The notes below the pieces were generated by a model. That model worked only from the letters and a program-made list of their open reading frames with translations, was not told the origin of the DNA and did not search any database. Both the position numbers and the translations under genes were made by a program. 64,000 bases of DNA from Octopus sinensis (taxonomy: Eukaryota). The stretch is taken from NCBI RefSeq assembly GCF_006345805.1, contig NC_042998.1, forward strand, positions 43,338,001 to 43,402,000, read 5' to 3'. This document shows, in pieces, positions 1 through 64,000 of the stretch (positions are counted from its first letter, which is position 1; each line of letters opens with the position of its first letter).

Positions 1-229
1 TATGCTTTACCCAGAGCCGGATCAAAATGTCCGGGGAAGAAATGGGTTAAATTAAATACTAAGCATTACATAAATGGCTTCGTAGAGAAAGGAAAAGCTT
101 CGCATTCATCTCAGTTCTTTTTCGAGGGTCACAGCCGCGAAGTGTTCTGTTTGTTTAATGAATCTAAAGGCAATAACCACTGGGAAGCTGGATCCTATTG
201 TCTAATGAAGAATGGACCTTGTCCAAACA
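1..229 (+). CDS. Exon a (5'-truncated by window): ApeC/apextrin C-terminal domain, part 1
   Basis: Frame 1 open: YALPRAGSKCPGKKW...VFC...HWEAGSYCLMKNGPCPN, matching the ApeC YxLP..CP and W..G.YC..K.G.CP motifs; donor A|GTAAGT at 230, phase 1. Confidence 0.9.
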
Positions 230-495
230 GTAAGTGTTAATTATTAAGTAAGGGTTAATGTTAAGCATAAGTCATAGATAATTGAGTAGTTGTTTCATAT
301 TAAAAGCTTTACAATAAGTCATTCGTATAATTATTTTTGAACTTTGTTCAAATTTTATTGCATGCACAATGAGTGCAAGGATTAACAGAAGATATAAAAT
401 ATGCACCTATCAACTATATCCACTAAAATTGACAAAAAACTTTATAGGCTAACCAGGGAGCATCTTAGGTGGTCGCTCGATTTGCTAGAAATACC

Positions 496-727
496 TATTT
501 CTTTATTACCCACAAGGGGCTAAACACAGAGCGGACAAACAAGGACAGACATAGGTATTAAGTCGATTACATCGACCCCAGTGCGTAACTGGTACTTAAT
601 TTATCGACCCCGAAAGGATGAAAGGCAAAGTCGACCTCGGCGGAATTTGAACTCACAACGTAACGCAGACGAAATACCGCTAAGCATTTCGCCCGGCGTG
701 CTAACGTTTCTGCCAGCTCTCCGCCTT
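496..727 (-). mobile_element. tRNA-headed SINE family 1, full length
   Basis: Head GGCGG..AGCTGGCAGAA (A box) and GAGTTCAAATTCC (B box); imperfect 16-bp TSD ATTTGC(T/A)AGAAATA(C/T)C at 480-495 and 728-743. Confidence 0.88.
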
Positions 728-2111
728 ATTTGCAAGAAATATCGGTTTCATTCCACCCAGATCGCACAATAAGTAAGATAGCTATAGCTATACTCTGTTC
801 TAAAATTAGATGGCAATGTCATGGTTGAAACATTTCGGTCTATAAGCTGGCTTGATTTGAGCTGACACGGAACTACACGGTAATAGTAACAATAGCAACG
901 ACGTAAACACGTTCCTAACAAAATTGAAATTGACGTCTGTCTCTGTCAATTGTGCTGATTTGCTCGAAGTCACAAAATATAAAGGAAATGGACTAGATAC
1001 TGTAGTGTCCTTGACATTCTTCAAAAGGGCAACAGACGCAAAAATGAAGTCATGGTCTCAACTAGGATCGCTGTAGTCATAGCGAGTAGGAAGTTTGGCT
1101 TTTACTCCACTGTTCCTATTAACGAATATTGGTTTCAAATTTTGGTACAAGGCCAGCAAGTTTGGGAAAGCGGCTAATTCGATTACATCGATACCAGTGT
1201 TCAGTTGATAGTTATTTTATCGACTCCGAAAGGATGAAGGACAAAGTAGACCTCGGCGGAATCACGTTAACGAATATTAACTACAGTGACTTTAACTATG
1301 TGACTTTAGTAATATTAAAGCGTCAAACCAGCTTTATTTCATCACGTAGATCGAATTAAAATAAATGCTAATTCTCGGCTAAAACCAATTTGAACAACAA
1401 AAATGTCATTGTACCTAAAGAAGAAATCTGTTTTATGATATAGAAAAGAATAGAAAATTGTTGCTGTTGTTTAGACCCTCGCAAGCCCAATCAAATTAAT
1501 ATACGATCAAAATTGTTTCAGCTATGGCTATTGTTTTCTTTCTTTTACCTTTTTAGAGATAATTTATTCATATAAGGTGGTATTAAACATTGTACTCATT
1601 TTAGAGGCAGCAAAATATGAGGTCAGCCAGATTCAGTTGCTATATCGATTTCAGCGCTCAACTGGTACTTATTTTATCGACTCTGAAGGGATAAAAGGCA
1701 AAGTCGACCTTGGACTCTACATACATACATACATACATACATACATACATACATACATACATACATACATACATGCATACATACATACATACATACATAC
1801 ATACATACATACATACATACATACATGTATGTATATATGACTATCTTTGTCAGTACATAATAGAGTTTTATTGAGATAATTTTCTATTCAAACTTTATGG
1901 AAATATAAAACAGTAATCCAGAAATACTGAGTTTCTTCCCTCTTGTAAGATTTATTCTCTTTCTAGTTTATTTCTTCGTTTAAAGAGGCAATTTATCAAT
2001 TATTCCCATTTCGAACATATAACCGTAAGGAAATCATATGACCCATAAATTCAATTGATTTCCTTTCACAAAATATATACTTGTCTATTATAATCGTTTT
2101 AATGGATTCAG

Positions 2112-2285
2112 AATTTCAGGAGGGATACGTGAAAATATACCAGTCTAATAAGAAATATCGAAGTACAATGTATAGATATTGTTGCCGGAAAGATGGTGCT
2201 GCAATAAAACCGATAAAACTACCAATATCGCATCCGTTTATCTTGTTTATGTCAAACTTGTATGAAGTGTGTCAAGTCGTAAAAG
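2112..2285 (+). CDS. Exon b: ApeC domain part 2
   Basis: Acceptor TTCAG|; (K)FQEGYVKIY...YRYCCRKDG...PIKLPISHPFILF...CQVVK (ApeC YCCR.DG, I.LP...PF.L, CQ.V motifs); donor G|GTAATG; phase 1-1. Confidence 0.9.
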
Positions 2286-3061
2286 GTAATGTCTTTCTTT
2301 ATTATTTATATTGGTAAATAGTAGAAAATGAAGTTACTATTGTTTATTGGGTATCTACTTTGATATTAAGCAATTTGACGATATCTTCAAAAGAATATCT
2401 TCAAAAATGCTAAAGATTAAAATAAATAAACAAGAAATAACTCAGCGTCAATAAAATGACATTTCTGGGACAAGTATAAATGAGTGAAATGTTTGTAAGT
2501 GAAATCACTAAAGTTCCTTAATAAATCTATCAACTACAATGATATTAAGAAGACAATAATAAATAATCCAATTTAAACTATATCATTAGAAATCAAAGAT
2601 GTTTTATGGTGGCTATCATACATCGGTGATAAGTTCTCAGTGCTTCCTCAACATAGTTTCGAGTTCTTGTGATTCTCACGGGAAAGGTAAGAACATTACA
2701 GCTTCCCTTTCTTTCCTTAACAGCTTGTTGTTTTGTGATGAGAAATCGATATTGCACACTTTTCGAAAGTTTTATCAACAGTTCTCGTAATATTCTGTTA
2801 ATTAAAAAACTACGAAATATTTATTCTGGTTATTTTGATTAGTAATCCATGTGCATAGATAGTTTTAAATTTTTGTCAGATGTGACAGCACTGACAACTC
2901 TTACTAGGGTCACTGAGACTGGCGGTTTAATGTCTCCTCAAACAGGGGTCCTGACTCGAACACTTGCAGTAGAGTGAACTCAACTAAAGGCTCGCAAGAT
3001 TTTAGGTGGTGATGTTAAACCGGACGGCGTATTAAGTCTACCAGACAAATAGCCTATTTTT

Positions 3062-3211
3062 GTGACGTGTATCATAACGTGTCGTCGTGACGTGTCGTCG
3101 TGATGTGTCGTCGTGACGTGTCGTCGTGACGTGTCGTCGTGACGTGTCGTCGTGACGTGTCGTCGTGACGTGTCGTTGTAACATGTCGTCGTGACTTGTG
3201 TCGTGACGTGT
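3062..3211. repeat. 13-bp CpG-rich minisatellite (GTGTCGTCGTGAC), about 11 units
   Basis: Direct reading. Confidence 0.92.
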
Positions 3212-4678
3212 ATTTAACAAGTTAGAGAGAGACGCAAAGGGAGAAATTACGAGTCAGTCAGACGAGAACTACCAGCCGAAAAGAAGAAAACGAAAAGAAG
3301 AATAAGAACTCACTTCCGATGAATAACAATTTCTTCAACGAACGTTTGGACATATAATCAAACAGATAAAAGATTATTGCAATTGAATGCTGTATTTCCG
3401 TGTCTTGATATCGAAGTATTTATCTCCTTTGTGATTACAAACGAGGTTTTCACAAGACTGTCATATTGCTATATTCTTTGTTGCATTGAAGTCTGTATTT
3501 CTGTTCAGTCATTTTTCTGCGTATCTTTGATAATGAAATATTTATCTCTATTTTATGTTAATAAACTAACAGTTTTCACAAGACATCATCTGCTAAATTT
3601 GTCTTATGAAGTCCGAATTTTCGGTCAGTCATATTTTCTTCGTATCTTGATACCGAGATATTTATCTCTTTTTTATGGTAACAAGGGAACAGTTTCCACA
3701 GAAAATTGGCGACGAGGATGAAATAAAATAAAATAAATTTTCTTCGATGAATCGTTAAGCACTTTCATAAGCTGTGACAACGTTTGAAATTGAGGAAATT
3801 ATCAGATCGTATTTTTAAAAACTGACTTACATTGGTTCACACAAATGTATTTTGACGAATTATGAGAATTATTTCGAAATGCATCGATTACTATTTAAAA
3901 TGTATTTCCATATTTCCGGTGAGCCATCCTTTCTTCATATCTTGATACTGAGATATTTATCTCTTTTTGTGATAACAAACTAACAGTTTCCACAGCTATA
4001 GTGGTATTTGAACTCGGAAGGCAAAGAGCCGGAACAACTACTGCAAAGAAACCATTCTGCCGTTCTTACAGTTCTGCCAGTCTATTACCCTGAACCTACC
4101 TTGTAAGAATGAAAAGTAAAGTTTTCCTCGGTGGAATTTGAATTAAAAGAATTGGCTTAACTACCGCGCAAGCATTCTACCCGAAGCTATAACAACTCTG
4201 CCAAAACGCCGCCTAGTAACAGAAATTATAACCCGGAATAAATTTAGTAATTCTGAACTGAAGAGAATGGCAGTACTACAATATTATTCTCAGCAACTAA
4301 GTAACGTCAACAACGCTGACAATAGAATCACTTGTATAGATAGTACTTCTCGTAAATCAGTAAATATACTCAGATGCATATTCTAAGCGGATAGATAAAA
4401 CAGTTGTGAAAATGAATTGAAAACGCCCACTCTTTTATAGATATTGATGCTGTGGTATAACTTACATCAAAAGCTTTTTATAATAATAACTTCCATGTTT
4501 CTGAATTTCTTGTGCTTTCGTATATACGTATGCTTTTTTGATTTGAAATTATTTTTGATATTACTGAGATTCGATTATAGAATTTTTTCTTTGATATTAT
4601 AACAATAGTTCATCAAACTCAACAGAATGAGGAGATGTACGTGCTAAAGATGTCAGAAGATTTATTATATATAGATGA

Positions 4679-5077
4679 CTAGCAGTATCGCCCGGCGTTG
4701 CTCGGGTTTGTAAGGGAAATAACTATATAAGCATTTTTAGAGAGTTATAGCCAAAAAAATAGCAAAAAAATGCATTAGAAATGGAAATAAAATGATGGTA
4801 AATTTTTTTTAAATCGTTGACTCATCGTAGACATTTTTAGAGAGTTACTTCCCTTATATAATAGCGAAGAAAATGCATTAAAATGGAGAAAAATGATGGT
4901 AAATTTTTTTTTAAATCGTAGACTCATCGTAGACGCGCGCTAATACCCAGAAGGGCTCGTTATGAATCACGACTATAAGATACCCGGTTTTGGTTAAACT
5001 GCACCGCAAAATGTGGGAGTAGTTAGGAATCTAAATCGTAGGAGACAGACACACAACTTGACTTTTATATATAAAGA
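4679..5077 (-). mobile_element. Non-autonomous Helitron
   Basis: Minus strand A|TC...CTAG|T, no TSD; hairpin CCCGAGCAACGCCGGG 8 nt before CTAG. Confidence 0.85.
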
Positions 5078-5311
5078 TATTGCGCCGATGAGTTAAAAAT
5101 ACTTTGCGTTCGATTCCAACTTTATGTTTACTTTCGTATTCGTATTATCTTCCTGCATTACATTCTGTTGACGGAATTCTAACGCAATTACCAATCATTC
5201 TTCATTGATTCATCTGTAAAAATAAAATAAAATAACATCTAAAAGATTTTATAGCAATTATATTATCTTCCTTGTACATTGATTTGTAAAATCTAATCTA
5301 ATTTCTTTTAG

Positions 5312-5452
5312 ACATGGCATCTTACATCGAAGAAATTAATTACTTAAGACATCGAGGAATTAGGACATCATTTGGTGGTGAACATCCGCATGTTTACAAG
5401 TGGAAATCTGGTTTAAAATTTAAATATTGTTATTATGTTCCTTTGAAACAAG
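5312..5452 (+). CDS. Exon c: ApeC domain part 3
   Basis: Acceptor TTTCTTTTAG|; (D)MASYIEEINY...GGEHPH...LKFKYCYYVPLKQ (ApeC terminal G.HP and L.YCYY); donor G|GTGGGT; phase 1-1; not in the ORF track. Confidence 0.88.
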
Positions 5453-6216
5453 GTGGGTAATTAAAAATCCAAATATTCTATAGAAACCTACATAGTAGAT
5501 ATACAAACAGAGTAAACTGAACTGTTTGTCCGTAGATTGAAAAAAAACATGATTAACAGCCATAATCGTTTCGACCCTTATTAAGGTCTCATCATATTTG
5601 TTCGCATCATTTAACCAACCCCAAAGAAATAAGCAGCCAATCTGTTTATGTACACAACAAACCCGGTAGCTTTAGAGTCCTGGAGGTTACTAATTTGCAT
5701 ACTATGAAATTGTGTCTGAACAGAATTCAAAATATTGTTCATGATAAATAGGAAATTTTAAACGGTGTCTCAGCATGACCACAGCTTTAAGGCTGAAACA
5801 ATTTGAAGGAAATAAAAGTGATTAAAACATTTGGGAAAACACAATTTTACATGAGTAAATGAACGTTTTTCTAATCATTTGTGGTTATAAAACATTCGTA
5901 ACCGAATGACGCTTAACTGATAAACTAAAACGAAATCTGATGACATACACAACACTTGAAGTTTGATAACCCAGAGCAGATTTTTGCAATCATAAGTATA
6001 ACCAGTACTAAACACCGGTTCACAATATCTACTGCTTAACAGGATGTACTCTACAACTGCCAAAAGTTACTATTGTAGAAACGATCAGTTTGATTTAAAG
6101 ATAAAAATGATTCATAACCGGCTTACTGGTGCTCAGTACGACATGCTTGTTTGGATATATATATAGGTTAGAATATTATAAGTGTTATGATATTCTAACA
6201 CTTATATATACATATG

Positions 6217-6250
<34 letters not shown>

Positions 6251-6306
6251 CATCATCGGAATGAAACAGTTCTAGTCCTGTAGAAGCTCCTTCTATAAAA
6301 TAAAAA

Positions 6307-6404
<98 letters not shown>

Positions 6405-6619
6405 CATATATACATATGCACACATATACACGTGTAAAAGGTTGAATGTGGATTCGTCCTTTAATTGGAGTGGTTTTCAAAAAGATTTCTACCGTTGATT
6501 CTTCATATTTAACTGTTAGCTAACTGGCCTAAGATTTATGTATATATGAAATTATTGCATGTATATCCCATAACATTTTCTCTTCTTCATTTTAAACATA
6601 TTTGTTGAGTTTGTAAGGG

Positions 6620-8050
6620 ATACTTTTCTATAAATTCTCATAACATAGATTCTGGGATTGTAATCGCTCCTGGGCGAGTGTATCCTGTAAGTTTTTCGTT
6701 CGGTTTTGCGTGCTGGGCTTGGAATTTTCCAGCATTAAACTGCATATTATTGTCCTCAGCCCATCTGTAAATTGAGTCTACCTCCTGCTGCAGGCATGCA
6801 ACATTGCTAGGGTTTTGTATTTTCTGCTGGACATTCACATTGCCTGCGCAGCTAGCAAGAGTGGATATCCGGGCAGCTGAGGACATATCTGAAAGGGCTA
6901 CTATGAAAAGCAGTGGTCCCAAGACAGTGCCCTGTGGAACACCACTCACTATTCGTGTTTCCTTCGAGGTGGCTCCATTGGTCACCACTGTTTGTTGTAG
7001 GCACAGCGATAACACTTTGCTTTTTTATACGGACAATCTTTTTTCAGGTGCATCCCACCGCATGCTATGCATGGCTCTACATCCCGATATTTTTTCTGTT
7101 TTTCATGCAACGCTTTATGTGTTTTCAGACTTTTTGCATTGGTCTTATGTGGAAACACTCTTTCTGTTGAATTTCTTCCGTGTCATACCTTAAATTTAAT
7201 AGCCTGTCACACTTTTCCAGCAGTTTCTGCACTGTCAAATCCTGGTTCATTTCCAGTTTTGATAGAATTTTCGTTTGGATTTCTGCATCCCTTCTATCTA
7301 TCAATCATCGTGCAAAACTCAAACATTTGAAAATATCTGGTGTAAGCATATCTAGCCTAAATGTCTTACATTCTTTGTTGACTCAACCTGTGTAAGTAGT
7401 GAAGTCTTCATCTTCCCTTTTTTCTATGTTTAAACATTTTCATCTTTCCACCTAGTAATAAAGAGTGAGCACTTTTCACTAAACATTTTGCATAAAATGT
7501 CAGCTGTGTCGGTGAAATTTATGTCGGACATTTTTTGACGATATGAAGTAACTATACTTCTCATGCTCTGCTGCTGCAAGTTTTCTTAAAACTAGACGAG
7601 TTTTCCTTTCCTCCTTCCAATCTTTATATTCTTTTTCGAATATTTGTTACTCCTTCGGGGTCCTATTTTAATTCGCTTATGGAATTTGCTACATGTTTAG
7701 GAGAAAATATATTCTCCGGTTTGGTTATCAACCTCATTAATTGCAACATTTGCTGTTCCTTGAATTGTTGCTGTTTGTGCAAATCAACTATCCCAGCTAA
7801 CAAAGCCTTCCATATTTTATGAATTTCGTAAGTTTACACAAGATTTTTGTTTATTTTTTTTTCCCTCCGCATAAATTTGTCTTCCCCCGTCGCCACTGTT
7901 GTAAAGTGGTCTTTTGCCACTTTTACATATCTTTTGACGACGGTTGTCAATCTGACCGATATTGTTATATTCCGAAGTCGTTGATAGAATGCTTTTATCT
8001 GGCACTGTACGACCCCCCCCCCAGTCTTACAGTGATATTATCCTCAAAAG
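6620..8050 (-). mobile_element. Decayed CR1/L2-type LINE fragment (RT, with weak EN remnant)
   Basis: ORF 6638-7015(-) contains [14 protein letters not shown] and QFNAGKF. Confidence 0.8.
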
Positions 8051-8244
8051 GTTGGACCGATATACCATCCACTCAGTTTCAAAGTTTAATTACTATATCT
8101 GCACAGACACGACTATCAAAACAGTCTACACGTAGAAAACTGAAAGAGCTAATAGTTTCATGCAATTATGATACTTGAACAAGCATATTAATAAAATACG
8201 CCATCTTTCAGGATCTTTTTTTGCGTTATATATATATATATATC

Positions 8245-8351
<107 letters not shown>

Positions 8352-8832
8352 TGTATATATATGTAAATATATATATATTGCAATGTAAGTTATATACCAT
8401 TTCCAAACATACCTGAATTCACTATAATAGGATAGCTTCTGCTTAGCAACGATCAATGGTACCACAACACTTGACACCCCAGCGATAGTCAGTTTGATTT
8501 AAAGATAAATGACTCATAAGAAGTTAACTGGAGCTCAGTCCTACATCCTTGTTTGGATGTCTCTTCTCAGGCTTAGTACTCAGTTGTATATATATATATA
8601 TATATAAGAAATATTGAATTTCTAAATCTCTCGTAGAGACATGTACGGTGGTGGGGCGATAGAATGTTTGTATACTGTCAATCTAACAAGAACGTGACAG
8701 TAGGGGGTACACCACCGCTGTATAGCTCTAGGAAGCATCGAACGCCTCCTGATAGCTTTGACACATTTTTTCCCTGTGTCCTTATGTACATATACGAAGG
8801 GGATACAAACACCCCCGGCTGCCGGAACTGCA

Positions 8833-8878
8833 TCTAGGGACACCGTGTTTCAGGATCGTTGTCCTTCATCGGCCTAGA
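8833..8878 (-). ncRNA. Type I hammerhead ribozyme motif (U4C core variant)
   Basis: Exact reverse complement of 9182-9227. Confidence 0.75.
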
Positions 8879-9181
8879 GTAGCAGACACCGGTCAGCTGG
8901 TGATATTTGCCTCGACTTCGTAATTGTATATACCTATATTCAGTGAAGTTTAATATAGCCTTCCTAGGGCTATACAGCGGTGGTGTACTCCCTACTGTCA
9001 CGTTCTTGTTAGATTGACAGTATACAACCATTCTATCGCCTCACCACCGTACATGTCTCTACGAGAGATTTAGAAATTCAATGTTTCTTATTTTGATAAT
9101 CAGTGATTAAACTTCACTGAATATAGGTATATACAATTACGAAGTCGAGGCAAATATCACCAGCTGACCGGTGTCTACTAC

Positions 9182-9227
9182 TCTAGGCCGATGAAGGACA
9201 ACGATCCTGAAACACGGTGTCCCTAGA
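9182..9227 (+). ncRNA. Type I hammerhead ribozyme motif (U4C core variant), GUC cleavage after 9221
   Basis: TCTAGG-CCGATGA-AGGA(CAACGA)TCCT-GAA-ACA(CGG)TGT-C-CCTAGA: 6-bp stem I, 4-bp stem II, 3-bp stem III. Confidence 0.8.
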
Positions 9228-9405
9228 TCCAGTTCCGGCAGCCGGGGGTGTTTGTCTCCCCTTCGTATATGTATATAAGGACACAGGGAAAAAATGTGTC
9301 AAAGCTATCAGGAGGCGTTCGATGCTTCCTAGGGCTATACAGCGGTGGTGTACCCCCTACTGTCACGTTCTTGTTAGATTGACAGTATACAACCATTATA
9401 TATAT

Positions 9406-9561
<156 letters not shown>

Positions 9562-10497
9562 TATGCATATATATATACATATATATATACATATATATAT
9601 GTAAGTATATATTTGAGTGTGAGCGTGTGTGTGTTTATCCCCCTACATCACTATGACAACCGATGTTGGTGTGTTTACATCTCCGTATCTTAGCTGTTCG
9701 GCAACAGAAAACGACAGAATAAGTACTACGCTTACAAAGAATAAGTCCTGGGTTGTTCGACTAAAGGCAGTGCTCCATCCATAGCTGCAGTCAAATGACT
9801 GAAACATGTAAAATATTAAAAGAATATGATATATATATATATATATATATATTATGTGATCGAACGCCATGCATCTTTTTCTAAGTATGTTTTATCTTAA
9901 TAATTACGATGCGCACTCTTATTCTATTTCTTTTCTGTCTATCTTCCTGTCTTCTTCTTCCTTTCTGTTTTTATCTCCCACCCTTTCCCTATTCTTCTCA
10001 TTTCCCATTCACCATTCTCCCTTTGTCTCTCGTTGCTCACACGTAACCAACGGCCATTTTCTCTTTCTTCCACTTCCTTCCTAAAGACAATACGTGCTTT
10101 TGTCTGTCTCTTCTCAAGGCATTTTTTTCCAAGCGTTCACCGCTTCACATTGTCTGGGCTTAAGAGCCTTCACCGTTTGTTTTTACTGTTTTGTTCTTAC
10201 TGTCCTGTTTTTGCTACCACTTCCACTCTCTGCAAAATATCCAAAATTTTATTTCATTTGCTTTGCGGGAAAGACTGTTTTAACGAAATCGCGTCTTGTC
10301 CTTACCTTCGGAACGCGGAATGGATAAGACAGGGGACAACTAATGAAAGGAGTGTTCTTTGTGTTGCGTGTCTCGTTGCTCATTCTGTCCACGTTCTTTT
10401 CTTTTATGCCCTGTACCCATATATGCATGTATATGTACATATATATGTGGGTATGTGCATATATGTATGTATACATGTATATATTCAAGTATTATTT

Positions 10498-10587
<90 letters not shown>

Positions 10588-10864
10588 ATATATACATACA
10601 CACGCACACACATATATATAGACAACCGAAAGAAACTACTAATAGTTTCATGGTATTATGATACTTGAACAGGCATATTTATAAAATACGGCATGTCTCT
10701 TAAAGCAATCTCTCGAGTTTATATATATTACAGTGAAAGTTATATATCTTTTATCTTGCACTTGTTTCGATCATTTGACTGCGACCCTGTTGGGTCACTG
10801 CCTGGAGTGGATTTTAGTCAAACAAATCGACCCAGGTGTTATTAAGTTTTTAAATCTCTTGCTT

Positions 10865-11200
10865 AAAAAATTACCTCCTCCAGGCATTTGATGTAGCACT
10901 CCGTGTTAAGTCTGAGGTCGTAAGGGAAGATGAGTGGAGGTATAACGTTGCCATCACTTGTGATCACTCCAAACACTCCATGATGCTGGCTGGATGTTTG
11001 ATTTTTATCAGTCTCGGTACATGTTTTGGGGACACGGCAAGCCAATGGTTGTTGTGTGTTCACCATCTGTTCCTATTGGAGCTTCCAGCGCGAATGCCAA
11101 GCAGTATAGCATGTAGTTTAAAAATTTCTGGCAGAGTGAATTGCTTCATGGGTGCTGTTTTTCTCACGGACGTTGCCCAACTAACCCTACAATACTGTGT
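10865..11200 (-). mobile_element. Tc1/mariner-superfamily transposase fragment
   Basis: VFGVITSDGNVIPPLIFPYDLRLNTECYIKCLEEV in ORF 10863-11066(-). Confidence 0.6.
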
Positions 11201-11435
11201 AGTCGACAAAATCAAAAACAAACAATGCTCATGTGCGAAACTAAAGATATAAAATGGTGGCAGTTTACCCATTGCACACGCTACATGCACACACACATAC
11301 ACACACCACACACACACACACATACACATATTATATATACATGTGAGTGTGTGCATGTGTGTGTGTGTGTGTGTATGTGTGTATTAGTAAGACAGAACAC
11401 AGCGCTTGGCCACCGGTGTAGGTTTGCACTTAATG

Positions 11436-11509
<74 letters not shown>

Positions 11510-11537
11510 AAGAAGAAGAAGAAGAAGAAGAAGAAGA

Positions 11538-12470
11538 AACAACAAAAGCTATAAAACAAATGAAATCCAAACTAAAACTAGAACAGCAAAGAACCATGAT
11601 AAAACGATGGCAAGAAAAGCCCCTTCATGGTAAATACTGGACTAAACTAAATGCAAAAGAAATAGACAAAGAAAAATCCCAGCAATGGTTGAGAAGCTCA
11701 GGACTCAAAGCAGAGACAGAGGGATTCTTAATTGCAGCACAAGACCAAAGCCTCCCCACCAGAAATTACCAAAAACATGTAATGTAAAGAAATATAACAA
11801 GTAACTGCAGAATATGTGGAGATGGACAAGAAATAATAAATCATATTATCTCTGGCTGCCCAGTCCTGGCTAAGAAGGAATATATTCACAGACATGACAG
11901 AGTTGGAACCTGCATACACTGGAAGCTATGCCAACATTATGGAATAACAACAGAAAAAAGATGGTATAGGCACACACCAGAAAAGGTCACAGAAAACGAG
12001 AAAGCAACCATACTCTGGGATATGCCGATACATACAGATAGAGAAATTAAGGCCAACAGACCAGATATAGTTATCAGAGATCATGAAGAAAAAATGCTTT
12101 CTAATTGATGTATCAATACCGACAGATGACAACGTGTCTCTAAAAGAAATGGAGAAACTTTCAAAATACAAAGACCTGGAAATAGAGGTAACCAGAATGT
12201 GGAATCTAAAAACAGAAACAATTCCTATCATAGTGGGTGCATTAGGTATGATAAAAAAATATTCAGACAAATACATAACAAAAACACCAGGACTTACAAA
12301 CACATATAACATACAGAAAATTGCACTACTAGGCACTGCACACATCCTACGCAGAACACTTTCCATACAATAACCATCAGAGCATCACAACAAATCACAG
12401 CACATACCCAAGGCACACAGAGCTGCGCTCGGTAGTGAAGTAAAAGCACGCTATAAAAATAAAACTACTA
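11538..12470 (+). mobile_element. R4/Dong-type non-LTR element, 3' part (CCHC plus REL endonuclease)
   Basis: LKAETEGFLIAAQDQ, CRICG...HIISGC, RHD, RPDIV, IDVSIP, KLSKY; (TAA)n/(GAA)n upstream and TAA downstream. Confidence 0.88.
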
Positions 12471-12489
12471 AATGATAATAATACTAATC

Positions 12490-12905
12490 TCATGGTTTAA
12501 GATTTGAGAATAGGAAACCGGACATAGTCTTAATTGAGAAAGAAAACAAACTATGCTGGATCACGGACATAGCATGCCCAGTTGACAACAAAGTATGCGA
12601 TAAGGAAGGAAAGAATGTCGAGAGATATGAAAGGTTAGCTTGGGAAGTTAAGCAGTCGGGGTCAATGAAAAAGATAGCAGTAGTACCAATAATTTTCGGA
12701 GCCCTGGGAACAGTGAGCAAAAATCTCGAGAAGTACGTGGAATAAATAGGGACTGCAATAAGGGTGGAGCATTTGAAGAAAACAATAGTGCTTGGAACCG
12801 CCCGAATACTCCGGGAGGTGCTCGAAAAATAAGAGGTGTTACCTTAGTTCACTGGTAGTGAACAGCTGACACTGTAGTACATCTCTAGCGTTATAAGCTG
12901 TGCAA
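12490..12905 (+). mobile_element. Second R4/Dong-type family, REL endonuclease 3' end
   Basis: KPDIV...DIACP..NKV..K....ERYERL...VVPII.GALG; between TAA tracts. Confidence 0.75.
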
Positions 12906-12910
12906 AGGGA

Positions 12911-12922
12911 ATAATAATAATG

Positions 12923-12983
<61 letters not shown>

Positions 12984-13000
12984 TGATGATGATGATGATG

Positions 13001-13060
<60 letters not shown>

Positions 13061-13062
13061 GT
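12911..13062. repeat. (TAA)n/(TGA)n microsatellite, representative of many SSR tracts
   Basis: Others include (TACA)n 1719-1826, (ATCT)n 18018-18110, (CA)n 21919-22027, (TAA)n 48498-48730, (GAA)n 11480-11537 and many (TA)n blocks. Confidence 0.95.
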
Positions 13063-13223
13063 AGTAGTAGTAGTGCCATTGTAATCTAGTGAACGATATT
13101 TCGACATCTTGTGTATCTTCAACTGGTTCAAAAAATAAATTTGTCAATCTACTTCATTTTGGTTAATATAAAAAGGATTGAGGTAACTCCCCTTCAATCC
13201 TTTCTGTATTAATAATAATAATG

Positions 13224-13263
<40 letters not shown>

Positions 13264-13505
13264 GCATCGAGGTCAGTTCATTCGACTAAAACCTTTGAAG
13301 GCAGTGTTCCGGGATGGCCGTAATCCACTGACTGAACTTAGTTTAAAAATATATAAGATAACCTAAACAAAGTACAGACCAATACCTTAGTTATCTAAGT
13401 TAATGTTAAGCAAGATGTTCATTGTGTGTATGAGACATGTAAATTCAAGTTATTTACTTCTTTGGTGTACACAGTACATTTCGATATCTTTTATATATTT
13501 GGTAG

Positions 13506-13615
13506 ACTGTGGCAGAGTTATTCAACTAAAGAGGAAAGCTCGAAGTTCAATAATAACTTCCCCGAATTTTCCAAGAAAATATAGCGATAACCTCCTCTGT
13601 CACTGGCTTATCAAG
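13506..13615 (+). CDS. Exon d: CUB domain part 1
   Basis: (D)CGRVIQL...IITSPNFPRKYSDNLLCHWLIK (CUB CG..., SPNFP..Y....C.W.I); TAG| acceptor, AAG|GTGAGT donor; phase 1-0. Confidence 0.93.
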
Positions 13616-14000
13616 GTGAGTGCTGACACATTTCACCGCGCACGTATGTGTATGTATGTATGTATGTATGTATGTATGTATGTATGTATGTATGTATGTA
13701 TGTATGTATGTATGTATGTATGTGTGTGTGTGTGTGATGCATATAATGTACATACGCGAACACGCACTCGTACATATGATATCTACAAGTGCTATGTAGT
13801 AAAAAGTCCACTGCAAGAGTGAAACAACTATACAAGCATCCTTGATCATACTATTCTGTTAGCGATTAAACCAAGTGGATTCTGAGAAAATTTAACTACC
13901 GAAATAAATAAAAACGTATTTTTAACGGATAATATTCGCAGTTTCGTCTAATGTCATGTTCCATGAAATCTATCTTAATTCGTGCCTAACATTATATCCC

Positions 14001-14054
<54 letters not shown>

Positions 14055-14540
14055 ACTTTTTGTACATGTATTTTTATTTTTGCAGTTTTATCGTTTGTCT
14101 ATGCCAGAAAAAAGGCTTTTTCGTTCGTCCTCTTGTGTTTGTTTTTGTACATGTATTTTAATTTGCAGTCTTATTGTTACGTCTTGTTTGTGTTCGTACT
14201 TATTTTGCCCCCCTGCTTGGAATTTTATTTTAATTCTCTCGCAGGAAGGCCTATTGGATTAGTGTTCTGTTATGCCTTCGAAACATGCCTGACTCCTCTA
14301 GCGACAGCTGATGACGGGGGTTTTGTCCTTGTGTAGCTCGTCCTGTATTTGTTTTTCGTTTTCATGTTTTTCGTTTTCCGTTTTCTTGTTTTTTGTTTTT
14401 TGGCTTTTTCCGTTTCTACGTCTTTTTGTGATGTCCTGTACTCCCGTATAATTATTTATATATGCATGTATATATACATGTAGATGTAGGTACGTACATA
14501 TATGTTTGTATGTATGCATATATTTTTATTTATCTCCTTA

Positions 14541-14576
<36 letters not shown>

Positions 14577-14695
14577 TGTATGTATGTATGTATGTATATT
14601 TCTGTGCGAATGGTTTTCTTCATCGGTGTCGAGTTTCACAATTCTGTAAATGATTATAATGGTATTTCTTTATAACCTTAAAGCTTATAGCGATC

Positions 14696-14884
14696 ACCGT
14701 GCAAATGACTAAGGAAAAATAGTCTAATAATGGGGCACATAAGCCCTCGACAGAAAAAAAGTAGGCTTTGCCATATGCGTGGGAAAGTAGGCTTTGCGGT
14801 ACGCGTACGGTAAAGCCTACTTTTTTCTGTCGTGAGCTTATATGCCTCATCATTAGACTATTTTTCCTTAGTCATTTGCACGGT
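14696..14884. mobile_element. Foldback MITE
   Basis: About 75-bp arms ACCGTGCAAATGACTAAGGAAAAATAGTCTAAT... / ...ATTAGACTATTTTTCCTTAGTCATTTGCACGGT. Confidence 0.8.
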
Positions 14885-16927
14885 AATCTTATAAAAAAAT
14901 ATTATATATATATATATTAGTCCCCATTTGTGTAAACAAAGTTTTAAAAAATGCAGAAGCATTTTGAATTGTAACAGCAAGTTTCACGTTGCCGATTATT
15001 CAAACAATAGAAGTAAAGGAGTAGCAAAAAAAAAAATCACTAACCCGTTTGAACATGATTATTTATCGAAATTTGATTGATTAAAACCCATGGAAAGTGT
15101 AGAAAATGATTTATTCACATATAAAACCACATAATGTTTTCAGTAGCCTAAGTATAAAACACGCATTTTGAAAGTTTACTTCTGTTTACAGTGTCGATTG
15201 GAACAATGTGCATTTTCCTGCAACTTTAGCTCCCCTTAAACAATTTGTTTTTAGTATATTATGATATATATGGCCTCCGAGAATATGCTAATTTAGATGA
15301 TTTATAAAAAAACCCAGCAATATTTGAACAAACATCTAAGCTACTAATAGAATTATATAATTTTTCGTTCCATTTCTTTACGTTCACAGTAATAGTTTCA
15401 ACTCGTACACAATGTATTTTATATTAGAAACCACTGTCATTTGATGTCTTATTGTAATATGGAGTAGCTGTGTTAAATGAACATTTGTCAGAGAATAAGC
15501 TGAATATATACTTACTAATGTTATTAGCTAAGCTTTAAGGACTATTGGGAGATAGTTGAAATTTATATAATCACACTCGTTTGATTGTTCTAATAAGGTA
15601 GTGTTTACAAGTTCCTAAATCTATAGTTACAGTTTTAAAAAATAAATTCTGTTTAGATTTGTGTCTACCCGATGTTTATATTCTAATTCTGATTATTTTA
15701 ATGCACGAAATAAAAAGTATAAAATGGTGACAATTTACCCACCACACCCTGTATATAAATGAATAAATAAATCGATAAATATAGGAAACAAAATAATCCT
15801 TCCTATAGATTAGATGTTAATTCCAATGTTATAAATAGATGTTAATTCCAATGTCATAAATATTTCTTGTATGCAAACTGCAGTAAGTTGAGATATTTTG
15901 CATAGAAAGTTCCAATGCTTCTAAGGCCAGTTTAAGCAGGTTAGGGTTAGGTTACAGGGAAGCAAAAACTGTATAAGACTTACTGATAATCTCCTTAAAA
16001 TTTTCTTGCAATAAATGCGTAGATTTTGACAGAATGACGTCTCTCATACCACTTTCTCAATATATCTGCATTTTAAAGGATAATATCAACGATTATAGAA
16101 CACGCGTCACCTTATATTAGTAACTCCAGACAGTGTTATGTATGTCTCTCTGAGAAGTATAACATTCTATTGCAATTTTGAACAGACAAAACTGAATTTG
16201 TAAATAAATTCATACACTTCCTTCATTATTTATTGAGGAATTTCCGAGTACTAACTAGCTTATGAAGTATATTTCTCACACAATGCATTTGTCAAAACAT
16301 AAGAGATAGTCATATGAAAAAAAACTTATATATTCAACACTAAAACTAGCTGCCCTTCTTGCTCATGTGCGTTTTACATTGATGATATTGAATACACCAC
16401 GTTCCTGCATTAGAGTAGATGAATATATCCCTTGTTCTACGCATAAAAATTGAAAAGATGAATGAGTGATGCATTTTCCAAAGATCTTCCGATAGTCAAT
16501 GAAATCACGATGCCTAGTATTGCGACATGTTTACGAATAATTTGTTTCGCTATTTCTCTACTTCAGTTTAAATAGTCAGTACTATGAAACTTGAAATTAG
16601 AACTCAAAAAGATTCAGGTTTTAATGTATGTAGGTGTTTGATGTTGTGAGCAGTATGTTTTAATGTATACATATACAATTGGTAAGCTGTTGCACACAGT
16701 TGTCTTTAGAGAAACAAACATGTCAAAAATATAGAGGGAAACGGTAACTAAGACAAAATGCAAAGGGAATTAACCAAATTAATGAAAGTTGAAAAATAAT
16801 TATATAGCTTTGTTTATGAAATAATTACAAAGGATATAAAATACCTTTATAAAAATATCTAGGTAAAAAATATCTAGGTTACTCGTACTAATGTTTGATC
16901 TGAAGCCAATATTTTATTTCTTTGCAG

Positions 16928-17046
16928 AGTCCAAAAAATTCTTTGATAAGACTTAAATTTTTGAAATTTTTCGTCGAAGGCAAGAAGAAAAAATGTCCAG
17001 ATTATGTTGAGATTCGTTTCAATTTGATAGGTCAACCAGGAATCAA
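16928..17046 (+). CDS. Exon e: CUB domain part 2
   Basis: TTTGCAG|; SPKNSLIRLKFLKFFVEGKKKKCPDYVEIRFNLIGQPGI; AA|GTAAGT; phase 0-2. Confidence 0.92.
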
Positions 17047-17705
17047 GTAAGTGTTTACGTTATTTTTACAGAATAAATAAGAAATTTAAAGAATAATCTC
17101 ACTGCTCTTAAGACGTGAATTTATATTATGTTACATCATTAGTTTTAGTAATCCAGGAAAAAGATATGTTTAACTTCTTTAGACCAGGACTGTTGTAAAA
17201 TAACAAATTATTTGGCAGGTAAAAATTTTCTAGAATTTTCGAGATAACACGATAAACATAAGCCCTTTGTGATGGTTGAGATTCAACTTCAGTTGACTAT
17301 AACAAGATTCCAGTGTGAACAGAAGACACTAATGAAATGTTAAAAAGCATTAAAGCATTAATGAAATATTAAAAGAACACTTCCCGCATCTCTGTTTTGT
17401 TAATTCTCTGCTACATTAGCCATGCAAGAACACTTCAAGATATACGATTTCTTAACGTATATGGGCATAGTTCATGAATTTCAGTTGTTGCTTGTTAGTA
17501 GTGCAAAGCTGAAGTCTCGTGATAAACCTGTAATGGTATATTTAGTTAATAACTTTAATGGAGAGATATATTAAATATATATTCAAAATAACAAACATTT
17601 ATTTTGTTTCCATAATTAGAGGAAAGGCGTAAGATCTTATATACCACGTATTTCTCGTTTGTGGAACGAATCTAAATTAGATACTCTTATGTCTTTTTCC
17701 ACCAG

Positions 17706-17827
17706 ATATTGCGGGAAAATGCCAATTAAGGTTGTTGTTTCACGAAGAAACATAATGATGATAACAATGAAAACTAACTACAAATTTTCTCGAATCGGAT
17801 TTAAAGCAATCGTAGACTATATTGAAG
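17706..17827 (+). CDS. Exon f: CUB domain part 3
   Basis: TTTTTCCACCAG|; (K)YCGKMPIKVVVSRRNIMMITMKTNYKFSRIGFKAIVDYIE (CUB YCG and GF.A); G|GTTTGA; phase 2-1. Confidence 0.9.
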
Positions 17828-18016
17828 GTTTGAAAAATAATTTTGACACTCATCTAAATAGTTTGAAATATATACTATACTGAATAAGTTCTTTGAACTA
17901 TTTTGACTGAGATTTCGTTTTGCTATTTTTAGTTTTATAATTGCAAAATAAAAAGAAAAATGCGATTTTTGAAAATAAGACTAATAGTTTGCCAATGATA
18001 TTCTTTTAATGAACGC

Positions 18017-18094
<78 letters not shown>

Positions 18095-18217
18095 ATATCT
18101 ATCTATCTACTTTTTCTCAACAACCTCAATACAACGTATTTTATCAATAAATTTTTATGGTATAATTTTTTAATGATATAATTCATGTAACAGTGTTAGA
18201 AACCTCTATTATTTCAG

Positions 18218-18350
18218 GAAGAAAACTTTGTTTCAATTTAAAAGACAACGGGCGTACATATCGTGGTAAAGTAGATATGACGAAAGAATTTGACAAGTGC
18301 CGTTTCTGGAATGAATCTACGAATTGTCGGCATCATCCTTTCAATAGTTG
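18218..18350 (+). CDS. Exon g: Kringle domain part 1
   Basis: ATTTCAG|; (G)RKLCFNLKDNGRTYRGKVDMTKEFDKCRFWNESTNCRHHPFNS (kringle C....G..YRG, C..W); TG|GTTAGT; phase 1-2. Confidence 0.92.
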
Positions 18351-18767
18351 GTTAGTGAAAATATTCTGTTTTAAGTATTTAATGCATTATTTAAAACCTT
18401 TAGATTTTTTAAAACTCTTATACGAATTCTAGTTATATTTTAAGCAACAAACTCACAAATGTTCAGCTAATTTATGCTTTCCTGAATGATGTAAGTGTAG
18501 TTTGATTAATGTTTTTAAAATAAACATAGAAGGACATAGAGAGGATGGTCAATAGATAAACTGGAGGAGGCTTATGGAAAAGACACAGAGCTAAACACGA
18601 AGGTTGCTAAGGTATGTTTTCTGAGATACGAGAGTACAAAAGCCATTCGAATGGTCCAGGTGGTTGATAACTGATGTAGAAACAAGTAACTATCCGAGTT
18701 TTAACAGACAGGACTGAATTGGTGTGCACTAAACAATTACGAGAACATGGGATTATTTCGGTGGTAC

Positions 18768-18834
<67 letters not shown>

Positions 18835-19055
18835 GGCAGCGAGTTGGCAGTATCGTTAGCATTCTGAGTTCAAATTCTCCCGAGGTCGACTTTGCCTTTC
18901 ATCTTTTCGGGGTCGCTAAATTAAGTACCGGTGAAACACTGGGATCGTTGTAATCGACTAGTCCACTCGCTCGAAATTTCATGCCTTGTACCTATAATAA
19001 AAAGGATTATCATTATTATTATTGAGTGAAAGAGCAGTGCATGCCATCAAAGCGG

Positions 19056-19106
<51 letters not shown>

Positions 19107-19241
19107 CAAATTCTGCCGGGGTTGACTTTACCTTTCATCCTTTCGAGGTTGGTGCATTAAGTATCAGTGGAACACTGGCGTCGATATAATCGATTGGTCC
19201 CCCTTCCCTAAATTTCAGGCCTTGTGCCTTTAAAGGAAAGA

Positions 19242-19322
<81 letters not shown>

Positions 19323-19501
19323 ACTACTACGAAGATGCCAACGACCGCTCAGCTCAAAGTCTCTCTTGACCAGAAATGGCCTGAACTCTTCGCATGAACA
19401 CCCTCCCTTTACATAACTTCATGTCCCTCTACATGGCCTTGCTTTTTGCTTTTTGAGCCAAAAAATTAACTTAACTTAACTTACTACTACTACTACTACG
19501 T

Positions 19502-19552
<51 letters not shown>

Positions 19553-19565
19553 TGTTTGATAACAG

Positions 19566-19687
19566 GGACATAACCAGAGGCATTGGCAACCACAACCATT
19601 GTCGAAACCCAGGGCATGGTTTACAGCCTTGGTGTTACACGGATTCTCATAACTGCAGTCGAAAATATTGTGATGCCTGTCAGATTG
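19566..19687 (+). CDS. Exon h: Kringle domain part 2
   Basis: AACAG|; (W)DITRGIGNHNHCRNPGHGLQPWCYTDSHNCSRKYCDACQI (kringle NHCRNP, PWCYT, YC); G|GTAACT; phase 2-1. Confidence 0.94.
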
Positions 19688-21956
19688 GTAACTCTTTCTT
19701 TCTTTCTTTCTTTGTAAATCATCCACTAAACCTGTAGAGAGAAAAATGAAGTAACCAGTATAGTCGAAGTTTACGATTATTTTTTGACAATTCAACCTAA
19801 ACTTTAGCGTTAGGTTTTAATTAGGTTATTAATGTCTAAGAGGGAAAATACGATTTTGTAATCTTTTTTCCTTAACTTCTTTTCTGTTTTGCTTTAGAGT
19901 ATGTAACACTATGAGTAACTCATCAGTTCCATGACATGATGTATTTCTTCGAACTAACGAAGATGAATGCGTGCGTGTGTGTGTGCGTAAGCGAGACGAC
20001 AAAATGTGGGACAAAGTGAAATAGATAGAGAAGAAGAAAAACAAGAAGAAAACAAAGGTAAACTGGCGAAAGAAGAGGAAAAAGAAGGTAACATAAGAGG
20101 AAGAATGAGACAGGGCAACTTACTGAACGTTTTAAACAGTTACAGCTGGTAGACTAGTTAAGAAACGGGTCTAAATATAAGCAGTCGTTCTAAATTTCTA
20201 CCTCTGTGATCAAATGACTATACGGGTTCATATGTTCTCATACTCAGGTATGATGAATACTTTTAAATTAGAAAGATGGAGAAATTGGATTATTGCTTAG
20301 TCTACGCGTAGATGAACTGAAAAAACCCAAAACAAATGTGATTATTTCTGAGATACTATTTTGTTTGAACAAATGCTCACGGTTAGCACTTTGTGACATT
20401 TCCGAAAGCGAGTTATGAGAATAGCTTTCGTCATATGCTGAAATTACTGAAATATCTAAGACAATACAATATGAATATTAGTGAACGTTTTGGGCGGCGA
20501 GCTGGTAAAATCATTAGCACACCGGGTAAAATGCTTAGCAACATTTCGTCCGTCCTTACGTTTTTGAGTTCAAATTCCATCAAGGTTGACTTCATCTTTC
20601 ATCCTTTCGAGGTCGATAAAATAAGTACTAACCTGCTGGCCTTGTGCCAAAATTTGAAACCAATATTAGTGAAGGCTTCGTATTTACTGTAAACAATAAT
20701 AGTTTACACAAAATTATGTATAAGAGCTGTAGTATGCTTATTTATTTAATATAAGCAGAGTTTGTAACGTCTTTTCAACACCCAGTTAAAGTGTTATATT
20801 TCTCGGCCTCGGATTTCTGATTTCAGAATTCACCTAAGTTGGAGAAGAAGGAAGGGCTGTACCAGAATGGTTTACTTCAACACACTCCCAGCTATATAGC
20901 TGTTACTAGTGTATTCATTTATTAACTAGGTGTTAGGAAATATCTCATTAAAACCAAATAATCCGTTATAAATCATCAATGTTTTGTGATATATATATAT
21001 ATTTCAACAGTTGCAAAAAAAAAAAAAATCTATCAAATAATCCTATTTTATTGACAGGTGTTTACAATAGATGAAGGAAATAGCGAAATTTTACGCAATT
21101 TTTGGAATTGAACATATCTACGTATGTTCTTTTGAAATCGCCTCTGATCCCGTTAAGAAATTTTAAAAACAAAAATTATGCCTATGACGCTCACAAAAGA
21201 ACATGAAAGGTGAGGTGTGCTGACGTGCCTCAAGCGGAAGAAAAACCTTGCGTTTTAAAATGTGTTGTGTTCTTCTTCAAAATATATAAAGATTTTAATA
21301 GAGTAGTTTAGGTGAAGCAATTTGTGATATTAAATTAGATAAAAACTTAAGGCCGAAAAATTGCGAAATGAAATACAAAATTGAACTACCGCAAAAGCGA
21401 TGACAAAACAACAGCAGAAATTCTACATTGTATATTTTCGCTATTCCTGGGTTAGGATGGGATAAAGCTATTGTCGTTACTCAGATATGTGGAATAGGAT
21501 GATAACGTACTCAAACTACTTCAATGACGGTAGCGGTAAAAATAAAAAAGGGGTTCTGTGTGTTCATCGGAAAGAGTGCATTAAAGACAAGAGTAACAGA
21601 AGCGAGGGGGAATTCACGATAAATACTGAAAACAAAAATTAACAGAAAGAAGAAGAAGAAGAAGAAGAAGAAGAAGAAGAAGGTAAACTGGAGAAAGAAG
21701 AGGAAGAAGGAAGTCATATAACAGGAAGAATGAGATAGGGCATTGTTATTAGTTTTAGTCATTAGATTGTAATCATGTTGGGGTTTTGAAGGGTTTAATT
21801 CAAACAAATCAAATTTTCTACTTATATATTTTTTAAAATCTGGCACTTATTCTATTCATCTCTTTTTCCGAATCGCTAATTTACGGTGGCCAACACCAAT
21901 TGTCAAGCGGTGAAGAGGAATACACACACACACACGCACACACAACACACACACAC

Positions 21957-22031
<75 letters not shown>

Positions 22032-22425
22032 GCACACGCGCGCTCAGCCATACACCTATCTTTACGATGGGCTTCTTTCTGTTTCCGTCTACCTCATCCA
22101 CTCACAAGGCATTCGTTGGTTCGGTACTATAATAGAAGGCATTAGCCCAAGGTATCGTGCAGTGGGACTGAAACTGAATCTACTTGGTTGCATAGCAAAT
22201 TTCTTCACTACACAGTTTTGCCTGCACCTATATTTGAATTCGTCAGATTTTGGTAATAATTTACATAGATCATTTGAAAGTTCATGTTATTAATCCGAAA
22301 GAGTACATTACAAAATAAATGAAAAGGTACTTATTTTATTAAGTAGTAACTAGATTTGTATTTGTTTCTAGTAATCTTTCACTCTTTTACCATGATTACA
22401 ACTTTCAGTTCATAGAAAGTTATGA

Positions 22426-22603
22426 AAGGCATTGCCGTGGGGCAAAAACCTTGCTTCCTAACTACATGGTTTCGGCTCCAGTCCCACTGCATGGTACCTT
22501 GTGAAAGTGGTCATGTACTACAGTCACGGGCCAACCAATGCCTTGTGAATAAATTTGGTACACGAGCTGAGTGGAAGCCCGTCACACATAATGCATACAT
22601 ACA

Positions 22604-22638
<35 letters not shown>

Positions 22639-22840
22639 TCATATACACATATGTATGTGTATGTGTGTGTGTGAATGTGTATACGTCTGTCTGTGTTTGT
22701 CCCTCACCATCCTTTGGCAAGAGACCGATAGAATATGTTCCAGCCATAAAAAACAAGTAGTGAGGTTGATTTGATCGATGAGACCCTTCAAGGCCGTACC
22801 TCAATATGGCCGCATTCAAATAACTGAAACAAGTAAAAGT
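22426..22840 (+). mobile_element. SINE family 3 with internal (TACA)/(TG) microsatellite
   Basis: Shared 3' end ..CAAAT(G/A)ACTGAAACAAGTAAAAG. Related copies at about 23170-23578(-), 57271-57643(-), 9640-9825(+), 10745-10845(-), 29760-29965(+) and 60170-60335(-). Confidence 0.7.
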
Positions 22841-22928
22841 TACAATAATACTCTCTTAATGATCAACATTCTTTGGATACATATCGAAAGCAATGGAAAC
22901 AGTTTTATCTTTTATATTTTACTGGCTT

Positions 22929-23165
22929 TTTTTAAGGCGGCGAGCTGGCAGAATCGTTAGCACGCCGGGCGAAATGCATAGCCGTATTTCGTCTGCCGTT
23001 ACGTTCTGAGTTCAAATTCCGCCGAGGTCGACTTTGCCTTTCATCCTCTCGGGGTCGATAAATAAAGTACCAGTTTTGCACTGGGTCGATGTAATCGACT
23101 TAATCCCTTTGTCTGCCCTTGTTTGTCCCCTCTATGTTTAGCCCCTTGAGGGCAGTAAAGAAATA
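22929..23165 (+). mobile_element. tRNA-headed SINE family 1, full length
   Basis: Perfect 16-bp TSD TATATTTTACTGGCTT at 22913-22928 and 23166-23181. Confidence 0.92.
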
Positions 23166-23361
23166 TATATTTTACTGGCTTCAGTCTTTGGGCTGTGTCA
23201 TGCTGGGGGCATCGTCTTGAAAGGTTTAGTCAGAAAATCGACCCTAGTAATTATTTTAAAGCCTAGAACTTATTCTATCAGTCTAACTGCAAAGTAACAG
23301 ACATAAACAAACCAACGCCAGTTATCAAGCGGTATGGTGGTGGTGATAGCACAAAGACATG

Positions 23362-23393
<32 letters not shown>

Positions 23394-23769
23394 ATCACAC
23401 ACAATCACATACGTATACTTAACTGGCTTCTTTCAGTTTTTGTTTACTAAATTTTAGCACAGAACTTTGGTCGACATGGTGCAATAACAAAAGACACTTA
23501 CCCAAGATGCTGTGCGGTGAGACTGCACCCAATACCACATAGTTAGAAAGCAATCTTCTTACCACACAACAACGCCTAACATAAATAACAAATTACGGTT
23601 TGCTTGCTACTCAAAATAAATTGTTTTTTAAAACAATTATTAAAAAATTAACCCAGTTTTGAGAGATTACACCAACCCATTTTATTCCGGATACACAATA
23701 AGCGTTGGTGGTCACATAGTTTTACAAATAGTTTTAATGAAGAAAATAGCTCTTTGTTTCTCGTATTAG

Positions 23770-23972
23770 CCAAGGTTTCAAAGTTTGGCACATGACCAGC
23801 AGTTTCAGGGGAGGAGGTAAGTCCCCTGATATTGACCCCAGTGTTCAACTAGCACCTATTTTATCGTACACGAAAGGATGAAAGGCAAAGTCGACTTCGA
23901 CGGAATTTGAACTCAGAGCGTACAGACGGACAAAATCTCGCTAAACAATTTGCCCAGCGCCGTAACGATTTC
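23770..23972 (-). mobile_element. SINE family 1, diverged copy ending about 40 nt upstream of exon i
   Basis: GAAAGGATGAAAGGCAAAGTCGAC..CGGAATTTGAACTCAG shared with the family on the minus strand. Confidence 0.8.
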
Positions 23973-24011
23973 GAAACATAATATTGATAATTAATTCTAA
24001 TTGCTTTTCAG

Positions 24012-24149
24012 CCGGATCTTATGATATGTTCCCCAACTGCAGAAAATTGAAACGGGAAGACAAAGAATTTTGTACGCGCAATGTAACCTCAATCAAACTG
24101 TGTCACAAAACTTGTGGACATTATATTGGAGCCGAGAGAAAATTTAAAC
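24012..24149 (+). CDS. Exon i: ShKT-like domain with 4 of 6 cysteines, plus basic linker
   Basis: TTGCTTTTCAG|; (A)[45 protein letters not shown]; C|GTATGT; phase 1-1; spacing x6/x10/x9/x3/x2 fits ShKT; not in the ORF track. Confidence 0.82.
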
Positions 24150-24276
24150 GTATGTTATTATAAATGCTAATACATACATACATACATACTACATACATAC
24201 ATACATACATACATACATACATACATACATACACACACATATATATGTGTATATACATACATATATATATATATAT

Positions 24277-24357
<81 letters not shown>

Positions 24358-24479
24358 CATAGCATAGCAGGCATTCGTCGTGACAAGACGTACTTTTCAT
24401 AGCTCCGGTCAGTAGCCAAAGAAGCATATTTCAACTCAAGCCAGCAGAAACTCTCCTTGTTTTTAGTCCCAGAACTTTT

Positions 24480-27400
24480 GAATTCTACAATTCTACTATT
24501 CTACTCCTTTACTACCATCGGAGGATAAATTTATACAAATCTATATACAACCTGGAGAAAGAAATATAAACCAAAACTAAACCCAAGACTAGTTCTAAAA
24601 CTAGTCCCGTGAGTACAATTCTTTTTTCTTGAACTGTATTAAACACACCGCTCATCCTGATTGTACTAAATACACTGAACTCTCCCACACACACTCAGAT
24701 ATAGCCACGCATTTCCGAATATATCGACACAAACTTTTCAACGGTGTATTCACTATTTTACATCAAGCCACCAATAACTGGCGTACAGTGTATAATACTG
24801 CCCCACTGAATATGGCCAATAATATTCAAAAACGCCACTGGGTTGAAAATGAAATTACTGCAATGATAACCGTTTGGTTCATTCACCACAACGAAGCTAA
24901 TGTTTACAATAAAATAGCTGAAAGCTTAGCGAAACAATCCTTTCACAGATCTGTAAAACATATCGAAAATAAAATAAAAGTGATTAAAAGAATATTTCCT
25001 ATTTTCCACACGCACATGGCAACACTAGAAGTCATTCTTGCCAATGAATGCAGTGCACCAAATGACCCAACTCCAACAGGTCAGGGGTCACTTCAACGAT
25101 CCGATAGTCAACAACAAACACCTGACCTAATTCCGCCCATTCTGGATGCACAAAAGGCAATGGATGTACCTTCTTCCACCTTAAACTGTGCCAAACTTCC
25201 GTGTCACAAAGGATGTCCCTGAACCCAGAATGCAACCACCACCATCTGAAGGGCACAAAACGATCACAAAATAAATATAAACAGCAACAGAGGAAATCTA
25301 CGACAACAACAAGAACAAAATACAACCACGTTTCCCCTCCTACAATCAAACAACGTAGACAGAACCATGAAAAAACCATAACACCAACATGAAATATGTA
25401 TCCTTTGACCAAGTGGCAAACCAAAGAGGTAACTCTTTTTTACTGACTTACCTAGAAAATATGAAGGCCGACCTAAGCCAGGAGATCCAACGAGCTATCA
25501 GCAACCACAAGGACCACACACCCACTACCAACAAGAAAATCATACACACACAGCTCCATACAAGAACTACCCACATTGTTACCACTGAAAAACATAAAAC
25601 ATAACTTAGAACAATGCAAACATCAAACTTCCCTTACCTCGACATTCCTGTTAAATGTACGTGGCATCAACCCATCAATTATTGCCCCAAAATGGAAGAT
25701 CCCATATATAGAGAGTTGGCTTGCCGAAACGGCACATTGCTTCCCTTTCTTTATCCTTACCGAGACTCACCTGAACAACACCCATATGGACGCCGAGGTG
25801 AAAATAAAAGATTTCACCATTGTTCGTGCGGATCGCACAGACCGGAATAAGGGAGGGACAGCCATCTTTATCCATGACTCCTTTTCACTTGATGCCAAGG
25901 ACATATTTTCCAATGGCTACTGTGAATCGGTATCACTATTCAGCAAGGCCAAGGACATAATCATTGTTGGTCTTTACAGGCCTCCCCAAGCACCTCTAAA
26001 GTGCTTTGAAAAGTGCCTTAGCCAAGTCAAGTCCTTCCTTCGGAAGTACCACAACGGAAACATACTAGTGATGGGTGATTTAAACCTCCCTCATGTGAAC
26101 TGGCCCACAAATACTCTGAAGTTAGGCAAATGCTCTACATCAGATAGAGCAGCAGCAGAACTGCTCTTTAATCTAATGGATGAATACTTCCTGACTCAGC
26201 TAGTGCTCGAACCAACGAGACAGAATAAAACGATCTTGGATCTGGTATTGACCAATCACTCTAGCTTCGTTCACAGTATTTCAGTTGAAAAAACTCTCCT
26301 CTCAGACCACGACATGGTACTCTACAATTTTAATTTCCGACATATAAAAACCAAACCAGCCAATCCCACTCCATGGCACCCATTTGACAACATAAACTTC
26401 CACAAAGCGGACTGGGGAGCAATCAGAAAGGATCTGTCTTTCATCGACTGGTCTTTTACTCTCAATTCCACCCATATTGAGACCGCATGGCAGCACTTTG
26501 GAAACATTGTCACCTATACATGCTCTAAACACGCTCCCACGAAATCTACTAACACAAACAGAAACCGGCTCCCTAAAAAGAAAAAAACACTCATCCGGCG
26601 CATCAAAAGACTCAACAAAAAAAATCAACCAATTAAAATATTCCCACACACAACATCCACATTCAACAACAATGAAAAGGCTAGAGCTGGAAAAACTTCA
26701 TCTGCAGACCGACATGAAAACCTCCATTGAAAATCAAAGAGCTGTGGAGGAACAGTGGGTAATCAAAAACATCAAACAGAACCCAAAAGTGTTCTATTCT
26801 TATGCAAATAAGCATAGAACCACTGTCTCACCCATTGGGTCATTGATTGATGATAACGACATTCACCAACACGATGCTAAAGAAATGGCAGAAATACTGC
26901 AGAAACAATACTGCTCTGTCTTTAGTGTTCCCACTGATATTGACGTAAGAGAAGCGAACGAAGTTGACTCCCAACATAAAATCTCAGACATAACCTTCAC
27001 TGCTACTGACATCGTAGCAGCAATAAATGAGGTCAAAGACTACTCTGCTGTAGGCCCTGATAGATTCCCCGCTAGTCTTCTGAAGGAATGTAGATATCAA
27101 CTTGCAGTCCCTCTGACCAACCCCTGGAGAAACTCGTTAGACGCAGGTTATATACCGAAACAGTTTCTATCCCAGTCAGTCATCCCGGTTTTCAAACAGG
27201 GAAACATATCCCTCGCACTCAACTATCGCCCAATCTCACTCACCTCCCACATCATTAAAGTGTTTGAAAGAGTGTTAAGATCAAGGATAGCTGACTTCCT
27301 GGAGACCCAAAAACTCCTAAATGCAAATCAGCATGGCTTTCGCTGTGGCAGGGACTGTCTAACACAGCTCTTACACCACATTGAAGATGTACTCAAAGCC

Positions 27401-28679
27401 TAGGGAACAGGCTCGAACTCTGACGTCATATATCTTGACTTCAGTAAAGCGTTCGACAGGGTAGACCATATTATCCTACTCTCAAAATTGGCAAATGTTG
27501 GAATCCGTGGAAAACTTCTACACTGGATTAAGTATTTACTGGCGAATAGAACACAACATGTTGTAGTTGATGGAGTCCACTCAAGCCCAGCAAAAGTCAC
27601 CAGCGGTGTCCCCCAAGGGACTGTCTTGGGTCCGCTACTCTTCATAATTTACATAAACGATCTTTCTAGTGTGATCGTCTAGTGGTTAGGAAACAAAAAA
27701 AAAAAAAACGTGATCGTCTAGTGTTGTACATTACTGCAAAGTGAAAATATTTGCTGATGACACTAAGCTCCAGCAAATCGTCAATGAAGAAGCAGACCGA
27801 ACTCAACTCCAGTCTTATCTATATGCTGTGAGTCAATGGGCAGACAGAAACAAAATGCAACTGAACGAGGGAAAATTTGAGCTGATGCATTTTGGAAGAA
27901 ATTCCTCACTAAAACAGCCATACTCTCTTCCTTCAGGGGAACCGCTCACAGTCTCTAACAATATCAGAGACCTGGGTGTAATTGTTGATGACGATTTCAG
28001 TTGGAGTGCACACATCAGCAAGTAGGTCGATATAGCTCGTAGGATGAGTTCCTGGATCTTAAGGAATTTCCGGTCCAGAGAACAAGGTGTTATCATACCA
28101 CTTTTCTCCTCCTTTGTACGACCACACCTCGAATACTGCTGCCCACTGTGGTCTCCCCATACAAGACAAAGCATCTCGAGGATTGAGTCACCCCAGAGGG
28201 CACTCACTAAACGAATTGAATGCATGGCTGCTCTTAAAGCCTTGAAACGGTACATCATTTGTACGATGTGGAGAATATACCGCCAACATTGCCCAAACGA
28301 CCTGAACATTAGCTTCAAGGTTTATCCAAGACTGAGACCACGGGCCATACGTCCCCTGCCCAATTCAAGATCACAGCATACATGTACACTGCAACATAAT
28401 TTCTTTTCCTCAACAGGCCCTGCCCTATTTAACATTGTCCCGAAAGAGATCAAAGAGGAAAAGGATCCCATCAACTTTAAACGGAGTCTAGATAGATTCC
28501 TTCAAAGAATACCAGATAAGCCACCCATAATTGGATACAACTAACCCAACAAGAACTCACTACTTGAATGGACCATAAACAAAACTTGACTTAAACAGGA
28601 TTCGAATAATCCTATCAGGTGGTGCTATTAAGTTAGACATGGCCTGGACCAATCTCTGGTCGAAACATATCTAAGTTTA

Positions 28680-28680
<1 letters not shown>
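24480..28680 (+). mobile_element. Near full-length decayed CR1/L2-type LINE (ORF1 remnant, APE endonuclease, RT)
   Basis: EN motifs LTETHL, VMGDLNLP, LDLVLT, SDH; RT motifs [45 protein letters not shown]; several stops and frameshifts; (TACA)n tail. Confidence 0.93.
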
Positions 28681-28772
<92 letters not shown>

Positions 28773-28931
28773 CATACATATACATATACATATATATATA
28801 TAAATGAACGTGTTTGTGTTTGTATATATATATACAATGATCCGGTTCTTGACTGAAGATTAGAGGCTTCGAATGACCCATCCGTGTCTTTTGTATCGTC
28901 TATTTGAATGTTTTCCCTTCTTGTCCCATTT

Positions 28932-28980
<49 letters not shown>

Positions 28981-29202
28981 TGTAATTGTTAGTCACAAAC
29001 TAACGAAGATATATTAACCACTTGTATTCTTCTCCAATACGTTGATAAGAAAACCACTAACGTTGCTTGATGAAGCTGGTTCGTACTTCCGAGCAACCAA
29101 TCAAGGCCAATATACAACATAGCTGCTCTCTGAAAAAAGGCGAGAAAGAATGAGAAGCACACACACTAGCTCTCGCTCTCTCTCTCTCTCTCTCTCTCCT
29201 CT

Positions 29203-29252
<50 letters not shown>

Positions 29253-29384
29253 ACCCCCACACACATACGCACACACACACACACATATACATATATAAAT
29301 TCGAATTTAAAAACAAAGAAATTAATATCAACACCATGTACAGCTTTTATTGTTTTAAGTTTCCTGAATTTTGTTTTCTTAAAG

Positions 29385-29558
29385 GTAAGCGGAAATGTTT
29401 GGCACCAAGAATTACCGATGGTGAGGTGTTTTATCTGAAGAAGAAAAGATATAATGTCGGTGAAACAATCTCGATTTACTGCCATCAGAACAAAGAATGG
29501 CAGCAAAACGCTAGTTGTCTCTCGAATAGTCGTTGGAATATGGGAAGTATGTGTGGTA
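29385..29558 (+). CDS. Exon j: Sushi/CCP domain
   Basis: TTTTCTTAAAG|; (R)KRKCLAPRITDG...YNVGETISIYC...ASCLSNSRWNMGSMCG: 4 Cys plus conserved W; A|GTAAGT; phase 1-1. Confidence 0.9.
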
Positions 29559-30649
29559 GTAAGTTGAAGCTTTCTGAATTCATACGCACGTACATACATG
29601 CATGCATGCATGCATACATACATACATACATACATACATACATACATACATACATACATACATGCATGTATGTATATATACATGCATACATGCATATATA
29701 CATACATGCATGCATACATAGACACACATACACATATACGCACGCACATATATTTATTTAATGGGGGCGAAATTGTGATGATTTTTAGGCCGACAACTGA
29801 CGAGGGATGAGCATGTTGACGTCTTAGCTGTTCAGCAGAAGAGTCTGATAGAATAAACACCAGGCTTACAGGGAATAAGTCCATGGGTCGATTTCTTCAA
29901 TTAAAGGGTTATGCTCCAGCATGGCCACCGTCAAATGATTGGAACAAGTAAAAGAATAAAAGAATAGCGGAAGAATGTTCCGCACCACTAAACCAAGAAA
30001 GTTTTTTGAATATGTACGATGTATTTTTAAGGCTAAATAGTAATTTTGTTTACGTTTGCGTAATTGAGATATTTTGGTTGCCTCTGCCAAAGCAACACCA
30101 ACGTCCTCTCAACGATTAGACAGAGGGGATTTTTAAAATGGTAATATCTGAAATGAACCTGGCTGCTCTCACAAACGGGAATACTAAAAACGAGCCCGAC
30201 CTCTCTCAAAAGTTAAGTTAAAAAACCGGGAAAATAATCCAGACTCCTTGTCCGGCACCTGATCAATCCCATTGGTAGTCATGAAATGTGAAGGTGGTTG
30301 TAGAAAATTTAGTAACAGTAATAAATTGTTTATCCTTGTCTAATACAACCTAAAGTTAGCAAATTCACCATTCAGAAAAGTTACAGCATAAAGGGAGATA
30401 ATTGAGAAAGACTTGAAAGTTAACTAAGATCGTAAAGTAAATATAACAAATAATCCAAAATCCTTGTGCGGTACCGGATCGATCCTACAATCTAATCATT
30501 TCTTGCCAGTCACGAAGCCAAGCATTCCTGAAAGTTTCATCTGAATCCATTCAGCGGTTCTCGAGATATCTTGTCCAAGGACAAACAAACAAAGACAACT
30601 GAAAACAATACCTCCGCCTTCGCTAAGGCGGGGGTAATTAAAGACCTTT

Positions 30650-31150
30650 TTATTAGCCTCGAGCTTAAGTTATTTTCTTTATTAATCTCGTTGTCTGGAT
30701 CTACGCTTTTGTTTTCGTTAGATTTCAGCTTTTGCTTATATTCTGCCTTACTAAGTGCTAGGTTATAATAGTCTTCGTTTTGTTTGAATACTTCTTCGTC
30801 TGCTGATAGGTTTGAAATACGTGATGAAACATTTTCTACTATTTTCCCTGCACTATCCATGAAAGAAATAAATGTAATTTTAACGAAGGAAGTCAATTAT
30901 AGTCCTATTAATAATACTGAATGGTTTATTATCCCATTTGGTGAACAAATTAGCACGAATATTCCGAAATTATTTTATTCGACGATAAATAAACATTTTC
31001 CTAAAGGTAGCAAGAATTATAGAATCTTCAGCTCGACCTTAGTAAGAATAGCGTATTCGAACTCAACGAACATAGCACAAATAATAGCTGCGCAATATAT
31101 GGAAAGATTAAATTATTTCTACGATAAACAGATTGACTATAACATAAATA
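30650..31150. mobile_element. Old Penelope-like fragment in two divergently oriented pieces
   Basis: Minus piece SRISNLSADEEVF...YYNLAL and plus piece WFIIPF..STNIPK..NKHFPK..RIF..VRIAYS align to consecutive parts of the 35606-37060 PLE protein. Confidence 0.7.
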
Positions 31151-31837
31151 TATTACTTAATAGCAATGAAACAAATGGAGAAAAAAACAAAGGAAAACGA
31201 ACGAAGGGAAATAACTGCTGTAAACATCATCCAAGCATATAAACAGAGAAACAAAATTTCTAAAAAGAGTAGCATAGTATTAACAAATTTTCAGAAAGAA
31301 AATAGTAACCTAAGACATAGAAACAGCAAAATGAGTAATAATAATAATTGTTTTAAATTTTGCTACAAGGGCAGCCATTTTGGTGGAGGGGATGAGTTCA
31401 TTACATCGACTTCAGTGTTCAACTGGTACATATTTTATCGATCTTGAGATGGTCAAAGTCAAAGTCGACCTCGGCTGAATTTGAATTTAGATTCTATCTC
31501 AACAATGCAGTTGACTCCACCCTGAAAACGCGACAAATTTGGCAGTGTGTATTAGTTGCTGCATAAACGTGGAAGTGGAGAAATGAAAAGTATAATTAAC
31601 TGCTGAATAAAACTAGATATAAGTCTCTGTTCGCCTTTATTATAAATTCATTACCTTCTCTACCAAAAAACATGCAGTCTATATAGAGACATATGGATCT
31701 ATCGATGTGGAGATTAGTAAACCAAACTAACTGGAGATTTTTTATATACTCACTGAGGTTAGCCAACATTAATAGTCGGCAAAAATGTCTACGGCACCCA
31801 CTGGGATTCTATATATCCCTACCAACCAAGATTTGGA

Positions 31838-31868
<31 letters not shown>

Positions 31869-31968
31869 TAATCCAAACATGAAAACACAAGGAGAAAACA
31901 TAACAACGTGAGGACGTAGAACAAGTATAGTGTTATTGGACGCTCTGGAAAGGAAATAAAGAAGGAGG

Positions 31969-32003
31969 ATTTAACGTTTCGAGCGGAGCTCTTCGTCAGA
32001 AAC
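31969..32003 (-). ncRNA. Minimal type I hammerhead motif
   Basis: Minus strand GTTT-CTGACGA-A-GAGC(TCC)GCTC-GAA-ACGT-T-AAAT; palindromic ACGU stem III. Confidence 0.7.
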
Positions 32004-32185
32004 ATAGGAAAAGGAAAGATCCAAGGAAGGGAAGACGGAGGAAAAAATCGCCAACGGTACACACGCAGTCACATTTTGAACGTATATATATATATATATA
32101 GGGAGAATTCACAAAACAAAGACTAAGACAAGTGGCGTAGACAACAAACAGATGTATTAGTATAACGCTCGGGAAGTGAAAACGT

Positions 32186-32221
32186 CTTTAACGTTTCGAG
32201 CCTTCGCTCTTCCACAGAAAG
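32186..32221 (-). ncRNA. Hammerhead-like motif with CUGUGGA core (A6U), possibly inactive
   Basis: Minus strand CTTT-CTGTGGA-A-GAGC(GAAG)GCTC-GAA-ACGT-T-AAAG. Confidence 0.45.
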
Positions 32222-32239
32222 GAACACAGAAGGTGTGTG

Positions 32240-32279
<40 letters not shown>

Positions 32280-32553
32280 CGAAACGGCCAGTGTCATTTT
32301 ACCGTTAGTAAATGAGTTAATAAATGCACTGAGGCAATATGAAATATATTTTGAATTTCTATGATGATATGAACTTAATAGCATAATTTACGCTTCGAGT
32401 AGATTCGTGGAAATCTTAAATATATCCACTAATTGTTGTGAAACGATGAGATCTCGAATTGATAGGCCTCATAGTGAGTGTGTGTAGATTATGAATCGAT
32501 TTTCTATAAGCATAATTTACACGAATATATACAAATATACACACAACACGAGG

Positions 32554-32604
<51 letters not shown>

Positions 32605-33045
32605 GAGATAGAGGAGTAGAAGTAAGAAATAAATGAATGTAGTTGATTATCTTGCATATGCAAACTTATAATATTCTTTTCAAATTTTGGCACAAGGCTA
32701 ATAATTTCGCGGGATTACACCGACACCAGTGTTCAACTGGCATTTATTTTAATAAGCCCTAAATGATGAAAAGCAAAGTCGACATCGGAGGAATCTGAAC
32801 ACAGAACGTTACGACGGACAAAATGCCGTTATGCGTTTTGCTCGGCGTGCTAACGATTCTACTGGGCTGGATGTATCCAATTTATCCTCTTCCCTAAAGC
32901 TGATGGCCGTGTGCTAAGATTTGAAACCAATATTAATCCATATTAATATTAAGTCCTCAAACAAATATATAATATAAAAATCCCGATAACGTTACAAGTG
33001 CTGTTGTATGTAACGTTTTCTTTTTCATATCTTCTGGGAAATAAG

Positions 33046-33202
33046 TATGCCCTTTAGAATGGACTCACCATTTTGGGTCATGTTACCGTTTTTTCCATGA
33101 GCAACGAATCTATCAAGATGCTGAAGAAAAGTGCAAGGAACATAATTCTGTGGTACTGGCACCAGAAAATGAAAGAGAATACAAGTTTATGCTGTCGCAA
33201 AT
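33046..33202 (+). CDS. Exon k: C-type lectin domain part 1
   Basis: (I)CPLEWTHHFGSCYRFFHEQRIYQDAEEKCKEHNSVVLAPENEREYKFMLSQ (CP..W..F..SCY, A...C); AT|GTAAGT donor. An alternative in-phase acceptor at 33057/33058 would remove the first Cys. Confidence 0.88.
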
Positions 33203-33325
33203 GTAAGTCTCGTAAATATTTCTGTTTTAATTTATATTCTTGTTCTTCCATCTCTCCGTCCTTTCGCCTTCCTCGTCCGTCCGTCCTTCATAATATATGT
33301 ATATATATATATATATAGATATGTA

Positions 33326-33380
<55 letters not shown>

Positions 33381-33699
33381 TGTTTGTCTGTGTGTCATTA
33401 TTCAGTTTTATTTCAAGATTTCTTGCTATTAGAGAAAGAGCTGGTTTCTAACCTAGATCCAAGGCTCCTTTCATTGCATTGGAATTACAACATCAAAAAC
33501 AGGGCATCTTTGTTTGTTTGTATGTACGTATTTATATGTGCAGATTTGTATGTTTAGTTTTATGTACGTATTCTCATGCATATAGTTGCATATCTAGACT
33601 TGGTCATATATATTTAAATGATAAACTTTTAGAAAGTTTTACAGACTTTTACAGTTCCAATAATGGATTGGATCTGCATATATATATATAACACACACA

Positions 33700-35605
33700 A
33701 AAAATCCAAGCCCCCTGCAACAGTCAAAACCAGCCACTACACTAACCTCCACATTCCTACTCAATGCACAAGGTGTCAGCCCTTCCATCAATGCACAAAA
33801 ATGGAAGGTCCAATTCATTGAAGACTGGGTTGGTAACCATTCACACCACATCCCTTTCTTCATTCTCACTGAGACCCACCTTGACAACTCCACTTGGAAG
33901 CCGAAGTGAGAGTGAAGAATTTCACAACCATCCGCGCGGATCGTATCGGCAGGAGAAGGGTGGAACTGCCATTTTCCTGCATGATTCATTTACGGCAGAT
34001 GGAATAGTATATTCTCCAACGGCTACTGTGAATCAGTCACCGTGCACAACAAAGCCAATGACCTGACAGTAATTGGGCTCTATAGGCCGCCCCAAACACC
34101 CATACTGTGCTTTAAAGAATGCCTCAACAGCATAAGTGCTTTATTCAACAGTGCCATTCTAGCAACATACTCATGATGGGAGACTTCAATCTACTCTGTG
34201 TTGACTGGACTACAAACTGTTTGAAACCAAGCACTCCCCCTCAACCGCTGACAAAGAAGCAGCAGAGTCACTTTTCGACTTTACGAATGAGTTTTTCTTG
34301 TCCCAACTTGTCCTTGCACCAACAAGACATCAGAACATTTTGGACCTAGTGTTTAGTACCACACTAACACTATACATAACGTTACAGTGGAAAAAACCCT
34401 TCTTTCAGACCATGACATGGTTCTCTGTAACATGAAATTCCACCAGCCGAAAGCAATCCTAGTGACCTTTCTCCAGCCCACCCATTTGACAACATGGATC
34501 TCCATAATGCCAACTGGGATGCAATCAGGACGAGCTATCACATGATGACTGGTCCTTTACACATACACACATCTCCACCAACCATAAAACATCTTGGCAG
34601 ATCTTTGTAGACACCGTCACAGACATATGTGCAAGACACTCCCCACCAAGACCTGTGACAAAAAGTGCAGAATCCCCCAAAACAGAAAAACCATTATCAG
34701 AAAATAAAAAGAACAAACAAAAAATTAACAAACTAAAGTACTGCCAACCAACACACACATTCGACGGCTATCGCACTGCTTGAATCCAAAAAAATAACCT
34801 CCAACAATGCATGAAGACCCTCATCAATAACCAAAGATCAGCTGAGGAGAATGGGCCATTGAAAAAATCAAACTCAACCCCAAGTGTTCTTTTCATTTGC
34901 GAGGAAACGCAGGGTCACTTCTCCACTGTAGGCCCTCTAATTGACGAAACTGGCACTCTCCAAGATAATGCCAAATCCATGGCCGAGATACTGCAGAACA
35001 ATACTGCTCTGTTTTCAGCAATCCTGATATGGCCGATCTGGGCTGTATCAGTGATGTCAACCCCCAACACACTATATCGGACATAACGTTTAGTGCCCCT
35101 GATGTCTTAGCGGCGATAAACGAAATAAAACACATTCAGCAGTAGGCCCCGATAGGTTCCCTGCTTGTGTCCTGAAGGTGTGTCGACACCAACTTGCATC
35201 TCCCCTTGCTAATCTGTGGAGAAACTCACTGGATGCTGGCTTATTCCAAAAAACCTTCTGTCCCAGTCTGTTGTCCCAGTTTTCAAAAAGGGAAACAAGT
35301 CCCTTGCAGTGAATTACCGTCCGATCTCACTCACCTCTCATATCATCAAGGTATTTGAGAGGTGGTGAGATCTCGAATAACCCAATTTCTGGAAAGCAAC
35401 AGACGGCTGACTCCAACCAACATGGGTTCCGTAACGGAAGGGACTGCCTAACGCAGCTCCTGCATCACTTTGAGGACATTTTGAGAGCTTTGGGAGAGGG
35501 CTCCAACACCGATGTCATCTACCTTGATTTCAGTAAGGCCTTCGACAGGGTCGATCACAAGATCCTATTGAAAAAACTATCCAACATTGGTGTCTCTGGA
35601 AAGTA
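33700..35605 (+). mobile_element. Second decayed copy of a related CR1-type LINE, truncated inside RT
   Basis: [50 protein letters not shown]; ends at NIGVSGK. Confidence 0.9.
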
Positions 35606-37060
35606 GACTTGAGAATTTGGAAGAATAGTAAGTCAGTTATAGAGTGGTTTAAAGGTATTAGCTATAAGAATAATTGTAGTTTCACACAATTCGACATTAT
35701 TGACTTTTACCCGTCGATATCTAGGACGTTGCTCCTAAGGGCATTGGACTTCGCCAAGCAGTATGTCAACATCGATAGCTCGGAATTGAAATTATTATGC
35801 ATGCGAGGAAATCGCTTCTTGTTTTTCGAGGATTCCACCTGGATTAAGAAGACTGAGGATTCTCTTTTCGATGTACCGATGGGGGCATACGACGGGGCTG
35901 AATTACGTATGCTCATAGGAGCCTTTATTCTCCATAATCTAAAAATAGAATTCCCATTTATAGATGCAGGTCTATATAGGGATGACGGCCTTATAGCCAC
36001 GCATAATCTAAACGGCCATGAATCAGATAGACTTAGGAAGGACCTTATAGCTTTCTTTCAAAGGATGGGCCTACGGATTACGATAGATACTAACCTGAAT
36101 AGTGTAGATTTTTTAGACGTAAATTTTAATGTAAGATCGGATAGATTTAACCTTTCCGTAAGCCCAATGAAAAGCTATCGTATATTAGCAAAGATTCGAA
36201 CCATCCACCAGTTATCCTTAGCAACTTAGTCAGCAATGTAGGTAGAAGAATATCTTCAATTTCTTCGGACGAGGCAGCATTCCATAATGCTGCACCTTAT
36301 TACGATAGCGCTTAAAGAATAGTGGATTCTCGGAGAAGATCCAGTTCAACCAGCTTAATGCTAATAATAATGCTGCACGAAGAACTAGGACCAGAAAGTT
36401 TGTGGTTCAACCCGGCTTTCAATTTGGCCGTAAAGACTAATATAGGTAAGGAATTTTTGAGATTAGTCTCTAATCATTTTAAGCAGGGTCATAAATTCTA
36501 CAGAATATTTAATAGAAGAACCCTGAAGGTTAGCTATTCTTGTTGCAGAAATTTCGCCTCTTACATTAGCCAACATAATAGGAAGCTAATTGAGATTAGA
36601 CATGGTGCCGAGCCCATTAGAAATGTAATTCAAAAACGAAAGCTCCTGTCCGTTAGAAGGGAAATGTCTAGTGAAAGGAGTAGTTTATAGAGCCAAGGTG
36701 CAAGTGGAAGCTCATCGGAATACAAGACATACACAGGGGCTTCAGAAATTCATTTAAAACAAGATTTTATTCTCATAAGAATTCTTTTAAATACCCAGAG
36801 AATAGGAAGAAAACCAGCCTAGCTAAATATGTCTGGGAACTAAAAGAAAGGAAGCCCACCTTTCACAACGTGACATGGAGCATTCTGGACAGGGCGGCAC
36901 CATACAGGCATGGAGCTTACAAATATAATTTCAAGTGCAAGCTTTGCTTATTAGAGAAAATGCACATATATTCAAAGACAATAATTCTTTGAATCAAAGA
37001 AGTGAGTTAATGACTTATGTAGGCACGCGGCTAAATTTAAAATGTCGAATATAAATATAC
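35606..37060 (+). mobile_element. Penelope-like element, 5'-truncated and decayed (RT plus C-terminal GIY-YIG)
   Basis: FDIIDFYPSI, MGAYDGAE, YRDDGL, FLDV; WFNPAF; CPLEGKCLVKGVVY.A, FKTRFYSHKNSF, LAKYVWELK, CKLCLLEK. Confidence 0.9.
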
Positions 37061-38067
37061 CATATGGATAGAGTATATATTTGTATTTTGATTTTTTGAT
37101 TTTGATTTTGGACTCTTGAGCGCTACGACGGAACTATAGCAAAGTCTTATTGTTTCTACATATATATTAGGAAAAACCTACAAACTTTGTTTTCATGTTA
37201 TTGTATTGCATAAGATTACCTTGATTATTATATTACCTTGATTATTTATAAATGACCCAAAATAGGATGTTATATTTTATTTTATATGTCTTTCGTATAT
37301 ATTTTTTATTAATGCACCCATTTTTTAAAAGCAATGTTTTTTAAAAAAAAGCAATGTTGTCAAATTTAGAATGTTTATATAAGTTTGTGTATAGCAAAGC
37401 ATATGTATTTGTAAGCATGCGTATCTGTTATGTGTAAGTGAAAGTATGCTTGTGCTTAAGCACGCATACCACGACGGTATGTATATGTATCAATTCAAAC
37501 TTGTGTATGTATACTGGCCTCTATAGATGCCAATAATATCGCTACAAGTTTTTTCCCCACCCCTCCTTCGTTCCTTTTCTCTCTTTCCCTTTCTTTCGTT
37601 CCCCCCTTGCTCAGTATATGAGAATTGCTACATAGATGAATTTTAGCTTGCGTGCGAGACGGTTTTGCGTGAATATATGTACACATGCTTTTATGTGTAT
37701 AATTTAGATTCATATTCATACGTCTGTATATGTATGTATGGCGTTTACGCGCATCCTTTTGTGTATGTTGATATATATATGTGGATTTTAATATAAATAT
37801 GTATTGCAGCATTTATAACAGGTTTAATTTCTATGCATTAATTTGTACTGTCTTCATTAACGGCAATAGGTTTTTTCCTCGGATTTTATAATTTTTTATA
37901 AGTTTTTTTATATATATATACAATATTTTTGACCTTTTTGTTATCGCTCGAAGATTGACCGTTTTTTTTTTTTTTTCTAAAGGGCCAATCAAACAAGTCC
38001 ATTTCTTTTTAAAGGTGTAGCGTTTGTAAGAGTATAGATTGAATTAATATATATGTTCCATTCTAGC

Positions 38068-38115
38068 AAAAACTGTCTGATGAACGGCAACAAGAAACTC
38101 AGAGTAACAGATTTT
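38068..38115 (+). ncRNA. Type I hammerhead motif, copy 1 of direct repeat (stem II damaged)
   Basis: CTGT-CTGATGA-ACGGCAACAA-GAA-ACTCAGAGT-A-ACAG. Confidence 0.55.
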
Positions 38116-38286
38116 GTTGAATTTTCTGCTGCTTAAAATAAAGCATATTACTCTACCACTGGTATTTGAGTACTCTTTGTTCCACCTTGTTTCACATTTA
38201 TGTGTTTACTCCGGTATATATATATATATACATATATATGTATATATATATACATATATACGCATATATTCACGTATATATATACA

Positions 38287-39174
<888 letters not shown>

Positions 39175-39319
39175 TAAACAGAAACGATCGTAAAAGTACT
39201 AATACTACCACTTTTTTATAGTTAATTTAATTAATGGCTGACTAGCGTAAAACGGCAAACTTCTTCCGTGTTTGTTCCTCCATTTTCTTCTTGCATATAT
39301 ATATATATATATATTATAG

Positions 39320-39373
<54 letters not shown>

Positions 39374-39963
39374 TGTATGTATGTATGTATGTATGATAGA
39401 TCAGTGCTTTTCAATCTTTTTGCTGGAGCGGAACCCCAAGGAAACATTCCACTGGCTCGAGGAATCCCTATGCAATAATTTAATAGTCTTATGCACACAT
39501 ATCTGCACAGGAGACTTTAAAATTACTGCCGATTTTAGCAGTTTTGTAATTTCTTGCGGAACCCCTGCACCGTACTGGCGGAACCCTGGTTGAAAACCAC
39601 TGGTATAGATGTATATATATGCAAGAAGAAAATATATATATATATATATATACATATATATACACACACATGCATGTATACAAACATATATATATTTAGT
39701 TAGTTAGTTAGTTAATTTGGCTCAAAAGCAAATAGCAATGTCTTCATTAACGGCAATAGGTTTTTTTTCCTCGGTTTTTTCCTCGGATTTTATAATTTTT
39801 ATAAGTTTTTTTATATATATACATATTTTTGACCTTTTTGTTTATCGCTCGAAGATGACCGTTTTTTTTTTTAAAGGGCCAATCAAACAAGTCCATTTCA
39901 TTTTAAAGTGTGTAGCGTTTGTAAGAGTATAGATTGAATTAATATATATGTTCCATTCTAGCA

Positions 39964-40009
39964 AAAACTGTCTGATGAACGGCAACGGAAACTCAGAGTA
40001 ACAGATTTT
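39964..40009 (+). ncRNA. Type I hammerhead motif, copy 2 of direct repeat, GUA site after 40000
   Basis: AAAACTGT-CTGATGA-A-CG(GCAA)CG-GAA-ACT(CAG)AGT-A-ACAG(A)TTTT. Confidence 0.7.
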
Positions 40010-40098
40010 GTTGAATTTCTGCTGCTTAAAATAAAGTATATATATATATACATATGTTATATTATACATATATGCAAATATATTATATATTATATATA

Positions 40099-40142
<44 letters not shown>

Positions 40143-40880
40143 ATTTAATATACGTATGCATATATATATATACATATATTTTGACCTTTTTGTTTATCGC
40201 TCGAAGATTGACCGTTTTTTTTTTTCTAAAGGGCCAATCAAACAAGTCCATTCTTTTTAAAGGTGTAGCGTTTGTAAGAGTATAGATTGAATAATATATA
40301 TGTTCCATTCTAGCAAAAACTGCTGATTGAACGGCAACGAGAAACTCAGAGTAACAGATTTTGTTGAATTTTCTCTGCTTAAAATAAAGTATATATATAT
40401 ATATACATATGTATATATATAACATATATGCATATATATATATATATATAGATATATTATATATATATATATATATAATATATTATATACATATATGTAT
40501 ATATACGTATGCATATATATATATACATATAATATATGCATGTATATATATATACATAAATAAATATATATATATAAATATATATATATATAATATATTA
40601 TATATATATATATATACATATGCATATATTGATATAAATATACATTTATTATAATATAGATAGATAGATATGTGCATAAATGTATATATACAGATATAGT
40701 ATATATATATGTATAAATGTATATATGTATATATATATATGTATATGTATTATATATATTATATTTATATATATGTATGTATCTATGTATTATATATATA
40801 CATATATATATATAATATATATATATATATATAATATATAATTGATCAAAATAAAATAAAAACATGATGCGAAGGTATCA

Positions 40881-40958
40881 GCGGTACATATGTTTCGGGC
40901 CTTTATTAGACAGATTTATAACAATGCATAATGTATGTCTGTGGCCTTCTTCAGCCGC
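40881..40958 (-). ncRNA. Type I hammerhead motif with long stem II (minus-strand copy)
   Basis: Reverse complement of 42756-42833. Confidence 0.6.
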
Positions 40959-42755
40959 GCACAACAGCTCCCACAAGGACATGTGTTACATCAAAAATTC
41001 TTGGTTGGGGATGCAAATCCTCTCATTCACGTACGACATAATGCGGCAGCAGCATAGAATTGAAGCGTCCATCTCTTTCTTCTCTCAATGTAGAATGAGG
41101 AAATTTGGATGTTGAGGTAATGTAAATAAATAAATACATATATAGAGAGTTCGGGACGAGGGATAAATATTTCCCTAAATATTTCTTCTCCTACACCCAT
41201 ATCCTCCCTATGTAGTCTCTTTAATTCCCTATATCTATACCTTTCACATTCTAACTCAGATGTTGAACGCACACCGCCAAACTCCACTTCCCACCTTCCA
41301 ATTTCAGTTTTCCCCGCCCGCCCCTACGTTTAATACACAACTCTAACTTTCAACCACCTCATCTCATGTTAAACTTTACAAAATTATATCTTATCTTATT
41401 TTATTTTATTTTATTTTACTTTTATTTTTACTTTATCCTACTTCCATTTATTTTATTTTTAATTTTATTTTTACTTTTATTCTACTTCCATTTATTCTCA
41501 TTTTCATTTCCATCCCTTACCTTAACTCTGATAATTTTATAATTCTTATACTTCATTTCTAACTATTACATTGTATTTCTTATTTTATACTGTATTTTTT
41601 ATTTCTAATCTTTACCCTTACCCTCATTCTTACCCCTAACTTATCGCTTTACACCTCTATATATGTTTATTTACTTACCTATGGATCCACTTTTTGAATA
41701 TACGAGCGTCCGCGTACGTGTGTATACGCATTACTTCGATACCTTATAGCTATACCCATGTGCGCGTGTGTCTGTGTGTGTGTGTACGAGTGTATATGTG
41801 CACGCACATACGGGCACACAGCCGTGTGTGCGTGCACGTATTGACATGAGTACGGGATTCTTTACATACGTTCTTATACACATCCTTTAATATCTTATAC
41901 CTAGACCTAGAGGCGTGGGCATATACGTGTGTGTATGTAGTGATGGGCGCGCCTATATACATGTGAGCGTGTACGCGCGTAATGTCCGTGTATATATGCG
42001 GATATTCTGTTGTATGTATGTGTGTGTACGCGAGTGCGTGGGTGCGTGCGTGTGTGTTTATGTACGTGTTTACACGCGAGTACGTGTGTATGCTTATAGG
42101 TGGAGGCGTATATGTACGCGTGTATGTGGGTGTATGTATCCATGATGATATGTATGTACTAGAAGTCCATTTAATCAAGGAACCAGATTAAATGCTCATC
42201 AGCTCTGATTTACAACGCATTAAGTCCCCAGACGAAACTGTTGATTTACTGACAATTCTACAACTAAATTTTATCAATCTCCTGACCACCATGCTTGGTC
42301 CGTAACCTCTATACATCCCTTATCTTTACATTCTTTTACACTTTTATCATGTTTTTATCAGGTTTTTTTACTTTTATTTCTATTCTATTTTTACTTTATA
42401 ACCTTATGCTTTACATTTATTTATATTTCTTTATATTTCTTTATACCCCCTTTACATCTCCTTACAACTCTTTATCATCTTTATCCCTACTACATTATAT
42501 TATTCTATACTTACACTTTTATACATTTTTTATCCCTCGTCCCGAACTCTCGCCCCTCCATCTTCACCTCTATATATGTATTTATTTATTTACATTACCT
42601 CAACATCCAAATTTCCTCATTCTACATTGAGAGAAGAAAGAGATGGACGCTTCAATTCTATGCTGTTGCCGCATTATGTCGTACGTGAATGAGAGGATTG
42701 CATCCCAACCAAGATTTTTGATGTGAAACACATGTCCTTGTGGAAGCTGTTGTGC

Positions 42756-42833
42756 GCGGCTGAAGAAGGCCACAGACATACATTATGCATTGTTATAAAT
42801 CTGTCTAATAAAGGCCCGAAACATATGTACCGC
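42756..42833 (+). ncRNA. Type I hammerhead motif with long stem II, GUA site after 42829
   Basis: GCGG-CTGAAGA-AGGCCACAGA...TCTGT..GGCCC-GAA-ACATATGT-A-CCGC; palindromic stem III. Confidence 0.65.
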
Positions 42834-42940
42834 TGAATCCTTCGCATCATGTTTTTATTTTATTTTGATCAATTTACTCCACCACCTACACCACCAAACG
42901 GTATACACAGGTGCTTATAATTATCAAGTACTCACCCCGA

Positions 42941-42997
<57 letters not shown>

Positions 42998-42998
42998 G

Positions 42999-43031
<33 letters not shown>

Positions 43032-43160
43032 ATATATAAATTGAATTTAAACTTAATTGTAATTCGAATTTAATTATAGCCATGAAACGTACGTAGTGCT
43101 TTTACTTATTATATTATATTTATCATTTTTTATACATTTAAAAAAAAAAAATTATATATG

Positions 43161-43227
<67 letters not shown>

Positions 43228-43509
43228 ATATATAATATATATATCTTTATTGTTATTTATGTATTGGTTTATGTCTATCACTGTCTGAGTTGCCTAATAG
43301 TGGTTTTATTTCTAATTCATATTATATATGTATATATATATATATAATATATACAGTTATTCGTACACATGAATATATGGACGCGCATATACATTAGGTA
43401 TATACTAATCGGGACAGTTCTGCTGACGTTTATAGCCCCAAGAAGACATCTCTCCCAGCTGGCTAACGGTACACATTTTGTGTCATGGCTAGAGATGGGA
43501 CCGATGACT

Positions 43510-44080
43510 TCCCTTCGCAAATACTAATCGGATACAGAATGTGTGTTGTTAGCCATCTGGAAGAGATGTCTTCCAGATATTATTTCCACAAGAGGCATGA
43601 TGCAGTGGCCAGAACGATCTGGAACGGAATGATAAAATCATCCACTGACGAAGTTGATTATATTGAGACTGAGGGGTCAAAAGGATATTGGTGTAATTTA
43701 AAAATCAAAACAACAACCAAGTTAAAACACAACCAGCTAGATGTTGTCGTGTGGGATCACAAGGGGAAGATATGTTTTGTTGTGTAGATCAGTTGCCTTC
43801 TGGACACCAATAGGGTTCGGAAAATCCAAGAAAAAGAAAACATCTATCGACTATTGATAAGGAGTTTACAAGTCCAGTATCTAAGATACGCTTTTGGCTT
43901 CATACCTATCGTTATTGGAGCAACCGAATATACACCAACCAGTCTGGAAGAAAGATTGTTTGAACCTGGGATCTTGCGGGAGAGAATGCAAATGCTTAAT
44001 TTATACTCTACAAATGACCACGATATCAGTGACAATGAAAATCTGCAAGACGCTTCTTATGATTTAAAGGATGATGGTTA
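43510..44080 (+). mobile_element. Old REL-endonuclease non-LTR fragment
   Basis: CV..HL....HKRHDAVA, LDVVVWD, KENIY, IPIVIGA. Confidence 0.6.
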
Positions 44081-44159
44081 AAATAAGATGCTTTCCTTCA
44101 CAGCTTTGCTACCAAGTACATGGCAGGTCAAAATTTACTCTGAATTCAAAGAGAAAGAG

Positions 44160-44233
<74 letters not shown>

Positions 44234-44248
44234 CACCACACACACACA

Positions 44249-44288
<40 letters not shown>

Positions 44289-44602
44289 GCACATACACAC
44301 ACATATACACACACACACAAACTCACATGTATGTATCAATATATGTGAACAGATGTATGTATATAAATATATATATATATATGTATCTGCATATATATGT
44401 GTGTGTGTATATGATTGTGTGTGTGCGTCTGTGCGTGTATGTGTGTCTGTGTGTTTTCACACACGACGATATATATATATATTATATATATATATATATA
44501 TACTTCTCAACTTCTGTTCTTTCAACATGTGATCTCTTGAGCACCACCAGCAAAAATGTTTTTTTCCTCTGTCTTCCCTTCTTGGGATCTTTCCTTCTCC
44601 TT

Positions 44603-44637
44603 GTTTCCGACGAAGAGCTCCGCTCGAAACGTTAAAC
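44603..44637 (+). ncRNA. Minimal type I hammerhead motif (U4C), same family as 31969-32003
   Basis: GTTT-CCGACGA-A-GAGC(TCC)GCTC-GAA-ACGT-T-AAAC. Confidence 0.65.
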
Positions 44638-45043
44638 CCTCCTTCCCTTCTTTCCTGAGCATCAAATAATACTTTAATTGTTCCACGACCTCGCGTTGCT
44701 ATTTTTGTCTGTGTTTTCTTGTTTGGATTAACTATATATATATACATATACATATACAAATATATATATATATACACACACACACACATATGTATATATA
44801 TACATATATATATGTATATACACACATACACATACACACATACACACACCACACACACACACACGCACATACACACACACACACTCACACACACACACAC
44901 ACATTATAATTTGAAGGCTCCAATCAGGTTGGTAAACCGAGCCTGGTTTTCTTTACAAAATATCCACTGTCTGACTATTTTTTGAGATATGAAATGAAAG
45001 TTTCAAGAAACGCATATTTATCGCCTCTGGTGAATCAACACAT

Positions 45044-45085
<42 letters not shown>

Positions 45086-45086
<1 letters not shown>

Positions 45087-45608
45087 TATATATATATATA
45101 TATATATATAAAACTCTAGTTGTGTGAGTGTCTGTCCCCTTCGATTTAGATTCCTAACTCCTCCCACATTTTGCGGTGCAGTTTAACCAAATTCGGGTAT
45201 CTTATAGTCGTGATTCGTATCGAGCCCGTCTGGCTATTAGCGCGCGTCAACGATGAGTCTACGATTTTAAAAATAATTTAACATCATTTTTTATTCCATT
45301 TTAATGCATAATTTTTCGTGTGTCGATAGCGGCGGAGTTGGCGTCCACGCTCACAGCTGCACCTGTTTGCTTCTCCCCCTTCCCTCCCTCGTGAAGCTGT
45401 GGGGAAGGGAGTGTAAGGAAATCAATGTCGTAAAGCGTTGTCAAGGAGACCAGCGCTCTTTTAGAACAACGACTTCATGGCCTGAAGACACCAAAACAGA
45501 AATGGCTAAGAAAGCCCGAATTGGCATCTATAAGGAAAGTAACTCTCTAAAAATGCTTATATAGTTATTTCCCTTACAAACCCGAGCAACGCCGGGCGAT
45601 ACTGCTAG
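45086..45608 (+). mobile_element. Non-autonomous Helitron, longer subfamily
   Basis: Same ends (CTAG|T at 45605-45609) with a different internal segment at about 45310-45540; 5' end lost in (TA)n. Confidence 0.78.
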
Positions 45609-45624
45609 TATATATATATATATG

Positions 45625-45701
<77 letters not shown>

Positions 45702-46712
45702 TAAATACATACATACATACATGCATACACACATACATATACACATACACACGTACACAACTCACACAAACACAAATATATTGCTTACTGACCCGTTGAC
45801 GTAGGATCAACAAAAAAGTACTCTATCCAGTGAGAGATATCATTTATTTCAACAATGTGCATTAAATGAATATATAAATACATATATATATATACACACA
45901 CACACATACATACATGCAAATATATGTGTGTGTGCGTGTGTGTTGTGCGTGCGTACGCATGTGTATATATCGTGTACATACTATACACACACAATGTAAT
46001 ATACATTCATGCACATACAAATACACAGATAGAGAGAGAGAGAATGAGAATGAGTGAGAGAGAGTGAGAGAGAGAGTGAGAGAAAGAGAGAGAGTAGAGG
46101 AATTTTTTACCTGTTTAGAATTTATGAATAAAGCATATTCACACTTTCCAGAAATAACTGTATTGTCTTCCCCACAAAATCCGGTACAGTTGACGGGAGT
46201 TATCTCCCTTTATTATTTCATTATAGTTCCTATACACCTACCACACGCACTTAAAAGTATTACAATTGTAATGATAACCTTAGCATATAAATCATTTTTT
46301 CTATTGAATTCATTGCAGATAGGAGAATTTAATCTTTTAATATTGTGCATACAGGATGTTCCACTGAATTATTGTCCCTTCAAGCCTATGGTATTCATAA
46401 GCAGCCTCACTATTTTGTTTCTATTTTTATTAATATACATGCCTTCTTGACCTTACCAACTGAGATAAATATGTTTCACTTACGAAATTTGACAAGATTG
46501 AAACATGTCTATTGGTGCAAGTAGCAGGCGTTAAAGAGGAGTACGTACACGCCTAACAAAACTGCTCTTATCTTCCGAGAATAGGGTTTACTTTGCCTTT
46601 TGATTTTAGATTTTAGACTTTCCTAGGGGCAGTTTTTGGCATCAATATATTAACATAACCTCACCCAAGCGAAGTTGTTTTCAACTCACAATATTATATA
46701 TATGAGAATTTA

Positions 46713-46755
<43 letters not shown>

Positions 46756-46863
46756 CAGCAAAAATTTAGATTCAGATGAATATGGTACTTAAGTTAAAGG
46801 CACCAGTCTTTGGTATGGTATTATCCATATAAATCAAATGGGGTAATTATAATCAAAATAAGA

Positions 46864-47124
46864 AACAAGGATATCCAAAGGTAGTGTAGTACAATCATTT
46901 CATGCAACTTTATTTAATTAAACAATGTACGTATTACATCAATTTTAAAATGTAGAGCACTCTTCAGCCACATATGGAATTTTTAAAATTAAATTGACAA
47001 TGTTCATTTTCCATATGTGGCTGAAGAGTGCTCTACATTTTAAAACTGATGTAATACTTACATTGTTTAATTAAATGAAGATGCATGAATCTATTGTACT
47101 ACACTACCTTTGGATATCCTTGTT
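46864..47124. repeat. Near-perfect hairpin, about 116-bp arms, 29-nt loop
   Basis: AACAAGGATATCCAAAGGTAGTGT... / ...ACACTACCTTTGGATATCCTTGTT. Confidence 0.92.
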
Positions 47125-47139
47125 GCTTATTTTGATATA

Positions 47140-47235
<96 letters not shown>

Positions 47236-47299
47236 TATATCAGTCGCGTGCGGTGACTTCTGAGGTTGGTCATGCAATAAAGACAGGCAAACAAAAAAA

Positions 47300-48495
47300 A
47301 TAATGCCTGGATTTAGGATGCACCACCCAAAATCTGATATAGAAAGGTTATATATAGAACGTATGGAAGGTGGTAGAGGCCTTATACAGCTAGAAAACTA
47401 TTACAAAATATACACTATAGGACTACAGAAATGCCTATACCAGACGCAAGGAAAACTAATGCAAATAGCTGCACAATACGAAAAGAACAAAAAAATGTTT
47501 TCAGTTTTTAAGGAAGCTGACAAATACAAAAAAGTCATAGTACCTTGCATCTATGAAGAAAGATAAGAAATAAAAGATGTAAAACAACAGAAATCTAAAC
47601 TAAAACTTGAACAGCAACAGATCATGATAAAACGATGGCAAGATAAGCCCCTTCATGGCAAATACTGGGTTAAACTAAACAAAAAAAGACATAGACAAAG
47701 CAAAATCCCAACAATGGCTGAGAAGCTCAGGACTCAAAGCAGAGACTGAAAGATTTTTAATTGCTGCATAAGACCATAGCCTCCTCATCAGAAATTACCG
47801 AAAACATGTAATGAAAAGAAATGCAACAATTAACTACAGAATATGTGGAGATGGACAAGAAACAATAAATCATATTGTCTCTGGCTACCCAGTCCTAGCT
47901 AAGAAGGAATATATTCAGACACGACAGAATTGGGATCTATATATACTAGAAGCTGTCCCAACACTATGGAATAACAACAGAAAAAAGATGGTATAGGTAC
48001 ACACCAGAAAAGTCATGGAAAATGAGAAAGCAACCATACTCTGGGATATGCCAATGCATACAGATAGAGAAATGAAGGCCAATAGGTCGGATATAGTCAT
48101 CAAAGATCATCAAGAAAAAGATGCTTCCTAATTGATGTATCAATACCAACTGATGACAATGTTTCTCTAACAGAAACGGAGAGACTTTCAAAATACAAAG
48201 ATCTGGGAATAGAGGTATCTTGAATGTGGAATCTAAAAATAGAAACAATTCCTATCATAGTAGGCGCATAAGGTATGATAAAAAATATATTCAGACAAAT
48301 ACATTACAAAATCACCAGAGCTAACAAGTATATATAGCATATAAAAGATAGCACTAATTAGGCATCACTCACAACCTACGTAAAACACCTTCAATACAGT
48401 AAGATTGAGAGCATTACAACAAACCCACAGCACATACACAAAGTACACAGAGCTGCACTCGGTAGTGCAGTGAAAGAACGAGATAAAAGACTACT
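47300..48495 (+). mobile_element. R4/Dong-type element, same family as 11538-12470
   Basis: Collinear nucleotide similarity; followed by about 250 bp of (TAA)n. Confidence 0.88.
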
Positions 48496-48512
48496 GAATA
48501 ATAATAATAATG

Positions 48513-48653
<141 letters not shown>

Positions 48654-48676
48654 TAATAATAATAATAATAATAATG

Positions 48677-48732
<56 letters not shown>

Positions 48733-48886
48733 AATAATAATAATATGAAATAAAACAAAAAAACAACAAAATCATACAAGAATAAACTGATACTGTAAAT
48801 ACCCAACAACATGAACAAGACCCACATATGCCATAGAAGGCCGATACCCAACAGAAGAACACAACACAATGATGATGATGATGATG

Positions 48887-48925
<39 letters not shown>

Positions 48926-49013
48926 TTAATCCTTTCTACTAAAGGCACATATGAATGATATTTATGCATTTTCTGACTTTCATAATGTAACTATTAAATT
49001 TATTCAAATACAG

Positions 49014-49111
49014 ATATGCTGAAAGTAGCGTATGGATAGGTTTAACGTTATCAGGTAAATCCTGGGTTACTAATGATCATCATCCTCAATCTTGGACGAA
49101 TTGGAAAAAAG
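49014..49111 (+). CDS. Exon l: C-type lectin domain part 2
   Basis: ATACAG|; (I)YAESSVWIGLTLSGKSWVTNDHHPQSWTNWKK (WIGL, W.NW); G|GTACGT; phase 2-1, after a 15.8 kb intron. Confidence 0.92.
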
Positions 49112-49339
49112 GTACGTAATGTACAATCTTTATGCAGATTTTCTTTTATACGCCTTTTATATTTTGTATTGAAGAAATTTATGTAAACTACTTGTGTTGG
49201 TGAAATTGGTGTTTAAGTATGGCGCTGTTGTTTAATACCTGTTAGCTTCGATCCTTATGGGAGAAACATATTAAACTAATTCATTCCTGAGTCCCTGCCT
49301 TGTTTTCTTTCATAGTATACACCGGACCACATAATCAAA

Positions 49340-49737
49340 TCTTTATATATAAAAGTGAAGTTGTGTGTCTGTCTCCTACGATTTAGATTCCTAACTACTC
49401 CCACATTTTGCGATGCAGTTTAACCAAAACCGGGTATCTTATAGTCGTGATTCATATCGAGCCCTTCTGGGTATTAGTGCGCGTCTACGATGAGTCTACG
49501 ATTTTAAAAATAATTTACCATCATTTTTTTCCATTTTAATGCATCTTTTCGTTATTATATAAGAGAAGTAACTCTCTAAAAATGTCTACGATGAATCAAC
49601 GATTTAAAAAAAAATTCACCATAATTTTTTTTCATTTTTAATGCATTTTTTGGCTATTTTTTGGCTATAACTGTCTAAAAATGCTTATATAGTTATTTCC
49701 CTTACAAACCCGAGCAACGCCCGGGTGGTACTGGTAG
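49340..49737 (+). mobile_element. Non-autonomous Helitron, same family
   Basis: A|TCTTTATATATAAAAG...CCCGAGCAACGCCCGGG...GTAG|T; collinear with 4679-5077. Confidence 0.82.
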
Positions 49738-51546
49738 TGTATTATATTTAAGAAGGTGACAGTATAATTTCGGGGAAGATATGGTAACTATGCATGATAT
49801 ATTGTGTAACTATGTAGAAGCCTCTTTTAACAGCCTGTGTACGTGGGTGTTTTTATTTCCAAGATCACTTCTGATCGAGCAGACCATGTACAAATTTAGC
49901 ACTTCTTACACCATTTCCATAAAACAAGGAGTGCTTGGAGATCAGCTTTTAAATATCTAAGTTTTTAACATGTTAATCCTTTAGCTCCTACACTTATCCT
50001 GATAATATGTGTTATTCCTATTTCTCTCATATCTGAATGTGGATATATAAGAAACGGCTTGTGAAACTGCCCATGTTCACAATGTAATTTATTTAAGATT
50101 TATTGCTTATTACTTAGCATATAACTATATCTCTAGGTGATTGCCTAACATAAGCATTTGAAACTCAGCGGAAAGTATTTCTTCATATTATACTGGACGT
50201 TCAGGTACCTGGGTTTTCCTCCCGCTACACATTTACTTTCTATAATGGTGTTTATATAGGTACAAGATCACACATTTTGGTGCTGGTTATAGTTGTATAA
50301 ATCGATTCCAGAACACTTGAAATGTTCTTTGTTTCAACGACCATGGAGGAAAGAGTTAGCAAAGTTGGTCTCTGAAGAGGGGGAAGATTTAAACTCAGAT
50401 AGCGATGGTCTGAAGAAGAACACACCAAGCAATTTTATTCTACATCGAACGAATCTATTAATTCCAGCGCCATTTACTTTTTATAATATTACTGATATTT
50501 TTAAGGCGTCGTGCTGGTAGAATCATTAGCATGTCGGGTAAAATGGTTGGCGGCATTTCGTTCATCTTTACGTTCTGTGTTCAAATACAGAAACTATTAT
50601 CCACCGTGGTCAACTTTCCCTTTCCTCCTTTCGGGATCGATAAAATAGGTAGCAGTTAAGCACCGGGGTTGATGTAATCGACTTGCAAACGTCCCCCAAA
50701 TTGTTGGTCCTTTACCAAAATTTAGAACCAATGTTATAGATATTTCTCGACCAACTCAACAGAATTCAACTTAATATTTATTAAATGGATTAAAGTTATC
50801 GCACAAATCTATGGATATTCTTTGTAGGATATTCGTTCACTGCACGGTGGGTCGAATCAGATGATATTTCATTTTGTGGGTTTGTTACACTGCTATTCAC
50901 TTAAAAAAAAAATACATTTCATTCTAAGCTTTGTAATAAAACGCAGCTTCCTAAAGGCAACTGGTTGTATTTGAGATGTACCATTACTTACGCTGTTAAC
51001 TAAGTTTATTAGTAATATAAAATGGATAGCAGTTTTATACGAAATTTCTTGTTGGGTTTTTGATATACTTAACATTTTATAGTATGTAAAGTTTAAAATT
51101 CAGTTTTTTACCGATCTAGTTGAAAGCATGAAATCGTGCTGGACTACCACTATCATAATATATCATGACAGGTGATTTATTTCAGCTTACCCAAGAAAAA
51201 CTACTGGAGTCATAATGAATGGTGACACATATTTCGTGGCAATACTGTTAAGATGACAACAACCAACAAATGATAAGTATGATAGATCCTGTGAACACTC
51301 AAAACAAGAAAACAAGAGATCATGTCGTTTTCCTAGAATGGATCTCTTTTCGGTCGCCTGAATTATTACAGTATTTTTTGACACATGGCACCTCTAAGAC
51401 GACCGCCAAACGCTGAACGAAAGTAACTGAATTGCAGCCAAGCTCAATAAAAGAAGCGCGAGTTATTGGCTGAAATTACATACTTGAAGTCATTGTTGGC
51501 AGAAATTAAACCAGCTTGCAAAGCCTGAGTGCCGGAGTCTCCACTG

Positions 51547-51578
<32 letters not shown>

Positions 51579-52191
51579 GTATATATATATTCATACTCAC
51601 ACATACGTACATTGTGTAATGTCTTTAACCCTTTCCTTTTAAAACAACATTGCTTTACTTGCTCACTCATTCTGTTATCCATGTGTATAAAGTTTTTCTT
51701 GTATGTGAGGAAGAAAGAACCCTAGTAACAAATATTGGAGTAAAGATTATTAGAATCAGTACAGCGTCAGAGAAAATACCTTGCATTATGAGTTCAAATC
51801 TCACTTCGGTCAGCTATTGTTTTTCATCCTTACTGGCTCACTAAAATAAAGTATGCATCAAGTACTGGAGTAGATTTACTTCAATCAACACATTTCTGCA
51901 AATTTCAGGCCTTGTACCTATACTAGAAACAATTAAGTATGGCGGATTGACAAAATCGATTGAGCGTCCAACGAAATGCTTTGTGGCAGTTGCTCTCACT
52001 CTTGACATTCTGAGTTCAAATCCTGGTGAGATTATCTGTAGGAGTTCCATAAAATAAGGACCGATCAAATATTGCAATCGATGTAAACGATTAGCCCTGG
52101 TTTTGTGATTACTGGTTTTGTGATTAAATTAGAAACAATTGTTGTCATTGTTGTAAATTGTGGGATAATCAATTGAATTTCTTTTTATCAG

Positions 52192-52329
52192 GGCAACCAA
52201 ACCTAAATAAATCACAAGCAAATTGTGTAGTGTTTTCCACTTTAGATGATAAAAAATGGAAGAATGTACCGTGTGACTGGTTGCACATGAATGCATTCTT
52301 TTGTAAGCGGCCGGCGGTATACCAAATTG
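52192..52329 (+). CDS. Exon m: C-type lectin domain part 3
   Basis: TTTCTTTTTATCAG|; (G)QPNLNKSQANCVVFSTLDDKKWKNVPCDWLHMNAFFCKRPAVYQI; G|GTGAGT; phase 1-1. Confidence 0.93.
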
Positions 52330-52392
52330 GTGAGTAAACACGATATTACTTAAATCTATCAATACACATACGTACGTACATACATACATATA

Positions 52393-52423
<31 letters not shown>

Positions 52424-52481
52424 CATACATACATATATACATACATAAAATATACATTCATGCATGCATACATAACACATA

Positions 52482-53377
52482 CGAGGGAGTACCCAAAAGT
52501 AACCAGAAACGTTCTCTGTGGGATAAGCCCGCTGTTAGAAGCCACTTGATGCGATCCTCAGGCATCAGTATGCCAACCAGCGTCGTCGTGGCAAGTCGTA
52601 CTGCCACGTTGTGCGTCTTTATTTTGTAGTGTTTCTCCCCTGTTCGTCGATTTTTGCGATGGTTGAAACTAAAGAACAGCGTGCTTCTATGACATTCTGT
52701 TTTCTGCTGGGCAAAACGGCGGCTGAAACAGCTGTCATGCTTCAAACAGCTTATAAGGACGCTGAGCAAAACAAGTTTACGAGTGGTTTTCAGGCTTTTG
52801 GAATGAACAACTGTCGTTTGAAGACCAATCTCATTCAAGACGACCGTCGACCTCCCAAACAAATTGAAGCATCATGAAAATTCATGAACTGATCTTGGAG
52901 GATCATCACCGAACAATTGACGAACTTATTGATATGACTGGGGTGTCATGGAGCTCCTGCCAACGAATTTTGAACGAGGAATTGCGAATGAAAAGAGTTG
53001 CAGCAAAATTTGTGCCTCACTTGCTCATGGAAGATCAAAAGTAGTCACAACTGAATGCGTGTCGTGAACTGAAAGAACAATAGGATATTGATCCGGACCT
53101 TTTTTCGAAGGTCATCATTGGTGACGAAAAGTGGAGCTACGGAATTTGCAGATGTGGAAAAGGTGAAGAAAAAAAATTAAAAAAGAAAACGACGGAAGCG
53201 TTCAAAGGCATCACTTTGCAAGGATTCCAGTACCACTTTGCAACAGTGGAAAACGCGTCTGGACCGAATCATTGCCTTAAATGGAAAATACTTTGAAGGT
53301 GATAAAAGTGTAAACGTGTAAAACTAAGTGAAGAAAATAATATTGTAAAATTCCGGTTTCTTTTGGGTATCCCATCG
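52482..53377 (+). mobile_element. Internally deleted mariner DNA transposon
   Basis: TIRs CGAGGGAGTACCCAAAAGTAACCAGAA / TTCCGGTTTCTTTTGGGTATCCCATCG, TA TSD at 52480-81 and 53378-79; transposase EQRA...FCF.LGKTA.E, KFVPHLL, IGDEKW, GKYFEG. Confidence 0.9.
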
Positions 53378-53710
53378 TAATGTACATATACATATGTATA
53401 CACATATACATACATACATTCATTAATGCATGTATACATTCATACATGCATACATGCATGCATACATACGTACATTCATACATGCATGCATGCATACATA
53501 CTTATATTCATACATGCATGCATAAATATATACATACATGCATGCATACATACGGACGTACGTACATACATACGTACATACATACGTACATACATACGTA
53601 CATACGTACATACGTACATACATACATTCATATATACATACATAATACATACATACATACATATATGCACGCATATATACATACATATATGCACACATAC
53701 ATACATATAT

Positions 53711-54016
53711 GCACGTGATCACGTGACCGACCAGACCATCAGATGCTGCTACACATCGCTGGTCATAATGCGTTCGCCTTGCTTTAGCTTTCAAATGACG
53801 CCACCCCGCTGGTTAAGCGAGCAGGCCAACTGACGAAAGAGTGAGAGAAAGAGTGTTGAAAGAGTACAGCAGGGATCACCACCCCCTGCCGGAGCCACGT
53901 GGAGCTTTTAGGTGTTTTCGTTCAATAAACACTCACAACGCCTGGTCTGGGAATCGAAACCGCGATCCTACGACCGCGAGTCCGCTGCCCTAACCACTAG
54001 GCCATTGCGCCTCCAC
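53711..54016 (-). mobile_element. tRNA-headed SINE family 2 (tail type A)
   Basis: Minus-strand head GTGGAGGCGCAATGGCCTAGTGGTTAGG...GGTTTCGATTCCC; sits in (CATA)n. Confidence 0.88.
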
Positions 54017-54396
54017 ACATACATACATACATACATACATACATACATACATACATACATACATACATGCATACATACATACATACATACATACATACAT
54101 ACATACATGCATATACAATCGCATACATAAATATATACACAAATGCATGCGTACATGCATACAAACATGCATGCAAACACGCATACAAACATGCTTACAT
54201 ACACACACACATACGTAATAATTTGGCGATGAGTCAGTAACCGTCCAAAAAAAAAAAAAAGAAAAGAAAAGAAGATGAATGACAAAGAAAGAACGAGGAG
54301 AACAAAGAAACCGTTTAACGTTATCATGCTCCAATCTATACTACGCTTTCTATGCGCCTGAATCTATTGTAGTGACGATATTTCATTGTTGCAGAT

Positions 54397-54629
54397 AAGG
54401 CGGCGAGCTGGCAGAAACGTTAGCGCGTCGAGCGAATTGCTTAGCAGTATTTCGTCTGCCGTTACGTTCTGAGTTCAAATTCCGCCGAAGTCGACTTTGC
54501 CTTTCATCCTTTCGGGGTCGATAAATAAAGTGCCAGTTTCGCACTGGGGTCGATGTAATCGGATTAATCCCTTTGTCTGTCCTTGTTTGTCCCCTCTATG
54601 ATTAGCCCCTTGTGGGCAATAAAGAAATA
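54397..54629 (+). mobile_element. tRNA-headed SINE family 1, full length
   Basis: 20-bp TSD with 2 mismatches at 54377-54396 and 54630-54649. Older or partial copies lie near 1130-1262, 1604-1712, 3990-4200, 18834-18990, 19105-19230, 20492-20665, 31370-31490, 32680-32930, 50505-50730 and 51770-52090. Confidence 0.9.
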
Positions 54630-55699
54630 GATATTTTATTGCTGCAGATGTGTAGATTACTCCAGCCACAGACATAAGAGTATATGGTCCTCAGTTGAGG
54701 GCAGAGGGTCTGTTAGTTAGGTGCCATGCAATCTTACTCGTTAGACACAGATGCTAGACTAGAATACCTTATTTTAAGTGGAGAAAAAGCTTTGAGTGCA
54801 TCAAACTCATTCTCTCATTGCCATCAATTATTCAGCCCAGTGGCAAGATATAACCAACAGAATTGAGTCTATATAAGAACGCAGGAGATTACCAAAAAAA
54901 TTGTTAGAGAAATCTCTCCTCGGTGTACCATTCTAACTGCTTAAAACTATCGTCTGTTACGCCGGCTTACTGTCGTAGTCAAAGTTTTTAAATAATGAAA
55001 TTTAGTAAATCATAGCATTAAAACATGAACATTGAACTACACTAGGTGAAATATAATTATATTACGTTATAGAAACAAGGGCCTGTTATTTCATTCTCTC
55101 ATTACTTTTTAAAGGAACACTTGTTTAATTATGTAAATGCTTTGTAATTAAACTGTCCTTCATTAATTTGGAACTGCTGCTAAATAAAAGGATATATTAA
55201 AAGTGCTTCTACTAATCACTGTCATAAAAACTGTCACCAAGGAATTACCTCCCTTTGACTTACAAATTGTCTCGCTGCTGCAGTTGTTACTGTGACACCT
55301 CAACACTGTGTATACAGATTTGCTACAGTCTTATTTCTTTCCACCTCTTCGTAAAATTCTATTCGGCTGAGCAACTTGAATGCTATACCGACAATTATAA
55401 ATCTGAGTAGGTTTCAGCTTGCAACGTAAAAGTTCTGTTATTTATTTTTTTTTCGTGCAGAGGCGACAAATTTTAATAATGAAAATGAAATGTGTTAGAT
55501 TTTTACATAGAAGTACTTCCTTAGACATAATTTTAACGAGAGTGGCTATGAACTTTTGATGAAGGGGAACAACTAAATAAACTAATAATTAACGGGTTGT
55601 TGTCAGTAGAAAGCAATGCGTCAAAATATCGAGAGGTAAAAATGGGTTTGCATAGGGCCTTCACCACCACTTAGAAAGTTACAGAAGCACCGCTGACTA

Positions 55700-55970
55700 T
55701 CCAAAACCAGAAAGATCTGGGAGAGAAAGGCCCTCCTTCAGGGAAGCATACAATGCGTCAGGCTCTAACCTGGAAATCACAAGGGAGGGTTAAGAAAGAA
55801 TGTCCTCATATAGTCGGTATGGGATACTAAAGCAGATCTGAAAAAGCAGGGATCCGAGTGGAGGGGTGCAGAAACGATAGCCCAGAATCGAGAAGAGAGG
55901 AAAAAAGTCGTCGAAGGTCTATGCTCCATAGAATGCGAAGGGCTTAAGTAAGAAATTAAGTAAATAAGTA
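55700..55970 (+). mobile_element. RTE-type LINE 3' end
   Basis: MRQALTWKSQGR...IAQNREERKKVVEGLCS; TAAG-type tail. Confidence 0.65.
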
Positions 55971-56549
55971 ACTCTGTTGCAAGCATATGGGCACCTGTCT
56001 GGCCCTAGGATTGCTTCCTCTGTACACCACCACCGCTCACAGAAGCCCTGAAAAATTTCATGTGCACATGCATTCTTTCCCTGAATGAATCATAACCCCC
56101 CCCCCCAGTGAATTGTACCCTAAATACATTTCATCACTTTATGTTTGAAAACACGTCCCACTTGCATTTTACTGAGTTAGATAAGATATTGCATTAGCAG
56201 TTACATTTTCTCATAAAGTAGGCACAAGGTTACGAAATCTACGCAAAGAATTTACGAGAAATAAATCACCTAATTAGGTCCTATTCCGATTCATCATGCT
56301 GAATTAATACATTTTGACCATTAAATGTCGATCGCAAATTCAGAAAATTCTATAAACAAATGCCCTTAATTGTTTGTCAATATACACCTTGTTGTTTGTA
56401 ATTATATAAGATGCATAGAGCATTCATATATCTGCTTTATAAAATTCAAGGAGAATGTTGATATTCATGCTGGTAATTAATCTAGTTAAACATGTCACAT
56501 GGAATTTTGCATATTTTATATATGTTTTATATATTTACATATATTTCAG

Positions 56550-56676
56550 AGTGTCAAGACCTAAGTGAAGAATGTTCTGAATTTATAAAAAATTCTCAGC
56601 ATTTCTGTAAAACGAAACAGGACTTCGCATTACAATATTGCTCTAAAAGTTGTAATTTGTGTCATTTACTAAAGGG
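56550..56676 (+). CDS. Exon n: complete ShKT domain
   Basis: TTTCAG|; (E)CQDLSEECSEFIKNSQHFCKTKQDFALQYCSKSCNLCHLLK, 6 Cys spaced x6/x10/x10/x3/x2; GG|GTATGT; phase 1-2. Confidence 0.92.
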
Positions 56677-57415
56677 GTATGTATACATAAAGAACTATTT
56701 CACTGTAACTTTTAGCTAATAAGCTGAAACACAAAGAACATTTCGTTTCTTAATCAATATATTTCTCTACCAATATATTTCACTTTAATAATAGCTGATA
56801 TAAATATTGGTCGGTTGGTTGGTCGACAGAAGAACATTGAAATTGACAAGCAATGGTAGGGGGATGGTAAGGAGGATAGAAGTTACATAGTCGATGGACG
56901 ATTAATACATAACGCACGCTTAAACCTGCACACTCACATACATCTCTACATCACACACGTACACACACACACAGACATTCTCTCACATAGAAACTTCACC
57001 ACAGTTGAAGTATAAGGATAAATATGACAAGTCTTTGGCAGGAGGATGTAAAGAAGCAGTAGAGTTAATCCACACACACATACACACACACACGCACGTA
57101 CACACACAGACACACACACAGATACAGGTGCGCATGAGTGTGTATTACAATATATCTTTAAATCCGTTTTGGATCACTGGATTACCATTAAAGATATTGG
57201 CCTTGTGATCTAAGGATAAGCCATCTTTGTAGATCCTATCCGTTTCTAGGTTATTTTATTTGTTACTTTTAATCTTTTACTTGTTTCAGTCATTGGATTG
57301 CGGCCCTAGTACTTTTTTTTTTTTTAAGCCTGGTACCTATTCTATTGATCTCTTTTGCTAGGTTATAGGGACGAAAGCAAACCAACAGCAGCAATAAAGC
57401 GGCTATGGGAAACAA

Positions 57416-57475
<60 letters not shown>

Positions 57476-58434
57476 ATGTACACAGACCCATACACACACA
57501 CATATATATATATGCACACATACATACACACACACACGCACACACATGACGAGCTTTCATGAACTGAGAACCATGTGGTAAGGAAATAAACTTCTTACCT
57601 TTATCCACACCTATGTCTTAGCTTATATCAGCACCTGCGCCTATTGACGTAAATTGGAAAAGAATCGAATCTGTGCCAGTAGATGTTTGCCAAATATCTA
57701 CAATATATGCAAACGCATACATATATGACTAATTTCTTTAGTTTATTATTTTTCTGTGTAAGAAATAATGGGAAAGGTTATCCGTTGCTTCTTATATTAC
57801 TACCTGATTTCTGGTGAATATGCTTTGGAACCGAACAAATGTAACTCTCATTATATCTATAAGATATAGTTTTGGAGTAATTCCAAATTCCAAGATAGCA
57901 TGGAAATAAAATCACTTGCCGCTTTGTTTGAAAGAAAAATTAAACAAACAAATAATGACATCTTGGATAAATCAAGATTTTTCAGTGTGAACAGATAGAA
58001 AGCTATGATATATGGTTTTACAGTCTTGTCTTTTCTAACGTTGTTGGTGACGTAAGGAATGTGATACAAGCAAAGAGAAGTGGTTTCAAGCAGGAATCGA
58101 AACCTATATTAAGATTACAATCAGTTATGTAGTTAGAGTGCGTACCACCCAGGGAAACTTTTGAATTTGCCGCCTGCAGATTGGAAAGTGCTACATGGGA
58201 CGGAAGCTAGTCCTTGGATGCGCTCATGGTTATGATCCCTTTATACATGAAATTAGGTTTACGCACTTGCTGTTAGCTATGCAAAATATCGATATAAAAC
58301 AATTTGTTTCATCGAAAATTTTAAATAAAATAGCGTCAAACTGATTTCTAAGGGTCTGATTTGTTTATTGGTATCTAAACAACAATAAATTCACTCAAAA
58401 GCGTAGCGTAGTTTAAAATGTTGCAGTTGCTGTT

Positions 58435-58826
58435 GATGATGATGTTGACGCTGAGCGAACGGTTTTCGTCCCAGAGCTCGCAAGATGGAGAGAAGTCCGA
58501 ATCGTGGTCCTTTGCTATTCGTAAGACCCGCAGAAGAGAAAGCAGGTCAACCCCCGACACCGAGAGCAATCGACGGATGGATGAATGTGCATCCAGGCTC
58601 AGCGGTTGCGTAGGAAGTCGGGGACAAGAAACAGGAAGAAAGGGTGAGAGAAAGTTGGAGCGAAAGAGTACAACAGGGGTCGCCACCCCCCACCCCCTGC
58701 CGGAGCCTCGTGGAACTTTAGGTGTTTTCGCTTAATAAACACACACAATGCCCGGTCTGGGAATCGAAACCGTGATCTTCCGACCGCGAGTCTGCTGCCC
58801 TAACCATTGGGCCATTGCGCCTCCAC
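58435..58826 (-). mobile_element. tRNA-headed SINE family 2 (tail type B)
   Basis: Same head and body; 13-bp TSD TGCAGTTGCTGTT at 58422-58434 and 58827-58839; (CAT)n tail. Confidence 0.9.
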
Positions 58827-59423
58827 TGCAGTTGCTGTTCTTATTGATTTGAAAATTTGGCTCTCTAGTTTCTTTTATATCATTTTGTTCTGCTTTTAAA
58901 TTGAACCATATTTTAAGCTTTAGATTTTGATTCCACCATCGATCACAAACGTTTAAAACATCTATCCAAGCATCCACAAACTGTAACTATGTATTACACA
59001 TCTGTGTGTTTGTATGTCGTTATTTAATTTCATTTCAAGTTTTATTGTTAATAGAGAAAGAGCACATTTCTAAGCCTGATCCAAGGCAAACTTCATTCGA
59101 ATTTCATCAACAACAACATGTTTTTATCGCATGTATGTGTGCAATATTTGGAGCTAGTGCATGTGCAAATTTGTATGATTTGATTCATGTATGTATTCTC
59201 ATGCATGTAGTTGCATGCTTAGACATGCGCATATATACTTAAATAGAAAACTTCTGGAAAGTTTTACAAACTTTTACAATTTCGGTGATGACTTGGATTT
59301 AGCCTTCAAATCAGCTTTTCTTGTGTTGAGAAGTCTAATTTCTCAAAAATTGGTACGTAGGTAGTGTGTTACATATCCTAGTGCGCTAAAATTATTGGTA
59401 TAAACCTGATCTTGAAATCCGGA

Positions 59424-59722
59424 TAGTAGAGAAAGGAGGCGGCGTAGAAGAAGAAGAAGAAGAAGAAGAGAAGAAGAAGAAGAAGAAGAAGAAGAAGAAG
59501 AAGAAGAAGAAGAAGAAAATGCAGGAGTGGTATGACTGTAGCTGGATGTTGGTGGAATCCTCTTAAATGGGCAAATGACCTAAAAGTCATGACCTAAAAG
59601 ATATGACCATTTAAGAGGATTCCACCAATATCCTGCTACTGTGATACCACTCCTGCATTTTCTTCTTCTTCTTCTTCTTCTTCTTCTTCTTCTCCTCCTC
59701 CTCCCCCCTCCTTTCTCTACTA
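59424..59722. repeat. About 300-bp palindrome including (GAA)n/(TTC)n arms
   Basis: TAGTAGAGAAAGGAGG-(GAA)n-AATGCAGGAGTGGTAT...ATACCACTCCTGCATT-(TTC)n-CCTCCTTTCTCTACTA. Confidence 0.9.
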
Positions 59723-60047
59723 CTACTGCTGCTTAAATAATCGAAAATAAGAAATCATATCAGACTACCTAGAACCCAACAAGAGTAAAAAACGAGAGAC
59801 AGAGACAGATAGAAAAAAGGAAAATGTCCCTTGCATTTGAAAACTATGGAAATACTTTTTTAAAAGCCATTTCATTTAATTTTTCCACAATTTAATTGTT
59901 TTTCATACTTTACTCTAAGTTGATAAAGTTGCAATGCCTGAAACCGGTACTAAAATGTTCTTCATGATAAAATTACTTTAGCATTTTCTTTCTTGTCTTA
60001 TTTTCCTTATACATATCAACTCGTGTGTTCCTTTTTCACCTTACACA

Positions 60048-60110
<63 letters not shown>

Positions 60111-60483
60111 CACACACATACACACACACACTCTCACACATACACACATAGCTCATTCTCTCCATTACATCGACGTTGTTTAAACATATATACTGTATAC
60201 CACGTGCCAGGTGCCAAAGTGATTGCAGAGCAATGAGATGACGCATTTTGTGCAAGAGCACAAGGCACCAGCCGAGCTAGGAATTGAAAACACGATCTTG
60301 CGATCGTGAGTACAATAGCCTGACCATTAGGCCACACTCTCTCCCTCTCTCTTTTCTCTCTCTCTTCTCTCTCTCTCTCTTTTCTCTCTCTCTCTCACAC
60401 ACACACATCTGCACACCCACTCAGACACACAGATACACAGACACAGACACACACACACAGATACACACACATGCACACACACA

Positions 60484-60524
<41 letters not shown>

Positions 60525-61320
60525 GTGGGTGCGGGATCGTACGTATGCATTTACGTATGTGCGTACCAATGTATACATTTGTGTGCTAGCATCTATGCAT
60601 ACATCTATGCAATTTTGCATCTATTTCACTGCACATGTGCATATGCATACGTATATTAGGCAATGCGAACAAATGTGTGTGTATAATTGTGTGTGTGCGC
60701 GCGTTCGTACTTTCGTGCGTGTGTTTGCGGATAGCGGGTATAATATTGCAATTATAAAAATATACTGTCCAGTTCGTTAGCTACTTGTTGTCAAGGCTAT
60801 TTGACATGCCAATCTCAGAGGCGAATGTTCTACGCCTTTTGTTTTTCCAAAGGAAAGCTATTAGTATTTTTGTCAACATATAATTTGTTCTTTGACATGA
60901 CAAACTGAACACGGTCGTCTTTCATCTGTTTTGAAATGAACCAATGAGAACCATTGTTTTTCATTCCGTTTATTTAAAAATAAAATCATTTTAAGGGTTA
61001 TTGTTTGGATACGCTGTTATGAAAACAAGAGTACTTAAAGTTATTTGATGCACTTATAGTTGTTTTTTATTACTGACATTTCAGTGTTATGTGTGTGTGT
61101 GTGTGTGTATACATATGTGTGTGTGTGTTTGCATATGTGTGTGTGTGTGTGCATTTGTGTGTGTGTGCGAAAGAGAGAGAGAGAGAGACATACACACAGC
61201 GCGCGAGAGAGAAATTTGAGAGCGAAAGATATAGCTAAAGAATTTAAAAACAAAAAAGCAAGCCATATGTAATACGTGGGAAAAGATATAAATAAAATAA
61301 CTGCTCTGTAACTTTTTCAG

Positions 61321-61348
61321 GAATGGAGATGTGGTTGTCTCGGCCTGA
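61321..61348 (+). CDS. Tentative terminal coding exon (GNGDVVVSA*)
   Basis: Good acceptor CTGCTCTGTAACTTTTTCAG|G, and phase 2 gives a short tail with a TGA stop; no homology support. Confidence 0.3.
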
Positions 61349-61849
61349 CGGGAAGAAATATTGAAGAGAAACTGAAAAAACGTCTGTCACCGTTAATACT
61401 GATGATAACGAACATGACAGCGGAGACGGCAATAATGATGACATCAATATTAGGGTCCCAGAAAGGTGACGAAAAACAACAACAACAACAACAACAAAGA
61501 TTTCCCTTAGGACAACATGGATTTAATCAACTCTAGTACGAGAAGTTGCTGAAAAGTTAATTAGTTTTGATTTTATTCAACATATTTTCCTCTCAGATTC
61601 ACAAACTTACTGCAGCAGTCTTTCATTTTTTCTAAGCCCTGTAAAAAGAACTCAGAAGGTTGGGCCTTCAGCCAGGCCTTTCGCGATACCATTAAAATCA
61701 GTAACTTTTCAGCACTCCCTAGTAATGACAATTATAAGGTGGTAGGGGCAGTTTGAGTTCTTTGAACAAAACCATGCCTCCCCACTATTCTGCAACTGCA
61801 TGCTAATATATTTATTATCTAATATTAAAACTTTGTGTTTCTTGTAAAT

Positions 61850-62030
61850 TACCGTATTTTAAAGTGTATAGGGAACCCTTTTTTGTCAAAAATTAGGTTA
61901 AAAAATACGGAAGTTTCTTATACATGGATATTTTAACCCCATAAAAAACCATTTTTCCAAATTTTAAGCACCCCCAAATTAGGGGGGTTCCTTATACACG
62001 CGGGTTCCTTAAACAAGTTAAAGTACGGTA
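61850..62030. mobile_element. MITE with TACCGTA ends (pogo/Tigger-like)
   Basis: TACCGTATTTTAAAGTGTATAGGGAACCC ... GGGTTCCTTAAACAAGTTAAAGTACGGTA. Confidence 0.7.
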
Positions 62031-62167
62031 GATAGTAAACGATGGCCCCGTTTTCATATCTGAAAACAACTTCGGCTGAAATCATTGCTATATCCATATT
62101 GAACTCCTTTCAGCTACAACATAAATTGATCGTTGCTTCAAATTCATCAATCAGGATTTGTTGTCTT

Positions 62168-62200
<33 letters not shown>

Positions 62201-62203
<3 letters not shown>

Positions 62204-62846
62204 AAAATATCATGTACATTAAAACACATTAAAGAGGCTTCCAAATAGGAAAGCCTTTTGCTAGAAAGAGCAGTAGAAAACTCAAACCACTAATTAGGGA
62301 TAAATTCTCGAAAGGAATCAAAATTAAAAACGTTTACCATCTAATTTAGTTCCTAGACCATGGTTTCTGACTAATTTAAGTAAACAAAAAATTTTACTGA
62401 GGCCAGTCTTCATCAGTAGGTAGCCTTTAGATTTTAAATATACACACAACTAGATCCGCATGTAAACTCACTGCCTGCATATTCTAACTTTTCAAATCCA
62501 CTGCGCAGACGCAGTTTATCTCTGGCGACAGAAAGGATGCCGGTAAAATTTCAAACAAATTTATCAAAAAATATTTAAACATAATAAATAATATTAGGGT
62601 AATAAGAATTATAGAAATTATTATTACCAGTGGCCTAGCACAAAAAAATTAGTCAATAGACTATATAATATTCACATAAAAATATCGTGTACATTAAAAC
62701 ACGTAAAGAGGCTTCCAAATAGGAAAGCCTTGTGCAAGAAAGAGCAGTAGAAAATTCAAACCACTAATTGGGAAGAAATTCTCTAAAGGAATGAAAATTA
62801 CAAACGTTTGCCATCTAATTTAGTTCCTAGACCATGGTTTCTGACC
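62201..62846 (+). repeat. Two direct copies of about 170 bp (62201-62371, 62676-62846)
   Basis: AAAGAGGCTTCCAAATAGGAAAGCC...GTTCCTAGACCATGGTTTCTGAC duplicated. Confidence 0.88.
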
Positions 62847-62867
62847 ATGGTTTCTGAGAATTATCCC

Positions 62868-62933
<66 letters not shown>

Positions 62934-63720
62934 AGATTCAGTACTTGAAATCATTTCATATCCATTGTCACACATTGTTTCTACTGTAGATGTGACAATA
63001 TTTAATGTTTCTGCGATTTAAACTTTTCCTCTTGCATTATGCACCTATAAAACATCAAGTTTATTATCCATTGCAATAATTTCACGACTTCTTTTTCTTC
63101 ACTATCAATACCTGCTCTCTTTTCAGCCAATATCTTATATGTTAGTGGTTAAATCCAACAGTCGAGGTGGGCAGACAGACATCCTTGAAACTAAATACTA
63201 AAATAGTTTGAGAGAAGGGAGATATTCTATGTTGCTAAAAGAAAGAAACAAAGTTTATAGCAAGCAAGAGATACTTGAGTGTCATTTCTCATTTAAAATT
63301 ACAAAAATGTACCAGAATGCATCTAGGTTACTGAATCACTTGTCTTTCCACTTCGAAGAGCATACATAGAAGTATCTGCAAGAGGATATACATATATATT
63401 TACTTGACTTTATCGAGTTCCTTAACTCTACATTCATATTGGCATCAAAGGCTATTGACAAGAGGGTTCAGTGAGGCAAGGTCAATCGGTTTTAAATTTC
63501 CAAATCATTACCATACTTGTAATATATTTTGGCTTTAAATTCTTTATCTTTGCTCCATCTACAAAGGAGAACTGCATCTTGAGAACTTTCAGTTTCTTCT
63601 TAAATAGTGATATGGCTAATTTGTTTGCCCCTATTGGGAATATGCATAGGTGTGCAATACTGCCAATAGTCTAGCAGACGCTGGGGGTAACATAGTATAG
63701 CAGCATATATATACTGAGAT

Positions 63721-64000
63721 GTGGAGGCGCAATGTCCCAGTGGTTAGGGTAGCGGACTCGCAGTCATAGGATCGCGGTTTCGATTCCCAGACCGAGCATT
63801 GTGAGTGTTTATTGAGCGAAAACACCTAAAGCTCCACGAGGCTCCGGCAGGGGGTGGTGGTGAACCCTGCTGTACTCTTTCATCACAACTTTCTCTCACT
63901 CTTTCTTCCTGTTTCTGGTGTACCTGTATTTCAGAGGGTCAGCCTTGTCACACTCTGTGTCACGCTGAATCTCCCCGAGAACTACGTTAAGGGTACACGT
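63721..64000 (+). mobile_element. tRNA-headed SINE family 2 (tail type C), cut by window end
   Basis: GTGGAGGCGCAATGTCCCAGTGGTTAGG...GGTTTCGATTCCCAGACC head. Confidence 0.88.

Follow-up and report, generated by a model that had tools for sequence, protein, structure and literature searches.

An intact Octopus sinensis gene that very probably encodes a multidomain astacin-family protease with homologues in other lophotrochozoans

The window, that is the whole 64000-nt stretch of Octopus sinensis DNA analysed here, corresponds to L001:25950-89949 of GCA_006345805.1, CM016860.1, with 0 mismatches. The annotated product of the locus is a 949-aa protein (P0005), encoded by an astacin gene of 23 coding exons that spans 77 kb. 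The last 15 exons lie in the window and encode residues 281-949, while 8 further exons are found upstream. Exons were located using open frames, Pfam matches and GT/AG sites, and the exon list of an earlier note on this DNA was left aside. The following exons were identified.

1..229, + strand: ApeC exon a, gene exon 9/23; Pfam ApeC profile positions 6-91; phase 1 out, donor ACA/gtaagt
2112..2285, + strand: ApeC exon b, exon 10; phase 1/1; ApeC positions 124-167, 33.9 bits
5312..5452, + strand: ApeC exon c, exon 11; phase 1/1; splice sites; module end ..KFKYCYYVPLKQ
13506..13615, + strand: CUB exon a, exon 12; phase 1 in, 0 out; Pfam CUB
16928..17046, + strand: CUB exon b, exon 13; phase 0 in, 2 out; splice sites
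17706..17827, + strand: CUB exon c, exon 14; phase 2 in, 1 out; weak donor AAG/gtttga
18218..18350, + strand: Kringle exon a, exon 15; phase 1 in, 2 out; Pfam Kringle
19566..19687, + strand: Kringle exon b, exon 16; phase 2 in, 1 out; Pfam Kringle
24012..24149, + strand: first ShKT, exon 17; phase 1/1; hhalign against the second-ShKT profile
29385..29558, + strand: Sushi/CCP, exon 18; phase 1/1; Pfam Sushi, 25.3 bits alone
33046..33202, + strand: C-type lectin-like domain (CTLD) exon a, exon 19; phase 1 in, 2 out
49014..49111, + strand: C-type lectin-like domain exon b, exon 20; phase 2 in, 1 out; WIGL motif; preceded by a 15.8 kb intron
52192..52329, + strand: C-type lectin-like domain exon c, exon 21; phase 1/1; QPN, WKN for WND
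56550..56676, + strand: second ShKT, exon 22; phase 1 in, 2 out; 6 Cys; donor GGG/gtatgt
61321..61348, + strand: terminal coding exon, exon 23; (G)NGDVVVSA, then TGA stop at 61346-61348

The true start of exon 9 is 32 nt upstream of the window, and its in-window part is identical to P0005 residues 281-356. Each junction has a single GT-AG solution that gives back the annotated protein, including the one at exon 14 despite its weak donor. Exon 19 has two in-frame acceptors. The upstream one is in use, which keeps the Cys of CPLEW, and the annotated protein reads GICPLEW.

The 14 exons between positions 1 and 56676 comprise 1982 nt (660 codons + 2 nt) without a stop, and 13/13 introns among them are GT-AG. 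The 660 residues they encode match P0005 residues 281-940 exactly. The earlier note had reported the same 14 exons and 660 stop-free codons, so this part was rebuilt independently; it ended the coding sequence at 56676 and missed the 15th in-window exon, which carries the stop and is also found in Octopus bimaculoides isoform X5. The end phases of the 14 exons are 1,1,1,0,2,1,2,1,1,1,2,1,1,2. Phase 1, claimed for every inter-domain junction, was recovered at 6/6 (ApeC/CUB, CUB/Kringle, Kringle/ShKT, ShKT/Sushi, Sushi/CTL and CTL/ShKT), and junctions of other phases are confined to the interiors of the CUB, Kringle and CTL domains. The chance of 6/6 is ~7e-4 given a phase-1 intron background of ~30%, which is our assumption.

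The joined 660-residue protein was scanned against Pfam, which identified ApeC (76.9 bits), CUB (68.2), Lectin_C (53.7) and Kringle (46.2). Joining the three ApeC exons gave the domain 69.7 bits and covered positions 6-208 of the 208-position profile. Kringle exons a and b, when joined, scored 52.5 bits with Pfam Kringle, and the best solved-structure matches of this module are the kringles of plasminogen, HGF and Kremen-1. Sushi and ShK clear the Pfam cut-offs solely in stand-alone scans (25.3 and 25.4 bits, respectively) and are below them in the joined protein (18.3 and 17.9 bits) and the full protein (17.7 and 17.3 bits). The first ShKT module had no match in the Pfam scan. A profile of its family aligned with the second ShKT profile with an hhalign probability of 96.9% (E 1.9e-10), while EGF-like and Sushi control profiles gave no match to it with hhalign. 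With Pfam on the joined protein, and hhalign for the first ShKT, the order ApeC-CUB-Kringle-ShKT-Sushi-CTL-ShKT given in the earlier note was reproduced. The gene is intact.

In O. bimaculoides 23/23 exons are collinear and intact. The two proteins differ at 57/949 residues, with dS 0.086 and dN/dS 0.32, which indicates that the gene is under constraint (purifying selection). By module, dN/dS is 0.53 for ApeC and 0.70 for CTL, both from small counts. In the gastropod Gigantopelta position and phase are kept in 13/13 shared introns. A second model in another assembly (P0008, 788 aa) lacks the first ShKT, Sushi and part of the CTLD, and O. bimaculoides isoforms X1-X4 have a long unconserved tail; from these one might argue that the model arose through faulty annotation or assembly, or that the gene is a pseudogene in decay and owes its open frames to chance. 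This is scarcely credible, however, for stop-free codons in 14 canonical exons whose modules each fit their own profile, with an intact and constrained counterpart in O. bimaculoides and intron positions common with a gastropod.

The N-terminus had been placed outside the window, possibly with a protease, and extension of the model upstream bore this out. Translated, the 8 upstream exons yield a signal peptide, then an astacin (M12A) zinc-protease domain and then an EGF-like module. Pfam scores for the full 949-aa protein were Astacin 107.7 bits, ApeC 88.9, CUB 67.0, Lectin_C 53.2 and Kringle 45.6. The full order is signal peptide, pro-segment, astacin, EGF-like, ApeC, CUB, Kringle, 4-Cys ShKT, Sushi, C-type lectin-like, ShKT. 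Residues 1-19 are hydrophobic and a by-eye reading found no transmembrane segment after them; the product, as had been suggested, is probably secreted.

The HExxHxxGxxHE motif of the astacin domain is intact, with the zinc site formed by HELGHILGLAHE and the Met-turn Tyr. Across 23 family members, H125, H129, H135 and Y180 show little or no variation. Among solved structures, the catalytic domain is closest to those of fish hatching enzymes, crayfish astacin, tolloid-like 1, BMP1 and meprin. The Met-turn is SVMLY, the usual form being SxMHY. Most family members have a basic R/K-x-K/R-R site ~8-12 residues ahead of the mature 'W..G.VPY' start. The octopus pro-segment, ending in RKLHKR, is only ~11 residues long and does not contain the Asp on which the aspartate switch usually depends; latency and activation may therefore differ from those of classical astacins.

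We consider the 949-aa protein to be, very probably, a multidomain zinc endopeptidase of the astacin family (MEROPS M12A), and this confidence extends to its general mechanism. After secretion, the enzyme would be activated by a furin-type cut behind the basic site, which would expose the mature N-terminus, and its zinc site would then cleave proteins outside the cell. In the window-encoded tail, which would be non-catalytic, ApeC, CTLD, CUB, Kringle and Sushi may tether the protease to its targets or partners by binding glycans, peptidoglycan and proteins. The ShKT modules could serve as a disulfide-stabilised spacer or have a regulatory role.

A search of the sequence library produced 241 matches at E<=1e-30, dozens of which form one collinear stretch over query residues ~20-937. 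These collinear homologues are ~30% identical, have the same domain order and come from gastropods, bivalves and one nemertean; named members include Haliotis, Patella, Lottia, Batillaria, Babylonia, Gigantopelta, Crassostrea, Potamilus, Mactra and the nemertean Tubulanus. Pfam module order was the same as in octopus in the homologues that were checked. The search of molluscs proposed earlier thus finds the architecture in gastropods and bivalves, and in a nemertean besides, and the label lineage-specific does not survive, since the full architecture is collinear in all three and introns match those of a gastropod. Alignment and gene structure place the gene in an old lophotrochozoan family with a common module order and phase-1 module boundaries.

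The same architecture is published for P-vulgata_14 of Patella vulgata, a proposed defensive protease detected by proteomics in pedal mucus (PMC7333891; Open Biol 2020). The likeness rests on the published architecture and on Patella homologues among the matches, not on direct sequence comparison. Its homologues XP_050396408 (Patella), XP_009056306 (Lottia), XP_034311325 (Crassostrea) and XP_074650471 (Tubulanus) are all secreted, as is predicted for octopus. Compared with them, the octopus protein has a very short pro-segment, a lost ApeC loop and MLY rather than MHY in the Met-turn. A survey of mollusc ApeC-containing proteins (ACPs), which covers gastropods and bivalves only and names no cephalopod in its main text, sorted them into nine groups, some of complex architecture (PMC9585378; Front Immunol 2022). 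It has a supplementary table of 130 mollusc ApeC proteins; in the accessible part of that table XP_034311325.1, XP_009056306.1 and XP_009047393.1 are within or adjoining the matches. The architecture is already in the literature, as P-vulgata_14 and, within that part of the table, in the mollusc ApeC catalogue. The earlier note recognised no named gene with this order, and none is named in these sources, even though the order had been published. Its further proviso, an exact match to a characterised family, came out halfway: as far as these sources extend, the family is catalogued and no member is functionally characterised.

Several features are specific to octopus: the first ShKT is degenerate, with 4 Cys, an ApeC loop has been lost, the Ca2+ site of the lectin domain is degenerate, and the tail stops right after the second ShKT. 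Of the six Cys in the ShKT pattern, the first and sixth are missing from the first octopus module, and all 6 are present at this place in bivalve and nemertean homologues. The octopus ApeC keeps all eight conserved Cys, as in the full ApeC of mollusc ACPs, but is without their DXED-type acidic motifs and without a ~12-20 residue 'G.LPDG.Y..T' loop. In the CTLD, QPN is kept and A, K and N occupy the canonical Ca2+ ligand places E, N and D, as read from the family alignment and an alignment with mannose-receptor CTLDs. Most homologues run on into further C-terminal Sushi or lectin modules past the second ShKT, whereas the octopus protein stops directly there.

These modifications of ApeC and CTLD mean that peptidoglycan or sugar binding is not to be assumed, and they bear on the proposal that the product is a pattern-recognition protein. 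As a description of the tail this has merit. The tail modules are of innate-immunity type, and the ApeC of short amphioxus and mollusc proteins binds peptidoglycan, function having been assayed in short-form ACPs only (PMC9585378). As a description of the whole product it fails, because that is primarily a protease: astacin and tail are covalently linked in the annotated octopus product and in every full-length homologue. A stand-alone, lineage-specific secreted receptor or lectin that binds microbes by ApeC, CTL and Sushi is very improbable for a family found in at least 2 phyla, and one in which the octopus ApeC and CTLD are altered as above.

The protein shares its catalytic fold and zinc motif with BMP1/tolloid and meprins (E ~1e-9 to 1e-10 against solved domains), as well as the logic of non-catalytic CUB and EGF modules that steer substrate choice. 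It is without their CUB/EGF array, MAM, TRAF or membrane anchor, and they are without ApeC, Kringle, CTLD and ShKT, all four of which it has. A developmental or matrix-processing protease whose tail docks on extracellular-matrix or morphogen substrates is suggested by the astacin, EGF and CUB core with its tolloid-like 1 and BMP1 matches, by a family older than the mollusc/nemertean split, which fits a basic physiological role, and by the function of Hydra ShKT-astacins in morphogenesis (PMC9848320). We regard this role as unlikely, as there is a single CUB, the dN/dS values are loose for a core developmental gene, pro-regions and tails vary greatly among members, and the limpet member is a protein of adult mucus.

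Like the ShKT-astacins (nematode NAS, cnidarian HMP/PMP, mollusc CreM12-ShK), which are secreted, frequently from barrier epithelia or glands, the octopus protein has an astacin domain followed by ShKT (PMC6409789, PMC9848320). They mostly have ShKT alone, at times with CUB, EGF or MAM, whereas the octopus protein interleaves ApeC, Kringle, Sushi and CTLD. M12-ShK proteins are common in molluscs, Octopus included, and that of the vampire snail is from salivary gland (PMC6409789); astacin-like digestive enzymes are found in cephalopods (PMC9848320). A digestive or salivary-gland, venom-associated protease, a role put forward for predatory-snail M12-ShKT proteins and for the astacin-like myosinases of squid, is nonetheless quite improbable. 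Grazers and filter feeders as well as a nemertean are among the sources of the homologues identified here, which means that predation was not the specialisation from which the family arose. Between the third and fourth Cys, no Lys-Tyr pair in adjacent positions occurs in either ShKT module, and the limpet ShKT was considered non-toxic by those who described it (PMC7333891).

Octopus skin-mucus proteome files list astacins, none of them linked to the 949-aa protein. The gland or mucus role proposed earlier is plausible by analogy with the limpet homologue in pedal mucus. For the astacin-family protease described here we tentatively favor, on that analogy, an epithelial or mucus secretion as the likeliest setting, in which its function would be protective or mucus-conditioning. 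The gene is real but largely ordinary, with the same design conserved across molluscs and a ribbon worm, and with a limpet member in foot mucus.

The exons of the gene were derived from stop-free stretches of the + strand, Pfam matches to the separate pieces, and GT/AG sites. Candidate exons for Pfam were picked by eye and by regex, and the earlier exon list was not used. The window is AT-rich (∼35% G+C) and contains many microsatellites.

Coding exons in the window
1-229, +, exon ApeC a, ends in phase 1
2112-2285, +, exon ApeC b, ends in phase 1
5312-5452, +, exon ApeC c, ends in phase 1
13506-13615, +, exon CUB a, ends in phase 0
16928-17046, +, exon CUB b, ends in phase 2
17706-17827, +, exon CUB c, ends in phase 1
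18218-18350, +, exon Kringle a, ends in phase 2
19566-19687, +, exon Kringle b, ends in phase 1
24012-24149, +, exon ShKT1, ends in phase 1
29385-29558, +, exon Sushi, ends in phase 1
33046-33202, +, exon CTLD a, ends in phase 2
49014-49111, +, exon CTLD b, ends in phase 1
52192-52329, +, exon CTLD c, ends in phase 1
56550-56676, +, exon ShKT2, ends in phase 2
61321-61348, +, terminal exon, 15th in the window, encodes (G)NGDVVVSA and a TGA stop

The first 14 exons sum to 1982 nt, or 660 stop-free codons plus 2 bases, and 13/13 introns between them are bounded by GT-AG. Phase 1 was found at 6/6 inter-domain junctions, as the earlier note had claimed, with other phases confined to the interiors of the CUB, Kringle and CTL domains. 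Pfam identified ApeC (76.9 bits), CUB (68.2), Lectin_C (53.7) and Kringle (46.2) in the joined protein. The Sushi module scored 25.3 bits alone, above its cut-off, and slightly under the cut-off within the long protein. Given the canonical introns, the stop-free 660 codons, the phase-1 domain junctions and the Pfam matches, the 14-exon observation is real and far beyond chance. The model across 56 kb, rebuilt independently, is identical to residues 281-940 of P0005, the annotated 949-aa product of this locus. The end previously placed at 56676 was reproduced as an exon boundary, but coding continues into the 15th exon, which holds the stop.

P0005 is encoded on CM016860.1 of the Octopus sinensis assembly GCA_006345805.1. 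The window corresponds to positions 25950-89949 of L001, the fetched locus that includes the upstream DNA, with 0/64000 mismatches. Fitting P0005 to the locus gave 23 coding exons with one protein-reproducing GT-AG solution per junction. Eight of the 23 lie upstream of the window, and the exon cut by the window edge starts 32 nt before position 1. The upstream exons encode a hydrophobic N-terminus, an 11-residue basic stretch ending in RKLHKR, an astacin domain and a six-Cys EGF-like module. The suggestion that a protease might lie in the missing N-terminus was thus borne out. The astacin/EGF-like and EGF-like/ApeC junctions are also in phase 1. The flanking 10 kb in each direction contain no other called gene.

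Two alternative boundaries were rejected. An in-frame acceptor at 33058, 12 nt past 33046, would lose the Cys of CPLEW, and P0005 uses 33046. Read-through of the ShKT2 exon to a TAA at 56714-56716 was dropped for the annotated splice to 61321, whose NGDVVVSA ending is common to isoform X5 of O. bimaculoides. Isoforms X1-X4 of that species have a long C-terminal tail of low complexity (∼145 residues), within which 61323-61557 (+) is read; this stretch overlaps the terminal exon but in a different frame. No match to the first part of the tail was found in the window, and in O. sinensis the rest contains in-frame stops, so the long tail probably does not represent conserved coding sequence. P0008, a shorter 788-aa model of the same gene from another assembly, joins 19687 to ∼33117, omitting both ShKT1 and Sushi. 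Its first CTLD exon is entered from an AG inside that exon, so that the first CTLD cysteines are lost, and its last exon differs. P0008 represents an annotation artefact or else a minor splice form.

The introns and the downstream sequence also contain repeats, the two LINE copies lying in the sense orientation of the gene.

Repeats and elements in the window
6641-7024, -, reverse-transcriptase fragment in the ApeC-CUB intron (RVT_1 27.9 bits, just under the cut-off)
8660-8955 and 9106-9401, two inverted 296-bp copies, 97.6% identical and ∼150 bp apart, which resemble a recent inverted duplication or two short elements
25477-28541, +, decayed LINE-type retrotransposon in the ShKT1-Sushi intron, with ORF pieces matching Endonuclease-reverse transcriptase (54.1 bits) and, weakly, RVT_1
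33736-35567, +, second LINE copy, 67% identical, in the 15.8-kb CTLD intron
53832-53996, +; 58380-58810, +; 63737-63919, -, three copies of a short interspersed element, 83-87% identical, one intronic and two downstream of the ShKT2 exon

A search with the 660-residue model found Octopus bimaculoides LOC128250767, an "uncharacterized protein" of 1086 aa with Astacin, CUB, Kringle and ApeC domains, which was 94% identical over the whole query and whose 90% cluster includes P0005. In a set of 5.8 billion proteins this full model found matches while a 433-aa exon-piece query found none, which reflects a limit of the word index rather than absence of the protein. O. bimaculoides has the same 23 exons, all of them collinear and intact. 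Across the 949 codons dS was 0.086, dN 0.027 and dN/dS 0.32, values that show purifying selection on the gene and fit a working secreted protein. The ShKT, Sushi and EGF-like modules were the most constrained and ApeC and CTLD the least, though the counts per module are small.

To examine the depth of the family, P0005 was searched exhaustively with HMMER against 1.84 billion representative sequences, which gave 241 matches at E≤1e-30. Dozens of these align as a single stretch over P0005 residues ∼20-937 at ∼30% identity (E 1e-135 to 1e-44). The named matches come from gastropods (Haliotis, Patella, Lottia, Batillaria, Babylonia and Gigantopelta), bivalves (Crassostrea, Potamilus and Mactra) and the nemertean Tubulanus polymorphus, and are labeled only 'uncharacterized', 'hypothetical' or 'Metalloendopeptidase'. 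Octopus, Haliotis, Crassostrea, Batillaria, Lottia and Tubulanus are collinear by Pfam, sharing the order Astacin, ApeC, CUB, Kringle, Sushi, Lectin_C, ShK, usually followed by more Sushi or lectin modules. A profile search with a 23-member alignment returned two proteins only and did not broaden this taxonomic range.

Intron positions were compared with one species, Gigantopelta aegis, through its homologue P0035, whose gene structure was derived from its locus. From ApeC to ShKT2, 13/13 introns agree with Octopus in phase and in alignment column, 11 of them exactly and 2 to within three columns. Since all 13 match in position and phase, the mosaic and its phase-1 boundaries predate the split between cephalopods and gastropods, and the nemertean member suggests an even greater age for both. 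On this comparison the exon-shuffling signature is genuine yet ancient. The earlier proposal of a lineage-specific gene is contradicted by the shared introns and by the collinear homologues in gastropods, bivalves and a nemertean.

The Astacin domain scored 107.7 bits against a Pfam cut-off of 22.5 and occupies P0005 residues 36-224 (L001 12680-21749, upstream of the window). Using the zinc-binding consensus HExxHxxGxxHExxRxDRD, the octopus sequence HELGHILGLAHEHKRKDRD was found to conform. Within the 23-member alignment H125 never varies, and E126, H129, G132 and H135 each reach at least 90% conservation. The reference Met-turn is SxMHY, with Tyr as a zinc ligand. Most homologues have MHY, and the octopus SVMLY keeps the Met and the invariant Tyr (Y180) with Leu for His. 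With the zinc ligands and the Met-turn Tyr invariant or nearly so, conservation argues for active enzymes across the 23 members.

Classical astacins are synthesized with a signal peptide and a pro-segment that confers latency by an aspartate switch. P0005 residues 1-19 are hydrophobic and, with such a leader, the octopus protein is probably secreted. The basic pro-segment is only ∼11 residues long (P0005 20-30, L001 12680-12761), ends in RKLHKR and contains no Asp. In most homologues the pro-regions are charged, of low complexity and at least 100 residues long, ending in a furin-like R-x-K/R-R site. Control of latency may therefore differ from that of classical astacins, given this short Asp-less segment. 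Cleavage by a furin-type protease after RKLHKR would free and activate the enzyme, and the tail encoded in the window would then localize it or select its substrates.

The ApeC domain is the first module of this tail. With its upstream residues included it scored 88.9 bits (cut-off 26.5), and 8/8 conserved Cys are kept (C290, C330, C347, C354, C380, C381, C410 and C454). Three conserved acidic motifs of the type DXED/DEXD are a hallmark of ACPs (PMC9585378); none was found in the octopus ApeC. A loop of ∼12-20 residues, 'G.LPDG.Y..T', is common to most homologues and absent from octopus, which may change ligand binding. The loss maps to exon b (2112-2285) at P0005 residues ∼372-376, and the loop is also missing from one Haliotis paralogue and from Gigantopelta P0131.

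The Kringle (18218-19687) scored 45.6-52.5 bits against a cut-off of 34.3 and has eight Cys. All six canonical Cys are present, and the extra C615 and C653 show at least 90% conservation across the family, pointing to a fourth disulfide that is specific to it. ShKT2 has six Cys and scored 25.4 bits alone against the Pfam ShK cut-off of 20.9, falling to 17.3-17.9 bits, under the cut-off, within the full protein. ShKT1 has four Cys in octopus and gastropods and six in the bivalve and nemertean homologues, and gave no Pfam ShK match. Its family profile aligned with the ShKT2 profile by hhalign (probability 96.9%, E 1.9e-10), and the EGF-like and Sushi controls gave no match. On this profile evidence the fourth module is a real but degenerate ShKT. 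Read directly, the stretch from the third to the fourth Cys holds no adjacent Lys-Tyr pair in either ShKT.

An intact C-type lectin sugar/Ca2+ site consists of EPN/QPD, a Glu and WND. The octopus CTLD passes the Lectin_C cut-off of 22.6 bits, with the CTLDs of the mannose receptor, DEC-205 and Endo180 as its best matches among solved structures. It keeps QPN, but three of the canonical Ca2+-ligand positions are occupied by Ala, Lys and Asn (Glu to Ala, WND to WKN), so the site is not intact; some homologues retain QPN/QPD and WND. The octopus protein ends 12 residues past the last Cys of ShKT2, without the extra Sushi or lectin modules, and no relic exons of these were found downstream of ShKT2. 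We have treated the missing distal modules as a lineage-specific truncation and not as grounds for exclusion from the family.

The module order, for which no named gene had been recognized from sequence alone, matches the published architecture of P-vulgata_14, a protein of the limpet Patella vulgata (PMC7333891). According to reviews, ShKT, CUB, EGF, kringle, C-type lectin and Sushi modules all occur in combination with astacins (PMC6409789, PMC9848320). A survey of 130 ApeC proteins from gastropods and bivalves mentions 'highly complex' architecture groups, and its supplementary table includes accessions matching three homologues of P0005. Cephalopods are absent from the main text of that survey, and only short-form ACPs were functionally tested (PMC9585378). 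The architecture is already in the literature and the family catalogued, but there is no named or functionally tested gene with this order. The gene is likewise already in RefSeq as an uncharacterised protein, and current knowledge is not overturned. By its domains and introns, the octopus gene is a cephalopod member of a lophotrochozoan, P-vulgata_14-like group with the order astacin-ApeC-CUB-Kringle-Sushi-CTL-ShKT. It differs from most other members in its lack of the ApeC loop, its very short pro-segment and the absence of modules past ShKT2.

Proteomics detected P-vulgata_14 in one of the types of pedal mucus, and its authors discussed the protein as a possible antibacterial protease (PMC7333891). 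By analogy, the likeliest setting for the octopus protein is an epithelial or mucus secretion, where a protective or mucus-conditioning role is a tentative proposal. The octopus skin-mucus proteome supplements list astacins and metalloendopeptidases, with no kringle or apextrin entry and hence no link to this gene. Astacins with other settings were also considered: a matrix or developmental role seems unlikely, and a digestive or salivary role slightly more so. Returning to mucus, ApeC domains bind peptidoglycan (PMC9585378); this, together with the limpet member in adhesive mucus, makes the family a reasonable candidate enzyme for defence of mucosal surfaces or for the processing of mucus. 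A more specific and rather doubtful proposal is that the family, including the octopus gene, couples recognition to proteolysis in the barrier secretions of lophotrochozoans. Its ApeC and lectin-like modules would attach to the cell walls of microbes or to glycans of the mucus, after which the astacin joined to them would cut proteins on the microbial surface or remodel the mucus.

The octopus gene represents the cephalopods in a conserved family, found in at least molluscs and nemerteans, in which a putative astacin protease is joined with modules of the ApeC, kringle, lectin-like and ShKT types, and its conserved phase-1 module boundaries offer a clean example of old exon shuffling. If the family is a recognition-coupled protease, it would be a type of humoral defence effector not described in model animals, and the octopus losses, namely those of the acidic loop in ApeC, the Ca2+ ligands in the CTLD and the distal tail, would signal that cephalopods moved to a new ligand.
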